64,000 nt of DNA. Source: a virus. Taxonomy: Duplodnaviria > Caudoviricetes. Positions 1-64,000 of the stretch are shown here, piece by piece. The stretch is taken from positions 64,001 to 128,000 of IMG/VR virus record IMGVR_UViG_3300029288_000056. One strand, given 5' to 3'. The notes under the pieces were generated by a model. That model had not been told where the DNA came from and made no database searches. It worked only from the letters and a program-made list of their open reading frames with translations. How positions within the stretch are numbered: the stretch's first letter is position 1; every line of letters begins with the position of its first letter. Position numbers and translations under genes: made by a program.

Positions 1-641
1 ATGTTCATGCTCCCCATTCCTTCACAGGCTTTGTCAAATATATACATCAGGTCCTCATCGGACATATCGTCAATTTCGGGGATATCTCCCGTATCAATCT
101 GCTCGTGGATAACCATTCTAATCGTTGCTGCGTTTAAAAACGTATTAAGTTTACTCATTTTTCTCACATCCTTATTTGCTGCCATTTTTTCATAACGTCC
201 CTTTGCGTCATTAAGCTGTTGTTCGGTAAACATGGGGGTCTTGAGACTGTAGGAATAATAGACGGCGGGACTCATATCCTTCCAATCATAACCTTTCCTG
301 CTTGGTAAGCGGGTGTGTTGTATGTTTGGATCGTTGAAGAACTTCTCCCAAAGACCCTGTGCCTCATCTGAAGTTGTCGAGGAGACATCTGATGCAATCC
401 TCCCGAATACCTGCATTGCGATAAGGTACGCGAGTGCTCCGTAGCCGTGCACCCCGTAACCGCCCTGCACCGTCCAATAACCACCTTTGTGCCACAGAGT
501 AACACGGGCAGCCCAATCTTCGCCACGCTCATGGATGCCGGGAGCGTAAAGATAAATCCTTTTCCATGAGCCCGAAGAACCTGCGTTATCGATATACAGG
601 CCCACATCCTCAATGCGGGCCATACTTGCGTCTAGTCTCAA
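1..641 (-). CDS. GNAT-like effector fused via the tag peptide to a second, acidic domain; runs off the left edge; missing from ORF track
   Basis: Manual translation from TTG at 641: MRLDASMARIEDVGLY...HGYGALAYLIAMQVFGRIASDVSSTTSDEAQGLWEKFFNDP...KMSKLNTFLNAATIRM; no stop before position 1. Confidence 0.85.
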   Translation of the reverse strand, partial: MRLDASMARIEDVGLYIDNAGSSGSWKRIYLYAPGIHERGEDWAARVTLWHKGGYWTVQGGYGVHGYGALAYLIAMQVFGRIASDVSSTTSDEAQGLWEKFFNDPNIQHTRLPSRKGYDWKDMSPAVYYSYSLKTPMFTEQQLNDAKGRYEKMAANKDVRKMSKLNTFLNAATIRMVIHEQIDTGDIPEIDDMSDEDLMYIFDKACEGMGSMN

Positions 642-1399
642 AACTTCCACCCCGATTCTAGGAGATCCTTTTGTAGTTGAGTGAAGCTTCTTAAAATACC
701 AACGAAAGTAGATCGTAGTTCGTCGGACACGTTCTTGTGGATAGTCTCCAAAGTCAGCGCACAAGTCATCACGAAGCTAGCAAAGACTGAGGTGAATTCA
801 TTCATATTAAACTCTACGTCAACTCCGACATCGAACTCGCTAATGGCCTTCCTGTACAGTAGTTCTATCGCAGTGAATTGGCTCTTTAGATTCTCATAGT
901 TACCACTGCTGGCTAGTTCGTTAAAACCGTTAATTATTGGCGGGCCGAAAGACTCAATAATGATCTTGGCGGTCTCTAGTTTGTCGAGATTTTCGGTCGG
1001 TGACGATTCTACCGTTTTGTCACCTGCACTCCATCCTAAGTCTACAACTTCTTGTCTGAAGGCGACGAAGTCTCCCATTTTACGCATTAACGAATGAGTC
1101 GCTGTAGTATCGGGAATCTGATTAAAGATACTCACGCATTTAGTCATCATCTCGGCGAAGTCTTCGTTAAACTGTCGACTGTTGAACTCTACGTCCACAT
1201 TAACTCTAAGGTCTTGGAGAGCGGCCTGATAACTTTGTTCTGCGGATTCTATTTGTGGCAACAATCCGTTAAACCCACTGTTGGCCACTTCATGTAAAGC
1301 CTCAAAGGTCGGCGGCATGTACTTCTCTAGAATCTCGGCCATCTTCATTATCTTGTCCGCGTTTTGTGCGGCAGTCAGAAAGTCTGTTAGTTTACTCAT
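638..1399 (-). CDS. Tagged helical protein with an internal two-fold repeat
   Basis: N-terminal MSKLTDFLTAA; both ~115-aa halves share PP...E.A.SG...VDVEFN...GW. Confidence 0.75.
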   Translation of the reverse strand: MSKLTDFLTAAQNADKIMKMAEILEKYMPPTFEALHEVANSGFNGLLPQIESAEQSYQAALQDLRVNVDVEFNSRQFNEDFAEMMTKCVSIFNQIPDTTATHSLMRKMGDFVAFRQEVVDLGWSAGDKTVESSPTENLDKLETAKIIIESFGPPIINGFNELASSGNYENLKSQFTAIELLYRKAISEFDVGVDVEFNMNEFTSVFASFVMTCALTLETIHKNVSDELRSTFVGILRSFTQLQKDLLESGWKF

Positions 1400-1878
1400 T
1401 TTACTCCTAAAAGTTTTTCTATTGTTTGTCTTGTCTGTGGGTGAAGTTGTAACTTTGGACCGTGAACCTCATACCACCTCTTTGTGTTTGGCGTCCCTTG
1501 TACTCTACCTGCGCCTATCCAGTCTGCTACCATTTCCTTACATACGTTGAGCGGCATTTCGACTGTACTACAGGTCGGTCCGTTCTCGTCTTCGTCCAAC
1601 GGTATGATCCAATACTGCCAGTGGTGATCATTGCGCTTCTGATGTAAGAACCAAGCATAATCGAAATTTGGATCTATAAGTGTGTCTTCACTCTTGTAAT
1701 AACCGGTTGCCCCCCTCTTTACGTCGTTAAAGAAGTGCCTCGCATAAGGAATGAATTCGCTGGGGCGAAACTTAGAAAGATCGTGTGTGATTCCGCGCCA
1801 CCAAATGCCTAACCTACAGCAAGCAAGAAATACGAACCACTTGTGTTTTAAAATATACTTCAAATTCTTTAGGTACAT
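1396..1878 (-). CDS. DUF5662-like HD-type protein (untagged)
   Basis: HKWFV...HDLSKF...HQKRNDHHWQYW...EMVADWIGAG; start moved to the ATG after GGAGG. Confidence 0.75.
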   Translation of the reverse strand: MYLKNLKYILKHKWFVFLACCRLGIWWRGITHDLSKFRPSEFIPYARHFFNDVKRGATGYYKSEDTLIDPNFDYAWFLHQKRNDHHWQYWIIPLDEDENGPTCSTVEMPLNVCKEMVADWIGAGRVQGTPNTKRWYEVHGPKLQLHPQTRQTIEKLLGVK

Positions 1879-1879
1879 T

Positions 1880-3034
1880 CTACCCTCCTGCGTACTTATA
1901 TTCAAAAAATTCAGTGGCCATATCGCTCATGAAAGTCTTCACGCCAGCACCATAATTTACTTTTTTTAGAATAATCCCTATCTTTTCAAGGGCCTGATTG
2001 CTTAAGCTATACATTGGCGCAGTGTTGATGATATTTTGATTAGTGGTATAGTAATAGTTAACACACTCACTACCTATATCTTCACCACGATCATGCGCTT
2101 GAATAACGGGGTTAAGCTTTTGACTGTCTTTTAAGAAGTGTTGCCAAACATTCAACGCGTCTTCATCTGTCTCGCCATCCATGTCTGAGGCTAGTCCCTT
2201 TCCTTTTGCTGTGGCGTCTTGCATTACAATGATGTAAAGGCTGGGACCCAATTTCTTTTTAGCGGCCGACTCTTCGACGGTATAGAACTTAGGCTTCCGC
2301 TCTATATTAAGAACGGCGCCGATTGTGTCTTGAAAATAACTTATGAAACCGTTATCCGTCTCAAACTCGTCGTCGGCTCGGTTAAGAACATCCTGAGCGT
2401 CGTATAGTATGAAGGTCTGGCTATAATCATCGTCCGGCCCGGTGTAAAGGCCTAACCCCTGCGGATTAGCCATCTTAGCTTCTAGACGGTTATAAGACAA
2501 ATAAGACATAGATGCTTTAAAACGAGGGACATATCGTTCATCAAAGAAACCAAAGCCAACATCGACCAAATCTTTATTGCTGATAGTTTTAACATCATTT
2601 ACTAAGGCTTGGCTGATTGAGATAACCTGTTGTTTCGCAGCATAAGCATAAGAGAGATAATCCCGGTCACTGTCTCTTATTTTAATAAGATTGAGAGGGC
2701 CATTACCATCTACGTTGTCATCGTAGAATCTCTTCCAAACTCTTTGCGCGGCGTCACTAGGCCAGTATGATGGAGCAAGCCCAACCGCTCCGGAGTCTTG
2801 AATAGCTATCATATATATAGAAGGGCCAAAGTCGTACTCCGCCCCTCCATCATCCACCATCCAGAATGTTTTATTATCATCATTCGTTACCTTAGATGTA
2901 CTGACAAAACCACGCACAGAATCAACAAGAAATTTAGATATCATCGTATCATAGAGAATGTATTGTCTTTCCGATCCATGTTTAACGATTCGTAAAGCCA
3001 GTTTGCCTATGGACTTGAAATACGCGTTTAGCAT
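1880..3034 (-). CDS. Tandem double GNAT-like protein
   Basis: Two copies of GP.lY.I.mQD...GLA.....s..A..VW..F; short leader MLNA. Confidence 0.7.
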   Translation of the reverse strand: MLNAYFKSIGKLALRIVKHGSERQYILYDTMISKFLVDSVRGFVSTSKVTNDDNKTFWMVDDGGAEYDFGPSIYMIAIQDSGAVGLAPSYWPSDAAQRVWKRFYDDNVDGNGPLNLIKIRDSDRDYLSYAYAAKQQVISISQALVNDVKTISNKDLVDVGFGFFDERYVPRFKASMSYLSYNRLEAKMANPQGLGLYTGPDDDYSQTFILYDAQDVLNRADDEFETDNGFISYFQDTIGAVLNIERKPKFYTVEESAAKKKLGPSLYIIVMQDATAKGKGLASDMDGETDEDALNVWQHFLKDSQKLNPVIQAHDRGEDIGSECVNYYYTTNQNIINTAPMYSLSNQALEKIGIILKKVNYGAGVKTFMSDMATEFFEYKYAGG

Positions 3035-3972
3035 TTAATCACCTTTACTTTTGGAACAATCCCTAATATGTATGCAATATCCATTCGGGTGTTTCCACTC
3101 ATAACTCTAAACTGACCTTTTATGTCTAAGATCAACGGATAGGGAAGTGCAACACCAATCTTCATCTTATTTACCAAGTCGTCAACATCGCGCGGATGCC
3201 TGTAGTTAGAGGTTAGATCTTTGAGTTCATCTAATGTGCGGCAGCGGCTGCGATAACTTGTTTGTGAGTCTAAAGACTCGATCCAATCTACAACCGTTGC
3301 GGACTTTACTTGTTGTTTAAATTCGTCAAAGCCTTTAAACAGATCACCGAAGGCCGGTTGAACATGAGGTAGGTACTCCCAATCCCATTCTTGGCGGATT
3401 TGCTCGTCAGTGAGATCGCACCAATTAGATTGCGCAGCTCGCAGAAACATAGAGAGTTTATTTGCCGTTTTTTGCGTATTATATGGATTATTCATCCAAT
3501 CCCTTCTTCTGACCCAACTACTAATTATATTATAATCTGAGCCAATAAAATCACGAGGAATTTCATGGCATGCTATCATTTTAATAGGGACAAACAGTTC
3601 ACCATCAGTACCAACATATTTACTTTCTATTGAATTTAAAAACCTATCCCCTACAGGAATACCCTCAAACACTTGAATAAAACCCATTGAGTAGTTTAGG
3701 GAAAATAACATGATCTTATCATCCACGGTTAAATCAGAGGATGGTGCGTCCATATTATAACCGAACAATGTCTTAGGTGGAGTTGGGAGTTGCCAGCCAT
3801 GATCTGTCTCTACCAATAAGTCAGCAATATCACCAAAGGCTAGTTCAGCTTCTTCTTTGGTTTTAAAAACATTAAATCCCCAAGGACCCGCTTCCCCGCC
3901 TAACTCCTCTTCCCAATCATAGTATGATTGTTCATCGGGGATGGGGTCTATGTCACAACGGATAAAAATCAT
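3028..3972 (-). CDS. RxD-SYYD family domain + tag + ParB/Srx-like domain
   Basis: MIFIRCDIDPIPDEQSYYD; ANKLSMFLRAA linker; PLIL...VMSGNTRM. Confidence 0.7.
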   Translation of the reverse strand: MIFIRCDIDPIPDEQSYYDWEEELGGEAGPWGFNVFKTKEEAELAFGDIADLLVETDHGWQLPTPPKTLFGYNMDAPSSDLTVDDKIMLFSLNYSMGFIQVFEGIPVGDRFLNSIESKYVGTDGELFVPIKMIACHEIPRDFIGSDYNIISSWVRRRDWMNNPYNTQKTANKLSMFLRAAQSNWCDLTDEQIRQEWDWEYLPHVQPAFGDLFKGFDEFKQQVKSATVVDWIESLDSQTSYRSRCRTLDELKDLTSNYRHPRDVDDLVNKMKIGVALPYPLILDIKGQFRVMSGNTRMDIAYILGIVPKVKVIKC

Positions 3973-4547
3973 TCTATTCCTCTTAAAAACGCGCTGAGTT
4001 TGTTGGCTGATAATTGCAAGTTATACACATGCCCCCAAACCAATTGACATTTATAATCTCCCGGATATAAGATATATTCCAATTCACTGCTACCAATTCC
4101 CTCTGAATTATCGATCCTCTCACACAAATGCATATGTTGCAGTTCTTCTTTAAACTCTTCGTATAAGGCACCCACATTAACAGCGATCTTGGATGGATCT
4201 ATAATCGTCTTAATAATACATCCGTTTCCATCACTATCATCCACAAAAACCGCTGCCACTGTTTGTTCTTCTGTCCATGAAGTAAATCTATCGTCGTGGT
4301 ACGTTAAAGTTGTATCTCCCGCTCTAATCCATCCACCAGAAGTTAAGTTTTCGTGTATATATTCTTTACTTAATTTTGGTGCGGTTAGGGAAATATTTGA
4401 CTCCCACGTAGTTAATCCTCTATATAGACTTACATCACTAGTCAGCGTAAATCTCTTAGACAACTCAATAAGCTCCGGACTTATCTTGTACTCTATACCC
4501 TCTACCCAACGATAGAGAGATTCTAATGCGCTATTGGAGTCTATCAT
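3969..4547 (-). CDS. R-S-E class ADP-ribosyltransferase-like protein with C-terminal tag
   Basis: LYRG...FTSWT...ELEYILYPG; ends SANKLSAFLRGIE. Confidence 0.7.
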   Translation of the reverse strand: MIDSNSALESLYRWVEGIEYKISPELIELSKRFTLTSDVSLYRGLTTWESNISLTAPKLSKEYIHENLTSGGWIRAGDTTLTYHDDRFTSWTEEQTVAAVFVDDSDGNGCIIKTIIDPSKIAVNVGALYEEFKEELQHMHLCERIDNSEGIGSSELEYILYPGDYKCQLVWGHVYNLQLSANKLSAFLRGIE

Positions 4548-6420
4548 AATTATCACCTAAAAGAAATAGTCTCAGTTTTTCGGCCGCTAATTGGTCTTTG
4601 AGTGGATCTACTATGGATTGTATATACACTTTTAGGCCGTTTTGAATATAGTCAACCAATTCTTGTAGTGTTGAAAACCGTTCTTTCTTTTCTGCTAATT
4701 GTTTACCCCGACCGATATTAGAGTCCACATTCACTTCTAGATTATTTTCAACGAACACCTGAATATTGGGATACCATCTATCATGTGCAAGAGGTGAATT
4801 TACAAAGCCTAGCGCGAATCCGGGGGTCTTATTCCAATTCCGCTCAAGCTTACAATTAAACTGCTGTGCGAGGCTCTGGGCGGTCTCTTTAACGATCTTA
4901 CTAAGATCCACTTCGTTAGTCCAGTTGCCCATTATATCCACTAGCTCAACAGGATAACTACCGGGTTTTAATATGTATTCATCTTGATCAAACTGTAAAT
5001 AAGCTCTAACCGGAGCCGGTAGCTTTCCAATTGGGACCGCAATCATTTCGGGAGACACAGTTGTTTTAAATAACAGTCCTAAAGACCCCTCGTCTAAAAT
5101 TGCTCCTCCAAATCCACCCATAAACCTTCCCATAAACTCCTTGGCAACATTTTGGGAAGAAGACCAAGACTGGTACTTTCCCGTCTCATAGACTGAGCGC
5201 TCACCAACCGTTGGTGTTAGTTTAAACTTGCGTAAGATTTGTCTCATTTGGACTATATCAAAGCCGAGTCCACGGTAGAGTATCGTAGGAGATGTTGGTA
5301 GAAAGGGCTTAAAGTACTCAGAAACACGAGTATCTAACATTCTCCCTGCCGATTGATTATAGCGCTTAATCTCATCTAGTACCCATATTGGAATACTTTG
5401 GACTTCCGGAGAAAGAACGGTTTCCCAATCTCCTACAAACTTTTCTAGTTTGTAAGTTCCTTTACTATAAAGTGCACTGATCAAATACTTGTCTTGAGAG
5501 TCATTAAATAATTGCTGTGTTTCCTGAGGAAGGTCACAAAGCGGGCAACAAAGGTATTGAATAGGATGTGTGATCGTTGTGCTGTAGAGAACGCCCAAGT
5601 ACTTTCCTTGTGATATTCTTTGCCATCCGGCCATCGCCGCTTCTTCTGAAATGTACCAAACATCCCTATCGGGATTGTTGAGGAATGGCCATAATCGTTC
5701 CTCGGCATCTCCTATCTTATTGTTCTCTGTAAACTTTTTAGCTCTCTGAAATTCTTTAGGCTCTATATGATAAAGAGTCCGATCTTGAGTATAAGACATA
5801 AAATATTTGATAACTTCTTCGTCGTAAGGCTCAAAAAAACGTCTGTCGTTCCAATATTTCGCAGTGGACTTAAGCTTATCCTCGAAAGTCACGGTTTCGG
5901 CCTGCAAGAATCTAGTTAACGCCGCAGCCTTTTGTGTAAATGGATTTATTGAAAAAGTACCAGTTCTCGCCCAATCTATTAGAGCTGATGTTTTTAAAAA
6001 ATTATCAGGTATTTTGTAGCAGTACAACATTTTAATTGGCACAAACAGCTCGCCGTCTGTCATTATAGATTTATCTACGATTGAGAAGTAAAGTGAGTCA
6101 CCTACTGGGTATCCTTCCCAAACTTGTAGATAGCCACCCGGCTGAAAGTAGAAGTGTTCCATCGGTATATCAGCAACCCAACCAAATAAAGTATTTGGAG
6201 GCGTAGCTATTTGCCAACCCCTTTTTGTATGCACTATTAACTTTTCCAATAGCTCTGCGGTGGCTCTGGTCTTATTGGTAAAAGCCTCTATAAGCTCTTC
6301 TTTTGTTTCAAAATAATTAGCGGCGCTCCATAAACCCTCTTTACCTCCAATATAACTGGTCCAATCATAATAAGACTGTTTATCTGGTATAGGGTCTCTA
6401 TCGCTGCGTAAAAATATCAT
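4531..6420 (-). CDS. Multidomain effector: RxD-SYYD domain + tag + ART-like domain(s) + C-terminal tag
   Basis: MIFLRSDRDPIPDKQSYYD; AAALTRFLQA; LYRGL...QSWS...QDEYILKPG; AAEKLRLFLLG. Confidence 0.75.
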   Translation of the reverse strand: MIFLRSDRDPIPDKQSYYDWTSYIGGKEGLWSAANYFETKEELIEAFTNKTRATAELLEKLIVHTKRGWQIATPPNTLFGWVADIPMEHFYFQPGGYLQVWEGYPVGDSLYFSIVDKSIMTDGELFVPIKMLYCYKIPDNFLKTSALIDWARTGTFSINPFTQKAAALTRFLQAETVTFEDKLKSTAKYWNDRRFFEPYDEEVIKYFMSYTQDRTLYHIEPKEFQRAKKFTENNKIGDAEERLWPFLNNPDRDVWYISEEAAMAGWQRISQGKYLGVLYSTTITHPIQYLCCPLCDLPQETQQLFNDSQDKYLISALYSKGTYKLEKFVGDWETVLSPEVQSIPIWVLDEIKRYNQSAGRMLDTRVSEYFKPFLPTSPTILYRGLGFDIVQMRQILRKFKLTPTVGERSVYETGKYQSWSSSQNVAKEFMGRFMGGFGGAILDEGSLGLLFKTTVSPEMIAVPIGKLPAPVRAYLQFDQDEYILKPGSYPVELVDIMGNWTNEVDLSKIVKETAQSLAQQFNCKLERNWNKTPGFALGFVNSPLAHDRWYPNIQVFVENNLEVNVDSNIGRGKQLAEKKERFSTLQELVDYIQNGLKVYIQSIVDPLKDQLAAEKLRLFLLGDNYDRLQ

Positions 6421-6421
6421 T

Positions 6422-7471
6422 TCAACTCCATAAATCATTTAACAGTTTTGTCGCATCTGCCCAGTCGCTATTTATTAACTTCCTAGCAAATGATTGAACG
6501 CTCATCTTAGTCTTACTAAGATGTGCCAAAAAATCATTAACATTAGGGTCGTAATGATGGGAGGCTACTGCTAGCTCAATCTGCCCAGCTATATCTCTTG
6601 CGACTGCGTCAACCATACCTTCCACGCTTTCCCGATTAGGTCCTCCGAATAATACAGAATGTAATATCTCATGCAGCAAAGCATATGACTCGCCGTTATC
6701 ATCTAGATCCTTCAATTTGATGTCATCAGTTACACAATTGTAAACACCTTTGGTCTCTAGATCCAGCCCCTCCTTATTTAGAACACTCCCCCATTTATCA
6801 GTGTTATAAATAGTCGTTTTTACATACTCAACTGATTTGCCTAAATATTGGGACACAACACCTATAAGGTATTGCATGGTGGGGCAAGTCTTTGGGACCA
6901 CTTGTTTCCCTTTAGAAACAAAGTCTGCTAACAAGAATCTTGTGAGTGATGCGGCTTTTTGTGTGAACGGATTCACTGACCACTCCTTATTATTGTACCA
7001 TTGTTCCATCGCTGCAAAACTATAGTCCCAAATATTGGCAATAATCTTATAGCAGTAAAGCATCTTGACCGGAATGAATAGATCTCCGTCTGTAAAGATG
7101 TTGTGGCTCTTAGTTAATATCTTCCCGTATATATCTCCAACGGGTACACCTTCCCAAATTTGTAGGTAGTTATTAGCGGATATAATATCGAAATCTATTA
7201 GATTAAAGCTTTCATCTGTATTGTACCCAAATAATGTCTTTGGTGGAGTGGCAAGTTGCCATCCTCTCTCGGTCTCCATAATCATTTGTTTTGCAATGGC
7301 CAATGGAACCTCATTAGAATAAAGAAAGTGTATAATTTCTATTTCCGTCTTAAAGAAATTATGAGAGTCATATAGCCCCTCCCCGCTATTTCTCCCACCA
7401 AGATAGGGGTGCCAATCATAATATGACTGCTTATCTGGAGTTTTGTCACGGTCTCCGCGTAAGAATTTCAT
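6422..7471 (-). CDS. RxD-SYYD domain + tag + zincin-like metallopeptidase
   Basis: QSYYD; AASLTRFLLA; HEILH followed by EGMVDAVA. Confidence 0.75.
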   Translation of the reverse strand: MKFLRGDRDKTPDKQSYYDWHPYLGGRNSGEGLYDSHNFFKTEIEIIHFLYSNEVPLAIAKQMIMETERGWQLATPPKTLFGYNTDESFNLIDFDIISANNYLQIWEGVPVGDIYGKILTKSHNIFTDGDLFIPVKMLYCYKIIANIWDYSFAAMEQWYNNKEWSVNPFTQKAASLTRFLLADFVSKGKQVVPKTCPTMQYLIGVVSQYLGKSVEYVKTTIYNTDKWGSVLNKEGLDLETKGVYNCVTDDIKLKDLDDNGESYALLHEILHSVLFGGPNRESVEGMVDAVARDIAGQIELAVASHHYDPNVNDFLAHLSKTKMSVQSFARKLINSDWADATKLLNDLWS

Positions 7472-8538
7472 CTTTGAAATTTCCTAACTTTCTCAATGGC
7501 GCTTATCTTTGAAGGGGATATTACCCCTCCGACCACTTGACGAATAAATTCCTGCATCGATAACCCTGTATACTGTTTGATTGCTTTTTTAGCTTGATTA
7601 GCTTCTTCAAAGTAAGTAAAATCGGCCGAGGGAATACCCTTATTCTTTCTTTGAATGTCTCTTGCCATAGCGTCTACAATTCCTTCATCATTGATATTAA
7701 ATTGATTGAGGGTTGCATGACATAATTCGTGAAGTAGAGAGTAATATTCTTGGTTTCCTCTCAGGTCTTTGATACCTATTTGTTGATCAACTCCTATTGT
7801 GAAGCCTGCTGTATGTTTAGGGTCTAGCGACCACCTTTCACAAAGGTCACCCCATTTTTTATCATTGGCAATTTTAATTACGTAGTAGCTCGATACACCA
7901 GCATAGTCAGTGATCAATTCTAACAAATATTTAACTGCGGGACAGGTTTCGGGGACTATCTGATATCCTGTGGATTGAAAGTCGGCTAATAAAAACTCCT
8001 GTAATGACGCACTCTTTTGTGTTTTAGCCCACTCCCATGGCGGGATAGACAGGTCAGTTTTCTTCCAAGCTTCCCATTCATCCCAATTGGCGTCCTCTGG
8101 CTCGTACGTTCTCAGTGGCGGAATCTTCCAAGAGCGAAGTAGTCTGATCGGAATGAACAGATCCCCATCCCAAACAGAATCTCGCCGTAGTCGAGAATAC
8201 TCGTCAATCCATGTTCCTTCCCACACTTGTAGGTAGCGACCAGCCTTATAGTAAGCTAAAATACTTAACGTATTCCATCCCTCAGGTCGCGTAGGATCTA
8301 CACATTGGCCAAATAGAAAACCTTCTCCAGCCGGCAATCCCCACCCTATTTCCGTTTTAATGACGTGTTCTTCAATATACTGCTTGTGCCGATCTCCGTA
8401 GGTGTGGACTAAATTATCAATGGCGGAATCTCGGGTGGGCCAGCTACTTTGCCAGTTTTCCTCTTGACCCCAGCCGCGATCATCATAGTAGCTTTGGGTG
8501 TCCACCGTCTCGTCTTTGTCTATGCGGAGAAACTTCAT
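7468..8538 (-). CDS. RxD-SYYD domain + tag + zincin-like metallopeptidase
   Basis: QSYYD; SASLQEFLLA; HELCH...EGIVDAMA. Confidence 0.75.
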   Translation of the reverse strand: MKFLRIDKDETVDTQSYYDDRGWGQEENWQSSWPTRDSAIDNLVHTYGDRHKQYIEEHVIKTEIGWGLPAGEGFLFGQCVDPTRPEGWNTLSILAYYKAGRYLQVWEGTWIDEYSRLRRDSVWDGDLFIPIRLLRSWKIPPLRTYEPEDANWDEWEAWKKTDLSIPPWEWAKTQKSASLQEFLLADFQSTGYQIVPETCPAVKYLLELITDYAGVSSYYVIKIANDKKWGDLCERWSLDPKHTAGFTIGVDQQIGIKDLRGNQEYYSLLHELCHATLNQFNINDEGIVDAMARDIQRKNKGIPSADFTYFEEANQAKKAIKQYTGLSMQEFIRQVVGGVISPSKISAIEKVRKFQR

Positions 8539-9044
8539 CAGTCTGTTTTGCCTGTTAAAAAGTCACGTAATTTAGACGCACTCATTGATTGGTGCTGTCT
8601 GTCATACTGTCTCTTGTACTCTAAGCCCTCTTCTACCCAGTCAGGATTTTGTTCCTTAATACGCGCAATGTGTTTACAGTCTACACGGGGCATATGGCGC
8701 GTCCATGCGGGGCAAGAACAACCCCATACCCCTTGATCCGAAAGAGAAATCGTATAGTAGCGTTTTCCATCACTAGACTCTACTTCCCACTGCTTAACCC
8801 ACGAACCAATAGGAGGCTCTGCGTTTAGTTGATAATCTTTTAAATCACCAATGGCTGCGTCCTCATTCCAAAACGGCTCACCACTCTCGTTTCTATATTC
8901 ATATCCACACTTTGGGCATGTCCATACATAAATCCCCTCAATCTTCTCACCTTGAAAACTTATAGGATTATGGCATTTAGGGCAAGACCATCCTCCATCT
9001 ATTCCCGGATGTAAAATAGGGTGTATACCATCATTCTTTTTCAT
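8538..9044 (-). CDS. Zn-ribbon + SWIM zinc-finger protein with C-terminal tag
   Basis: CPKC...CPKC; CSCPAW...CKH; ends SASKLRDFLTGKTD. Confidence 0.75.
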   Translation of the reverse strand: MKKNDGIHPILHPGIDGGWSCPKCHNPISFQGEKIEGIYVWTCPKCGYEYRNESGEPFWNEDAAIGDLKDYQLNAEPPIGSWVKQWEVESSDGKRYYTISLSDQGVWGCSCPAWTRHMPRVDCKHIARIKEQNPDWVEEGLEYKRQYDRQHQSMSASKLRDFLTGKTD

Positions 9045-9307
9045 TTTATCTCCTTAATTTTATAAAGTATAACTGTCTTGTTCTTTCGGATCGTCTCTTT
9101 GCCCACGATCTGTCTCTCCATAACCTTCCACTTCTTACTGAAGGCGAAAAAGTGTTTCCCAAGAGCGTAACCGGGTGAGTCGCGTTTAATCCAATAGTCT
9201 CCGTGAAAATCGCGGCGAATTTCGAAGCCTTTCTTGCTTTGATATGCAAGAGGCATCTCGTTAAAAGCGGCTTCTAGCTGCTTGCGAGTGTCGTCTAATA
9301 TATTCAT
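9041..9307 (-). CDS. Hypothetical basic protein (untagged)
   Basis: ORF abuts both neighbours, SD present. Confidence 0.6.
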   Translation of the reverse strand: MNILDDTRKQLEAAFNEMPLAYQSKKGFEIRRDFHGDYWIKRDSPGYALGKHFFAFSKKWKVMERQIVGKETIRKNKTVILYKIKEIK

Positions 9308-9838
9308 TTATTCTCCTTTAAACCATACAGGGAAATACTCTTGCTGCTCTCCCCACTGATTACATCGCATCACATTGAATTCGGGGAAAGCCTCAATAAC
9401 CGCTTGGCACAATCCCGGATAGCGCTTTGGATTAAAGTCGTGTCCCGAGATAATACCTTTCACTTTCGGTAACCAAGCCTCGATTTCTCGTTTGGTAGGT
9501 TCGTACTCGTGTGAAGTATCAATAAACACAAAGTCTATCGACCGATCTGCGTACAACTTAGCGGCTTCGACGCTATCATAGCCGTCATAGATGTTTCGGA
9601 TCACAGATTGAACGGGTTCTAGATTGGCCATGAAGTTTGAGCGCGGACATATATCAACAAGATCGAGAGTGATGCTTTTTCCCGAATTAATGATCTCTAC
9701 ACCTATAAATGCGGCAGACTGTCCGAACTGCACGCCTATTTCTACTCCATGGGCTTGCTGAGGTAGTTGTCTCACGAGCCACTCGTAGAATTGCGGAAAG
9801 GTGAAGTTACCTTTAATCTGCCGCCAGTAGTGTTCCAT
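9308..9838 (-). CDS. Class I SAM-dependent methyltransferase (Methyltransf_24-like), untagged
   Basis: VEIGVQFGQSA; IDFVFIDTSHEY; GHDF. Confidence 0.85.
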   Translation of the reverse strand: MEHYWRQIKGNFTFPQFYEWLVRQLPQQAHGVEIGVQFGQSAAFIGVEIINSGKSITLDLVDICPRSNFMANLEPVQSVIRNIYDGYDSVEAAKLYADRSIDFVFIDTSHEYEPTKREIEAWLPKVKGIISGHDFNPKRYPGLCQAVIEAFPEFNVMRCNQWGEQQEYFPVWFKGE

Positions 9839-9903
9839 TATAATACCTTGATCAATATGATAGCAAGAATTACAACGATCAAGAATCCGATACCTATATA
9901 CAT
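9838..9903 (-). CDS. 21-aa single-TM peptide
   Basis: MYIGIGFLIVVILAIILIKVL; SD GAGGTG; stop overlaps next start. Confidence 0.55.
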   Translation of the reverse strand: MYIGIGFLIVVILAIILIKVL

Positions 9904-9928
9904 TTTCACCTCATTTGTATGATTCCGT

Positions 9929-10000
9929 TTATCTAGTGATTCTTCCTACGATAAATCCTAGAATAAAAAATACGACTCCGATCAAAATATAAGTTTCCAT
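9929..10000 (-). CDS. 23-aa single-TM peptide
   Basis: METYILIGVVFFILGFIVGRITR; SD AGGAGG. Confidence 0.55.
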   Translation of the reverse strand: METYILIGVVFFILGFIVGRITR

Positions 10001-10009
10001 AACGCCTCC

Positions 10010-10948
10010 TTATCCTGCACTCCATAGTTTTTCTGCAATTGAAAATATATATTCAGGTGAAAAAACTTCCTTTGTCAACATCCTTCTACCATTGTCTCTA
10101 GCCCTTATGATAATTTTATTTGTATTTACTTTCCACATTTCGACTGGGAATATTATCTTCTTTAGCCCAATATCCTCTCCTGTAACACCATACCTACTAT
10201 TTGTAACATCATCATCTCTAAATACCAATACATAATCTCCATACCTTAAAGCATATTGTAAATCCTTGGTTACAAACGAAGCATATAATCGCAACTCTAC
10301 GGCAGGCCATAATCCATTCCTAATGATACTCTGTGCGTTTTCTAATTTGCTCGTGCCGTGATACCAGTCGTTACCTTGGTGAGTATAAGCCTGTAACAGA
10401 AACTCGGTAAGTCTGGATTTAGACGCATTAAAAGGATTCACAGACCAAACGGCTTGGTTGAGCCAGCCTTTCAATCTATACATAAAATCATCCCATTCGT
10501 CAGAATATTCTTCAAACTTGTAGTTGGGGATTTTATAACAAGCTATCATCCGAACAGGGACGAACAAACTGCCAACACTTGTATCAAAATCAAAATCCTC
10601 ATTCGCAATTTTTCCCTCAAATACTTGAAGATACATATTTGGGCGGATAAACAAGTCCAGCATTGTGAGAATATCTCCAGATTCAGATGAGTCATCATCG
10701 ATAATATCGGTTAGAGAGATGCCAAACAACGACTTCGCTGGTGTTGCAAATTGCCAGCCATACCTCGTTTCGGTCAGTCTTTCGTTAATGGTCGCGTCAT
10801 CAATGCCGGACTTCCGTAAATACTCAATGGCTTTTTCTTTATTACTAAAGGCATTAGGCACGCCCCAATTTCCTGAACCCGCATCACCAACATCGTAATA
10901 ACTCTGATCGTCGGGGTTTGGATCTCTGTCTATTCGGAGAAAAATCAT
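10010..10948 (-). CDS. RxD-SYYD domain + tag + YHGT (H-class) ART-like domain
   Basis: QSYYD; SRLTEFLLQA; WYHGTS...SIIRNGL...FVT...YA..YG. Confidence 0.75.
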   Translation of the reverse strand: MIFLRIDRDPNPDDQSYYDVGDAGSGNWGVPNAFSNKEKAIEYLRKSGIDDATINERLTETRYGWQFATPAKSLFGISLTDIIDDDSSESGDILTMLDLFIRPNMYLQVFEGKIANEDFDFDTSVGSLFVPVRMIACYKIPNYKFEEYSDEWDDFMYRLKGWLNQAVWSVNPFNASKSRLTEFLLQAYTHQGNDWYHGTSKLENAQSIIRNGLWPAVELRLYASFVTKDLQYALRYGDYVLVFRDDDVTNSRYGVTGEDIGLKKIIFPVEMWKVNTNKIIIRARDNGRRMLTKEVFSPEYIFSIAEKLWSAG

Positions 10949-11520
10949 GCTTCCACTATCCTAAACTGTGTTTTGCGGCCAAAGTTTAACGCGTATACAA
11001 AGTCGTCAAGGTCGCGGATCATCTTAAAGTACTGGCCTTTGTACATAAAACCTACCCACTCCGCGTCCTCTGTGATCATTCTTTGTAACGTACTCTTTAC
11101 GATTGGGGAGCTAAGCATCTCCTCAGCCTCGGGCGCGTTGCCACAAAACATACTAACCGTTCTAGAGTCTTTGCCCGATTGAGAAACCTCGCGGCCTGAA
11201 TTGTCTATATAGAATGTCTTTGTACGATCTACGCCTCGGTTTTTATACTCCTCAGCCTTAAATACGGCGATAACGACACGGTCTATACCCAGTTGCCGTC
11301 TCACAATCCTGTAATCGTTGCCATTAGCAAATATTCCGTCAGCCTGTCCATAAGAAAAGGCATGGCTTATACCAAGGTTAACTCTCTTGTCGTTCGTGAT
11401 AGCGTCTGCTTCTTCTTGCGACATGTAAAAACGGACCTCAACGTCGTAGTCCCGACCACCCGTCTTAAAGGGAAGCCGTTTCGTCACGAAGGCGTTAAGT
11501 AAGAATTGGAGTAGGCTCAT
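10945..11520 (-). CDS. Tagged hypothetical protein
   Basis: N-terminal MSLLQFLLNA. Confidence 0.7.
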   Translation of the reverse strand: MSLLQFLLNAFVTKRLPFKTGGRDYDVEVRFYMSQEEADAITNDKRVNLGISHAFSYGQADGIFANGNDYRIVRRQLGIDRVVIAVFKAEEYKNRGVDRTKTFYIDNSGREVSQSGKDSRTVSMFCGNAPEAEEMLSSPIVKSTLQRMITEDAEWVGFMYKGQYFKMIRDLDDFVYALNFGRKTQFRIVEA

Positions 11521-11521
11521 A

Positions 11522-11590
11522 TTACCTCATAAATATAAAGGCTAGTACGACTATTATAACAGCTGCCACGATAAAAATAACGTATCCCAT
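11522..11590 (-). CDS. 22-aa single-TM peptide
   Basis: MGYVIFIVAAVIIVVLAFIFMR; SD AGGAG. Confidence 0.55.
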   Translation of the reverse strand: MGYVIFIVAAVIIVVLAFIFMR

Positions 11591-11742
11591 TATTTCTCCT
11601 GATTAGATTCGCCAAGTTTAAAGTATATTGGCTTGATAGATTCGCCATTCTCATCTTTATCACAATGACAAACCATTGGCATAAAAGGTATCATCTCTTT
11701 CATGTCTTTTACTCCACAGCACTTACAACATTTATCGTTCAT
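11590..11742 (-). CDS. 50-aa Cys-containing protein
   Basis: MNDKCCKCCGVK...; start and stop overlap the neighbours. Confidence 0.5.
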   Translation of the reverse strand: MNDKCCKCCGVKDMKEMIPFMPMVCHCDKDENGESIKPIYFKLGESNQEK

Positions 11743-12728
11743 TCTCTCCTCCAATACAGAGTTGCCAAATCAAAGAAATTGGAACAATCAGGTGTTAGTT
11801 GGTCTGCTAGGTTGCGGTCAAATTGCCAACATTCAGAAACAGGGACATTTCCTAATGCCTTTATAACCGTTATATCTATATCTTGTGGGAGAATCATTCC
11901 AGATCGCATTTTACGGGTTTTAATATTTTCATCCAAATCCGCTATTTTAATAACAAATAAATATCCATATCTACCAAAGTTATTAATGGTTCTTGGAATG
12001 ATTTTTTCAATAAAGTTTTTTGGTCTTTTAAATAAATCAACGTCATACGGATTAAAACAAAAGATAACAGGAATAAGTAGATCGTCATCCAAAAAGCTCA
12101 TCAACCTTGCGCCCCCATAATCTTGACCCAAATAGCCGTCACTTATAATACTATCTGCATTTTCTTTGGTAGGAGTGCCGTGATAGAATTCAGAAGGAGA
12201 GCGTTGCCAAGCCAATAAAAAGTCGGTCAGTTTACTTGCACTCAACGACTCGAGCGCACTGAGATCCACATAGCTGATCTTCTCCCTCAGCGTCGGAAGG
12301 TCTACCCAAATGATCTGATCAACCTCTGGTAGGATGGTCTCGAGGTAGTCGAAATAACTGTGGCAAAACAGCGGCAAAGCCGTTATGTCTTCGAGTGCCT
12401 TTACGACGAACATCTTATAGTCTTTTCTCTTCGTGCCCCATTCAATCACAAGATCTGTCTTCTCATAACGAACCGTGCTCAAGTCTATGCCGGTTTCTTC
12501 CTCTAGCTCCCTGACTGCGGTATCCCACTCAGTCTCGTCGTTGTGGTGTTCACCCTTAGGAAACGACCAGCCATATTCCTCGCCCAAGTTTGTGGCGTGA
12601 ACAATCAGGTACTTGCCGTTAGAGATCAGCAGTATCCCAAGCGAAAATGGTCTAGTCGCTTCCGCGCTCTTACGTCGGCGTCTGCGGCGTCGCTTCTGAA
12701 CGATAAATTCGTTAGTTAGTTGTTCCAT
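11739..12728 (-). CDS. Poly-Arg leader + Nudix hydrolase + tag + YHGT ART-like domain
   Basis: KRRRRRRRK; Nudix box GEHHNDETEWDTAVRELEEETGI; SASKLTDFLLA; FYHGT. Confidence 0.85.
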   Translation of the reverse strand: MEQLTNEFIVQKRRRRRRRKSAEATRPFSLGILLISNGKYLIVHATNLGEEYGWSFPKGEHHNDETEWDTAVRELEEETGIDLSTVRYEKTDLVIEWGTKRKDYKMFVVKALEDITALPLFCHSYFDYLETILPEVDQIIWVDLPTLREKISYVDLSALESLSASKLTDFLLAWQRSPSEFYHGTPTKENADSIISDGYLGQDYGGARLMSFLDDDLLIPVIFCFNPYDVDLFKRPKNFIEKIIPRTINNFGRYGYLFVIKIADLDENIKTRKMRSGMILPQDIDITVIKALGNVPVSECWQFDRNLADQLTPDCSNFFDLATLYWRRE

Positions 12729-12780
12729 ATCTCCGGCTTATCCCATCTCGCAGTAACATCTATGAAGCCCAAGTTTTGTA

Positions 12781-13362
12781 CTATAATTTCATAAACACGA
12801 TCTTCGCGAGTTTATGAAGATCCGACACTAGTAGTTGCCCGAACTGTTGCGGCGTCATACCTACTGTGTTTAAGATAAGATTCATTTGGTGACCTACAAG
12901 TGTGGGTTCTGTGGCTGTAAGTTGCAGCGATTTATTAACCCCTCCAATAGTGACGTTATTTTTAGTCGCTATATCCTCGGTAAAGAGGTGTGTCCATCCT
13001 TCTACATCAGGGGAATTATACATAAGCCATGGCATGCCGATTGTCTTATTCAGTAGTGCGTGAATAAACTCGTGAATAAGGGACTTTGTTACGGGGAATT
13101 GCTCAGGTCTGTATGATCCTATCCATAATCTATTGTCGTTGCTGGGCACACGAGTACCCAAAGTTCCACCACTTTCAGGGTCTAGGCCCTCCTTTATCCA
13201 CTCCTCTTCTGTTGTTATAGTTTTCCAAATGTCGTCCTTAATATAGCCCGACAGATCAATCCCGAAGTACTCCTCTACCATGCGCTCAACCTCTAAGAAG
13301 CAGGCGCCATTAGTGGATAGCGTCATAATCTCTGCAAGTAAGAAGTCGGTTAATTTATTCAA
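12781..13362 (-). CDS. Tagged zincin-like metallopeptidase
   Basis: MNKLTDFLLA; HEFIH...EGWT. Confidence 0.75.
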   Translation of the reverse strand: MNKLTDFLLAEIMTLSTNGACFLEVERMVEEYFGIDLSGYIKDDIWKTITTEEEWIKEGLDPESGGTLGTRVPSNDNRLWIGSYRPEQFPVTKSLIHEFIHALLNKTIGMPWLMYNSPDVEGWTHLFTEDIATKNNVTIGGVNKSLQLTATEPTLVGHQMNLILNTVGMTPQQFGQLLVSDLHKLAKIVFMKL

Positions 13363-14398
13363 TTCCTAATTCCCTTTCGATCTTTAGTGCATTCTCAATC
13401 AGCGGATCCGCAATACAAGGACCGTTGATTTTATAAAAGTAGTTACGATAAGGCGTGGCTGGGTACTTCTTAGGTCGGATCGGCGTCATCCTAAATGTCC
13501 TGTCGTTCTGCGCTTGAGCGTAGAACCTACGCCAAACAGCTCTCGCCTCGTTGCTCAGGTCTCCCTTGTATTGGTCTGGACAAATTCCGTTAGGCATTAG
13601 CTTCATTGCTGCCGCATAGACGTAAGGACCGTAGCCGCCGCCGCCATACCGATTTAGATAAGCATACTTAACCTCACCGTAATCATCTGTTTCTAGAAAA
13701 CCATTTTTGATCTCGTCTAGTAAAAGCATAAGAGTATGGGCGTTTATTGTGCTAAAAATACCCATTTCACCCTTGGTGATTTTGTTAAAGCAATCCAGTA
13801 CAAGTATGAAGTTCGTTTCGTCAAGATGAAAAATAGCCGCGTTGGTCGGGTCACCAAGCGACGCGCTGAGCGGTTCGATCAGGAATTCGGTCAGCCGACT
13901 GGCAGTCTTCCAAGGCGGAGTCAGGTAGTCGGTTCCGTATTGCATCCAATCCATTATTTCTCCATAATAAACACGAAGGTTATCGGGTATTTCCCAACAA
14001 GCCAACATTTTGATCGGCATAAACAGGTCGCCGTCAGTTGGCTCGTCTTTCCTTAGTGGATTATAGTCGTTAAACCAAATGCCGTCCCAAACCTGCAGGT
14101 AGCGGCCGGGTTTCCAGTATTCGAATAATCCCGCTACGGCAGAAGTGAGACTCTCATTATTCCATCTAACTCCGAATAGTCCACCGGCTTTTAAACCCCA
14201 AATCGGCGTATCACCGTTGTATCCGGTTATCTCAATGTTTTTATCCAGCCATTCCAAGTCTTTACGATCCAACACGTAAGTGCGAGACAATGCGGCGTAA
14301 GCTTCGGACTTGGTCTTGAATCCCGAATAACCTGTTCCCGCATCGTAGTAACTGTGCGGGTCGGGAGTTGCATCTTTGTCAATACGGATGAAGATCAT
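13355..14398 (-). CDS. RxD-SYYD domain + tag + GNAT-like domain
   Basis: MIFIRIDKDATPDPHSYYD; TASRLTEFLIEPLSA; GYGPYVYAAAM...LSNEARAVWRRFY. Confidence 0.75.
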   Translation of the reverse strand: MIFIRIDKDATPDPHSYYDAGTGYSGFKTKSEAYAALSRTYVLDRKDLEWLDKNIEITGYNGDTPIWGLKAGGLFGVRWNNESLTSAVAGLFEYWKPGRYLQVWDGIWFNDYNPLRKDEPTDGDLFMPIKMLACWEIPDNLRVYYGEIMDWMQYGTDYLTPPWKTASRLTEFLIEPLSASLGDPTNAAIFHLDETNFILVLDCFNKITKGEMGIFSTINAHTLMLLLDEIKNGFLETDDYGEVKYAYLNRYGGGGYGPYVYAAAMKLMPNGICPDQYKGDLSNEARAVWRRFYAQAQNDRTFRMTPIRPKKYPATPYRNYFYKINGPCIADPLIENALKIERELGIE

Positions 14399-14970
14399 AA
14401 TACCATTCTTAAAAAGTAATCTATAATGTACCATTTATTTAATGGCCAGCCTAAAGACTGTTCAAATTCTTTCCCATTAGCATAAGCAGCGGAGGTGTCT
14501 ATTTCGTCGGTCTTCACTTGATACTTGAAGCGGATTGGATCTGTTGAATCAATTTTATCATATCGCACGTCTCGTATTTCTCTTATTATATTTGAAGACG
14601 GATTTAAGGAGTCGTCGTAAAAGCGCTGCCATACAGCCTTTGCGTCGGATGAGGAATAGCTATTACTTGACGAGAGCCAAAAGCCACTCTTCGTTAATTC
14701 CTGCATCGCAATGATGTAAAGCGGAGGCCCGTAACCGGACTCTGCGTACGACTCACCTACCGAATATCTGTTGCCGTCCGTCTTGCAGACCGTTATGGCC
14801 CCGACCACAGCACCACGGAGTGTCTCGTAAGCTTCAGGATATGGTACCTTAACCGGTCTCATTAGGCAGTAGGCGTAAACACCGTCTTCGATCTGAACAA
14901 ACGTCTTGAACAACATCAAGTCGTTGATTGGTTTATAAGATGCGTTCAGAAATTGCGATAACTTACCCAC
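14395..14970 (-). CDS. Tagged GNAT-like protein
   Basis: MGKLSQFLNA (GTG start); GYGPPLYIIAMQ...SSDAKAVWQRFY. Confidence 0.75.
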   Translation of the reverse strand: MGKLSQFLNASYKPINDLMLFKTFVQIEDGVYAYCLMRPVKVPYPEAYETLRGAVVGAITVCKTDGNRYSVGESYAESGYGPPLYIIAMQELTKSGFWLSSSNSYSSSDAKAVWQRFYDDSLNPSSNIIREIRDVRYDKIDSTDPIRFKYQVKTDEIDTSAAYANGKEFEQSLGWPLNKWYIIDYFLRMVL

Positions 14971-15312
14971 CTATTCTAGAAACCTCCAAAAGTGTTCTTC
15001 ATCTTTAACTATTTCGGACTGAAGTCTTTCGATGTCGGGTGACGGCGTTCTTACACTCACATAGATGTGGTCAGTAAGTTTGTGTCCTTGGTACCAGTTC
15101 GCGAACCCTTGGCCATAAAGGCCTTCCACGGTGCCCATCATCTCATTGTAGTGTCTCGCGCTCCAAAGCATAATCTGCCCATGGTCTATTTCGGATACCA
15201 TCCATATTCCACCGTTATCCCAGTCATACCCGATGTCGCTAAGCCCGTGTAGGTTTAACCAAGCCTCAAGCTCTTGCCAAGATGCAGAGAGAAAAAACGC
15301 CAATCTGTTCAT
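14971..15312 (-). CDS. Tagged hypothetical protein
   Basis: MNRLAFFLSA. Confidence 0.65.
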   Translation of the reverse strand: MNRLAFFLSASWQELEAWLNLHGLSDIGYDWDNGGIWMVSEIDHGQIMLWSARHYNEMMGTVEGLYGQGFANWYQGHKLTDHIYVSVRTPSPDIERLQSEIVKDEEHFWRFLE

Positions 15313-15461
15313 TGATCCTCCAATAAGATCCTATACATAATGTCTTCGTTGAATATAACCATATCATAATCAGCGGAGCGTTCGTCTTCTGGCATCACCC
15401 AAAAGACGGGGTTATCTTCTATAATAAAGTCTTCCGATAAAAAATCAAAAAGATCGTTCAT
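15309..15461 (-). CDS. 50-aa acidic mini-protein with a tag-like start
   Basis: MNDLFDFLSEDFIIED...; SD AAGGA; ATGA overlap with next gene. Confidence 0.55.
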   Translation of the reverse strand: MNDLFDFLSEDFIIEDNPVFWVMPEDERSADYDMVIFNEDIMYRILLEDQ

Positions 15462-15930
15462 TGTTTCCTTTACTAGCAGCGATTTGCTGCTCGTTTTTCC
15501 AGTATAGGGTAGCTATACTGAAGAAGTTGGAACAATCCCACTCTAACTCCTCCTGTTTCCTTCGGTCAATCTGCCAACATTCATTTACCGCGAGCGCATC
15601 GTTAGATTCGTAAGTGAGGTTATCAACTGGATACGGCGTCGGAATCAGCCGTTCTTGCGGCGGATAGAGAGTAAAGACGTAGCCGTAAGGGCCATAGTCC
15701 TGCATGTACCACGTTAAGTCCTGAATTTCGCCAGTCACCCAGTTTGTGCTACCGCACAACGCGAAGGAGACCGGCACCCTAATATCGTGCGCGGTGTAAA
15801 GCTTACCCTCATTGGGGATAACTTGGCCTTGTCTAATAATGGAGTCGGCCTTTTCTTTCGCAGGTGTCCCGTGGTAGAACTCGTCAGGAACACGGCGATA
15901 GCTTAGTAGGAAATTAAGAAGCTCGTGCAT
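15445..15930 (-). CDS. Tagged YHGT ART-like protein
   Basis: MHELLNFLLS; FYHGTP; YGYVF; ECWQ...DCSNFF. Confidence 0.7.
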   Translation of the reverse strand: MHELLNFLLSYRRVPDEFYHGTPAKEKADSIIRQGQVIPNEGKLYTAHDIRVPVSFALCGSTNWVTGEIQDLTWYMQDYGPYGYVFTLYPPQERLIPTPYPVDNLTYESNDALAVNECWQIDRRKQEELEWDCSNFFSIATLYWKNEQQIAASKGNNERSF

Positions 15931-16747
15931 AGGTCTCTATAAAGGTTATGATATGTCTATAATAACGGTCTAAGGTAGATAACGCTTCTTCTGTTGAGTG
16001 GGCGTCATTTTCATGATCGTTGATTTGCACCCCACCATGCCCAGCCACGAGAGTGATTATAAAATCTGGAGCGTAGAAGTTAACCGTGATATCAAAATAA
16101 AATTCTCTACCCCTGTAATATAAGGTCTGTTGTAATCTAGTGCCATATAAAGATAGTGCGCCTTCGTCACGATCTTTCAAGAAAATATTTAACGCTTCCT
16201 GTATATCACCCAACTTTTTAACGACCTCGAGAGGCATTGCGTTAGCTTCTTCCCGTTGTGCGACCTCTACAGTATAAGTGCCACCTTTAAGTATACACTC
16301 ACCTTCGTGAGTAAAACGGCTGTTACTATTGTAAAAACGCATATTGTACAACGGGGCTAAGATGTCGGACGGTTTAGCGGCAACCTTGTATATTATTCCA
16401 AGGTATTCATCATCGACTCTGCCAGTAAACCTAGATGCAGAATTCTCATCTATGGACCACGAGGTGGCTCTAGGAAAAGTTACAGTGCCTGTTATCCCTT
16501 TTACCAATTCTGTCAGTGAATTCACGCCGAACGACTTAGAAATAGTCAACAGCCCATTCTTGCCAGTGGTTTCTAAGATTATTTCACCACGATATAGGTT
16601 AATAGGTGAAGTAGGTAAGTACTGCGCAATTCTCTTTGCATCGTCGTCATCCCAAAATGACTCAATATCATAAGGGCTGTTTAGCCACCGTCTCAACTTG
16701 GCCATCCAATCTGAACTCGCTAAGAGTAAGAAGTTTTGCAGACTCAT
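15914..16747 (-). CDS. Tagged R-S-E class ART-like protein
   Basis: MSLQNFLLLA; LYRGE...TSWS...HEGECIL. Confidence 0.7.
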   Translation of the reverse strand: MSLQNFLLLASSDWMAKLRRWLNSPYDIESFWDDDDAKRIAQYLPTSPINLYRGEIILETTGKNGLLTISKSFGVNSLTELVKGITGTVTFPRATSWSIDENSASRFTGRVDDEYLGIIYKVAAKPSDILAPLYNMRFYNSNSRFTHEGECILKGGTYTVEVAQREEANAMPLEVVKKLGDIQEALNIFLKDRDEGALSLYGTRLQQTLYYRGREFYFDITVNFYAPDFIITLVAGHGGVQINDHENDAHSTEEALSTLDRYYRHIITFIETYARAS

Positions 16748-17286
16748 AACCGATTCTCTAACTCCTCAATAAACCGTCGTCCGTTCTCAATTAGAGGATC
16801 TGCGATACAGGGACCCTCTATTTTGTAGTAGAAGTTACGGAAAGGTTGTTCAGGGTAGAGCATAGGTTTAATCGCGGTCAGAACGATGTTGTTGTTGTGT
16901 TCAGACTCTTTGTAGAATCGTCTCCAAACCATTTCAGCGTCGTCGCTTAACTCTGTTTGATCGGGGCAAATGCCGTTAGGTTTGACTAACTTCATGGCTG
17001 CAGAATAAAGATAAGGTCCGTAATCGTCCATTGCGAAGCTAGAATTAACCTCACCGTCGCCACAATAAAGAGATCCTTTACAACCGTCTTCGTGTAATAC
17101 AGTTATTAAAGAATCCTCAACAAAACTATCTTCTTTTATCGAAAAATTAACTATAGCCCGTATCATATCATCATCTATTGCTAATTTATCATAGATAAGA
17201 AAACCATGAGGAGAATGTTGTTCGACAATAATCATTCCATCGGGGTTACCTAACGCTGCTTCAGTAAGGAAATTGTTTAAGTTCAT
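16744..17286 (-). CDS. Tagged GNAT-like protein
   Basis: MNLNNFLTEA; YGPYLYSAAM...GICPDQ..LSDDAEMVWRRFY. Confidence 0.75.
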   Translation of the reverse strand: MNLNNFLTEAALGNPDGMIIVEQHSPHGFLIYDKLAIDDDMIRAIVNFSIKEDSFVEDSLITVLHEDGCKGSLYCGDGEVNSSFAMDDYGPYLYSAAMKLVKPNGICPDQTELSDDAEMVWRRFYKESEHNNNIVLTAIKPMLYPEQPFRNFYYKIEGPCIADPLIENGRRFIEELENRL

Positions 17287-17373
17287 AGCACAACAAAGCC
17301 GCGCGATTCAAAAATCGTGCAGCTTATCTCTCTTAAGTCTGTAAGTTTCAATCGGTCTCCTTGCGAAGACCCC

Positions 17374-17901
17374 TTATACCATTTTCCTCAGCTCTGCGAT
17401 AAATTCTCGTCCTCGTTCAACCATTTGATCCGACAAACAATCCCCATGAATCTTGTAGTAGAAATTGCGGTAAGGGGTTCTAGGGTAATACTTGTGTACC
17501 GTGGGTGTTAGTTCAATAGACCCACTTGCTGCTTCTTTGTAAAACCGTCTCCAAAGTCTTTTTGCGTGAACACTCAGGCTGCTTTGATCTGGACAGATAC
17601 CGTGATCCACATGTTTCATTGCTGCGGTGTAGATGTAAGGCCCGTATCCCGACTTACTGTGGCTTAGGCAGACTTCACCGTAAGGGTAAGCCCTTACGAA
17701 TCCAAAGTGACGCATAGGTTCGTTTTCATAAATCTCTTGATGAAAAACTTCCCGTATAACGTTATACGGCTTTCTGATTCCATTCAAGTTCGTCTTTGGA
17801 AATTGTTTGAAAAAGTACACCAAATCCAATAGATAGAACCGATGAAATCCTTCCTCAAAAAAGTTTACAACTACATGATTCTCGGGGTTTCCTAGTCCCA
17901 T
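17374..17901 (-). CDS. Untagged GNAT-like paralogue
   Basis: Starts directly at the domain (MGLGNP); GYGPYIYTAAM...GICPDQ. Confidence 0.75.
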   Translation of the reverse strand: MGLGNPENHVVVNFFEEGFHRFYLLDLVYFFKQFPKTNLNGIRKPYNVIREVFHQEIYENEPMRHFGFVRAYPYGEVCLSHSKSGYGPYIYTAAMKHVDHGICPDQSSLSVHAKRLWRRFYKEAASGSIELTPTVHKYYPRTPYRNFYYKIHGDCLSDQMVERGREFIAELRKMV

Positions 17902-17920
17902 TTACGATCACCTCAGAATC

Positions 17921-17950
17921 ATTTTAACACAAGTCTGTAAAAAGTCAAGC
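17921..17950 (-). promoter_or_regulatory. sigma70-like promoter (GCTTGACTTTT class)
   Basis: TTGACT-N16-TAAAAT with a TG extension, just upstream of 17901. Confidence 0.65.
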
Positions 17951-17954
17951 GTTT

Positions 17955-18518
17955 TTATATTACTTCGACCGGAGCGTTCGGGTCGTACTGGTCCACCATC
18001 TTTTGCAACTCTGCCATCAACTGATTGCCGGCTTCTATCAAACCGTCAGACCTTGAGGGACCGTTGTATTTGTAGTTGAAATTCATCCAAGGTCTGCCGG
18101 GGTCTACAGGGGGTGTTATGGGAATTAATGTCACGTCCTTTGCCTTAACGGCCTCGTCGTAGTACTTCTTCCAACTCTTAATCTTAGAGCCCCCACCCGG
18201 TCTCACGCCGGTCGGCAGTAGTTTAATAGCTGCTGCGTACATGTCCGCACTATCTTCACTGCCCGCGGCGTCGTACTTGATTAAACCGTCGTCCGAAAGG
18301 ATCAAGAAGGACACGTCGCCTCTGGACTGTGTCATAAGGTAACGAAGCACACCCTGACTCTTGATGAGCGGATAGTAGTTAACCAAGTCGTCATAAAGTT
18401 GGTCAACGACGGTAGTAACGTCAAACATCTTAAAGAACCAGTCACCTACCGGTGTATGATAGTGACAGAGTGCGCGGATGCTTTTCTTTGATAAGAAACG
18501 AAATAGTTTTTTGCCCAT
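17955..18518 (-). CDS. Degenerate GNAT-like paralogue with a tag-like start
   Basis: MGKKLFRFLSK after SD AAGGAG; MYAAAIKL...W.KYY...NFNYK. Confidence 0.6.
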   Translation of the reverse strand: MGKKLFRFLSKKSIRALCHYHTPVGDWFFKMFDVTTVVDQLYDDLVNYYPLIKSQGVLRYLMTQSRGDVSFLILSDDGLIKYDAAGSEDSADMYAAAIKLLPTGVRPGGGSKIKSWKKYYDEAVKAKDVTLIPITPPVDPGRPWMNFNYKYNGPSRSDGLIEAGNQLMAELQKMVDQYDPNAPVEVI

Positions 18519-18562
18519 AATTCTCCTTAAGGACAGTATATCACAGTTAGAAGATCTGTTTA

Positions 18563-19675
18563 TTAGTTCTTGAAGACACTTTGCCAAAGTATCTCTTGGC
18601 CGTTGTGTTTGTAGGCGTTCGCAAGATACTGTCTGGCAAATTCTTGCACCGTCATGTTCACTCGGCTTAGGAAGTTGAGAGTGCTTTCGCCGTAATGAGG
18701 ACTCTCAAGAACCTCAATGCCATTCTTTAGCGCAACGTCCTTGGCGACAGCGTCTACGAATCCTTCCCAATCAATCCTTTCCATAGTGGAGAAGCGAAGG
18801 CCGAAGATTGAGTGAAGGAACTCGTGTATTAAGACGTAGTACTCACCGTTTCCTTTCAGGTCCTTAAGGCCAATACCACTAAAGAAGTTGTGCACGCCCT
18901 TCGCATCAAAAGGAATTCCGCGCTCTCTACAAAGCTTCTTCCACTCCGTCGAGTTGTAGACTTGTGTTTCTACATACTGTACCGGCTGACCTAAATAGTC
19001 GGACAAGATCTGCATCAAGTACTGCATGGCAGGGCAGGACTCTGGGATCTCTTGATAGCCCTTAGAGCGGTAGTCGGCTAATAGGAAGTTCGTGAGCGAG
19101 GCGGACTTATTTGTTAATAGGCGTTCGAGATCTTCTTCTGGAAGGCATTGAGGATTAGGGGTAAACCAGCCGTTGAGTTCGGCTATCTTTTCAAACATAC
19201 CAACAGCTCCGAATGGATTGCCGTCTTTTTGTGAAGCCACAATCATGTGATTGATAAATTTTTTACTGTATTTTCCCAGCATTCTTTGTGGCACAAAACA
19301 AAATTCTTCAAAATCTCCAGGCCAATTAACCATACTCTGGGTCGTCCTCTCGCTAAAACAATAAGTATAATCTTGTTCTTTTGCGTCGTTCCCTAACCAA
19401 ACCTCTAAAAAACTAAATCCACGACGATCTGCCCAGTGTTTCCAACGCACAAAAGCACCAACTAACTCATATTCCTTTACCTTGGTTCCGCATATTATAT
19501 TATTTCCAATTATCAAAGAGTATTTACCGCTTGAGTTTTTAGTGGCATATTGTAAGGCTTCTGCACCGTAAATATTAATGAATTCGCTTTTCGAATATCT
19601 ACTATGATCATCTAAACTCCAATAACTCGGCGTTATGCTCCCAGTGCCGTCGTCCCACCTTAGCCAGATACTCAT
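18563..19675 (-). CDS. WLRWDDG variant domain + tag + zincin-like metallopeptidase
   Basis: MSIWLRWDDG..SYW; SASLTNFLLA; HEFLH...EGFVDAVA. Confidence 0.75.
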   Translation of the reverse strand: MSIWLRWDDGTGSITPSYWSLDDHSRYSKSEFINIYGAEALQYATKNSSGKYSLIIGNNIICGTKVKEYELVGAFVRWKHWADRRGFSFLEVWLGNDAKEQDYTYCFSERTTQSMVNWPGDFEEFCFVPQRMLGKYSKKFINHMIVASQKDGNPFGAVGMFEKIAELNGWFTPNPQCLPEEDLERLLTNKSASLTNFLLADYRSKGYQEIPESCPAMQYLMQILSDYLGQPVQYVETQVYNSTEWKKLCRERGIPFDAKGVHNFFSGIGLKDLKGNGEYYVLIHEFLHSIFGLRFSTMERIDWEGFVDAVAKDVALKNGIEVLESPHYGESTLNFLSRVNMTVQEFARQYLANAYKHNGQEILWQSVFKN

Positions 19676-20286
19676 GATTGCCCCAATAAGAAGGAGGTTA
19701 GTTTACTGCGCGCTGCATACAGCGGGTTGTCAATGCCTTTCTTTTCACATGCCTCGTCAATCCATTCGATAAAGGCTTGTTGCCAAGCTTCAGCTTCCCC
19801 ACCTCGGGGATCCATTCCCATACCAATTGGCATGTCGAGACCCTCAGGTATTTTCATACTGATAAGCAGTTTGATCGGGTAAAACAGGTCCCCATAAGTT
19901 TGAATGTCTGATACATTAACGCCAGCAACTTCATGGCGAAAGAACGGCTCATAAATATCTCCGACAGTGTTACCTTCCCATATCTGTAAGTAAAACCCGG
20001 GGTGGAAAAAGATCTTTAAACCGTCCAAAGCGTGTTCCGAATTGGTATCAAGTCCAAACAACGTCTTTGGTGGAGTAGGTAACTGCCAGCCAAACTCGGT
20101 TTTAACTAACAGTTTGTCGATTAAGTCTAATGGCATATTGTTTTTATAAAGAAAGGAGACTGCCTCCTCTTTTGATTTAAAAGCGTTAGGCAGTGCCCAA
20201 TTCCCCCTCTGTTTAGAGGAGCTAAAGAAGTCGTAATAGCTCTGCTCGTCGGGGATGGGATCTTTATCTATTCTAAAGAATGTCAT
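19672..20286 (-). CDS. Stand-alone RxD-SYYD domain with C-terminal tag
   Basis: MTFFRIDKDPIPDEQSYYD; ends SKLTSFLLGQS. Confidence 0.75.
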   Translation of the reverse strand: MTFFRIDKDPIPDEQSYYDFFSSSKQRGNWALPNAFKSKEEAVSFLYKNNMPLDLIDKLLVKTEFGWQLPTPPKTLFGLDTNSEHALDGLKIFFHPGFYLQIWEGNTVGDIYEPFFRHEVAGVNVSDIQTYGDLFYPIKLLISMKIPEGLDMPIGMGMDPRGGEAEAWQQAFIEWIDEACEKKGIDNPLYAARSKLTSFLLGQS

Positions 20287-20816
20287 TTTCCTAATAGCTC
20301 CGGTTTCTCTTCGTCATTGTCAACGACGTCAACCTTATCAACTATGGCCGACAAAGTGTAGAAGGACTCGAGGATAGTCTGGTATTTGTAGCGGATAAGA
20401 CTCTCAGGAACCGTTCTATCCCGCAGTTGATTTCTTTTAATCGAGTTTTCCAATGAGCAGCGCACAAAGACTAGGGTTACTTCGTATCCCGCAGCCTGTA
20501 GTTGGTGTACCCTCATCACCATTTTATCGGGGTTTGTTCCGGTACCGTCAAGGATGATATTGTCGCCCTGTTCTATAGATTCTCTAAACAATTGTTCTGC
20601 GATACCCTTGCTCCACTCGTGCAGCGGCGCGGGATTCTCAGGATCATATTCGGGATGAGACGCTTTAATCACATCCGCGTCAATGTATTTAAAGTCGCTC
20701 AATGAGAACTTCTGTTTAATATACGTAGACTTCCCCGCAGCAGGGAGACCCATCGTTAAGACTGCTGTCTTCTTTTGTGTGAAAGCGCAGTGCAATAAGA
20801 AATATTGAAGGTTCAT
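20283..20816 (-). CDS. Tagged zeta-toxin-like/AAA_33 P-loop kinase
   Basis: MNLQYFLLHCA; GLPAAGKST; IDADVIK; LDGTG; R...R.RTVP. Confidence 0.8.
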   Translation of the reverse strand: MNLQYFLLHCAFTQKKTAVLTMGLPAAGKSTYIKQKFSLSDFKYIDADVIKASHPEYDPENPAPLHEWSKGIAEQLFRESIEQGDNIILDGTGTNPDKMVMRVHQLQAAGYEVTLVFVRCSLENSIKRNQLRDRTVPESLIRYKYQTILESFYTLSAIVDKVDVVDNDEEKPELLGK

Positions 20817-20923
20817 TTTGATCCTTTGTTATAAGAAATAATCCACCAGTAAATAAATAGAACTAGACCGATAAGGCTTAGGCTTATCACGACATACTTG
20901 ACGATGGAAAGAGGAATAAACAT
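20813..20923 (-). CDS. 36-aa single-TM peptide
   Basis: MFIPLSIVKYVVISLSLIGLVLFIYWWIISYNKGSK; overlaps stop/start of both neighbours. Confidence 0.55.
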   Translation of the reverse strand: MFIPLSIVKYVVISLSLIGLVLFIYWWIISYNKGSK

Positions 20924-22104
20924 TATTTGCCCCGCGCACCTAATTCGCGCTTAGACGTAATTTGAGGAAAGAACCGGTTAGCCCAATCCCATATATCGTT
21001 AGCGGAAAGAAAACTTCTGATCAACTCTTGTTCTGTCATTCCGGCCGTATTGGCCATATCCCTAACCTCGCTGACTTCGTCCATATACGCGTCATTGCGT
21101 CTCCACCACCAGTGGTTAAGACGACAAATGTTATCTGCGGCCAACTCTGTAACCCCCTCAATCACGCTCAACATATCCTCGTAAGGTTCTGAGCGCATCG
21201 TACTATGGATCAGTTCGTGGATAACGTCGTTTTCGCGGCCCTTAACTACGTGAGCCTCTCTGGTATCGAAGTCAAACCTACCAACCGTTTCGTAACCCTC
21301 GTCCTCCTCACTAAACGTTTTTATGAGCCGTTTATCGGTCAGTACGTTAATCGCGCTAAAACGCGGTGTTAGACCGGTGTAGTCTTTGATCGCCTTGATG
21401 AGTGGTTGTAGGCCGACACAGTCTTTACAGACGGGAGCGGCTAAGAGGAAATTAGTTAACTTTGATGCTTGTGAATGTTGTGCGACATGCTCTTGGCGTT
21501 TCTTTTCATACTCTATGTTTTGTTGTTCATACCACTCTTTCATCCGCTGTTTAAATTCATCCTCCGAAATACAGATCGGGTTTGCAGTGTACCAACCGTT
21601 CCATTCAAGAAGATTGTCTATGGCCTTCCCTTTTAATTGTCGATGTATGAAATTGTAAGAATATTTACCTATAAACTGTTCAGGAACAAAGTTCATTCTT
21701 GCTGCAACATCATAAATAAAGTCTTTAAAAAGATAATCATCTTCGGTTGCTTTCCTACCCGTCCAAACCTCTAACCACTGCGCTCCTGATGTGTCTTTAC
21801 AATAAGCAGACCAAACCATTAAATCTTTATACCATCTATATTCTGTGCATGCCATTATCTCTTCTAAAGGGTTTTTGCTAGTCGAATCTGCCCACCAGTC
21901 CTTTTCAACCTCTACACCGCTTAATATTTTTTCTCCATAAATTATCGTGTACTCCCCATTAGGAAGAAGAATAGAATACTTATCAAACGCTTCTTGGCTG
22001 AGGTTTCTTATAAACCATTCTTTACTAGAACCCATGCCTACGGGAAAATAATAGCTCGGCGATCTGTCACCCCTACCATCGTCCCATCTTAGCCAAACAC
22101 TCAT
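20923..22104 (-). CDS. WLRWDDG variant domain + tag + zincin-like metallopeptidase
   Basis: MSVWLRWDDG..SYY; QASKLTNFLLA; HELIH...EGVTE. Confidence 0.75.
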   Translation of the reverse strand: MSVWLRWDDGRGDRSPSYYFPVGMGSSKEWFIRNLSQEAFDKYSILLPNGEYTIIYGEKILSGVEVEKDWWADSTSKNPLEEIMACTEYRWYKDLMVWSAYCKDTSGAQWLEVWTGRKATEDDYLFKDFIYDVAARMNFVPEQFIGKYSYNFIHRQLKGKAIDNLLEWNGWYTANPICISEDEFKQRMKEWYEQQNIEYEKKRQEHVAQHSQASKLTNFLLAAPVCKDCVGLQPLIKAIKDYTGLTPRFSAINVLTDKRLIKTFSEEDEGYETVGRFDFDTREAHVVKGRENDVIHELIHSTMRSEPYEDMLSVIEGVTELAADNICRLNHWWWRRNDAYMDEVSEVRDMANTAGMTEQELIRSFLSANDIWDWANRFFPQITSKRELGARGK

Positions 22105-22889
22105 TTAGGCTCCAAGAGAAAGCGGGTTAGTTTTGATGCTGATATTTCATACTCTTTACCAAAAGGAGTATTAATCATCATTTCGTAATCAGTCTCATCA
22201 TCAGTGGGTGGGGAAATAGGTGGAACCGGATTAGGGACACCTTGTTTTTTACAGTTGTCATCAATCCATTTCCAAAATCTATAAAACCAAATCTGTTCTT
22301 GAGAGCCACCATAACCCATCCCCATAACTGGGCACTCGGCAAAAGGATCGGAAGGGAGCAACAGACTGATCACTAGCTTTGCGGGATAAAACAAGACACC
22401 TGCCGTCTGAAACGCGTTGCCGCGAGATAAGTCGGTTTGATAAACATCACCCACCGGATTGCCCAGCCAAATTTGCAGATATTTATTTGGCTTTAAGAAC
22501 GTTATAAGTGATTTCCCTAATGACTCATCTTGCCACCAAATTCCAAAAAGAGTCTTCGGTGGAGTTGCTACTTGCCAGCCATATTGCGTTTCAACTAAAA
22601 GATCACTGAGGTATTCTAAATCGAACTGTTTTAAATAATTAAGCCCATCTTCTCTCGTCTTAAAGGCGTTAGGAAGTTCCCAGTGTCCCATCACCGAACT
22701 GTCGGCGGACGACGGTTTCCATCCCTCATTGGGGCGAAAGTCATAATAAGATTGTTGATCAGGCGCAGGATTGTTGTCTATACGAAAATATAAATCGTCG
22801 TGTTCACCGTTAGCCCAATAAGGATTACCCTCTACAATAGGACTATCCCAATGAATCTCGCCGGGATTGCGATGAGTTGGTAAAGTCAT
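22101..22889 (-). CDS. RxD-SYYD domain with C-terminal tag
   Basis: YFRIDNNPAPDQQSYYD; ends SASKLTRFLLEPK. Confidence 0.75.
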   Translation of the reverse strand: MTLPTHRNPGEIHWDSPIVEGNPYWANGEHDDLYFRIDNNPAPDQQSYYDFRPNEGWKPSSADSSVMGHWELPNAFKTREDGLNYLKQFDLEYLSDLLVETQYGWQVATPPKTLFGIWWQDESLGKSLITFLKPNKYLQIWLGNPVGDVYQTDLSRGNAFQTAGVLFYPAKLVISLLLPSDPFAECPVMGMGYGGSQEQIWFYRFWKWIDDNCKKQGVPNPVPPISPPTDDETDYEMMINTPFGKEYEISASKLTRFLLEPK

Positions 22890-22890
22890 T

Positions 22891-23436
22891 TTATGAGTAA
22901 ATCTCCTCTATAAATGTATCATAAGTACCGGGCATTATTATGTATTCAAACTGTGTATTGGCAAAACGCTCCTCTGGTTCGTCAACGACGTTTTTAAGAT
23001 CTTGCGGAAGTTCTGCAATAGGAATAAAAACGTCCTTGGCCTCAAACTGATGGCTCATTACATAACCTTGGTTCCCCATAGAGGACCATATTCTCGCTAC
23101 TTCTTGGTGGCTTGTCCAGCTTGTAAAGACTTTCTCCGAGTAAGTGAGACTCATTCCCTCTTTAATCTTACCGTTAAATGGTTCTGTTTCCCACTCTTCG
23201 TTGTTGTTAATACCGCGGTACAACTTAACAGACGTAGGAATCCATTTCACAAAGAATTGACGAACAGATAATGGGAGGTTTTCTCTACTAGATGATACGG
23301 CTCCACCAAGCATTATCCAACTGCTCAGGTTGATCAGCACCTCGACAGGAATTTTGTACTTATCTGAAATGAGCTGCAGTTGTTTGTCGTGTTCTTCGTG
23401 ATAACCAGCTCGCAGAAACTTTGTTAATTTATTCAT
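22891..23436 (-). CDS. Tagged R-S-E class ART-like protein
   Basis: MNKLTKFLRA; LYRGI...FTSWT...QFEYIIMPG. Confidence 0.7.
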   Translation of the reverse strand: MNKLTKFLRAGYHEEHDKQLQLISDKYKIPVEVLINLSSWIMLGGAVSSSRENLPLSVRQFFVKWIPTSVKLYRGINNNEEWETEPFNGKIKEGMSLTYSEKVFTSWTSHQEVARIWSSMGNQGYVMSHQFEAKDVFIPIAELPQDLKNVVDEPEERFANTQFEYIIMPGTYDTFIEEIYS

Positions 23437-23437
23437 T

Positions 23438-24004
23438 CTACCTCTTTGTGAGGACTACGTGAATATCCATAACTACATTCCAATAATGTTGGATTGCAAA
23501 CAACCTTGCCTCTTCCGAACGGTTTACCCACTCAGGATAAAAGGCGTAGCCGTAGGTGAAGTCAAAGTCGGCAGTGATCGGATAATGGTCTAGTCCGTTG
23601 TTTACGCGCCACTCGCGGTTGTAGTAAATGAATGTCGTCTCACAGATCCCTCTTACGTGAGTCGGGTCTTGAACCGCCCTAATACTCGTATAGTAAGGGG
23701 ATACGACGGTACATTTGGCTCCGGGCTTGAGTATGCGGTACAGTTCGTTGAAGAAGGACATCAAGTCGTGGACATGCTCAACGAAGTGTGAGATTACTAT
23801 CTCATCCACAGAGTCGTTGTCGAACGGATAAGGATAGGTCTCAAGGTCGTGTACGATATCGACGGCGTCAGTCTTCACGCAGTCCACCCCGACAAATCCG
23901 TCAATGCGCTGCTTGCCGCAACCGAGATTGAGGCGGAGGGGTTGAGGCTCGGGCTGATGATCCTGCTTGTGAAACGTTCTAAACTTCTTTCTACTCTTTA
24001 ACAT
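23438..24004 (-). CDS. Class I SAM-dependent methyltransferase (untagged)
   Basis: LNLGCG; DIVHDL; HFVEH; RILKPG; DPTH. Confidence 0.85.
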   Translation of the reverse strand: MLKSRKKFRTFHKQDHQPEPQPLRLNLGCGKQRIDGFVGVDCVKTDAVDIVHDLETYPYPFDNDSVDEIVISHFVEHVHDLMSFFNELYRILKPGAKCTVVSPYYTSIRAVQDPTHVRGICETTFIYYNREWRVNNGLDHYPITADFDFTYGYAFYPEWVNRSEEARLFAIQHYWNVVMDIHVVLTKR

Positions 24005-24015
24005 GGTTTCTCCTT

Positions 24016-25041
24016 TTAAATTTCAACACCAAGTTCTTTTAGCCCACTCTTTTCAAGCAAAGCTACACTATAAGAATATTGATTAACAAATGCTTCATAC
24101 TTTTCTTTAGCATCGTGTCTCCACCAACCTTTTACCTCTGAAAATTGCTGCTTACTCCAAAGCCAAAAATCAGGGGTAAAAGTTCCCTCTATTACTCTCC
24201 CATCAAACTCGTAGGTTATAGGAAAAGTGAATAATTCATAAGACCATTCTATACCTTGTGCGTCTAAATATTGGGCATATTTAGCTTCCCAAGTTGAACG
24301 GAACTTGGTGCCGGCGTATTCGGTAACTTTACCGTGTGCCGGTAATCTTCCTCTATGCCAATTAGCTATAGCCTCACGAGCTTTTTCGGTATGATGTCCC
24401 CCAAACCAAGGATTATTTTCCCCTCTTCGCCACTCACTCATTGATTTATGTTGGCATTCAGTACTACAATAGTGGCGCTTAAATTTTTTATTCTCCCCTT
24501 GTGTTATACTAATTAGCTTTCCGCAAAAATCACAGGGTATTTGTATGCTAGTGATTCTTGCGTTTCCACAGCATTGGGGGCTACAATATCTACCGGCGCC
24601 AAATTCTGATTTACTCTTTTTTATATAAAATGTTTTACCGCAATATTCGCAGATTCTTTTGATTTTACCACCATGCCAATTATGATGTTTCTCCCGTTGA
24701 TGAGCTTTACCAAAGCACTCCACACTACAGTATTTATCAAGCCCTTTATCTACAAAACAAGGGTTTGATTCAAACACCTTGCCACAGGTGCCACATATCA
24801 CTTGAACCCTTTTTCTTTTTGACATTCCATAACATTCTACACTACAGTATTTACCATTATCTCTTTTAATCTCAGAGTCTTTCATCTCAAATACCTTACC
24901 ACAATATTGGCATGTCATTTGAGTTCTTTTTCTTCTAGCCATTCCATAACACTCCCTGCTACAATACCTTCCTCCGCCTGCTTTCACATAGGAGGCCCTT
25001 ACTTTAAATTCTTTGTCACAATACTCGCATTTTCTTATCAT
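24016..25041 (-). CDS. Putative free-standing homing endonuclease: Zn-finger repeats + NUMOD3-like motif + PD-(D/E)xK nuclease
   Basis: Five CxxC...YCSxxC repeats; GENNPWFGGHHTEK; RSTWE...TPDF...EVKG. Confidence 0.7.
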   Translation of the reverse strand: MIRKCEYCDKEFKVRASYVKAGGGRYCSRECYGMARRKRTQMTCQYCGKVFEMKDSEIKRDNGKYCSVECYGMSKRKRVQVICGTCGKVFESNPCFVDKGLDKYCSVECFGKAHQREKHHNWHGGKIKRICEYCGKTFYIKKSKSEFGAGRYCSPQCCGNARITSIQIPCDFCGKLISITQGENKKFKRHYCSTECQHKSMSEWRRGENNPWFGGHHTEKAREAIANWHRGRLPAHGKVTEYAGTKFRSTWEAKYAQYLDAQGIEWSYELFTFPITYEFDGRVIEGTFTPDFWLWSKQQFSEVKGWWRHDAKEKYEAFVNQYSYSVALLEKSGLKELGVEI

Positions 25042-25044
25042 GGA

Positions 25045-25797
25045 TTACCAAACAAGATCATTAGTATAGTCTAAGTGGCCAACAAGAACGTTGGTGTTAC
25101 AAGCGAATCGGTACCCCACCCGCCCCGCATTTTGATAGAACCATAAATCTTGGGTGAATGCCTTAGCTCCGATCCCGGGTTGGTACTCCTGTACTGTTTT
25201 AAACCAAGGACGTGGTATTCTCTCATCCTTAAACATTGAGATCTTAAAGAGGTTAAATCCCATCCCCAATCCGTTTGCCTCCTGTAAAGTATTCGGGATG
25301 GGTACTTGCGGGATAAAGTTTAGTGGTATCTCCTTGGGGTTTCCGTAGATCATCGGTTGGCCGGCAGGTTCATACTTGTCTCCGTTCATCATTCCACCTT
25401 TTGTCCAATACAAACCCGATACTACATCGTATTTATCCATTCCCTCATAAAGCCTCAAAAGCCCGTCCGGTGGTGGCATGTTATCTTCTTCTAACGTTAG
25501 AATGTACTTCCATGTTGATAGATCTGGATGATTTAAAATTGTCTCAATAGCGTTATTGTAAGCTTCGTCCACGGCCATACCAGTCATAAATATCCTAATA
25601 CACTTATTGTTCATCGGCAGCATTAAACCGAGCCAGCTCTGCACTACCCTTGCTGGAATCATCCCCCTTGTTGGGACTACAATAATCGTTGATAGATCCT
25701 TATACGTGTTCCCCTGAATCAGTCGGTCACGCGCCTGTTCTAGATTACTATTGTTGATGCCGGCTGTGTTCTCAATTATAATTTGTGGCTTACCCAT
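25045..25797 (-). CDS. GT-A fold glycosyltransferase (untagged)
   Basis: IIVVPTRG; LTLEED; VVSGLY; GLGMGFNL; QDLWF; VGHLD. Confidence 0.75.
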   Translation of the reverse strand: MGKPQIIIENTAGINNSNLEQARDRLIQGNTYKDLSTIIVVPTRGMIPARVVQSWLGLMLPMNNKCIRIFMTGMAVDEAYNNAIETILNHPDLSTWKYILTLEEDNMPPPDGLLRLYEGMDKYDVVSGLYWTKGGMMNGDKYEPAGQPMIYGNPKEIPLNFIPQVPIPNTLQEANGLGMGFNLFKISMFKDERIPRPWFKTVQEYQPGIGAKAFTQDLWFYQNAGRVGYRFACNTNVLVGHLDYTNDLVW

Positions 25798-26092
25798 AAT
25801 TAAACTCCGTCACTTTCTCCACTAAAGTCTTCAAGTCGTTAAACTCGTGCTCCCAAAGTACAAGGGTTTTAAAACCGTACTCTCTAAATGTATTAACTCT
25901 TTTTTGAGGGTTTTGTCCCTTGTGCCACCAGTCACCGTAGATTTCGATGATCTTTTGCCCGCTCATGTTGATGAAGTCCGGGCACTTACCCGCAATGATG
26001 ACTTTGCCATTTCCGACGAATTTGTATTGGCCGAAAAATAGTAGGCGAAGTAAGGATTCAAAGACGAGTTCGAGATTGTTAGGACTGTTCAT
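25790..26092 (-). CDS. Short Vsr/DUF559-like PD-(D/E)xK nuclease, possibly a remnant
   Basis: PDF...IEIYGDWWH...LVLWE. Confidence 0.6.
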   Translation of the reverse strand: MNSPNNLELVFESLLRLLFFGQYKFVGNGKVIIAGKCPDFINMSGQKIIEIYGDWWHKGQNPQKRVNTFREYGFKTLVLWEHEFNDLKTLVEKVTEFNYG

Positions 26093-26543
26093 TGCGCTTC
26101 CAGTACAGCGTTGCTAGGTTAAAGAAATTGCTACAATCAGACTTTAATTCGCGCCATAGATTGCGGTTAAATTGCCAGCATTCATTTGGAATAAGAATTT
26201 GTTTACTCACTATTTCGGAATTTCTATCATCATACAGCCCATCTATCATTTCTGGATTTTTAATATATATAATAAATACATAACCATACTGTCCAAACTT
26301 TTCAATTGCTTGTTTACATCCTCTATCCCATTCATTATCAGGATGCCCATTAACATACCATCTTTGAAGAGCATAACTAGTAGCCACGTCTATATCTGGA
26401 GTTAAAAATATTAAAACATCTTCCATTCTGCCTATGCTTTGTTTTTCTATAATTTTATCTGCATTTACTTTGGTGGGAGTACCATGATAATACTCACCCC
26501 TTCGGCGTTGCCAAGCCATTAAAAAATTGGTTAGTTTAGTCAT
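26079..26543 (-). CDS. Tagged YHGT ART-like protein
   Basis: True start MTKLTNFLMA after GGAGG; YYHGTP; FLT...A.SYA. Confidence 0.75.
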   Translation of the reverse strand: MTKLTNFLMAWQRRRGEYYHGTPTKVNADKIIEKQSIGRMEDVLIFLTPDIDVATSYALQRWYVNGHPDNEWDRGCKQAIEKFGQYGYVFIIYIKNPEMIDGLYDDRNSEIVSKQILIPNECWQFNRNLWRELKSDCSNFFNLATLYWKRNEQS

Positions 26544-27249
26544 TGCGCCTCCAATACAGCGTCGCAAGATCAAAGAAGTTAGAGCCATCTTTTTGCAATT
26601 GTGGGCAAAGGTTACGGTCAAACTGCCAGCATTGCGACGGCATAACTGGCCCACCTTGAGAGACGTTAATCCCACCAACCTGTAAAATAGTGTCGAGCAC
26701 GCCCTTATCTAACGTCTTAATCGCCTTCTTGCCTATGTGTGACAGAATGGCCTCGTCATTCATAAAGACCTTAACCTCATGCTTTTGGCGGGGGGTTAAG
26801 TTGTTCTCCGCCCAATTCAGCAACCTTATACCTAAGGACGTCTTATCCACTTTTGAGTAGTCGAAATCGTGATATACTTCCTTTCCATTTTTCTCCATAT
26901 AAAAGTCCCAAACCATTTGACCAATACTGTCCTCGTCTGGTATCAAATCGTTGTTCAGGTCTTGTTGTCGAACCACAAAAAGATATGCAAATTGTCCATA
27001 TTGTGGTATGAGAGAATCTGATAAATCACTACCAAGCATGTTTCCCCCAATAGCATATATTATGGCATAACTAAGTTCTTGGGTTAAATAGACCCGATCC
27101 TTAATTGGCGCGAAGTAGTTTTTACCCTGCTCTGGCCTGCCCTGCAATCCCTCCACAATAATCTCGTCTGCTAGTTTCTTCTCATCTGTACCGTGATAGT
27201 ATTCGTCAGGGCTGCGTTGCCAAGCTAATAGGAAATTAGTTAAACTCAT
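26536..27249 (-). CDS. Tagged YHGT ART-like protein with an insertion
   Basis: MSLTNFLLA; YYHGT; VYLT...YA; PDED. Confidence 0.75.
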   Translation of the reverse strand: MSLTNFLLAWQRSPDEYYHGTDEKKLADEIIVEGLQGRPEQGKNYFAPIKDRVYLTQELSYAIIYAIGGNMLGSDLSDSLIPQYGQFAYLFVVRQQDLNNDLIPDEDSIGQMVWDFYMEKNGKEVYHDFDYSKVDKTSLGIRLLNWAENNLTPRQKHEVKVFMNDEAILSHIGKKAIKTLDKGVLDTILQVGGINVSQGGPVMPSQCWQFDRNLCPQLQKDGSNFFDLATLYWRRND

Positions 27250-27656
27250 CCCGCGCTCCATAGTTTAATTGCGCATTTACTAAAAGACAGTTCGTCTTTC
27301 TCTGCAGTATGTGCTGCGGGATTCCAAAATAAAAATTTATCAAATTTCTTCTCGTAAAATTTCCATAATTCGACAGGAAAAATAATGTTAGATACTTTTA
27401 CGATACTACCGTCACCTATTAATTTCATGGATGATGTTTGAATATCTTGATCGCGAAATACTAATACGAATGGTCCATAAGTTCTAGCCGCCAGACTTAA
27501 GACATGTGTCAAATAAGCGGTATAGGGTGCGTTAAAATCAGTTGGTCTTAGTCCGTTCCGCACAATACTTTGGGCATCTTCCAATTTAGGTGTACCGTGG
27601 TACCAGTCATCTGACTGATGCGCATAAGCACTAAGTAAGAATGACTGTAAACTCAT
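27246..27656 (-). CDS. Tagged YHGT ART-like protein
   Basis: MSLQSFLLSA; WYHGTP; paralogue of the C-terminal domain of 10010..10948. Confidence 0.75.
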   Translation of the reverse strand: MSLQSFLLSAYAHQSDDWYHGTPKLEDAQSIVRNGLRPTDFNAPYTAYLTHVLSLAARTYGPFVLVFRDQDIQTSSMKLIGDGSIVKVSNIIFPVELWKFYEKKFDKFLFWNPAAHTAEKDELSFSKCAIKLWSAG

Positions 27657-28171
27657 ATCTCAAACGTCCATACTAACTTAACCGCGGAAGCCGGAACCGG
27701 AACTGGATAATACCAAGATCCCTTATTCCCTTCTTCGTCACTACTCAACCCTGAATCCGATATAGCACCGTCGGTTAGCTTTACTTCCCACACATCCATC
27801 GAACAAGGTGGGTCGGTTCTTCCCATATACTCTGCGTACCACCGAGCCTGTTCTAAGTTGTCAAAGAAGTAGAATCCTTTCCCTGTTGACCATCTGTCGT
27901 ACAAGGACTTAGAAGGATCGATTCCATAACGACCTATAGATTTTCGTGCTTCAATCGGAGCAACATGATATCCCGTTTTAATAGGATGGAAAACAGTAGC
28001 GGACTCGGTGGGCACCCATCTATCCTGTATGTCATAATAACCATTCTCTTTTTTGCGCTTCTCTTCAACCGCGACCAAGTCAACTTCCTCTGATGGCCCC
28101 TCTACCCAACGGTCGTACATGTCGTAGTAGCCGTCTTTACCAGAGGTTAAAAATTCCGTCAGTTTGTTCAT
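27653..28171 (-). CDS. Tagged H-class ART-like protein with a short N-terminal repeat
   Basis: MNKLTEFLTS; GYYDxxDRWV twice; GYHVA...SI..YGI...GFYFF...A..YA. Confidence 0.65.
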   Translation of the reverse strand: MNKLTEFLTSGKDGYYDMYDRWVEGPSEEVDLVAVEEKRKKENGYYDIQDRWVPTESATVFHPIKTGYHVAPIEARKSIGRYGIDPSKSLYDRWSTGKGFYFFDNLEQARWYAEYMGRTDPPCSMDVWEVKLTDGAISDSGLSSDEEGNKGSWYYPVPVPASAVKLVWTFEI

Positions 28172-28175
28172 AGTC

Positions 28176-28817
28176 TTAGTAAACCGCATTAAATATCATT
28201 CCTCCTACCTTAGTCCAAACTCGATCCCAATCCCAGTTCTTACCGGTGATCTGATCTATTTTTTGCATAAACTCCTTACCACGCTCATAAGGACCGGCAG
28301 TCTCTACGGCATCCCTTTTAAGTATATAGTAATAACCAAGTGGGTCTTTGTCGTCGTTATACCCACCAAGCGAGATTCTTAATACCTTAGATCCCTTAAT
28401 ACTATCGTTGTAAAAGTGTTGCCAAACAGCCCTTGCCCTACTAGACGTAGAGCCAGAATAATCAGCTCCTAATCCCATTCCTTCTTTACTAGCCTCTTGC
28501 ATGGCAACCAAATAAAGAATAGGGCCAGCTCCGTCAATTCTAGAACCGGCATATTCCACTGAATAATAACCATCTCGTTCTTCTATCTCGATCATAGCGT
28601 TAGCTTGTTGATATATTTTTCTACACAGAACTTGAACGGGATCGCCGTCTTCAAGCCTATCGAAACGCGCATTTTTAATCGCGTTGTCAGGCCAGTAGAA
28701 AAGGCAATATCCATCGTAACCGTAGTTGTTATATTTAACAAGATACCCGCCGGTAATAGGGCGCCTATTGGCGATCAGTTCGTCGGAACCTAATAAAAAG
28801 TTAGTCAGTTCACTCAT
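28176..28817 (-). CDS. Tagged GNAT-like protein
   Basis: MSELTNFLLG; GAGPILYLVAMQ...TSSRARAVWQHFY. Confidence 0.75.
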   Translation of the reverse strand: MSELTNFLLGSDELIANRRPITGGYLVKYNNYGYDGYCLFYWPDNAIKNARFDRLEDGDPVQVLCRKIYQQANAMIEIEERDGYYSVEYAGSRIDGAGPILYLVAMQEASKEGMGLGADYSGSTSSRARAVWQHFYNDSIKGSKVLRISLGGYNDDKDPLGYYYILKRDAVETAGPYERGKEFMQKIDQITGKNWDWDRVWTKVGGMIFNAVY

Positions 28818-29101
28818 TAGTATTGTACCTCCACGGGTTTCACAAGTGGGTTAATATAGTTTATAAATTCGTCGCCCTTTTCTGCTTTGTAATATAGGGC
28901 GGTAGGCCGGACGCCGATGATGTTTGTATAAGCCCTTAGTAGGTCGGCATAGTTACTGAACGATGCGTTAGTTAGGAAAAGGACCCAAGCTCCGTCCATG
29001 TAGGCGGCTATCTGTCGGCCACCATGCCAAATAGAATCGTTCTCGTTGATCAGCAGATCATTGTTGAGATCGGTCCGTAAGAATGCGGTTAGTTTACTCA
29101 T
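28817..29101 (-). CDS. Tagged small hypothetical protein
   Basis: MSKLTAFLRT. Confidence 0.65.
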   Translation of the reverse strand: MSKLTAFLRTDLNNDLLINENDSIWHGGRQIAAYMDGAWVLFLTNASFSNYADLLRAYTNIIGVRPTALYYKAEKGDEFINYINPLVKPVEVQY

Positions 29102-32100
29102 TATATAGAAGCCCTCAAATTCTCAAAATGAATTAATGGCACGAATTGGCCTAACACATGAGGCGTAGATAAATCAGACTGCCCAATATTTACAGGCGGT
29201 TCCGCACTAACTGCTGTATAGCGTCCTAAAAATGGTGACCAACCTAAAGAAGCATCTGTAACAGCTGCAACACCAATAGTACCAGACCTTTGATTAGATG
29301 CCGCATATTGCATTCCAATAAAACTAATGCCTTTTGCTTCACCGGAAGATGCCATTGCATAACCTATATAATATTCTGCTCCCTGACTTAATGATGGTGT
29401 AGTTGCTTGAGATGCTGAGTTTGAAAACTGGCTAGAGACAAAAGGTAAATAACGAATACCACCGAATACAGACCTCATATTATTATTATCAGCATTAGAA
29501 CCAAATGTAGTTGAAACCCAATACATCATTTTTAACGATGTTGTATTAACTGCACTATAAAGTGCAAGCCAAGCACTATAAGTAAAAGCATTAGTATTTG
29601 CTACCTTATTTGTAAGGTCACAAGAAAAATTAAGATATGCTGATGAGATAGTTATATACCCCGGAAATCCACCAGCATTATGTGCACATAGAGGTAAAAT
29701 CCCCCATGATTGATGAGTTGAACCCATTAGCCAATCATGTTCTGTCCCAATGTCCTCATCTATTAGTTTCCCAAAATTGAAGTTATAGTAACGACTGATC
29801 GTCTGACCGCCCGATACTATAACAGTAGATGCATTGTTTGAAATACTAATGTTGCCAGCACCAGAAATACTTATCTGTCCAGATGAGCCGTTTAAAGATT
29901 GTACAAAAAGATGATCATGTGTTGACTGACTATAAGACCCGGTTACAGTTGATCCGTTCGTACCCCATCCTAAGCCGTTCGAAGCGCTTAAAACAAATGC
30001 GGTTTGAGCCGGAACTGCAGGGACGGTATAAGATCCCACAATGGAGTTGTTCGTAATGTAGAAAAGTAATCCGTTGGAGTTACCAAATGTATAAGTGGAG
30101 GCCTGTAGCGAAGTATTGCTTCCAGAAATAGCGGGGTTTGTAAGAGTAGGAACCGTATAAGAGGCGGTCACCGTAGACCCGTTAGTTCCAAAACCTACAC
30201 CGTTTGAGTTTGACAACACAAAAGCGGACTGATTGAATGTAGTTAAGTAGGCGGGGAGATCAACCGAGACTCCCGACGTATTTACTGTTATAGACCCGCC
30301 TGTGATTGCTCCATTAACACCAGCAAACGTATTCGCAGAGGTATAGAAGTAATTAGCGCGCTCTCCGGTTCTCATATATTCTAAAATGGAAGCATAAATT
30401 CCTTGGGTCCCCGTGCTAAAACTTACACCGTTAGAATCTGCAAAGTTTGCGGTTTGGAAAGTAAACGATCCATTACTTGCGCTTAACGCTTGATTTGATT
30501 GAGAGGAAATATAAGCCGGTAAGTCCACTGAAACACCAGAGGTATTTACCGTGATTGAACCTCCGGTTATTGCTCCATTAGTTCCAGCAAAGGGGTGTGC
30601 GTGAGTTGACTGTGAGTAGGAGCCTGTAACTGTTGAACCGTTTGTACCCCACCCTAAACCGTTTGATGCGCTGAGGACAAAGGCGGACTGATTAAAGGTT
30701 GTGAGATAAGCGGGTAGGTTAACAGAAACCCCACTTGTATTCACCGTAATAGAACCGCCCGTAATAGCGCCGTTAGTACCAGCAAAGTCGTGGCCGTGAG
30801 TAGACTGGCTAAATGAGGCCGTCACCGTGGACCCGTTGGTTCCGAACGTGAAGTTATTCGAATTACTCAAAACAAAAGCACTTTGACCGGTTAGATAGTT
30901 TCCAACTGACAAAGAAATTCCGTTACTAGCGCTTGTTATTGTTATATTTGTACCAGCAACGTCTGTTCCTGAGCCGTGAACATGGGTTAAGTTTGCAAAC
31001 GTATTTGCGGAAGTATAGAAGTAGTTGGCACGCTCCCCGGTCAGCATATAATCGGGCAAGTCTATAGAGATTCCCGACGTATTTACAGTCATAGATCCGC
31101 CAGTGATCGCCCCGTTAGTACCCGCAAAATCGTGTGCGTGGGTAGACTGACTGAACGAGGCTGTAACGGTGGATCCGTTGGTCCCGAATGTAAAGCTATT
31201 TGAGTTGCTGAGGACAAAGGCAGATTGGTTAAACGTTGTTAGGTAGGCAGGTAACGCAATGGAGAGACCGTCTGATGAAGCGGTTATAGACCCACCCGTC
31301 ATAGAGACGTTGGCACTGCCTATATAAGGGTGAGCGTGGGTAGATTGAGAATACGACCCTGTTATTGTAGAACCGTTCGTTCCCCATCCGAGTCCATTCG
31401 AAGCGCTTAAGACAAATGCTGTTTGCGCGGTAATGTATGCAGGGAGGTCCACAGACACACCAGAAGTGTTTACTGTAATGGAACCTCCTGTGATAGCTCC
31501 GTTAGTTCCTGCAAAACCGTGGCTATGCGTGGATTGACTGTAGGAAGCGGTCACCGTGGAGCCGTTAGTTCCCCATCCCACCCCATTCGAATCACTTAAG
31601 ACAAAGGCCGACTGATTAAACGTAGTTAAGTAGGCGGGTAGGTTGACCGAAACACCTGAGGTGTTTACCGTAATCGAGCCGCCCGTTATCGCCCCGTTTG
31701 TTCCGGCGTAATCTCCCGTTGCCCCACTTGCTCCATTAATTGTAATGACGCTGAGGCTTTGGGATAGGGTTATGTTGGATCCGGCTACAATTGAAAGGCT
31801 TCCGGAAGAGCCGTTAATCTCTTTTACAAACGAGGACGGGGCGATTGCCCCATTATAGTTTATCGTTATTGTACTTTGACTTTGAGACAAGGATATACTG
31901 GACCCACCGACAAAGACGATGTCCCCTGATGAGCTGTTCAAAGAACGAACTGCCGGTTGGACCGATTGGTTGAAGGCGGAGATTGTTATCGTAGAAAGGT
32001 TTTGAGATAATGTGATGTTGTTTCCAGCTGCGAAGACTATTGCGCCAGTACTGCTGTTTAGAGACTGCACACCCGGTGCGACAGAGCCGGTCATTGTACT

Positions 32101-32382
32101 TCCGCTTAATCCGAATGACAGGTTATTGGAGTTCGAAAAGACTACCGTTCCACTAAGGATCGTGGACGCACTATCTGCTATTCTCACCCCTGCACCCGTA
32201 CCGACTATGGCATCTACGTAAGACTTGTTAGCAGCATCCATGTCACTAACGCATAGATCAACGTTGACGATCCGATGACTGTTAGCATTAATATAGGAGC
32301 TTGACGAAGCGTCCGTGTTATATCTAACGACGGCGTCTCCGTCAAACAGATTGTGTAACGCTGATTGCTGCTTATCTAACAT
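29101..32382 (-). CDS. Ser/Thr/Gly/Asn-rich repeat fibre- or adhesin-like protein (untagged)
   Basis: DAANKSYVD motif; ~65-aa repeats with GTNGST (7x) and THxH (7x); distinct AT-rich C-terminal domain. Confidence 0.7.
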   Translation of the reverse strand: MLDKQQSALHNLFDGDAVVRYNTDASSSSYINANSHRIVNVDLCVSDMDAANKSYVDAIVGTGAGVRIADSASTILSGTVVFSNSNNLSFGLSGSTMTGSVAPGVQSLNSSTGAIVFAAGNNITLSQNLSTITISAFNQSVQPAVRSLNSSSGDIVFVGGSSISLSQSQSTITINYNGAIAPSSFVKEINGSSGSLSIVAGSNITLSQSLSVITINGASGATGDYAGTNGAITGGSITVNTSGVSVNLPAYLTTFNQSAFVLSDSNGVGWGTNGSTVTASYSQSTHSHGFAGTNGAITGGSITVNTSGVSVDLPAYITAQTAFVLSASNGLGWGTNGSTITGSYSQSTHAHPYIGSANVSMTGGSITASSDGLSIALPAYLTTFNQSAFVLSNSNSFTFGTNGSTVTASFSQSTHAHDFAGTNGAITGGSMTVNTSGISIDLPDYMLTGERANYFYTSANTFANLTHVHGSGTDVAGTNITITSASNGISLSVGNYLTGQSAFVLSNSNNFTFGTNGSTVTASFSQSTHGHDFAGTNGAITGGSITVNTSGVSVNLPAYLTTFNQSAFVLSASNGLGWGTNGSTVTGSYSQSTHAHPFAGTNGAITGGSITVNTSGVSVDLPAYISSQSNQALSASNGSFTFQTANFADSNGVSFSTGTQGIYASILEYMRTGERANYFYTSANTFAGVNGAITGGSITVNTSGVSVDLPAYLTTFNQSAFVLSNSNGVGFGTNGSTVTASYTVPTLTNPAISGSNTSLQASTYTFGNSNGLLFYITNNSIVGSYTVPAVPAQTAFVLSASNGLGWGTNGSTVTGSYSQSTHDHLFVQSLNGSSGQISISGAGNISISNNASTVIVSGGQTISRYYNFNFGKLIDEDIGTEHDWLMGSTHQSWGILPLCAHNAGGFPGYITISSAYLNFSCDLTNKVANTNAFTYSAWLALYSAVNTTSLKMMYWVSTTFGSNADNNNMRSVFGGIRYLPFVSSQFSNSASQATTPSLSQGAEYYIGYAMASSGEAKGISFIGMQYAASNQRSGTIGVAAVTDASLGWSPFLGRYTAVSAEPPVNIGQSDLSTPHVLGQFVPLIHFENLRASI

Positions 32383-33259
32383 TAATCTCCGTTATCTGAT
32401 AGATCTTGGAAGGATTGTAAATAAAGACCACACCGCCACCATCGTAGGCGTCGATACCTTCATCTATTATTCGTTTTGTATATTCTTGAGGCGACTCACC
32501 GAAATGAGAGTCTCTTTGGTCGTATTCGCCGGCTACGTTACCTCTGAACTTCAGTTGAAGCACGGCGTATTTCTCGGTGTTAAATGGTTTTCCCGGGTTA
32601 GTGAAATAATTGGTTGCGTTTTTAAGTGTGTGCATACAACTCACCGCGTAGTCGTTTACCCAACGCGGAGCTATCTTTGACAGCTGAAATCCGTTGGCCA
32701 GTATCGACTCAACGTTTTCCCTTTTTGTAGTGTGATAAAGGGTCAGCGTTTTTGTTTCAATTTCCGCCGTTAGAAAGTTAAATTTGCTCGCCGCCATATC
32801 ATCTAGACGAACGTTACCTTCTGGTCTATAAGGTTTGAGCAGGTCTTCAAGGTTAGCAGTTTCAGAAAGTGCCAACCAAGCCTCTGTAACGACATTCCAA
32901 ACAACGCTTTGTATAGTATTAAAAGTGAGACCAGTCGCATCTTCCTTTTCTTTTATGTTATTTACTGTAACATCTACTAACTTGCCGGTATCGTTCCAAC
33001 TAAAAACTAACTGGGATGATTTTGTATTAAACCATTTTCTAATAAAGTCGGTCATAAAATTTTCCCCAGCCGTATTTAAAGCATATCCATTATAGTTACG
33101 CATTACACCGAAGAATAACGGGTCACCAATAAATGAAATAGCATGCATAACTTCAATACCTAAGACTAAATGGATAATTACATTTGTTGGTATATCATTC
33201 CAAGCACTCGCCCGATCACCAAAACTAGCGTTGGTTAAAAACTCTGTAAGTTTGTTCAT
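32372..33259 (-). CDS. Tag + unknown domain + second tag + H-class ART-like domain
   Basis: MNKLTEFLTNA; AASKFNFLTA; LYHTT...SILANGF. Confidence 0.7.
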   Translation of the reverse strand: MNKLTEFLTNASFGDRASAWNDIPTNVIIHLVLGIEVMHAISFIGDPLFFGVMRNYNGYALNTAGENFMTDFIRKWFNTKSSQLVFSWNDTGKLVDVTVNNIKEKEDATGLTFNTIQSVVWNVVTEAWLALSETANLEDLLKPYRPEGNVRLDDMAASKFNFLTAEIETKTLTLYHTTKRENVESILANGFQLSKIAPRWVNDYAVSCMHTLKNATNYFTNPGKPFNTEKYAVLQLKFRGNVAGEYDQRDSHFGESPQEYTKRIIDEGIDAYDGGGVVFIYNPSKIYQITEINVR

Positions 33260-34038
33260 ATCTCCAATTGAGTCCCTTCCTTAACTTCTGTATTAGGAAT
33301 AAATTCAGCTGTGCCTTCGCCCTTATAAGGCTCTGTATGTTGAAAATCTTCCTCTGGTATAAGGTGGTTAATCGCATCCGGAGTTGACTCCCATTCGTCA
33401 GGGTTAAACTTCGCATTAGGATCAATGTTATCAGATTGTATGATCTCTCGAACTAGTTCCTCATCTCCGTCGGCCAAGTCCAATAGGCCTTCGTAGTTAG
33501 AGGCGGCGTCCAATGGGTGTTTAGACGCACTGATGCGTTCGTCTATATCTGATTGAATCTTTGGAACCATTTCATCCCACGCTTTTATACCGACGCCCGT
33601 TAGCTCGTTCTCGATCTGCTTGATGTCTCTAAGATATTCGTGGTACTGATCGTTCAGGCCGGCCTCTTCAATGAGCTTAACAAAGATAGGATCATCGGTG
33701 AATGAGACTCTAACCTTTTGAATATTAGACATTGCCGGGCTTAGGTGGAAGCCGAGGAGGGGAAAGCCGGCTTCGGCCAAGTAGGCTGTAATCGCTTTCA
33801 TAACTGCGTCTTCAAGTTTGTCGGTGTAGTGCAAGAATTCTCCCACACCCTCAGGATCCCAGTCTTCTTGGTCGTCAAAAAGAGGCTCTATATTGTAGGC
33901 CCGCGTAAAGTCGTCGGGTGTATCAATCCAAACCGAATTGATCCGCGCAGCATAGTTTCCGGACTCTAGAAACATCTCTAAGAAACTGAGTGCATCGTTG
34001 TTTATTGATGCGGTTAAAAATTCTGTAAGTTTACTCAT
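33256..34038 (-). CDS. Tagged acidic hypothetical protein
   Basis: MSKLTEFLTA. Confidence 0.7.
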   Translation of the reverse strand: MSKLTEFLTASINNDALSFLEMFLESGNYAARINSVWIDTPDDFTRAYNIEPLFDDQEDWDPEGVGEFLHYTDKLEDAVMKAITAYLAEAGFPLLGFHLSPAMSNIQKVRVSFTDDPIFVKLIEEAGLNDQYHEYLRDIKQIENELTGVGIKAWDEMVPKIQSDIDERISASKHPLDAASNYEGLLDLADGDEELVREIIQSDNIDPNAKFNPDEWESTPDAINHLIPEEDFQHTEPYKGEGTAEFIPNTEVKEGTQLEI

Positions 34039-34047
34039 GTTATCCTT

Positions 34048-34674
34048 TTAGGTATTAAAGATATATTCCGCTACCTGTTGAAATACTATATGGTAAGACT
34101 CGTTTAATAAAGCGAGCTCAAAATTACATTGTTTACTTATTCGCTCTATAAACTTTCGATTAGCTTCATAGGCCGAGCTAGTATCGATCTCGTCTGTTTT
34201 TGTTGTATAGCAATACCTCAATGAATCTTCCGGCCAGCTATGCCTATCACCAATTGGGTGAGCCTCTATGTTTGATGCAGGATTTAGACTGTCGTCATAG
34301 AAGCGATCCCATACTTCCCCCGCTTGAAAAGAGGTGTCCCCGTCAACGTCCGACGCTAAGCCGTATCCTTCTGACCCAGCCTCTTGCATTGCAATAATAT
34401 ACATAGGTGGCCCATATCCGTTTCCTCGTGTAAGAGCTAACTCAACTGTCTTAAACTCATCATAACTTTGTTCAACCACCAACATGGCGATTGACCTATA
34501 GTTAATAAAATCCGCCAAACTATCCACATCGTCGAATCTTTCGTCGGTAACTAATAAGTGTGGATCATAAAGGACATAACCTATATCATAATCATTAGGG
34601 CTAAAAGCTGCTAGTGCCAAGCCTTGTATGCTTTTATACGAAGCATCTAACAAAAACGACGTTAGTTTGTTCAT
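34048..34674 (-). CDS. Tagged GNAT-like protein
   Basis: MNKLTSFLLDA; GYGPPMYIIAMQ...GLASD...VWDRFY. Confidence 0.75.
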   Translation of the reverse strand: MNKLTSFLLDASYKSIQGLALAAFSPNDYDIGYVLYDPHLLVTDERFDDVDSLADFINYRSIAMLVVEQSYDEFKTVELALTRGNGYGPPMYIIAMQEAGSEGYGLASDVDGDTSFQAGEVWDRFYDDSLNPASNIEAHPIGDRHSWPEDSLRYCYTTKTDEIDTSSAYEANRKFIERISKQCNFELALLNESYHIVFQQVAEYIFNT

Positions 34675-35205
34675 TTATCTCCTATTATAAGTAACTTCGT
34701 ACTTGCCCGGATAGACAATACACTCTTTTTCTAATTCAATTGCATTAAGAATTTTATCTAATTCCGAATCCTCGTATAGTTGCTCTAAAAATTCTTGGTC
34801 GACATCTTCATCAATACTATCCATTAGATATTGAGAGAAGGCATACACATCGAGAGCGTCGGCTTTAGGATATTTTTGAGCGTCTAGCTCTAGCACGTTG
34901 TTCCCAAAGCCCAAACCTTCTATACCGTCTCCATCCTGAGTCCATGAGGTAAACTTAGCAGAACAATCATACAATGTCTTTTGACCGTTTTGCGTGGGGA
35001 TTGGAAAACAATAAGTCGTCAGTTCACCGTCGTCCACTGCTCTGTAGATGTTTGATTCTAAATCATAATGATATTTGCCGGCCCACTTCAACAGAAGATC
35101 GGTTGGCTTATCCTCACCACCTCTAACCCATGAACATAGGTCAACGAGAGCCTCTATAAATACGGAGGCTTTCTCCGCTAGTAAAAACGATGTTAGTTTG
35201 CTCAT
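34675..35205 (-). CDS. Tagged R-S-E class ART-like protein
   Basis: MSKLTSFLLA; IYRAV...FTSWT...EKECIVYPG. Confidence 0.7.
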   Translation of the reverse strand: MSKLTSFLLAEKASVFIEALVDLCSWVRGGEDKPTDLLLKWAGKYHYDLESNIYRAVDDGELTTYCFPIPTQNGQKTLYDCSAKFTSWTQDGDGIEGLGFGNNVLELDAQKYPKADALDVYAFSQYLMDSIDEDVDQEFLEQLYEDSELDKILNAIELEKECIVYPGKYEVTYNRR

Positions 35206-36137
35206 CCTTGATGATCCCTTAAGTAATCTTCTAATAATCTAGAAAGCTTAGGGTCTACGTACTTCTCGTAGTCCACGTGGTTCGGTGTAGTCATCATGTA
35301 GCCCCAATTCCCGCTGCCAACGTTGTATACGAAGTGTACATCTCTAACCTCTACACGCTTAACATAGGTGCCGCTGTCTGCGTACAACCTGTCCCAAACT
35401 GCTGTAGCGGCATCTCGTGTCGCCCCCCTATCGTCACTCGCAACCGGTAGTCCGTATTTGTTTGTAATATATTGGATTATCGCCAAATAAAGCCACGCTC
35501 CATAACCGTGCGGAGCAAAGGCGCTATTAACAAAGTAATAGCCGTCGGCCTTACAGCATTGAATATGGCCGATCTCGTTGTTTACGTTAAAGTCAGTAAT
35601 CTTCATGCTTTTAGGAAACAACGTCATTGTAACGTAGTACTCCGACTCTCCAAGTGCCATCACCATGCCGTCCGGCGGTGTGAGCGCGGCGCTCAGCGGC
35701 CCTAGTAAGAACTCGGTCAGTTTGGAGGCGGCAAATGCAAAGCCTCGCTCCGGTTGTTTGGGGACCAAAGAGAAGTCTTGCGCCATCCCGTCGTTTACAC
35801 TAATGACATCAAAATCGTCGCCTCGCGCCTCTACTAAGCCTTTCATGTCGTACAAGTACCACTTTGCGTTTTCACCCCAAATGATTGTTAGTTGATGGTG
35901 AAGGCGGCCCATTTGAATGGCTTCTTCCAAAAGCATGTCAGGTACGAAGTAGGAGCGTTCTTTCCATACCTTACCCGTATTGTCAGTCCACTGGCCCACC
36001 ATATCGATAAAACCCCAGCCGTTAACCTCAAGATCCTTTTCAAGATCTTTCCAGTTATCAGAAGCGATACAGCAGAACTTTTCACCTGAATTGAAGTGCT
36101 GTAGAATACGGCCTACGGATCCAGCGTTAAGCCTCAT
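35202..36137 (-). CDS. DUF3293-like domain + tag + GNAT-like domain
   Basis: MRLNA; G.W...ERSYFV...Q.TII; AASKLTEFLLGPLSA; GYGAWLY...ASD. Confidence 0.65.
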   Translation of the reverse strand: MRLNAGSVGRILQHFNSGEKFCCIASDNWKDLEKDLEVNGWGFIDMVGQWTDNTGKVWKERSYFVPDMLLEEAIQMGRLHHQLTIIWGENAKWYLYDMKGLVEARGDDFDVISVNDGMAQDFSLVPKQPERGFAFAASKLTEFLLGPLSAALTPPDGMVMALGESEYYVTMTLFPKSMKITDFNVNNEIGHIQCCKADGYYFVNSAFAPHGYGAWLYLAIIQYITNKYGLPVASDDRGATRDAATAVWDRLYADSGTYVKRVEVRDVHFVYNVGSGNWGYMMTTPNHVDYEKYVDPKLSRLLEDYLRDHQG

Positions 36138-37720
36138 ACTTCCTCCAATTTAATATCAAGTAAGCTAAATAATTCATCCCAACTATCGGTCGCGTTGGCC
36201 CGCGTGCCACCTAGTTCATGGAAGCGGTTTATCACAAGGTTCTTAAGGGCGGCGTTTTGATCATTCACGTTAACCGTTGCTACATAGCGGTTAGCAAATT
36301 CTCTAACGCTCAACTCCATAGTTTGCAAAAATCCTTTCAGCTGCTCACGGCCTTTCCGATAGCCGCCTAGCGGCTTTAGATCGAGGCCGAGGTTCTCGCA
36401 TATCTCAAACGCGACCGCGTCCGTTAAGAATTCCTCAATCTTGTTGTTCTCCGTTGCGTTCGGGTTTGAGCTCAGAACTCCGTGAACCATTTCGTGAAGG
36501 ATCTCTTGGGGTAGGCTGTTCTCCTTTACACCGATCTCTTGAGTCTCCTCGATGTAGTAACCTTTTACGCGGTTAGTAAGTGTTTCCTCACCGTTCTTTT
36601 TATTGATTGCGTCGCTCTTATCTAACCATTCTTGATAGTTCATCATATCTATACTGGATATCTTCGGCTTGATTCCGCCAAAGTAGTCGGCGATTGCGTT
36701 GATTAGATCCTGAATAGCGGGACAGTTCAAAGGAACAGGCCGCGCATTAAGCAGAAACTCTGTCAACTTGCTGGCCGATTTCCTTTCGGCTTTCCACTGA
36801 TTGTAGGTGTTCTTCGCATTCTCGATCTGATACTTAGTAAAGAACGGAGCCTTCATTGAGTAGGCGTACTTGAGCTGTATATCCACACCATAATCGGGAG
36901 CTGGTACCCAATCATTCCTTGATGAAATAGGAGTGTGTTCAATCCGCGGGTCGTTATAGAAGCGTTGCCAAAGATCTTGCGCGGCGCTTGATGTGTTTCC
37001 TTCACCTTCATCCGACGCTAAGTCTCCTAAGACCTGCATCGCGATAAGGTATGTAAGTGCGCCGTAGCCTCCTTCTGGTCCCCAACCGCCTTCAACAGAA
37101 TAGTAGCCTTCACGCGGGTAAGCCTCAACAACACCTACTCTAGTGTGTAAGTCTGTGTAGAGTTCAAAGATCGTATATCCGTCGGAGCCTTCGTAGATAC
37201 TTAGGCCGACCTCTTCAATCGAGGGCAGGGATGCGTTTAAGGTCGATCTACTCGCGGACACCCCATATTTCCATTCTTCATACTGGCTTTCCGCCATTTC
37301 AATTTCCTGTTCATCAAAAAACGGTGTTCTCATACTATAATAACATCTAAGCCATCGCGGTTGACTTGGATGCCAATCTTTCCTTTTCATTATAGGGGTA
37401 TGCTTAATTCGTGGATCGTCATAAAACTTCTTCCATAACGCTTCTGCACTGGGAGAAGTATTACCTTCCTGTCTATCAGATGCGATCCCTCCACGTAGTT
37501 GCATGGCGAGTAAGTAACAGAGTGCACCGTAACCGTGTTTTCCTTCACTAGTTTCAACAGTACCGTAATCGCCTTCCCCATATACTTCTACTATAGCTAT
37601 TTCTCTCATACTCTTCACGCCAAGCGCCGAATCATAAAGAGAGAAACGATAGTATTCTTGATCTGAATACCAGTCTAATCCTAAACCGTCTAATGATGCG
37701 AGGCTGGCGTTTAGTCTCAT
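36134..37720 (-). CDS. GNAT + GNAT + tag + zincin polyprotein
   Basis: MRLNA; two GYGAL.YL.AMQ units separated by STLNA; SASKLTEFLLNA; HEMVH...EEFLTDAVA. Confidence 0.8.
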   Translation of the reverse strand: MRLNASLASLDGLGLDWYSDQEYYRFSLYDSALGVKSMREIAIVEVYGEGDYGTVETSEGKHGYGALCYLLAMQLRGGIASDRQEGNTSPSAEALWKKFYDDPRIKHTPIMKRKDWHPSQPRWLRCYYSMRTPFFDEQEIEMAESQYEEWKYGVSASRSTLNASLPSIEEVGLSIYEGSDGYTIFELYTDLHTRVGVVEAYPREGYYSVEGGWGPEGGYGALTYLIAMQVLGDLASDEGEGNTSSAAQDLWQRFYNDPRIEHTPISSRNDWVPAPDYGVDIQLKYAYSMKAPFFTKYQIENAKNTYNQWKAERKSASKLTEFLLNARPVPLNCPAIQDLINAIADYFGGIKPKISSIDMMNYQEWLDKSDAINKKNGEETLTNRVKGYYIEETQEIGVKENSLPQEILHEMVHGVLSSNPNATENNKIEEFLTDAVAFEICENLGLDLKPLGGYRKGREQLKGFLQTMELSVREFANRYVATVNVNDQNAALKNLVINRFHELGGTRANATDSWDELFSLLDIKLEEV

Positions 37721-38211
37721 CTTAACACTCTCTTTTTCATTCTGTCAATTGCATCATCTATATCTGATTGGGGAATAATAGGTTGTTTTAAACTATAAGC
37801 ATATTGTGTGGCTTCTATATAAGAATCATCATCGTTATAGTTGGCAGATTCCTCTAGCCAAGTTGGTATATCTCTGTCAGGTATCATGGTGTGTTCAATG
37901 CGAGGATCGTTATAGAACTTATTCCAAAGATCTTGTGCGGCTAAACTAGTTGTAGCATCGTTGTCTGACGCGATGGCCCCACAAATTTGCATTGCGATTA
38001 AATACAAGAGGGCGCCATAACCGTGTATACCTTCACTATTTTCAACAGTCCAATAGCCATCATGGTGTTTCAATCTCATGTCAGCAAAAGAATGAAGAGC
38101 TTCGTTGCGAAGGCTCATGTTTTTATGATCGTTACGATCATAAACATACAACAACAGTCCGTCCAACGAGGCCAATCCTGCATTAAGCAGAAATGAAGTT
38201 AGTCTATTCAA
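37717..38211 (-). CDS. Tagged GNAT-like protein
   Basis: MNRLTSFLLNA; GYGALLYLIAMQ. Confidence 0.75.
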   Translation of the reverse strand: MNRLTSFLLNAGLASLDGLLLYVYDRNDHKNMSLRNEALHSFADMRLKHHDGYWTVENSEGIHGYGALLYLIAMQICGAIASDNDATTSLAAQDLWNKFYNDPRIEHTMIPDRDIPTWLEESANYNDDDSYIEATQYAYSLKQPIIPQSDIDDAIDRMKKRVLR

Positions 38212-39142
38212 AGCCCCACTCCTTTGCCCTTTGAACCGCGTCGGCGATTTGTTGTTCGGTGAAGACCGGAGACTTCAGTGTGTAATAGTATTTGTAAACA
38301 TCCGACGTACCATTCCGATCTATGGGCTTCTTGTGAATTCGCGGATCATTAATCATGTGCCTCCAAAGTTCAACAGCGTCACGTGATAAGACCCCACCGG
38401 GCGATAACCCACCAAGCATTTGCATCGCGATTAGGTAACAGAGCGCTCCGTAACCATGTTCACCCTCTGCCCTCTCAACTTCCCAATAGCCAAATTCGTC
38501 TGAAGCAATTATATAGGCGGTATCATGCAAACGGTCAACGTTCTTATTTTTGTAAATCTTAAACATCCCTCTATCCATCACCAAGGCAACCTCGTCGATA
38601 GACGCAATACCGGCACTTAAAAGGAAGTTAGTAAGCTTGCTCGCGGCTTTTGTCCAGCCGTTCTTCCAATTAATAAATGTACTCGTAGCTTCGTTGATTT
38701 GATCTATGGTGAAAAATGGTACTTTCATTTCGTATCTATATCTTAAATGTTCAACTTTCCAGCGCTTCCTCTCTGGTATAAGTATCTTATCGATACGCGG
38801 ATCGTCGTAGAAGCGCTTCCAAAGAGTAGATGCGTTATCGGAAGAGTCTCTATCTTTGTCTGACGCTATACTTCCAACGCACTGCATCGCGATCAGATAA
38901 CAGAGTGCCCCGTAACCGTGATCTCCATATCCACCTTCGACGGTCCAATATTCTTCACCCTCATTGTCTTCACCCTCGTTGTGTGCGCTCACACTCGCTC
39001 TATTCATTGATCTCATAGCCTCTTCTTTTGATGTAAACAACATAAATATCCTAGAGTATATACTGCCCGGATCAGCATATAGCCCCACGTCTTCGATTGA
39101 GGCTATACCAGCATTGAGTAGGAATGTCGTTAAATTATTCAC
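38204..39142 (-). CDS. Tag + GNAT + tag + GNAT
   Basis: GTG start (M)NNLTTFLLNA after GGAG; AASKLTNFLLSA; GYGALCYLIAMQ twice. Confidence 0.8.
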   Translation of the reverse strand: MNNLTTFLLNAGIASIEDVGLYADPGSIYSRIFMLFTSKEEAMRSMNRASVSAHNEGEDNEGEEYWTVEGGYGDHGYGALCYLIAMQCVGSIASDKDRDSSDNASTLWKRFYDDPRIDKILIPERKRWKVEHLRYRYEMKVPFFTIDQINEATSTFINWKNGWTKAASKLTNFLLSAGIASIDEVALVMDRGMFKIYKNKNVDRLHDTAYIIASDEFGYWEVERAEGEHGYGALCYLIAMQMLGGLSPGGVLSRDAVELWRHMINDPRIHKKPIDRNGTSDVYKYYYTLKSPVFTEQQIADAVQRAKEWGFE

Positions 39143-39629
39143 TCCACTCCTTATACCTTGCGATTGCGTCATCAATCTGTTGTTGCGTGAAGAACGGTGT
39201 CTTCATCCAATAACGGTATTTAACCGCTCGGGTGTGATGATCCATACCTCTTGACCAACCTACCCGTCTCTCTTCGATTGGTTCATGCGCAATCCGTGGA
39301 TCATTGTAGAACCGTTTCCAAAGGTCTTGCGCTGAACCTGACGTGGTTGCGTCTTCATCTGAGGCAAGTGAACCGCAGATCTGCATCGCAATTAGATAGC
39401 AGAGAGCCCCATAGCCGCCTTCAGGGCCCCAACCATCTTCTACGGTCCAGTAATTATCCTGAAGACGAACACCCGTCATGCCATTTGGATCTCTAGTTTT
39501 TACTCGTCTCTGAGTAGTGTATATTTCTATATATTTGTAGTTAGTTTCGTTCCCGTCGCCGTTTTTCACGGCTACACTCTCAATAGATGGTAGTCCTGCG
39601 TTCAAAAGGAACTCGGTTAATACGCTCAT
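39135..39629 (-). CDS. Tagged GNAT-like protein
   Basis: MSVLTEFLLNA; GYGALCYLIAMQ. Confidence 0.75.
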   Translation of the reverse strand: MSVLTEFLLNAGLPSIESVAVKNGDGNETNYKYIEIYTTQRRVKTRDPNGMTGVRLQDNYWTVEDGWGPEGGYGALCYLIAMQICGSLASDEDATTSGSAQDLWKRFYNDPRIAHEPIEERRVGWSRGMDHHTRAVKYRYWMKTPFFTQQQIDDAIARYKEWSE

Positions 39630-39637
39630 GTACCCTC

Positions 39638-40072
39638 CTAGTGTAGTCCGGTGCCATCACATATACTGCAGTCTTCCGACTCGTCGTCGGTGAGCCCGGA
39701 TCCGAAACATGCTGGGCAAAGTCTAGCTAAAGTGTGTTTCTCACTCGCCAATGTGTCTCCCCATTTATGAAATGTATCGTTCATGTCCATCTGTACAAGA
39801 TCGCCATCGTCGGTTTGTCTCCAAACCTTGGCCGTCCTGTTACCGGAGCGCATGATACAATCCCAAATCGCATCCTCAACTGCTGGATAGCTTTCTTCAA
39901 TTGCTAGAATGACGTATTCCTGTGTCTCAGGGTTCCAAGTTATTACCTGTTTACCATCTACAAACACGTCGTTCCCGTCGTACACATAGTCGCCCGGTTC
40001 TGGGACTGGTTCTGCTAATAGGTCTGACGTCTCGTCAGTATAAGCAGCGTTTAAAAAGTCTGTAAGTCTCAT
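39638..40072 (-). CDS. Tagged acidic protein with a C-terminal CxxCxGxG zinc motif
   Basis: MRLTDFLNA; CPACFGSG...CSICDGTG. Confidence 0.7.
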   Translation of the reverse strand: MRLTDFLNAAYTDETSDLLAEPVPEPGDYVYDGNDVFVDGKQVITWNPETQEYVILAIEESYPAVEDAIWDCIMRSGNRTAKVWRQTDDGDLVQMDMNDTFHKWGDTLASEKHTLARLCPACFGSGLTDDESEDCSICDGTGLH

Positions 40073-40090
40073 AATATTCCTCCTTTTGTG

Positions 40091-40891
40091 TTAAATTCCT
40101 GTGCGCCAAAGACTGTCGTCAGCGTTCCAAGGAGATCCGTAAGGGTCCTCTATGTAGTCGTCATCGTCAAAAACTCTAATAGTTGTATCAACCGGTTTCG
40201 TCGGATCACCTGTCGGTAGATCGGATATCCTACCGCGGGCAAAACTACCCATCGGTCTTACAAACTCATCAGCCGTCCCATTCTGTCGCGCTTCATATAA
40301 GACTTGCGCGCTCTTTATTTCGTCTAACGGAATGAGTGGATGAAGCGCAGTTAGTTTATAGAGCATAGGATCGTCTTTGGCTAGCTCAAGTCTTTGAGCA
40401 TCCTTAGCTCTTTCTTGAATAAGTTCCCGTTTAACTTCGGGGCTTTTGAACATTCTCAAGAATGCGTTCTTTGCAGGAAAAGCGAGTGCGTTGTCGCTGA
40501 TGTCCATTGCTATTCCACCCTTATTCTGATAGAGCGTCAGTGCGACCCTAATTACGATGTCCACGTTTCCCGTGGCCCAGCCGATAATGAAGTGGTCCCC
40601 TTCTCGCGCTACTGCGATACCATCCTCTATTCTGCCTGAGCCGGCAGTTAGTAAGATGTACTCACCGATTCCAAAGTCTTTAAAGTGTAGGGCGAGTTCA
40701 CCCCAAGTACCGAGCCCCTCACCTTTTGTTACTGGTGTTGACGGAGGTAGAGCTAGTGCGCCTGTTGGTTGTATCTTATAATCAGGAAACTTTGCGGCCG
40801 TTAGAAACTCGGTCAGTAGGGACGGCTTTACTTCGCTGTACAACTCCGCCGGTATGACGGATTTCCTTGCTACGTATTCTAAACTTCTCAT
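40091..40891 (-). CDS. Tagged, degenerate GNAT-like protein
   Basis: SLLTEFLTAA near the N-terminus; GGIAMD...AKNAFLRMF resembles the family C-half. Confidence 0.55.
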   Translation of the reverse strand: MRSLEYVARKSVIPAELYSEVKPSLLTEFLTAAKFPDYKIQPTGALALPPSTPVTKGEGLGTWGELALHFKDFGIGEYILLTAGSGRIEDGIAVAREGDHFIIGWATGNVDIVIRVALTLYQNKGGIAMDISDNALAFPAKNAFLRMFKSPEVKRELIQERAKDAQRLELAKDDPMLYKLTALHPLIPLDEIKSAQVLYEARQNGTADEFVRPMGSFARGRISDLPTGDPTKPVDTTIRVFDDDDYIEDPYGSPWNADDSLWRTGI

Positions 40892-40899
40892 AATACTCC

Positions 40900-41562
40900 T
40901 TAATGATAAAAAAAGTTCCGCGTTGCTGAACCAAATTTAACTATTATTTCACTCTCGGTATACCACTGTTTCAAGTAGTCAACGACCTGTTGGTGTAAGG
41001 CCTTCTCTGCCGAAACGTCTATTTCTGGTCTTTTGACCTTATACGCAACACTCAACCAAGGGCCTCCATCAATATAGCCGTCCCCGCCGCATCGTTCGCA
41101 ATCTTCTTCGTCTCCGTCACAATCAGGACAAACCGTTTGTGGTGCGTCATATCTTTCTTCTCTTATTATATTTGAGTTAGGGTCTTGGCTATCTATAAGG
41201 AATCTGCGCCAAACTTCTGATGCTTCATCTGATGTTCTACCTGTTATATCAGAGGCTAACCCCTTCCCTCTCGCGGTACAATCTTGCATTGCCACAATAT
41301 AAAGGGTAGGTCCGTAACCTTGCTCAGCATAAGAGTATTCTATTGTATCCTCTTGTCTGTCCTCTTGATTGTCTGAATAAACAATAAGCATCGCTATCCC
41401 ATTGTTCTGAAGGATAGGCTCAAGATTTGCATGAGCCTTAAAAGCAGAATCGTAAGTGCCCGCCAAAATTGTGTCGGGATCGTACACAAAATAGAAGAAC
41501 TCCTCTCCACCGTGGTAGGTGAATAGGGCGAGTCCTGTTATATCGCGTCGGCCTGCTTGCAT
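40900..41562 (-). CDS. GNAT-like protein with an inserted zinc finger
   Basis: GYGPTLYIVAMQD...GLASD; CPDCDG...CERCGGDG. Confidence 0.75.
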   Translation of the reverse strand: MQAGRRDITGLALFTYHGGEEFFYFVYDPDTILAGTYDSAFKAHANLEPILQNNGIAMLIVYSDNQEDRQEDTIEYSYAEQGYGPTLYIVAMQDCTARGKGLASDITGRTSDEASEVWRRFLIDSQDPNSNIIREERYDAPQTVCPDCDGDEEDCERCGGDGYIDGGPWLSVAYKVKRPEIDVSAEKALHQQVVDYLKQWYTESEIIVKFGSATRNFFYH

Positions 41563-42168
41563 TTATCCGCCAGTTGAAAAGAATTGGTTCATTGCGTCTA
41601 ATAAAGCGCCTCTTATTTCGTCTTCGTCAAACCATTTCTTCAAATGAACGAAGACTTGTTCATTAAGAGTAGCTTCTGCGTCGACCTCAATGGTTGGGGT
41701 CTTGATCTTGTAATAGTGGTACTGCGGCTGTTCACTGTAAGGGTCTATAGTACCCCTACCGTCACAGTTGTCTCGATCAAAAGCCGTTATATTAGAGGTT
41801 GGGTCTTCACTGTCTTCAAGAAAACGGTACCAAACTCTCATAGCTTCACCTGAGGTCTGTCCTCTCTCGTCTGAGGCTAGGCCCTTACCCCTCGCCGTCG
41901 AGTCTTGCATTGCGAGGATATACATGGTCGGTCCGTAACCTTCTTTTGAGCGCGACAGCTTTATGGAATCGTAATTTCCACGATCAGTTGTGATTAGCAT
42001 ACCGATTCCGGCATGCATAAATGTGTTGCGCAAATCATTCCTAGAAAGACCGTAGAAGTTCTCACCAAAAAGGGAGGCGGATTCATAAGCATAATAGTAA
42101 TAGTAACCGCCCGTTGCGTAGTAGAAGTAGGCGAAACCCTTTATCTCTTGGCGTACCGCGTTTAACAT
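41563..42168 (-). CDS. GNAT-like protein
   Basis: MLNA leader; GYGPTMYILAMQD...GLASD. Confidence 0.75.
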   Translation of the reverse strand: MLNAVRQEIKGFAYFYYATGGYYYYYAYESASLFGENFYGLSRNDLRNTFMHAGIGMLITTDRGNYDSIKLSRSKEGYGPTMYILAMQDSTARGKGLASDERGQTSGEAMRVWYRFLEDSEDPTSNITAFDRDNCDGRGTIDPYSEQPQYHYYKIKTPTIEVDAEATLNEQVFVHLKKWFDEDEIRGALLDAMNQFFSTGG

Positions 42169-42713
42169 TAATAGAATCTCTCCGTCACATCATTAAACGT
42201 ATCTGTTATCTCTTCAAGTGTAAACTGTTGACGTAGAAATTCCACTACTTTATTGTTATTTTTAATCTCAGTAGATACATCAACAATTTGTCTAGACACC
42301 ATAAATGCAGCCGATGCCGATGGGGCTTTAATTATACCAGAACCAGCCTTTTGACTATCTCTTTCAAAATGATCCCAAACTGATTGAGCTTCTTCCGACG
42401 TTTCTCCGTCGTCATCAGAGGTAAGCCCAACCCCTCGTTTAGTGGCTTCTTGCATAGCAACGATATATAGAGTGGGCCCATAACCCTCTACCTCAGATCT
42501 TGCCCACTCTACAGACTCGTAGCCACCATGATCTTCTACACCTAACATTGCGCATCCAACTTCACTAAGTGCATCATAAAGGGTAGATGTGTCACCAATA
42601 TCCTCAAGATTTAAATTTAATATTGGGTCTGGGTCGTATATATAATACCAAAAGTCATAGGTTTCTCCTATAAAAAGAGCCATACCCCTTATACTTCTTC
42701 TAGCTGCTTGCAT
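42168..42713 (-). CDS. GNAT-like protein
   Basis: MQAA leader; GYGPTLYIVAMQE...GLTSD. Confidence 0.75.
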   Translation of the reverse strand: MQAARRSIRGMALFIGETYDFWYYIYDPDPILNLNLEDIGDTSTLYDALSEVGCAMLGVEDHGGYESVEWARSEVEGYGPTLYIVAMQEATKRGVGLTSDDDGETSEEAQSVWDHFERDSQKAGSGIIKAPSASAAFMVSRQIVDVSTEIKNNNKVVEFLRQQFTLEEITDTFNDVTERFY

Positions 42714-42714
42714 A

Positions 42715-43332
42715 TTACTCCTTTAAAAAATTACTCAAAGATGCTACCCTTCTTGGGCCACTGTAACTACGGCTAAACATTATATCCGCGAGAGACCACA
42801 AGAGATCCTCGTAGTTTAAGCTGGTACGTATAATGTAAGGCCCGTCTGTACCGTGGCAATTGGATATGTCGGTATTACCTTTCGCAGTCTGGTGGTTTGC
42901 GTAAGCTTGCGCGGTGTCAACCAGTTGGCGGTCGGTTTTAAACACGTAGTTAGCGCTCACAAAGACATTCTCTCTTCTTATATCCCTTTCCTTTGTGATA
43001 CCAGAATTAGGGTCGTTTGAGATTTCGTAGAACTTGTCCCAAACCCTCACCGCGGAAGGTGACGGTTGGCCGTCAGATTCGATACCCTCTGGGCTTTCTT
43101 GCATTGCAATCATATACATCGTAGGTCCATAGCCTTCAGCGGCGACAGGACCGTGGATATTGTTGTCTTCCACTTCAATCTTCCCAAAAACCGGCCGTTT
43201 GATGTGAGACCTGAAGTCTCGCGCGTTGATGATGTCTTGGATGATTGTGTGATCGTACAATACATACAAAGATCCTGACGAAAAGAACGGTCGCTTACAC
43301 AGGGCGAGATTAGATATATTGGTTTGTAACAT
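42715..43332 (-). CDS. GNAT-like protein with C-terminal tag
   Basis: GYGPTMYMIAMQ...SPSAVRVWDKFY; ends VASLSNFLKE. Confidence 0.75.
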   Translation of the reverse strand: MLQTNISNLALCKRPFFSSGSLYVLYDHTIIQDIINARDFRSHIKRPVFGKIEVEDNNIHGPVAAEGYGPTMYMIAMQESPEGIESDGQPSPSAVRVWDKFYEISNDPNSGITKERDIRRENVFVSANYVFKTDRQLVDTAQAYANHQTAKGNTDISNCHGTDGPYIIRTSLNYEDLLWSLADIMFSRSYSGPRRVASLSNFLKE

Positions 43333-43975
43333 TTCTCCACCATTTTACAAATTCGTCTCTTGATTGCCAATGGTTCGGTCGGTTAACCAACCCAACCCCA
43401 TCGGGTATATCCTCTAGTCTATCCATCAACCCTTTGTCGGCAAAGTGAACCGATTTGCCGCGGCCAACTGATAAAGAGAGATACAAATCGTCGTTGAAGA
43501 TCGCTTCACTGCGATACATCGGATTCTGTGCAATGAGACCAAGACTGACCTTGGCGAGCAGGTCCTTAGAAAGCATTACAAAGCGACCTTTGATTATCGG
43601 CACAAAACCCCACGCATCTAGTGCGGTGGAGTAAGGTTTGTCTCCAATAGAAAGGTTGCGGCCAAAGGCGCCAGTAAGAACGTCAGGGTGTCGTTGGTGC
43701 ACTTCAAACGCGTCCTTAAGAAAGTCGTCGTCCTTAGGTAAGAGGTCGTCATCCATAAATACGATAGTCTGGTACTTGGAGAAGGGCGCTAAAACGATTC
43801 GCGCTAGACAACCCATATTCCAAGTTGAGTAGACGGTCTGATCTCCTTCAACCAAGTCGTCCTGTCGGTTATTGATGACTATTATCTCATTCTCTATAGT
43901 TTGCTGTCGCAGTTTGTCAATCAGTTTGCGCAACTGTGCGGGCCGACTATAGTTGAGAAGTATTATCGATATCAT
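43310..43975 (-). CDS. GT2-like glycosyltransferase (untagged)
   Basis: ISIILLNYSR; EIIVINN; VFMDDD; DDLYLS. Confidence 0.8.
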   Translation of the reverse strand: MISIILLNYSRPAQLRKLIDKLRQQTIENEIIVINNRQDDLVEGDQTVYSTWNMGCLARIVLAPFSKYQTIVFMDDDLLPKDDDFLKDAFEVHQRHPDVLTGAFGRNLSIGDKPYSTALDAWGFVPIIKGRFVMLSKDLLAKVSLGLIAQNPMYRSEAIFNDDLYLSLSVGRGKSVHFADKGLMDRLEDIPDGVGLVNRPNHWQSRDEFVKWWRNVTNQYI

Positions 43976-46937
43976 TTAATAAGAACCTCGTTAGTTTACT
44001 TGCTGCAATTGTCTCAGGAAGACCGTACTTCGTTCTAAAGTCTCGACAGGATCGTATTGCACTGTCAGATTGCATTTGTCCCATAAGCTCTAGAATCTTA
44101 GGAGTGCCGGCGAGGCGGATAACCTCAGGAATCTTCAGTTGATCTTCTTTTGTAGAATTAGGCTGTAAAGCCCACTTAGCGAATTGGTAGAATGTAAACC
44201 GGTTATAAACTATCAGCTTTGCCAAGGTCTGTGCGTTTAAATGGGAATAGATTATATATACTTTAGTGTCACCCATTGAACTTACACCGCCCGTATTCCA
44301 AATTCTGTCTGCGATATAGGGGGCGCTCCAATCTCGTACTGTCCAGATTTGCGGATTCATTTCTCCCGCTCTGATCCAGTCGTCTATACTAAGCGACTCC
44401 CACGGCAATGAGACTAGAGTCTCAGGATTGTTCAGGGCGATCTCTCGGGCAATTCGCTGACCGGTACTACCAATGTCTGTGCCCGGTGGTATATCCTTCA
44501 TGTACTCTTCCGCAATCGGCAAGAACAACGCTCTCGCGTCCGAATTGTACTCGAGAATGTAGAAGAATTGGTACCAACGATCGGGTTTCTCCATCAACTT
44601 CGGTTTAACTCGCGCAAAGAACAGATTCCAGTCTATACCAAAGGCCTTAAGGATGTTAACCCAACTAGAACTCTCCAACCTATCCATCACGTCATTATAT
44701 ATTCGTTCATCTACCGTGCCTATCATCCCGATATGAGTGATGACGAACAGATCTTTTATATCCATGGACAATTGTGCCCAATTTGCGGTCGAAAGTACAG
44801 TCTTCAACTTAGTCACCCTTGCGTCATCTGGGGCTATAGGGCCACTGGTGTTAACGAGTATATTAAGTATTGTAGAAGGACTGAAGGTGTCTGCAATTCT
44901 CGGATTCAATGCCGTTACTCGTGCTAACCAGCTTGGGTCAAGCGCGCCTTCTGGAATAGTAACGCCCGCCAACATAAGGTTGGCATAACTTGCGCCCGAA
45001 CGGCCCGCCATCATATATAGGATGTCTTGCGGAACCGTCTTGAGTATGTCGATCGTGGTTTGGGGTAACGTAGCGAAAGTCTCGGGTATAACCATTGTGA
45101 ATAGTATCTTAATCCAATTAGGGTACTGAGTAATGACGTCTTTAACGTCCTGACCATCGTACTCTACCTCGGTTCGTCTGTCACCCCTCGACACACTCCT
45201 AAATGCGTCCGCGTAGTTAGCGAGGACGGGGTGAGTCTTCATAAGTGTGAGGTACTTCTTAAGCAAGTAGTACTTGGCGGGTGTAACCGTCTTACCCTCG
45301 AGCTTCGGAATAAGGTACTGACCCAACTTACGACCGCTGACTACGAGGGTGAAGATTTGATCACCGGTCAACTCAACGCCCTGTTGAGTTAATGAGGCCA
45401 TGAAGGTCGTAAACTGTGTCTTATTCTTAATCGCATTGTCGGCTGCGTATAGGAAGTCGTCCATTGTACCAGCCTGTTGAATACTGCTCATTACGCGATC
45501 CATCATTTGATACTTAAGGGCTATGCTTAAGACGTAAGAGGAAGGTATCCTTCCGTTAGAAACCAAGTAGTCGAAGAGCTCTTTGGCTAAGTCGGCAATA
45601 TCGGGTAAGGAGAACAGTTGGTCAAAGGTTCGGTTCCAATCGCTGATTCGGTTACGACCAATGGTTTCAAAGGCCGCGTTCTTATCTAAGAGGTTGGCCT
45701 GTACTAGGTATAAGATGTCCTTAGGCTCACTGACCAATATACCCAAGTAGTTGCGTAGCTCGCTATTCATACCTATCAATCTTGTTATACGATCAACCGT
45801 CATATTACTAATGATGAATGGGTATCCTGAGTTCTGAGCAAAGTCGATCATTGAAGGTTTACGTGCTAATAACGTATCTACTAGATCATCCTTACGATTT
45901 TGAATAGCCCATCTTACCAAATCTCTCTGTGCCCTCTCCTGCATTGAGTCAAAATAATTGATATCCATTCCTACAAGTAACCCTAGATCGTCTTTTGATA
46001 GGTTGTTATAATCGATTTGATCCTTAAAATAAGGATTCCCGCTAGTTAATTGCTGCACCATATAAGTCTGTGGAATCGTATAGTTTCCTACACCTTTTCG
46101 GTTAAGAATCTCCCATAGGAAGGCGCCGCGCTCTGGGGTAGAATATAAGAAAGAACCAATCGGTGTAGACGGATTCATATTGTCTATGCACAAGGGCATC
46201 CATTTCCTCATATCCGCGGTGATTAGTTCGTTCCACATACCCGGTCCTAACAGCTTTATGATCTCAGGGGTTGGTTCAATACTTCCATCTATTAGACCGG
46301 CGAGAGTCGCAGGGTCGATGTATGTAACGGTGTAACTCGTATTCCCCAAGGTCCAATGCGCTCTACGTTCAACATTACTATAGGCACGACTGAAGAGAGC
46401 CCCAGCCGCGTCCTTAAGTTTGTCGTTGGTTATATCGGGGTGTTCCGCTTGAAGGCTTTGCCCAAGAGCGAGGGCGGCGTCCATCGGTTCAATGATGGTA
46501 GTAATGTAGTAGACGTAGTCTTTAGGGTTGTCAGCCTGCATTGTGTCGTCGGTAACGCGTTGAGTCGCTTTAACGGGGGATCCGGGCTGCCGAGAGTCCA
46601 AGAGGAATCTCGCATAGACCGGTTCAGCGTCACCGGAGGTTGAACCAGAAGCATCTGATGCAATCCCCTTCCCGTCTTGCCACGCCCTTTGAGCACCACA
46701 GACATAGGCCGTTGGCCCGATTTCGAGCCGTTTGTTTCCGGCCGAGTTCTGCACTGTATAGTAGTCGCCGCGTTCGTTGTACGACAACCGTACGTACCCG
46801 ACTGCATCTATACCGAAACGCTCCTCAGCGTTGTACCTCCATATAATAACGTAGATACTTCCAGCTAGACTCTGTCCAATGAACGACAGGGCAAATTCGT
46901 TACCTAGCGATCTTCTCGCTGCACTTAAACGATTCAT
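43947..46937 (-). CDS. 996-aa protein: N-terminal GNAT-like domain, long helical body, C-terminal tag
   Basis: IGPTAY...GIASDASGSTSGDAEPVYARF; ends AASKLTRFLLN. Confidence 0.75.
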   Translation of the reverse strand: MNRLSAARRSLGNEFALSFIGQSLAGSIYVIIWRYNAEERFGIDAVGYVRLSYNERGDYYTVQNSAGNKRLEIGPTAYVCGAQRAWQDGKGIASDASGSTSGDAEPVYARFLLDSRQPGSPVKATQRVTDDTMQADNPKDYVYYITTIIEPMDAALALGQSLQAEHPDITNDKLKDAAGALFSRAYSNVERRAHWTLGNTSYTVTYIDPATLAGLIDGSIEPTPEIIKLLGPGMWNELITADMRKWMPLCIDNMNPSTPIGSFLYSTPERGAFLWEILNRKGVGNYTIPQTYMVQQLTSGNPYFKDQIDYNNLSKDDLGLLVGMDINYFDSMQERAQRDLVRWAIQNRKDDLVDTLLARKPSMIDFAQNSGYPFIISNMTVDRITRLIGMNSELRNYLGILVSEPKDILYLVQANLLDKNAAFETIGRNRISDWNRTFDQLFSLPDIADLAKELFDYLVSNGRIPSSYVLSIALKYQMMDRVMSSIQQAGTMDDFLYAADNAIKNKTQFTTFMASLTQQGVELTGDQIFTLVVSGRKLGQYLIPKLEGKTVTPAKYYLLKKYLTLMKTHPVLANYADAFRSVSRGDRRTEVEYDGQDVKDVITQYPNWIKILFTMVIPETFATLPQTTIDILKTVPQDILYMMAGRSGASYANLMLAGVTIPEGALDPSWLARVTALNPRIADTFSPSTILNILVNTSGPIAPDDARVTKLKTVLSTANWAQLSMDIKDLFVITHIGMIGTVDERIYNDVMDRLESSSWVNILKAFGIDWNLFFARVKPKLMEKPDRWYQFFYILEYNSDARALFLPIAEEYMKDIPPGTDIGSTGQRIAREIALNNPETLVSLPWESLSIDDWIRAGEMNPQIWTVRDWSAPYIADRIWNTGGVSSMGDTKVYIIYSHLNAQTLAKLIVYNRFTFYQFAKWALQPNSTKEDQLKIPEVIRLAGTPKILELMGQMQSDSAIRSCRDFRTKYGLPETIAASKLTRFLLNDIDNTSQL

Positions 46938-46948
46938 ATTTCCTCCAT

Positions 46949-46975
46949 AAAAAAAAGAACGGTTATTTACCGTTC
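46949..46975 (-). terminator. Intrinsic terminator at the head of the array
   Basis: GAACGGT-AAATA-ACCGTTC followed by T8. Confidence 0.7.
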
Positions 46976-46976
46976 A

Positions 46977-46985
46977 ATTATATCA
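46977..46985 (-). promoter_or_regulatory. Extended -10 element
   Basis: TGaTATAAT directly upstream of the hairpin; no good -35. Confidence 0.45.
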
Positions 46986-47153
46986 AAAACCCTCGCTTAA
47001 ATTAACAGGGTTCTATTATGTCGGAAATTATTTTACGCACCTTTTCTTCGGGATCGTCAGCGCCGTCGAATGACTTGCAGAATAAGAGGCCTTCCTTATC
47101 TTTACAGATCTCGTAGCAGAATTCGTAAAAAGAGCACTTAGGACAAAGATCAT

Positions 47154-47822
47154 TCATTCAAACATCTCCCCTAATGACTTAAAGAATGCGCGAATCTTAC
47201 TTCTTTTAGGAACCCACTCATAAGACAGATACGGCTCTAGAGAAAATTCACACACATAACCACCTCTGTGATGAGGGCAGGTGAAACAGTCCTTTTGAAC
47301 AGAGGTACACCATTGAGGATTCGGTTTGTCAGAGTAGCCGCGCTTTTTTACGGGGCGAAAGATGATGTCTTCAAACTTACACTTATGCTTTATCAGGAAA
47401 GGACAGTCACAACTCTCTATTGATCCGTCATCATTATAAGTCGCAATACATCTCCATTTATTACAGAGTTTTTGATCAGGCAGCGCAAGCCAATTGATCT
47501 TATCCGTCAGAGGCTCGGCTTGACCAGTGATAATGTTCTTCAGCTTTTGATCACTGTAGTACTTGGCACCCTTTCGGCGGTATTTTTCGTAGGCCTCTTT
47601 CCATTCTTGTTCTTTAGCCGCGCGCTCTACGCCGGTATACTGACTGGTCGACGGGTATGTTGACCATTCGCCCGAGTTTTGTCCAATGGACATCCTATAA
47701 CCCGGCATCTCTCCACTACATGCCATATTATTTCTCCTCGCAAGGTCTTTCCAATAGCCTTTTGGAAATACCCAATCCTGTAATTTGTGTTGATACCCCT
47801 TAGTTATTTGTATTGGGTGCAT
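47154..47822 (-). CDS. Cys-rich hypothetical protein
   Basis: Long ORF in an operon-like run. Confidence 0.65.
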   Translation of the reverse strand: MHPIQITKGYQHKLQDWVFPKGYWKDLARRNNMACSGEMPGYRMSIGQNSGEWSTYPSTSQYTGVERAAKEQEWKEAYEKYRRKGAKYYSDQKLKNIITGQAEPLTDKINWLALPDQKLCNKWRCIATYNDDGSIESCDCPFLIKHKCKFEDIIFRPVKKRGYSDKPNPQWCTSVQKDCFTCPHHRGGYVCEFSLEPYLSYEWVPKRSKIRAFFKSLGEMFE

Positions 47823-48256
47823 TATTCGTCGTAATCATCCTCGTCATCTATTTCTTGAAGATGTAAAATATCTTTAATCTTATCGCGCAAAACTTGACCC
47901 TTCTTCTGCTCACAGGCCAGCCGTTTTTGAGCTTGCTTAAGATCAAACTCTAACGAATTGATGTACCCCGCCATGTCAATAGCTTGGCACTTTTTAACCA
48001 AGTCTTTATCCGCAGATCCGAAGGACTTTAGAACTCCGCCTATCGCTTCCTCTAATGTAGCGCCCTCGTTAGCGAAGGTAACATCACATCCCCAATCACT
48101 GTGTGATGGGAACGTCTGGCGGCTCTCTTGCATATGCATACCATGTGGTAAACAACCCTGTTTAAACTGCCTAGAAGTATGTATTGTAATCGTAAACCTA
48201 TCCATTTGCAGGCTCCTCTGTGTGTTCGCCGTTTTTGAAATAGTGTATCTTACCAT
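47822..48256 (-). CDS. Hypothetical protein with a coiled-coil C-terminus
   Basis: ORF in run. Confidence 0.6.
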   Translation of the reverse strand: MVRYTISKTANTQRSLQMDRFTITIHTSRQFKQGCLPHGMHMQESRQTFPSHSDWGCDVTFANEGATLEEAIGGVLKSFGSADKDLVKKCQAIDMAGYINSLEFDLKQAQKRLACEQKKGQVLRDKIKDILHLQEIDDEDDYDE

Positions 48257-48512
48257 CTGACTTTTCCGGAATGGACGCCTTAACGCAAGACTCCTCCGAG
48301 TAGTCTAAGTCTGCAGCCTTTGTAAACATTTCGCCCAACGCTTTTAAAGCCTCTTTGTCGGTAGTCACGTGAAACTCGTTCACTATGTTGCCGAAAGCGC
48401 TGCTCAAAATCGCGATGACAGGACCGTAACCCCGGTCTTGAATCTTGAACGTAACACCACTATTACTGATGTGTAAGTAAAGTGAGTCTAAGGTTTTAAT
48501 TATTTTTGACAT
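48198..48512 (-). CDS. Hypothetical protein
   Basis: ORF with SD. Confidence 0.6.
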   Translation of the reverse strand: MSKIIKTLDSLYLHISNSGVTFKIQDRGYGPVIAILSSAFGNIVNEFHVTTDKEALKALGEMFTKAADLDYSEESCVKASIPEKSDGKIHYFKNGEHTEEPANG

Positions 48513-48732
48513 CTCTCTCCTCTGTTAACTGCTTAATAAAATCTATAATATCATTCAAACAACCAGTACTAAAGACGGCGCCGCCAATTGGAAGGAAGCA
48601 GTACTGTCGCCATGGAGCATACCATCTGACGTTGCCTAAATCCGACCCGCTGTTACTGGTGCAGGACCAGATCGTGGTCTTACCCGTGTCTTGGATCAGT
48701 TCAAAGTTGATATACTCGTAAAGAGTCTTCAT
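48496..48732 (-). CDS. Small phage hypothetical protein
   Basis: LG.VRWY.PWRQYCF pattern; ATGA overlap. Confidence 0.65.
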   Translation of the reverse strand: MKTLYEYINFELIQDTGKTTIWSCTSNSGSDLGNVRWYAPWRQYCFLPIGGAVFSTGCLNDIIDFIKQLTEERDVKNN

Positions 48733-49055
48733 TCTTCTATGCCTTCATTCTCATCCAACTCTTCCGGCATAAATTCTTTCAAAGTGTTTTGCAATTCATA
48801 AATAGTCTTGTTTTGCTCATTGACAATCTTTTGGTAATCTATAATCTGATCGCGCAAACGAGAGATTTCTTCTCTCAATTTCCTCTCATTAATCATACCC
48901 TCAACACCGACATAAGGCAGGGTGAGGCCGTTAATACTGTCACCCAAAGCCGCAACCGCAGACTCCATCGTATCCCCTCTGGCATGAACCTGTAAACAGT
49001 ACTCAGGAACAAGGGTTTGGTCCCCATGCACCACTGTTAAGTCAAGGTATATCAT
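48729..49055 (-). CDS. Hypothetical coiled-coil protein
   Basis: Start moved to the ATGA overlap. Confidence 0.55.
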   Translation of the reverse strand: MIYLDLTVVHGDQTLVPEYCLQVHARGDTMESAVAALGDSINGLTLPYVGVEGMINERKLREEISRLRDQIIDYQKIVNEQNKTIYELQNTLKEFMPEELDENEGIEE

Positions 49056-49297
49056 TTCCACCATCCTAAAATAGCAAACAAAGCAAAGATGAATGTATAA
49101 CCGTAAAAGGAATAAACTGCAACTGTCGTCGTAAAAATGAGCCATAGTGGAGCGCCCTTGTTTTCTAATATGTCATACAGTCTACGGTTCTTTTCTGTCC
49201 TGTATTTCACCCATGTGTAAAACCAAAAGCCACATGCAAGTGCTGCGAGGATATACATAATTATAGAGTAGTACGCAAGAGGATTCATGGGGTTCAT
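49052..49297 (-). CDS. Small two-TM membrane protein
   Basis: Two hydrophobic segments. Confidence 0.65.
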   Translation of the reverse strand: MNPMNPLAYYSIIMYILAALACGFWFYTWVKYRTEKNRRLYDILENKGAPLWLIFTTTVAVYSFYGYTFIFALFAILGWWK

Positions 49298-51317
49298 TCT
49301 TCCACCATCAGTCTCTTAGTAGGATCGTCCGTCTTAGACAGATCGTTAATCAGGGGCGTTAACGACTTCAGTGCATCGAGAAACCCGCGCTGATAAGCTT
49401 TTTGTTCGTTATCTAAGGTAGGGAGTTTCAAGGTAACCGTCTCAATTAACTCTGTAATAACCTTGAGAGAGGTGAGTATAACTCCGCCCATATCTCCTGC
49501 GCCTTTCCAATAAAACTTATTCTGAGTATCCGCGAATAACTGAGATGCAGTTGGTAGTAGGTTAGCAGCAATTCTTTCTTGCCCTGAGTCCTTGGGCTCA
49601 GTTCCTTCCTTCGGCTCTTCGCCCGTTCCTGCTGGTAAATCTTTCATTGAAACAACCCCTTATTAATTGGCTTCCCGCCGGTAGGCCCTCTTTTAACATT
49701 TGTCGCGCTATTGCACAGGCTTCGTTTTGTCGTTTAATGTATATCTCGCGCTGTTTTTCGGTCAGTTTTTCAGATATAGCGCAGACTTCCGTAACCGTCT
49801 TATAAGACGGATCTAGTCTGCGCGGTAGCCACTTTTCACCCTCAAGACAGTTTTTAATGATGTCCGCCAGCAAACATATTTCACCATCGGTTAAATCCAT
49901 TACTCTACCTTCAGTTTGCCAATCTCATTTTCTAAGTGTTGAACACTAAACTCATATTCTACCCTCTCAGTTTCGATATCAGTTTGTAACTTACCGATGA
50001 GTTCTTCATAAGCAATATCGATGGCCTCGTCAAAACTGAGCGCCTTAACTTGTATTACCTCACCGTCGTCAATCTGAGACCAAAGATGCTCGCGGTACCC
50101 AGATATGTGTTTTCCTACATACACACAAACACTATCTATATCGAACCTTCCCAACACCGGTTTAGTGGAGTCCGGATTCGCCTTAACTTGGTAACCAGCC
50201 TTTAAAAGGATGTCGATCTTCTTCATTTACTTTCCTTATACTTAACAATTTTTTGATATCCTAGTCCCAAGTACGCATACTCATCCCAAATGCCTGTTGC
50301 GGGATCGAACGGGCCGTCGGGATCATTGCCGGGTCCATTGTCCAGCCAAACACCTTTTTTATCTACTTTTAAGATGTTTTTCTCTGCATAAGTTTTTATC
50401 CCAAAGGCGTCATATATCAGAGTTATAGTCTCTCCTGCCGACCAATCCGTCACAGAAGCGGTTGATTCTTTTTTCTTCTTACTCATAATTCCACAGCCTC
50501 CATTCTGAATGAAAGATCGAGTAGTAAATTGCGCCTTGCGTATGCCATCAACCCGCTAAAGGCATCATCCCATGTTTTATAGCAATCATCACTATGGCGC
50601 AAATCATTGGTATAAAACCAATAGGTTCTTTCGTAGGGGTCAAGATGTGATTCGCAAGATACGATGTAACTCCCCTTGTCGGCTAACGCCTTAATAAGCT
50701 CTACTGTCTGATCTGCTGTTATCTTCATCATTCCTCCCCTTGTTCCTGTGTCAGTTCGGATCGGCGGGCTGCTAGGTCAATAGCCATGATAGTTTTGAAC
50801 TCATACCCGCCACGAATAAGAACTCTATCGCCAGCATGAACTAATTCTTGAATATGGTCATACTGCCAACCCTTCCAAATCACTCCATCATCAGCAATAA
50901 TCGTCCAACTAGAATAATCATCGCTATAAATCACTATGCTGTTCACAGTTACCCATTGCTCGGGGACAGGTTGCCCACACCCCACTATCAGCACCGCAGC
51001 CAGCAAGAGTCGGGTCATGGCGTGACCTCGTCATCATCGGGTATATCCTGCCCAGCAGGTAAATAGGTTTGCATGACATTGATGGCGGCTGTCGTTGCCT
51101 TTGGTAATGGGCAAGTGTTAAAAGCCATCGGAATTGCAATTTCTCCTTTTTGTTCCGGGTTGACACAAACGGCACTAGCCATTTCTGGCTTGCAGCAATG
51201 CGGACACTTGCCATTGCACTCATAGAAAATCATTACTACTAGCCTTGCGTTGGCATAGTGATAATGCCGTGCTTTCTTTACTGCTTCGTTTAATGCGTCC
51301 ACCTTACTCCTCCTCAA
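49294..51317 (-). other. Run of seven small hypothetical genes (49294-49647, 49598-49900, 49900-50226, 50223-50486, 50483-50731, 50728-51018 putative lipoprotein, 51015-51317)
   Basis: Abutting or overlapping ORFs; 50728..51018 has a LLLAAVLIVGC lipobox-like start. Confidence 0.6.
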
Positions 51318-51639
51318 GTGTGAATTCGTTCAGTTTGCCCGATCCGAGACAGCGCGGGCAGGGAACAATCTTATCGTATTTAAGTTGCCCTCTATCTGTC
51401 CATCGTCCTGTTTTGATTTCACCTTTGCCATGACAGTCCAGGCAATCCACCTTGCGAATAGCCGTCAGGGGGATGGCGAGATATTCGGTGGCGGGAAGGC
51501 AGGCGGCTAATGTCCCGTTACTACCTATAAGGCAATCAGGCGGGCTGCCTTTTCTTTTACTGCGGTCGCCACATTCCTCTGCGGGTTTTTCCATCCAGTG
51601 ATTGAATCTGAAACATCTCCACAACCTAACTGCCATCAC
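51304..51639 (-). CDS. MAVRLW family CxxCxGxG zinc-finger protein, copy 2
   Basis: CLDCHGKG...CPRCLGSG; paralogue of 52289..52522. Confidence 0.65.
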   Translation of the reverse strand: MMAVRLWRCFRFNHWMEKPAEECGDRSKRKGSPPDCLIGSNGTLAACLPATEYLAIPLTAIRKVDCLDCHGKGEIKTGRWTDRGQLKYDKIVPCPRCLGSGKLNEFTLEEE

Positions 51640-52019
51640 TCACCATCCTTGCCCGTCAAGAGGGCGGCGAGCTTGTCCAGGATAAAGCCGAGTTGGTGAT
51701 AATGGGCAGCTTGCATACCACTAGCGTCACAATTAAATGGTGTCCCCTTGCGAATATCAACCACAGCATCTATGGCTTTCGTTATCCCCTGCTCCAACTC
51801 CTTGACCCTTTGCTCCAGCTTCTCCTTGTCCACCCGGGCGGCTTGGGCGGCGCGGAGGGCGTTGTCAACCCTATTCCTAACAACCATGATGGCGGCTATT
51901 GGAATCAATCCAGTTGTATGCTCTAGCCATTCATCAATCTTTGCCAATGACTGCTGCAAATAAGCCCGTTCCAACTCACTCTCCCCTTGTGCTACCCGCG
52001 ATTCGTAGGTGTCAGGCAT
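51636..52019 (-). CDS. Coiled-coil hypothetical protein, copy 2
   Basis: Shares ALRAAQAAxVDKEKLEQRVKELE with 52512..53219. Confidence 0.65.
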   Translation of the reverse strand: MPDTYESRVAQGESELERAYLQQSLAKIDEWLEHTTGLIPIAAIMVVRNRVDNALRAAQAARVDKEKLEQRVKELEQGITKAIDAVVDIRKGTPFNCDASGMQAAHYHQLGFILDKLAALLTGKDGE

Positions 52020-52860
52020 GGCTACCTCACCATCCCTTTGAACCCACCCGAATTATCAAATGCAATAACACAGGTTCTGAATATGTCCATTGCCGAATAA
52101 AGTAACTCCATAGCGTTCTTGAAGGTATCTGCCCCCTGCAATATGCTATCGCAAGCCTTATTCAGCACATCTTGTTGATATGGTGTTTGTTCCATAATCT
52201 CTCCCTTTCCCAAAGGCGGGGGTTAGCCCCGCTTGATTTTACCAACCATCAAACTCTGGTTTATTGTCAAATTCAGATTGCGTCATCTCTACTTGGTTGA
52301 CAATATAGCCTTTGCCCAAATATCCATTCGTGTCATCGGCTTCTCTATTGCAATCTCACCCTTCCCCCCGCACTCCGGGCACTCCACCTTGCGAATAGCG
52401 GAGAGGGGGATGAATATGCCCTCGGTGAGCGTATGCTTCATAATACCTCTTGGGTTAGGCTTGTTACGGCGAAACATAATATCGCCATCCGCGTATGTCA
52501 TCTTCCACAACCTAACTGCCATTGGATTCTCCTTTGGGGGTGATGAGATGGTCAAGGTGGATAGCAAGGGCAATGGCACTTGATACATTTTCTTCCATTT
52601 CCCTTAATCCCTGCGCGAAAACAATCCGCATTGCTTCTTCCTGATGTTGCTTTTCAAGATAATCTCGCACTCCCTCAATATACTTTATTGCCTCGTTATA
52701 CCGCTTTTCCCATAGGTCAACCTCGCCTTGCTTGGCTTGGAATTGACGGTGCATACTTAACGGCTCAAACTCCAATTCATGCACTCGTGCCTCCAACTCC
52801 TTGACCCTTTGCTCCAGCTTCTCCTTGTCCACCTGGGCGGCTTGGGCGGCGCGGAGGGCG
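51792..52860. repeat. 70-bp direct repeat pair (51792-51861 and 52791-52860)
   Basis: One mismatch by eye. Confidence 0.85.
52289..52522 (-). CDS. MAVRLW family zinc-finger protein, copy 1
   Basis: SD AGGAG; IPLSAIRKVECPECGGKG. Confidence 0.6.
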   Translation of the reverse strand: MAVRLWKMTYADGDIMFRRNKPNPRGIMKHTLTEGIFIPLSAIRKVECPECGGKGEIAIEKPMTRMDIWAKAILSTK

Positions 52861-53219
52861 GCGAAGGCAAGTTTAACCTCGGCGGATAAACCAGCTACTA
52901 GCCCGCAAACATTCTCACAATTCTTTGCTACCCAATGCGGACAAGCCTCACAATCCGCCTTATTGTAGATGGCTATTTTCTCCAGCGCCTCCCTTATCCT
53001 CTCCTGCGGGTTATCCATGAATGACTGCCAGGTGAGGAGAGTGGGGAGGAGTTTATCAATGCAATCCGATTCTATTGTCTTTATAGCGTCAGACTGCTCT
53101 TGACGAAGCCTTGAATCTGGGCTTTTGCCGTAACATTCAGCCGCTATTTTCGCGCACTCTTGTCGGCGTGCTATGACTACTATCAGCTCCGCCAAATCTG
53201 CTGCTGTGCTAGGTAACAT
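52512..53219 (-). CDS. Coiled-coil, Cys-containing hypothetical protein, copy 1
   Basis: ORF in run. Confidence 0.65.
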   Translation of the reverse strand: MLPSTAADLAELIVVIARRQECAKIAAECYGKSPDSRLRQEQSDAIKTIESDCIDKLLPTLLTWQSFMDNPQERIREALEKIAIYNKADCEACPHWVAKNCENVCGLVAGLSAEVKLAFAALRAAQAAQVDKEKLEQRVKELEARVHELEFEPLSMHRQFQAKQGEVDLWEKRYNEAIKYIEGVRDYLEKQHQEEAMRIVFAQGLREMEENVSSAIALAIHLDHLITPKGESNGS

Positions 53220-54684
53220 TAGTCCACCTCAATTCCGAGTGCGGTTAGGGAAGCGAGGAGCCAATTCGCAAGGTCTTTAGTTTCTATCCTTGCCGATTCT
53301 GGGCAGCATGGACTACATGCAGTTATAAGGGGTGATGACATGTGGCATTCCACCTTATCAGGGCAATCGTGACAAGAACCAATCCCCTTATGCTTCTTCT
53401 TCCATTCCTTCAACTTCTCTACAACCTGTTCCCGTAGTGTTGTCATGGCTAACCTATCCTTTGGGGTTTGGGTTGCCAGTGCTTCGGCACTTTACCAGTT
53501 AAATCATAATCACCTGGTTGTATTCCAAAGTGATACATGTGCCATGCGTAAATTGGGGAAGGATTGCTTTTCCCATCTCCAGCAGCGCAACTACCGTAAG
53601 TATCCCCACTATTATCAATCTGCTCTTGGGTCGGAATAACAACACAAGCAGCATAGGGATTGAGTCGTTTAAACTCTTTCAGCACCGCCATCGTCAATTC
53701 GTTTATCTCTTCCATCTCATTCATCCTTTGATAGTGGCTTCGGTTGAGGACGCACAGGATTATGCTTGTCACAACATCCCTCATATCCATCACGATATTT
53801 GCCACAATAGTTTTCACCATAATCACCTTCAAGGCGGCAATTACAATTATTGTTATAGCAAGGTCTAACCCTCATCACTCCATCCTTTTATTGGGTTCTA
53901 ACGATTTCCGTCTTGATACCCGGCCGCGTAAGACTTAAAGATCAGTTGATACGTTTGCTCGTCTGGTTTGGAGTTACTAATACAACGCTCTGGGTTGAAG
54001 TCTTGATGCGCTTTGCCGTCTTTGTAACCACAGTCATAGTACCAGTCGTGCGCAGTTGCACAACTTAACATCAGAACTGCGATAATAATAAGAAATATTT
54101 TCATGTTATCCTTCTTCTAGGTATTCTCCGCCTATTATATTCAATAGTGTCTCTAGTGCACATGCACCCTCGGAGTGATTATCATTCTTTAGGTAGTTTA
54201 TAATCATCTTAATCTTATTTACCGTAAGGTCCTCTGGCAAAGACGGTCGCCGCTTAGCTGCGGCTTCTGCGCTCTCTCGGATTGCGTAGTACGTATCACC
54301 GGAAGTGGGGCAGTTGTCGCATTTCCAAGCCCACTTAGTCTTGCTACCGGTGCCCACCGAGTAGATCCTTATTGCCGGTTCACCACAATGAACGCATACT
54401 ATCGGTATCTCGTCATTATAAGCATAACACTTTAATCCCCATCCACCAATTGTGGCTGTACATTCGTGACCGTTAACGTTTGTTTGACTACAATCCCCAA
54501 TATGTGGGCACTCATCGTTAATACATCTTCTTGCCATAGTACGCTCCTTTTCTTTTATCCATTTTATATACTGCGGGCAGTTTTCTGGAACACCGATACA
54601 ATCTGCGTATTTAGGATCTAATCCAACATCTGTAAATAGTTTATTATGCCAACAATCCGGTCTGTCTCTAAATGGGCATAACAT
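53219..54684 (-). other. Small hypothetical genes (53219-53446, 53449-53832, 53898-54104 putative lipoprotein, 54106-54684 Cys-rich)
   Basis: Abutting ORFs; LMLSC lipobox-like; multiple CxxC. Confidence 0.55.
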
Positions 54685-55221
54685 CTATATCTCCTTCATA
54701 ATAGAGCTGTAACCTTTACAGCCATCCTTTTCTTGAACACAATGTCCCGGTGCTGCATACATTCCACTCCAACCTTCACATTCCTCAGTAGCGCAAGGTG
54801 CACCGGGTCTGTATTTTTCTTTTTGGTATAAGACCCACATCAAGTCGTTATAGTTCCCATCGTCAAACAGTCTTTGCTCAATAGACTCACTTTCGAGACT
54901 GTCGCAGAAGGCGTAGTTACATATTGCCATTATCCCTTTGAGCTTAAAGATCAGCGCAATTTGAAATGGTGTCAGGTCGGCAAAGGCGCCCATAATATCA
55001 AAGTTAGCAAGGGCGTTTTCGTTCCCGGCATAGTCCTTACCCTTAGTCTGCATAAGCTCTTGTCGCTCTTTGGTGAAGGCTTCGGCCATACTTAGGTACA
55101 GTTCGAACCGCTCCTTAGTAAGGCCGATCATTTCCGCCAAACTGTCGATCATAGACTGCAAATGTTGGTGCCGCTTTTCGGTAAAGTCGGCACACTTCTC
55201 GTTAAGTTGTTTGCGATTCAT
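54685..55221 (-). CDS. DUF1599/Nmad1-like nucleotide-modification-associated helical protein
   Basis: KGKDYAG..NALANF...K...ESIEQRLFD..NY. Confidence 0.6.
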   Translation of the reverse strand: MNRKQLNEKCADFTEKRHQHLQSMIDSLAEMIGLTKERFELYLSMAEAFTKERQELMQTKGKDYAGNENALANFDIMGAFADLTPFQIALIFKLKGIMAICNYAFCDSLESESIEQRLFDDGNYNDLMWVLYQKEKYRPGAPCATEECEGWSGMYAAPGHCVQEKDGCKGYSSIMKEI

Positions 55222-55322
55222 TGATCTTTAATATCTCCTTGAGTCTGTTTATTTTCTCAACATATGGTTTTATAAAATATTCTTCCGATTTTATTCTTTC
55301 TTTAATTTGCGTCAAAATTTTT

Positions 55323-56649
55323 TCATTCCGGCCTATGTTCGTTTAGTCTACAATCCCAATGAATCTCTGTAAGCGGGTTTGGGAGATCCGCGCCCATATC
55401 ACTGCAATAATGATGTCCCGGTATACAAATCAAGTCTTCTTCTGTGCCAAGTTCTAGTTCTTTCCAACGGATGTACTTGCACTGAATACAAAAGACTACA
55501 GGGTGTCCGTCAAACTTCATTTTTTGGCCTAAGAATGAGTTTAATTGGTATTTTCCCTTCGCCCTCTTTTTTACGTAACTGCTTAGATCGTTCTTCTTCC
55601 CAATACTTTACTCGCTCAGCAGCCCACTTAAACTTCTCTTCGGTTTCAGGGCGGACTCTCTTGACTGAATAGCGGTTTGTGATCCAACCGGTAAAATCGT
55701 TCCACAGCTCACTTATGAAGTTCATATTTCTCCCTCAAGTTTTTATTAAACGAAGGTCGGTAGTCTACACCTACCGGAACTTTGTCGCTCATACACCAAA
55801 AACCGCACTCACAATCCATTTCCGCGTAGACCTCAAAGACGGTGTCTTTGTACACTACGACGTCGTTGTCTCTACCGCAGGCTGGGCAGATCATTTAAAC
55901 ACCAATACACAGAGGCCTGCGACGATAAGTCCTGCAATAAACCCATAAAACAAAATCCACCTTACAAAACTCCAGAATGATTTCCCCACGATGTTAACTA
56001 GAGTAAAAGATGGTGGACATGGAAGCTGATTCATTGTGAGTCCTCCGGCAGTAGACTAACCATATGTTTCTTGGCCTCTTGGATAGCCGCTTTTATTTTG
56101 ATCTGTTCCATTTCCTTCTCCGAGATCTTTGGTGATTTCTTCGGTGGCTTATATATCTCAGATTGACTGTAGTCGAAGTCCGACTCATAAGTATGTATTA
56201 TCTCTACTTCACACTTCTTGCATTTCATTATCACAGAGATGTAGGCGGAAAGACTGTATTCGTCAATTTCATGGTCTCTATTTTTCTCACTCAGTTCGCC
56301 GCCGCAGATGGGGCAGTTTTTTGCCCTATCCGACATTTTTATGTAGTCGCCTTCGTTATAGTCGCCTTCACGATATTCCATTTTGGAACCTTACCATTGG
56401 AGGAACCCAACCCGGAGGAGGTGGAAATCTAGTCTCTTTACCATCCTCAACAACGATGGTGGAACCGTCGCCACAACCGATGTACGAGATAGAGTGCCTT
56501 ACATCACTGAATGGATCTTTCTCGGGCAGAGGCTTTTCGTCCGGTTCTACCCAGCAATAACAGAGATTTGGCTGCGTCTCGGCTGTACATTTTTCATCAA
56601 CTAGAAGCTCACAGCCTTTACATGCGTCACATACCTTGGGTCGTTTCAT
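55323..56649 (-). other. Small Cys-rich hypothetical genes (55323-55520, 55510-55725, 55709-55894, 56031-56381, 56368-56649)
   Basis: Overlapping ORFs with CxxC pairs. Confidence 0.55.
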
Positions 56650-56662
56650 TTTATCCTCCTAT

Positions 56663-56735
56663 TTCGGCGATCAAGGAGTTGAACCGAGATTTCACGCTCA
56701 TCGGGCGTGAGTTCTACCATTGAACTAATCGCCGA
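56663..56735 (-). tRNA. tRNA-Ile(GAT)-like, degenerate
   Basis: TCGGCGA/TCGCCGA acceptor; loop CC-GAT-GA; two mismatches in the T-stem. Confidence 0.6.
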
Positions 56736-56880
56736 TACTTACCTACCCTCTATTATACAGTTGATGTTATAGGCTATTCCCCTTACCATAAAGTACAATA
56801 AGGCTATCCCGATCGCATCAGCCACGAGATAAAAGAATAAATTCAGTATCACGTTTCCAAAGTCTATCATAATTCACCTC

Positions 56881-56910
56881 ACTCTATCACACTTTTTTGA
56901 AAAGTCAAGC
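56881..56910 (-). promoter_or_regulatory. sigma70-like promoter (GCTTGACTTTT class)
   Basis: TTGACT-N16-TAGAGT with TG. Confidence 0.6.
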
Positions 56911-56916
56911 TCTTTT

Positions 56917-56989
56917 TATGGCTAGAAGGACTTGAACCCTCACGCCCGGGTTCGTAGCCCGGTGCTCTTTCCAATTGAGCTATAGCCAC
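56917..56989 (-). tRNA. tRNA-Arg(ACG)
   Basis: Cloverleaf; CCGGG-CTACGAA-CCCGG; TTCAAGT loop. Confidence 0.9.
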
Positions 56990-57000
56990 ATAAGACGGGG

Positions 57001-58363
57001 TTAGATCCCGTCAGTAATCTTAAACCATTCCACGAGATACAACTTACGACCAGTGGTGGCTCCCGCTTGATAAGACACTATACGACTAGTTTCCTCAAGC
57101 TCTATCATATCGACGATGTATCCGTTTTTCTTCAGTGCGCGCTTAAATTTCTTTGCGACATCTTCAGAATAAAAATCGGTGCGACTATACTCTAACATAT
57201 TACCTCCTTAAAGTTCTCGTTCTATTTCTATAACTGTTTTAGTACTGCTTTCCGTTCTTCATCCTTAAAAGCCAGCCAATATACCATGAACTCAGTTGAA
57301 AATTCTTTAACATCTATCTGGTCCTCTGGAATTTTTTTTGAGATCAACCATTCTACAAATCTCTCCGCTAGTTTTTGGCTAGCGAAACGCGCACCCTCTT
57401 GCGACGGAAGTTCTACTTTATCTATATAAGTCTGTTTCTTCGGTGGTTCCTTTACTTTCCTACTACCAAACATATTATCCCTCCTCTATTCTAATTATAC
57501 CTTCTCTTACTAGGTTATCGCAGACCCTAATACACATATCAATGTTGATGTGCAGTTTATCCATAAGCTCATCGTAATAGACTGTGTCGCGGTGGGCCAT
57601 GTAATTCGTTATAAGCTTTTTTGCTTCTACATAGGTTATACTCTCGTCTATGTAGGTGATACCGGGTGCCCTTATGATTATCACCACAAGGAAGCCTGCA
57701 ACCCAACCCAGCAACATGTCGACAATGTAGACCCACTCTCCGTGTTGAGTGAGAGTCCACAATAATCCTAGTGCAGCCAGAATACCAATGGCCGCGATTA
57801 GCGCCAGTTTAAGTATCGTGTTCATGCTCCTCCTAACAAATTAAGGTCTTTTTTGTCCCTTAACTATTGTAAATTGCTGGTATTTTACAGTTTTCCAGCG
57901 CCCAATGCACCCAGAAATCCAACCAAATCAGCCGCGCGAGAACTCCGTCTAGGTCTTCATGAGGAAGACCATCACCCTTAATCGGTTTAGCACATTCGTC
58001 ACAATCACACCAGCCCGGTTTTGCGTCAGGATGATTCACTTTGTAGAAGTTCAGCGCTCTCCGTATCTTATTGGCGTGTTTCTTTGTTAAGAGGAAGCAC
58101 CCCGGATGCTGTGACATTATTCCCGTGTCCTTCTTGAAAAACAGATCGTGGAGAGTCATTGCCCTGACGGCTTCGTCCCACTGTAGATAGCCGGGATACC
58201 GACTATTACTATTTCCCGTCATCGAGTCACCGCGAAAAACGGGCGCCCCCTCTAACTCTAAGCTATGAACCGCGACCTTAAGTTCAGTGCCGTATTCATC
58301 AGCCTCTTCCTCTGCGTAGTGTTTATCTACAACAGCTTCTCCGATATGTATATTGAAGCTCAT
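57001..58363 (-). other. Four hypothetical genes (57001-57198, 57228-57473, 57475-57825 membrane protein, 57860-58363)
   Basis: ORFs with strong SD sites. Confidence 0.6.
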
Positions 58364-58391
58364 TTATCCTCCTATGGCATCAAAACAGATT

Positions 58392-58940
58392 TTATGGGCA
58401 AAGAACCAATTCGTATAATACTCTAGCTGCGTTATAGGCGTCGTCCCCGCCTCTGTGGGCCTGACCTTCGAAGTCAAGGTCGTAATAGGCCAGCGCGTCG
58501 GCCTCGGAATAAGACTCTTCCTTACCGTTGAAAAGCGAGAACAAGTACTTGATATTCAAGTGAGTCCGCCCAAACGGATACTGAACGTTTTCCCGCCTGC
58601 ACTGACGTTCGAACTGCACTCGGTCGTAATCACCGTAGCTCGCCCACGTGTAGTCCCTGTAGTTCGCCTTAATCCAATCACACAGACCGCGGAAGGTTAG
58701 GTTGCTACCATAGACTTCCTCATCCGTCAGATTGGTCAGCGACTTGCAGAAATCAGACAGTGGATAAGTGAGAGCCGGCTTTACGATTCGGCTTCCCTTT
58801 TCCTTTTCACCCGTTCTGATATCTAACAGGCAGTAGCCAAACTCGATTATCTCGCTTTGGTCGATGTTCTTTGACGGCTCCCAGCAAGTACTCTCGATAT
58901 CGACTACTAGGATCTTATTGAAGTTTTTGATTTTTCTCAT
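58392..58940 (-). CDS. DEDDh 3'-5' exonuclease (ERI-1/KapD-like)
   Basis: VVDIESTCW; EIIEFG; WASYGDYD; AHRGGDDA. Confidence 0.9.
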   Translation of the reverse strand: MRKIKNFNKILVVDIESTCWEPSKNIDQSEIIEFGYCLLDIRTGEKEKGSRIVKPALTYPLSDFCKSLTNLTDEEVYGSNLTFRGLCDWIKANYRDYTWASYGDYDRVQFERQCRRENVQYPFGRTHLNIKYLFSLFNGKEESYSEADALAYYDLDFEGQAHRGGDDAYNAARVLYELVLCP

Positions 58941-59206
58941 GATCTCATGTCTATTGTTATGGTTTCCCTGCGAGGGCCGAAAGGTCCCTTTGGACCTCTC
59001 TTTTTTCGTGTGTAGTCATAGTTTACAAAATACATCTCAAAGTCTTTGAGTGTAATGTAGGAATAACAGGGACTAGTGTAGAATCTCTTAAGCCCATAAT
59101 TTCTTATCTTCTCGTGTACACACTGCCGAGAAAGACCCACTAAGCGCGGTATATCGGCAACCCTGACGCCCCTGATCTCCATAAAGTCTATCGTTAACTT
59201 ATTCAT
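58937..59206 (-). CDS. HTH DNA-binding protein
   Basis: VADIPRLVGLSRQCVHEKIR; start after GGAGG. Confidence 0.6.
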   Translation of the reverse strand: MNKLTIDFMEIRGVRVADIPRLVGLSRQCVHEKIRNYGLKRFYTSPCYSYITLKDFEMYFVNYDYTRKKRGPKGPFGPRRETITIDMRS

Positions 59207-59627
59207 CGTTCCTCCCACATGCGTTGCAGTCAACTTCTGTGCTGTAGCTTCTATCGATCTTCTCGTAAGCTGCCCTGATTTCTGCGTCATTGATAAACTC
59301 AAGCAAGAGTTCGTCTGCGGACTCGTGAGAGTCTTCACTAAACCTATTCTTTGAGAGCCTTTTGAACTCTTTTATCAAATCCTCTTTAGTGATAGAAGGA
59401 TTTATGTATATCTTCTTGGTGGCGTATTCAATTACGTAATTCACGCCATTTATTGTGGCGAAATCCCAAAAGCCCTCGCCCCAATTATACAAGGTGTAAG
59501 ACCCGTCTGTCGCAAGATGAGTGATCTTGAGCCTCTCCACCATCGTGTCAGAGAAGTTCACTTCATCGAAGTGCTCTATACTGAATTCCTCACTTGCGTC
59601 GACTAACTTGTCTTTATTGATATACAT
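59199..59627 (-). CDS. Hypothetical protein
   Basis: SD AAGGAG; downstream of a promoter. Confidence 0.65.
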   Translation of the reverse strand: MYINKDKLVDASEEFSIEHFDEVNFSDTMVERLKITHLATDGSYTLYNWGEGFWDFATINGVNYVIEYATKKIYINPSITKEDLIKEFKRLSKNRFSEDSHESADELLLEFINDAEIRAAYEKIDRSYSTEVDCNACGRNDE

Positions 59628-59646
59628 TTCGTCTCCTTTCAATTAT

Positions 59647-59676
59647 ATTCTAACATAAAAATTAGAAAAGTCAAGC
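59647..59676 (-). promoter_or_regulatory. sigma70-like promoter (GCTTGACTTTT class)
   Basis: TTGACT-N16-TAGAAT with TG. Confidence 0.7.
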
Positions 59677-59728
59677 ATTTTCTTTCAAAAACACTAACTT
59701 TCCTAAGAATTTTGAGGCCTAAAGTTGA

Positions 59729-60529
59729 CTATTTTATTATTGTGTGGGACTTAATCCAATATCCCTGTTTTGGTTTTTCTATACCTAATTTCTTACATCT
59801 TTTTGCTATAGCTTTTCCGGTAACTCCGAATAACTCTCCAATTTTTGTAAGTGGCATTTTCCAAACCAACTCCTCAAGTTCTTCTCTAGTGGGGTTAAAT
59901 TTTCTACTAGCAACATATTTACATTTTGATGAACAATACATTGTTTTACTGCTTGTAGGTTTAAATATTTTATGACACTGCGGACACTTTATATCTTCTA
60001 ACACTATAGGTGTAGTATTGTGTATATGGTGATAATGTAGTTTGGAATGTTCACTATTGCTCATAATCATTAAGTTGCTAATCTCATTATTAAGCGTATT
60101 TCCGTCAATATGATGTACATGCTCACTCTTAGCGAGGTATCTTCCTAAATGTAGCTCCATAACCAGCCGATGAAGATAGACCGTGCTGTCACTTGCAAAT
60201 GGATGATCTGGTATATAGACAATAAGATATTCTTTTCCCTTCATAATACGGGAACAAATACCTTTGTTAGATATATCGTGAATTTCATCAAAATTGAGAA
60301 CAACTCTATTTTCCCGTTTATCTTTCATTGTTTTGCGGCGGGATTCCATCATCTTACTAACTCTCTTATCTGCCGATGTAAGGCCTTTATTCCAAGCATT
60401 ACCTTGTTGTTTAACAAAATTTGTTAAATTATCAAACGATCTACGGTTAGGGTTTAACTTACAGCGCAGTTCGTGCTGAATAAGGCTATTTTTGTTTTTA
60501 CATTCCTTCTCACAAAATTTACAATTCAT
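59729..60529 (-). CDS. HNH endonuclease with zinc fingers and a C-terminal HTH (homing type)
   Basis: HRLVME...VHHIDGNTLNN...NL...H..LH; AT-rich; next to a tRNA. Confidence 0.85.
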   Translation of the reverse strand: MNCKFCEKECKNKNSLIQHELRCKLNPNRRSFDNLTNFVKQQGNAWNKGLTSADKRVSKMMESRRKTMKDKRENRVVLNFDEIHDISNKGICSRIMKGKEYLIVYIPDHPFASDSTVYLHRLVMELHLGRYLAKSEHVHHIDGNTLNNEISNLMIMSNSEHSKLHYHHIHNTTPIVLEDIKCPQCHKIFKPTSSKTMYCSSKCKYVASRKFNPTREELEELVWKMPLTKIGELFGVTGKAIAKRCKKLGIEKPKQGYWIKSHTIIK

Positions 60530-60546
60530 TATTTCCTTCCTAATAT

Positions 60547-60620
60547 TGAGGCCGCCGGAACTCGGATCCGGAATATCCGCCTTAAAAGGGCGGTGCTTTA
60601 TCCAATTTAGCTACGGCCTC
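60547..60620 (-). tRNA. tRNA-Lys(TTT)
   Basis: CCGCC-CTTTTAA-GGCGG; T-loop TCCGAGT. Confidence 0.85.
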
Positions 60621-60623
60621 ATG

Positions 60624-60697
60624 CGAGAGAGGTGGGACTCGGACCCACATGCACCAAGTTAACGGCTTGGGGCTGTATCCAATTCAGCTACTCTCCC
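60624..60697 (-). tRNA. tRNA-Asn(GTT)
   Basis: CCAAG-CCGTTAA-CTTGG; G73; T-loop TCCGAGT. Confidence 0.8.
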
Positions 60698-60698
60698 A

Positions 60699-61076
60699 TT
60701 ATTTGTAAATATACGCTATTCTTTCCTCCAAGTTATCCACCTTAGCCATGATCTGCTTGATATACTTCAGCTCTTCGTCTACTACGGCCTTGGTGTACTC
60801 CGGGTTCTTATCCGGATATATAACCTCAGCAAAAGAGGCGGTCTGCTGAAATAGCCATTTCTTCTCGCTCTCAAAAAACCATTCAAAGTAGTCATCAAAC
60901 CATTTCCATTTTGCCATTTCCGCCTTGGCGCCTTCGACGCCTAATTCCTTATATAGGTGATTCTTGCGATAGCGAATTTCATCATACGTCGCTTGTTCTT
61001 TTCTGAGCCTCAGAATCGTGGCTATAATACAGTCAAGATCGAGGCATTTTCCTATGTCGTTTTCGTCGTATTCCAT
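60699..61076 (-). CDS. Hypothetical protein between tRNA genes
   Basis: 125-aa ORF filling the gap almost exactly. Confidence 0.65.
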   Translation of the reverse strand: MEYDENDIGKCLDLDCIIATILRLRKEQATYDEIRYRKNHLYKELGVEGAKAEMAKWKWFDDYFEWFFESEKKWLFQQTASFAEVIYPDKNPEYTKAVVDEELKYIKQIMAKVDNLEERIAYIYK

Positions 61077-61077
61077 T

Positions 61078-61151
61078 CTGACCCTGTTGGTCTTGCACCA
61101 ACCTCACCTATCCACCGCGGGTAAATAGGTACGCTCTATACGCTAGAGTCA
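61078..61151 (-). ncRNA. tRNA-like RNA with an 11-bp hairpin replacing the anticodon arm
   Basis: Acceptor TGACTCT/AGGGTCA; T-arm GTTGG-TGCAAGA-CCAAC; ACCTATTTACC-CGC-GGTGGATAGGT. Confidence 0.65.
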
Positions 61152-61155
61152 ATAT

Positions 61156-61228
61156 TGGGCACAGAAAGACTCGAACTTTCAGCTTACTGGGTGTAAACCA
61201 GTTACTCTACCAATTGAGTTATGCGCCC
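61156..61228 (-). tRNA. tRNA-Val(TAC)
   Basis: ACTGG-TTTACAC-CCAGT; TTCGAGT loop. Confidence 0.9.
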
Positions 61229-61350
61229 TCTAGCAGACCGCTCGCTTCCCACCCCGGTTTACGTTATTTTTAAAGGGAGTGACATTATACAGATAATTCT
61301 CCCACCGACTACGGGCCAAAGCCTCGTCCGTCTGCTATTTTGCTGTACAG

Positions 61351-61539
61351 CTATATGTATGCCGTTTCCGGCATAAACCAATAAGACACCAGTAACGCTA
61401 CGCCTATTCCCCAAAGAATCCAGCCCCACCACCATCGTGGTGACGATGGTGAATGCGTCCATGTAGGAATCAGCCATGTGCCTATAGCCGCGAGTAGAAA
61501 CGCGTCAGCTATGAAAGTGCTCAGTATTCGAATTGTCAT
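61351..61539 (-). CDS. Small two-TM membrane protein
   Basis: Two hydrophobic segments. Confidence 0.55.
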   Translation of the reverse strand: MTIRILSTFIADAFLLAAIGTWLIPTWTHSPSSPRWWWGWILWGIGVALLVSYWFMPETAYI

Positions 61540-61909
61540 TTTTCACCCAACCCCGTGGAAAATCCCAATCCCATTTAAAATGTAAATCAACCTTTTCAAC
61601 TCGGATGTTCATAACACCCATACCGTAATGCTCGTCATAAAACTCAACCAGTTCTCTAGCGGTGAATATAAATGATTCATGAATATCATAATCCCGACGA
61701 TATTCTGGGTATTGTTCCCAATAATGAACACTCTTTTCTGTGGCGGTTAATATATACCTTGGCCCCTTCCCTGAAATATCATTACACTTGATTTGTATAT
61801 TCCAATCATCAAGAGTAAGATTGGCGATAGCATAGCCAAGCATTAGATAACCGCTGTACTTTGCGTCCATTTCATTTCCTTTCGTTTCATTCTCAACATA
61901 ATATAACAT
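61505..61909 (-). CDS. Hypothetical protein (true start probably slightly downstream)
   Basis: ORF downstream of a promoter. Confidence 0.6.
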   Translation of the reverse strand: MLYYVENETKGNEMDAKYSGYLMLGYAIANLTLDDWNIQIKCNDISGKGPRYILTATEKSVHYWEQYPEYRRDYDIHESFIFTARELVEFYDEHYGMGVMNIRVEKVDLHFKWDWDFPRGWVKNDNSNTEHFHS

Positions 61910-61930
61910 AGATCGTCCAAAAAGTCAAGC
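61900..61930 (-). promoter_or_regulatory. sigma70-like promoter (GCTTGACTTTT class)
   Basis: TTGACT-N17-TATATT with TG. Confidence 0.7.
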
Positions 61931-61959
61931 AAAAAATTAAGGGGCTAATTAGCCCCTTT
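61931..61959 (-). terminator. Intrinsic terminator
   Basis: AAGGGGCTAATTAGCCCCTT palindrome followed by AATTTTTT at the end of the kinase gene. Confidence 0.65.
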
Positions 61960-62499
61960 AAATTCTTCCTCGATATCAAGAAAAGGGGGCGCGACAATTT
62001 CCACGCGTTTGAAATTGAAGCTGTCAAATTCTCCTAAGACGGGAAGTTCAATTTGCTTAGCCATTCTTTCACAGACTTCACGCCATTCTTCTGCACTAAG
62101 TCCACGGTCAGCCTTAAGACGGTTAGCCCAGTGGCTTTCGACGTTGGGCTCAAAGGCAATCATAACGACAGATGAGACACCGTGTTCTTGGGCAATCTTC
62201 AACCATGATCTACGGTGTAGTCTGTTGAGGTTTGTTTCGTCGACGTACACGCTGAACCCTGCCTTTAGCCAGATCTCAACCAAAGCGTCAACGCTCTTGA
62301 AGATGCAGCTCTCGTAGTTCTGCGGGCTAAAACCGTAGTCTCCAGCCTTAATCATAGTGCGGAGATCATCGGGGCAAATCACCACGAGATCGCGATATTG
62401 GTCGGCAAGACGCCGCGCCAAAGTACTCTTACCGCTGCCGGGTATTCCGACCGGGAGGTAGAGTGTTTGTTCTTTATGAAACTTTATCCATTTATCCAT
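61945..62499 (-). CDS. AAA_33/PNK-type P-loop kinase
   Basis: GIPGSGKST; CPDDLR; VDETNL; start moved to MDKW because the upstream extension lies inside tRNA-Pro. Confidence 0.85.
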   Translation of the reverse strand: MDKWIKFHKEQTLYLPVGIPGSGKSTLARRLADQYRDLVVICPDDLRTMIKAGDYGFSPQNYESCIFKSVDALVEIWLKAGFSVYVDETNLNRLHRRSWLKIAQEHGVSSVVMIAFEPNVESHWANRLKADRGLSAEEWREVCERMAKQIELPVLGEFDSFNFKRVEIVAPPFLDIEEEFKGAN

Positions 62500-62573
62500 T
62501 TGGAGTGGGGGGAATCGGACCCCCGGCCACACGCTCCCAAAGCGCGTGCTCTACCAAGCTGAGCTACACTCCA
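62500..62573 (-). tRNA. tRNA-Pro(TGG)
   Basis: CGCGC-TTTGGGA-GCGTG; T-loop TCCGATT. Confidence 0.85.
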
Positions 62574-62577
62574 ATAT

Positions 62578-62652
62578 TAGAGAGAGCAAGAGTTGAACTT
62601 GCAAAATCTCGCGTCCGAGGCGAGTGCTTTGATCCAATTAAGCTACCCCTCT
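62578..62652 (-). tRNA. tRNA with anticodon CGG (nominally Pro)
   Basis: CTCGC-CTCGGAC-GCGAG; GCAAG-TTCAACT-CTTGC; isotype identity uncertain. Confidence 0.7.
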
Positions 62653-62656
62653 GTTT

Positions 62657-62734
62657 TAGGGATGATAGGGTTCGAACCTACATCTTCCGCCTAGGGCCCT
62701 AGACGGCTACGTCTTCCATTTGCGCCACACCCCT
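62657..62734 (-). ncRNA. tRNA-like RNA with an 8-bp anticodon hairpin and a 4-nt loop
   Basis: Acceptor AGGGGTG/CATCCCT; T-arm GTAGG-TTCGAAC-CCTAT; CCGTCTAG-GGCC-CTAGGCGG. Confidence 0.7.
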
Positions 62735-63653
62735 ATTTATTGTACAATGTCGTTCTTTCCGGCACTTTTTCGTACCAATACACTAATCTCCAAAGAAAGG
62801 TTATGAAACGACGACCTCTCCGATAAAAAACTTTCACCTGCCCCGGTTCGCCCGGATGATGGAATCTGTAATCACAAAGATCCCACGATTCGTACAACTT
62901 CGTGTAGGCGCCACCATCAGGAACATCGGCGCAATTTCTGACTGCTCTATTGGCGAATCTTTTTCCCAACTTGTTACTAATACTTCTCCCTAGTGAATAG
63001 GGTGCTTTGTAACTTCTACTCATGGTTTTCTCCTTTAGTGTCGTTAATGACACGTGAGAAAACCAGACCTCCCTATGAATTTGTGCATTTTATCTCCTAG
63101 TTCATTATTGTGTACTCACTCGAGTCTTTGATCCCGCCGCAACTTCCACTCGGTTGACAGAACCCCATAACTGTGAGTTCGTACTGAGCCTTAACATACT
63201 TCTTCACGTTAGGATCTTCGCGCAAAACCTTAATCTCTTCCTCTAATTCACGTTTCCTTTTATACCAATCTTCTCGATCGTCCATCATTTATCCCCTTTT
63301 AAATTCTTCCAACTCTTTTTAAAAGCACTATTCAAATTTCTCTTAAAAGCGTCTACCCTGCCATGCTCCGCCATTTCTTGAAGTATTCTATCAGCATCAC
63401 ACTCTTGGCGGATAGCGTCACTAAACAAGTAATACACCGCTGACTTCATTTGAGACTCAGAACATGAACCTATAAGGCTTAGATAATTAGATAGGCTTCC
63501 CGTAAACTTGCTGCGGCCTCGTTCAAAGTAACGAGGAATGTGATCTATATTATCACCCATGTTGTGCACTAAAACTGCCCAACAGCCTATTGCGTATTCG
63601 ATAAGATCGTCCTTATTCCAAGTCACCATAACATAGTTCCTTCTAAAAGTCAA
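62733..63653 (-). other. Three small hypothetical genes (62733-63053, 63097-63288, 63285-63653)
   Basis: Minus-strand ORFs with SD sites. Confidence 0.55.
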
Positions 63654-63655
63654 GC
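63625..63655 (-). promoter_or_regulatory. sigma70-like promoter (GCTTGACTTTT class)
   Basis: TTGACT-N17-TATGGT with TG. Confidence 0.55.
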
Positions 63656-63667
63656 AGTTTCATAATG

Positions 63668-63738
63668 AGCGGGTAATGAGGCTCGAACTCATACCTTCAC
63701 CTTGGCAAGGTGAGATGCTGCCATTATAACATACCCGC
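63668..63738 (-). tRNA. tRNA-Gly(GCC)
   Basis: GCGGGTA/TACCCGC; TCACC-TTGCCAA-GGTGA; U73. Confidence 0.9.
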
Positions 63739-63741
63739 AAT

Positions 63742-63978
63742 TTATTCCTCCATCACACCAACAGCCGTGGACTGATATTCCCCAGACTCTTGGCGCTTTA
63801 ACAAAGGAGCTGACTCAAACTCCATTACGTCCTCAACCTCAGACCATTCTATCATGAGCTCGGAAATCGTTATATCAACAATAGGAACTCTTGCGCGTAA
63901 CTTTTCAAGGAACTTTAGCTGGTGTTCCTTCGTCTTAAAGACGTACCAGTGATAAACAAGCTCTCTTCGTACTTTCAC
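63742..63978 (-). CDS. Hypothetical protein
   Basis: SD AAGGAGG. Confidence 0.6.
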   Translation of the reverse strand: MKVRRELVYHWYVFKTKEHQLKFLEKLRARVPIVDITISELMIEWSEVEDVMEFESAPLLKRQESGEYQSTAVGVMEE

Positions 63979-64000
63979 ATTTCCTCCTTAGAAAGGTATC

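Follow-up and report, generated by a model that had tools for sequence, protein, structure and literature searches.

Why should one peptide of about ten residues recur in dozens of proteins encoded side by side in a phage genome? Within the window, the whole 64,000-nucleotide stretch analysed here from the 297-kb genome of an uncultured jumbo phage, we counted 46 copies of the tag S/N-K-L-T-x-F-L-x-A in 44 of 58 open reading frames (ORFs) of at least 45 aa, all on the minus strand, in close agreement with the original prediction of about 47 copies in 44 of some 58 genes. A position-matrix scan of window positions 1-47,000, with a matrix built from the tag copies themselves, recovers 42 copies at 10 bits or more, 38 of them at 18 bits or more, again all on the minus strand; four weaker variants were added, at the gene starts 15,930, 15,312 and 20,816 and as a C-terminal copy at ~42,738. 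As first claimed, there is no copy right of 47 kb, nor any on the other strand of the window. Among the 111 array proteins there are 45 occurrences of the bare core L-[TSRNQ]-x-F-[LI], against 3.6 on average and 9 at most in 200 residue shuffles of these proteins; it is found 13 times in the remaining 449 proteins of the genome and never in the 40 genes right of 47 kb. Leu4, Phe7 and Leu8 are invariant in the tag, position 10 is mostly Ala, Gly or Asn and rarely Glu, and the sequence that follows the tag has no conserved cleavage motif. The information content of third codon positions is about 0 bits, with Leu encoded by TTR and CTN and Ser by AGY and TCN, and no conserved DNA flanks the tag. 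Because the third positions are free, it is the peptide that is conserved, as synonymous codon variation had already indicated.

The tag occupies the three kinds of position described for it at the outset. N-terminal copies (22, plus three weak ones) have their own start codon, mostly with a Shine-Dalgarno-like sequence; 12 internal copies have 137-316 aa ahead and 135-464 aa behind; after the six C-terminal copies (plus one weak) the protein stops within 1-7 aa; and two copies are ambiguous in position. Members of one and the same cargo family can be separate N-tagged genes or can follow other modules within a protein. With one exception, proteins with a C-terminal copy have no second copy, a pattern more in keeping with a label than with a cleavage site alone. 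For a tagged GNAT-like protein (gene 34,048-34,674), the AF2 model has a pLDDT of 88 with residues 1-9 below 50, the tag being predicted as a flexible extension on a confidently folded domain. In the model of a protein composed of an N-domain, the tag and a zincin (gene 6,422-7,471), the tag region begins a long helix running into the zincin domain, and here the tag may be partly structural.

The cargo had been described as unrelated enzymes, which stands for families and not for single domains. Many of the domains are paralogous by blastp grouping, with about 15 GNAT-like ones (family A), 7 zincin peptidases (family B), 6 ART-like ones (family C) and 4 of unknown kind; the tag is also borne by singletons (Zeta kinase, Nudix, SWIM-like). 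Once stripped of the tag, all pairs of families score below 1% probability in profile-profile comparison, except N/N2 at 8.9%, and at least four mutually unrelated families, as well as singletons, are preceded by the tag. HExxH...E is invariant in the seven zincin copies and H-Y-E motifs are present in the ART-like domains. Of the domains originally called, the GNAT-like fold, zincin, ART-like, Nudix, Zeta_toxin and, weakly, SWIM/zinc ribbon were recovered, and a ParB-like domain was not found in the window. In family A, five to six paralogues lack the tag. Array proteins without a tag also include, as previously reported, methyltransferases, the glycosyltransferase and homing-type nucleases, enzymes that would act in the producing cell. 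Likewise, T4 packages Alt but is not known to package its paralogues ModA and ModB.

In window coordinates, and with every feature on the minus strand, the array is headed by a boundary element at 46957..46985, a -35-less TGATATAAT-type box and after it a terminator-like hairpin ending in T8, which together immediately precede the first array gene in transcription order. A similar T-rich extended -10 box is also seen ahead of the head genes, at genome 20,901. The first gene (43947..46937, 996 aa), for which no Pfam or PHROG family match was found, has an untagged GNAT-like family A domain near its N-terminus and a C-terminal tag at 43,968-44,006. It is followed by an untagged glycosyltransferase (GT2; 43310..43975) and by four family A paralogues without N-terminal tag (40900..43332), which start where the post-tag sequence of their tagged paralogues starts and the first of which (42,715-43,332) has a weak tag at its C-terminal end. 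Five tagged genes (37717..40891) bear a tag near the N-terminus at 40,790-40,828, N-terminal tags at 40,040-40,078, 39,594-39,632, 39,107-39,145 and 38,176-38,214, and an internal one at 38,609-38,647 separating two tandem family A domains. A 528-aa protein (36134..37720) combines two tandem family A domains, an internal tag (36,740-36,778) and a family B zincin, and a 311-aa protein (35202..36137) an N-terminal part (weak DUF3293), an internal tag (35,694-35,732) and a family A domain. Four consecutive N-tagged genes, including the modelled family A member, occupy 32372..35205 (tags 35,170-35,208, 34,639-34,677, 34,003-34,041 and 33,224-33,262). Beyond an untagged 1093-aa protein with an alpha-2-macroglobulin-family stretch (29101..32382), seven genes (26079..29101; three of family C and one of family A) display N-terminal tags at 29,066-29,104, 28,782-28,820, 28,136-28,174, 27,624-27,662 (weak), 27,217-27,255 and 26,508-26,546.

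An untagged island (23438..26092) encodes a methyltransferase, a NUMOD3/endonuclease-I-like nuclease, a 250-aa ORF and a DUF559-like ORF. The segment 18563..23436 contains two copies of a two-gene unit in which gene 1 consists of an N-domain and a C-terminal tag (22,104-22,142; 19,675-19,713) and gene 2 of an N2-domain, an internal tag (21,433-21,471; 19,070-19,108) and a zincin, the stop of gene 1 overlapping the ATG of gene 2; its single genes are one of family D (N-terminal tag 23,401-23,439) and the Zeta_toxin kinase (20,283-20,816, weak N-terminal tag). A sigma-70-type promoter (17902..17954, -35 at ~17,949) lies upstream of an untagged family A gene. The tagged genes at 12781..17286 have N-terminal tags at 17,254-17,292, 16,715-16,753, 15,426-15,464, 14,935-14,973 and 13,327-13,365, weak ones at the gene starts 15,930 and 15,312, and an internal tag (13,868-13,906) between an N-domain and a family A domain. 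A 329-aa protein (11739..12728) has its tag (12,204-12,242) between a Nudix domain and an ART-like family C domain, and 10010..11520 includes a weakly N-tagged gene (11,488-11,526) and one with an N-domain, an internal tag (10,385-10,423) and a family C domain. After an untagged methyltransferase (9308..9838), six genes form an N-domain series (3028..9044, with the modelled zincin protein) with internal tags at 7,978-8,016, 6,920-6,958, 5,893-5,931 and 3,430-3,468, and C-terminal tags at 8,544-8,582 (a zinc-ribbon/SWIM-like protein), 4,549-4,587 and 3,972-4,010, each terminated by a stop codon that overlaps the start of the following gene. At the left end of the window (1..1905), a tag at 123-161 follows a family A domain in an ORF that runs off the window, another is N-terminal (1,364-1,402), and a DUF5662 gene (1,396-1,905) has in place of the tag a variant of a second leader (M-K-Y-F-K-N type).

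The array of more than 47 kb recognised originally is real and is not confined to the window: it extends ~31 kb further left with eight more copies (genome 33,088-64,161), and an outlier copy lies at genome 243,983. On the same strand, it adjoins the genes for terminase, a Mu-type portal, a putative 215-aa protease (weak match to phrog_976, E 0.001), scaffold-like proteins and a lambda-E-type capsid protein. In this phage, gp23, an S77 protease and a T4 portal all went undetected, and no close relative of it was found. It had been proposed to look for the motif in scaffold, capsid, portal and protease; the portal, protease, scaffold-like and capsid proteins of this phage all lack the tag, so no shared propeptide logic is visible. 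About 48 consensus sigma-70-type promoters were located genome-wide, 45 at 121-296 kb and three in the 1-120 kb block, and the one at 17902..17954 is the only one in the window's array. From this paucity of early-type promoters, rather than from an identified late promoter class, we infer that the array is transcribed late.

Homologues from other phages relate the tag to known leaders. The HMMER profile of family A gathers 1,662 relatives, and 75 of the 106 short outside homologues contain, in their first 40 residues, a hydrophobic-x-Glu motif followed by A/K/G/S/M/T; the motif is 5.7 times denser in these 40 residues than in the rest of the protein, and the HMMER alignment pairs the tag with such a leader. 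For family C, 55 of 75 outside homologues have a leader, mostly of 9-10 residues, ending in hydrophobic-x-Glu, and nine match the full T4-like pattern. Some outside leaders are almost identical to the T4 capsid-targeting sequence (CTS) established by experiment, in which positions 4 and 7 are reported to matter for targeting and 8 and 10 for processing (PMC8442874, PMC9026906); Leu4, Phe7 and Leu8 of the tag coincide with three of these four. Three of the four contigs examined are T4-like, and in two of these the homologue lies amid head or neck genes, one between Portal_T4 and Peptidase_S77/Gp23 and another between the T4 gp13 and gp15 genes. The leader proper to each phage is shared by unrelated neighbours, namely an amidoligase in one T4-like contig and a protein without annotation in a second; a ParB_N protein shares the homologue's leader in a 296-kb contig of unknown type. 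In multi-domain outside homologues, a leader-like junction recurs before each internal domain, in parallel with the internal tags; the giant family A homologues include several GNAT domains.

Sequence comparison and analogy make it probable that the tag serves a head of non-T4 type as a junction for capsid targeting and processing. The capsid-addressing idea of the original prediction thus gains comparative support from the T4-type leaders on homologues and the head-gene setting, while no docking partner was found in the head module. The tag would be a short amphipathic peptide at the start of each cargo module that, late in infection, docks the module onto the scaffold or some other internal protein in the core of the prohead as it assembles, and it probably also marks the cut site of the head maturation protease. 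With 'tag + domain' as the unit, a gene cut just before the tag would give an N-terminal copy; without a cut the copy would be internal, the two- and three-module proteins acting as small polyproteins; and a cut just after the tag would leave a C-terminal copy as the sole label of an otherwise untagged upstream module. The T4 protease requires Glu at position 10, where the tag mostly has Ala, Gly or Asn, so a protease cutting here would have to differ in specificity.

Alternatively, the tag could be a processing site without addressing, cut by the head protease or by the seven zincins of the array, possibly after delivery. The tags do lie at module junctions, outside multi-domain homologues have cleavage-like junctions, the seven array zincins retain HExxH...E, and in the polyvalent proteins of phages and plasmids the zincin is the commonest domain and a proposed processor (PMC5512222). 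However, a cut in the six to seven proteins tagged solely at the extreme C-terminus would remove 1-7 residues and free nothing, ~25 proteins would shed just ~10 residues, no cleavage motif is conserved after the tag, and the equivalent T4 leader serves both targeting and processing (PMC9026906), all of which makes this explanation unlikely. We also regard as doubtful that the tag is a linear motif docking effectors on a hub outside the virion, such as a host or phage chaperone, the sliding clamp or polymerase, a degradation adaptor or the import route of a phage compartment. Position indifference and predicted disorder are typical of linear motifs, the head module yielded no partner, and the core L-x-x-F-L resembles clamp-binding and PIP-like motifs, but homologues in T4-like phages have, in the corresponding place, canonical capsid-targeting-type leaders that include protease sites, and the array adjoins head genes and is poor in early promoters. 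A functionless relic helix, spread passively by duplication, domain shuffling or gene conversion in a fast-growing array, is very improbable even though the array is largely made of tandem paralogues, as Leu4, Phe7 and Leu8 are kept across paralogues 25-45% identical while synonymous sites are randomised, families without detectable relation have the tag in common, and untagged paralogues exist.

The principle behind a capsid-targeting tag has described precedents in the T4 CTS, the P1 DarB signal and polyvalent proteins. The T4 CTS, found on the internal proteins IPI-IPIII and in Alt propeptides (Mullaney and Black 1996; reviewed in PMC9026906), is likewise a ~10-residue peptide common to otherwise unrelated proteins; its positions 4, 7 and 8 are hydrophobic or aromatic, as in the tag, and it too has an ART among its cargo. 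T4 Alt is also processed at its C-terminus, and outside homologues of two tagged families bear T4-type leaders at the same position. Here, in contrast, the portal is Mu-type, the capsid protein lambda-E-type and an S77 protease was not found, position 10 is rarely Glu, ~50 copies replace a handful and lie also between domains and at C-termini, and the function is a predicted one. With gp23, S77 protease and T4 portal undetected, the parallel is one of analogy and cargo homology, not of shared machinery. The polyvalent proteins known from phages and conjugative elements also combine unrelated effector domains (zincin commonest, ART and others) thought to be co-delivered with DNA, and giant family A homologues with several GNAT domains resemble them; processing at the junctions is proposed for them, and the parts of the survey used here describe no recurring junction peptide (Iyer et al. 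2017, PMC5512222). They form one giant chain, whereas the present phage has separate genes or two- to three-module proteins with one recurring peptide. In P1, an N-terminal 30-residue signal of DarB suffices to load this large anti-defence enzyme into the capsid (PMC9024508), but that signal is longer, serves a single cargo and works with stepwise helper proteins. In the giant phages SPN3US and phiKZ, with ~50 head proteins, ejection and inner-body proteins (>40 MDa of the former) are packaged along with the genome, and the prohead protease trims them (PMC7411985, PMC5694885); these belong to another phage lineage and share a protease cleavage motif, not an address peptide, but such dozens of enclosed proteins make the proposed cargo scale physically plausible. 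Taken together, ~50 tagged modules beside head genes and T4-type leaders at the same spot in relatives of two families indicate that the tag is most likely an address label of this phage's own, by which enzymes are loaded into the virion; GNAT-like acetyltransferases, ART-like enzymes, zincins, a Zeta-type kinase and a Nudix-ART protein would be packaged together with the DNA and ejected with it into the next cell.

A search by regular expression and then by position matrix located about 50 copies of the S/N-K-L-T-x-F-L-x-A tag genome-wide, all on the minus strand between genome positions 33,088 and 108,006, with the exception of one outlier at 243,983. In the window, 42 copies scoring at least 10 bits and 4 weaker ones make up a total of 46, spread over 44 of 58 ORFs; the 40 genes right of 47 kb have none. 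The array is larger than the original prediction states: leftwards it extends for a further 31 kb or so, with a lower density of tags. The bare core of the tag occurs 45 times in the array proteins, against a mean of 3.6 (maximum 9) upon shuffling, and 13 times in the rest of the proteome (70,000 residues). Leu4, Phe7, and Leu8 are invariant among 19 N-terminal copies, and position 10 is mainly Ala, Gly, Asn, or Ser, with Glu or Asp in a minority only. The third codon positions of the tag carry zero information, Leu and Ser codon families are both used interchangeably, and no conserved DNA flanks the tag. These observations bear out the earlier proposal that selection acts at the peptide level. 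Since third-position and flanking conservation are both absent, readings at the DNA level (recombination site, shufflon, promoter, or translation signal) could be ruled out. The sole strong tag outside the array is N-terminal in a helical protein of about 126 aa (locus L010:15600-16013 of the phage genome; genome 243,600-244,013), which also contains a second tag-like stretch; its gene precedes that for a Ro60-type RNA-binding protein by about 2 kb in the direction of transcription.

About 25 copies are protein-initial; each of these has a start codon to itself and, in most cases, a ribosome-binding site. Another 12 lie between modules, and six or seven are C-terminal, 1-7 residues ahead of a stop codon overlapping the ATG of the next gene. 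With one exception, proteins ending in a tag have no further copy. When the proteins were split at each tag and the resulting segments compared, 'tag + domain' emerged as the repeating unit, and one post-tag family can appear both alone, behind an N-terminal tag, and downstream of other modules. Internal tags are preceded by a 170-aa N-domain (8 copies), the related N2 domain, Nudix, or another cargo domain. The majority of the tagged proteins have a single module and the largest have 2-3; about 13 are multi-effector chains of at least two unrelated domains, for example Nudix + ART-like, N-domain + zincin, or two GNAT-like domains + zincin.

The GNAT-like family A comprises about 15 domain copies, partly in tandem. 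The predicted model of one member (pLDDT 88, pTM 0.86) retrieved with Foldseek nearly exclusively GNAT acetyltransferases, but the matches are weak (best E 7e-3, probability 0.97). The phage's own members have no Pfam GNAT match, Pfam and PHROGs matched neither family A nor its outside homologues, and a PDB sequence search with the family profile gave no match. The zincin family B (7 copies) has an invariant HExxH and downstream Glu, and its fold matches zincin peptidase catalytic domains with Z up to 9.2 and an rmsd of 4.2 Å over 154 residues. The six paralogues of the ART-like family C share a His-Gly-Thr motif, later aromatics, and a Glu-Cys-Trp block, all of them conserved and in part invariant; the His/Tyr/Glu blocks follow the same order as in H-Y-E ADP-ribosyltransferases, there is no Pfam match, and one copy sits behind a Nudix domain. 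Family D has 4 copies. For the N-domain, an Atlas search gave no informative match, and in fold searches with an N-domain + zincin protein the matches were taken up by the zincin domain. Tagged proteins also occur as singletons, among them a Zeta_toxin-type kinase and a zinc-ribbon/SWIM-like protein. Comparison of the tag-stripped family profiles with hhalign detected no relation among them, ruling out a single common ancestor for all cargo domains. The claim that the tag is shared by unrelated proteins is thus right for the families, which are mutually unrelated after tag removal, but many of the individual domains are paralogous copies.

Untagged genes of the array encode methyltransferases, a glycosyltransferase, homing-type nucleases, a 1093-aa A2M-domain protein, and 5-6 family A paralogues that start where the post-tag sequence of their tagged counterparts starts. 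The 1093-aa protein, with its alpha-2-macroglobulin-family stretch, is encoded mid-array (window 29,101-32,382), and the homing-type nucleases (NUMOD3 + endonuclease-I-like, DUF559) are inserted at window 24,016-26,092. The phage also has a second N-terminal leader, of the M-K-Y-F-K-N type, on about 17 genes at genome 33,879-55,444 (loci L002 and L003), with a few internal copies; a variant of it is found on the DUF5662 gene at window 1,396-1,905. Separately, a Nudix + ART-like protein (window 11,739-12,728) and the capsid protein (L001:16693-17742) have near-identical first nine residues, M-E-Q-L-x-x-E-F-I, which may reflect chance or a third leader type.

On the array's own strand, the head module follows immediately downstream, in the order terminase, 966-aa Mu-type portal, HNH gene, 215-aa protein, 143-aa ORF, two scaffold-like proteins, 140-aa protein, and lambda-E-type capsid protein. 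The portal was assigned to Portal_Mu, the capsid protein is Phage_cap_E-like, and the 215-aa protein weakly matches head maturation proteases; PDB sequence searches with the latter two gave no useful match. Pfam found no S77 protease gp21, gp22, or gp23 in the genome, but the search controls were equally silent, and tblastn with the protease, scaffold, and capsid protein of a T4-like contig gave no match in the phage. The phage has a head of non-T4 type. The tag is absent from all head proteins, and a complex prediction combining the tag alignment with the 341-aa and 153-aa scaffold-like proteins scored 0.21 against a mark of 0.32, which counts neither way. The portal (L002:1572-4472; genome 21,572-24,472) is extended at its C-terminus by about 540 aa, in which a Cys/His motif recalls MuF-type head proteins; this extended portal also contains the best tag-like stretch of any head protein, which scores only 0.4 bits. 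The HNH homing-type gene (L002:932-1603) is inserted between the portal and putative protease genes, and the two charged scaffold-like neighbours (L001:18184-19680; genome 18,184-19,680) have in common a segment, about 25 residues long, whose core reads A-E-N-I-I-P.

The virus record is a single one of 297,328 bp, of which the window covers bases 64,001-128,000; its estimated completeness is 94%, and the minus strand encodes about 500 of the 565 ORFs in the whole genome. A 12-kb query had no megablast match among cultured phages, IMG/VR pattern scans using family A and the portal found no relative, and the terminase matches solely remote Thermus, Meiothermus, and Tunturiibacter phages. Searched against 5.8 billion proteins, an N-domain + zincin protein matched itself alone, and the zincin family search returned the phage's own copies and no others. 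The sole matching contig (L018, 9.8 kb) is the same phage at 99.99% identity.

About 48 near-identical strong sigma-70-type promoters, all minus-sense, consist of an A-rich upstream stretch, GCTTGACTTTT, a spacer, and an extended -10. Of these, 45 fall in genome 121-296 kb and three in the 1-120 kb block of head genes and array. Those in the window lie at 17,902-17,954 (around 17,949; one of the three) and at 56,870-63,660. Just upstream of the first array gene, window 46,957-46,985 contains a terminator-like hairpin that has a T8 tail and overlaps a TGATATAAT extended -10 box lacking a -35. The head genes have a similar -35-less box ahead of them, at genome 20,901 (L002). Generic sigma-70 and terminator scans over 28-48 kb remained at chance level. 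As read from these signals, the promoter pattern would fit co-expression of the array and the structural genes.

A HMMER profile of family A yielded 1,662 hits among 1.84 billion representative proteins. In 75 of 106 short hits from other genomes, the first 40 residues include a hydrophobic-x-Glu with Ala, Lys, Met, or a comparable small residue after it, and this motif is 5.7 times as dense there as in the remaining protein. Homologues without a leader begin where the cut would fall in those with one, and HMMER aligned the phage's tag with one such outside leader. Outside homologues of family C behave similarly: in 55 of 75, hydrophobic-x-Glu closes a leader whose commonest length is 9-10 residues, and several leaders differ from the T4 capsid targeting sequence (CTS) at few positions. 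One outside family A homologue is placed between Portal_T4 and Peptidase_S77/Gp23, and another, on a contig that also has a Gp23 fragment, adjoins a non-homologous gene bearing the same leader. One family C homologue is flanked by T4 gp13 and gp15 genes, and a neighbouring amidoligase has the same leader. On a 296-kb contig of unknown type, one leader is common to ART-like, ParB_N, and other proteins. In outside multi-domain homologues, a leader-like junction recurs ahead of every internal domain. The homologue P0044, from a T4-like contig, had no tblastn match among cultured phages. In contigs of other large phages, T4-like (L014:9357-14923 and L016:10001-14503) or of unknown type (L017:4802-14340), a phage-specific CTS-like leader is present on unrelated neighbours (ART-like, GNAT-like, Amidoligase_2, ParB_N, and unknowns); these genes look like an unannotated, widespread cargo repertoire.

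The T4 CTS, whose sequence is given in PMC8442874, depends on residues 4 and 7 for targeting and on 8 and 10 for processing, and T4-related phages have varied proteins with CTS-like leaders (PMC9026906). As in T4, one short peptide is found here across otherwise unrelated proteins of one phage, and the invariant Leu4, Phe7, and Leu8 of the tag match T4 positions 4, 7, and 8, a correspondence by position only. In contrast, the T4 leader ends in the Leu/Ile-x-Glu motif of the prohead protease gp21 and the tag mostly does not, and the S77 gp21, gp22, and gp23 core was not found in this phage, with its Portal_Mu portal and Phage_cap_E-like capsid protein. Peptide-directed capsid loading is already known as a principle from T4 and from P1 DarB (PMC9024508). 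The set of domains seen here agrees with that of the polyvalent proteins (Iyer et al. 2017, PMC5512222), and so do the notion of multi-effector proteins that would be delivered and processed, chains of at least two unrelated effector domains and a zincin-like metallopeptidase as recurrent hub; however, those are giant single chains of up to 15 domains, whereas here there are 2-3 modules at most. In SPN3US, the capsid contains about 50 species of protein, with ejection proteins exceeding 40 MDa (PMC7411985, PMC5694885). New features are the scale, a different lineage of head, the Glu-less consensus, and the positional freedom, together with the apparent tie of T4-type leaders to GNAT-like and ART-like families that are widespread but unannotated.

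The most economical reading, which we regard as somewhat more likely than not, is that the tag is the local counterpart of the T4 capsid-targeting leader, fitted to another head. The tag would act as an address label and possibly also as a cleavage junction, in which case the two- and three-module proteins would be small polyproteins. In its full form, which we put forward tentatively at slightly below even chances, a peptide code in a non-T4 (Mu/lambda-type) head would load about 50-60 enzyme modules, encoded by roughly a quarter of the 297-kb genome, into the virion, with a label working at either end or between modules and the M-K-Y-F-K-N leader (about 17 genes) marking a second class; cargo families would cross phage lineages by swapping the local leader, T4-type in T4-like phages and the tag here. 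It is rather unlikely that the tag is instead a linear motif binding a hub outside the virion. We consider it similarly doubtful that the tag is purely a cleavage site, and the address label is preferred because C-terminal copies exist. That the tag is a passive relic is very improbable, as its conservation is strict across unrelated families, and the label is again preferred.

The comparative result is that T4-type leaders occur on GNAT-like and ART-like families which are common in metagenomic T4-like phages and which no annotated Pfam or PHROG family matches; it holds independently of the address-label reading. If the tag is an address label, peptide-based capsid loading would not be T4-specific but transferable, and an unrelated type of head would employ it at very large scale. 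The injected repertoire would then be readable from sequence, with acetyltransferase-like, ADP-ribosyltransferase-like, peptidase, and kinase modules presumably acting on the host within the first seconds of infection, and this compact, position-tolerant peptide would be useful for putting foreign proteins into phage heads.
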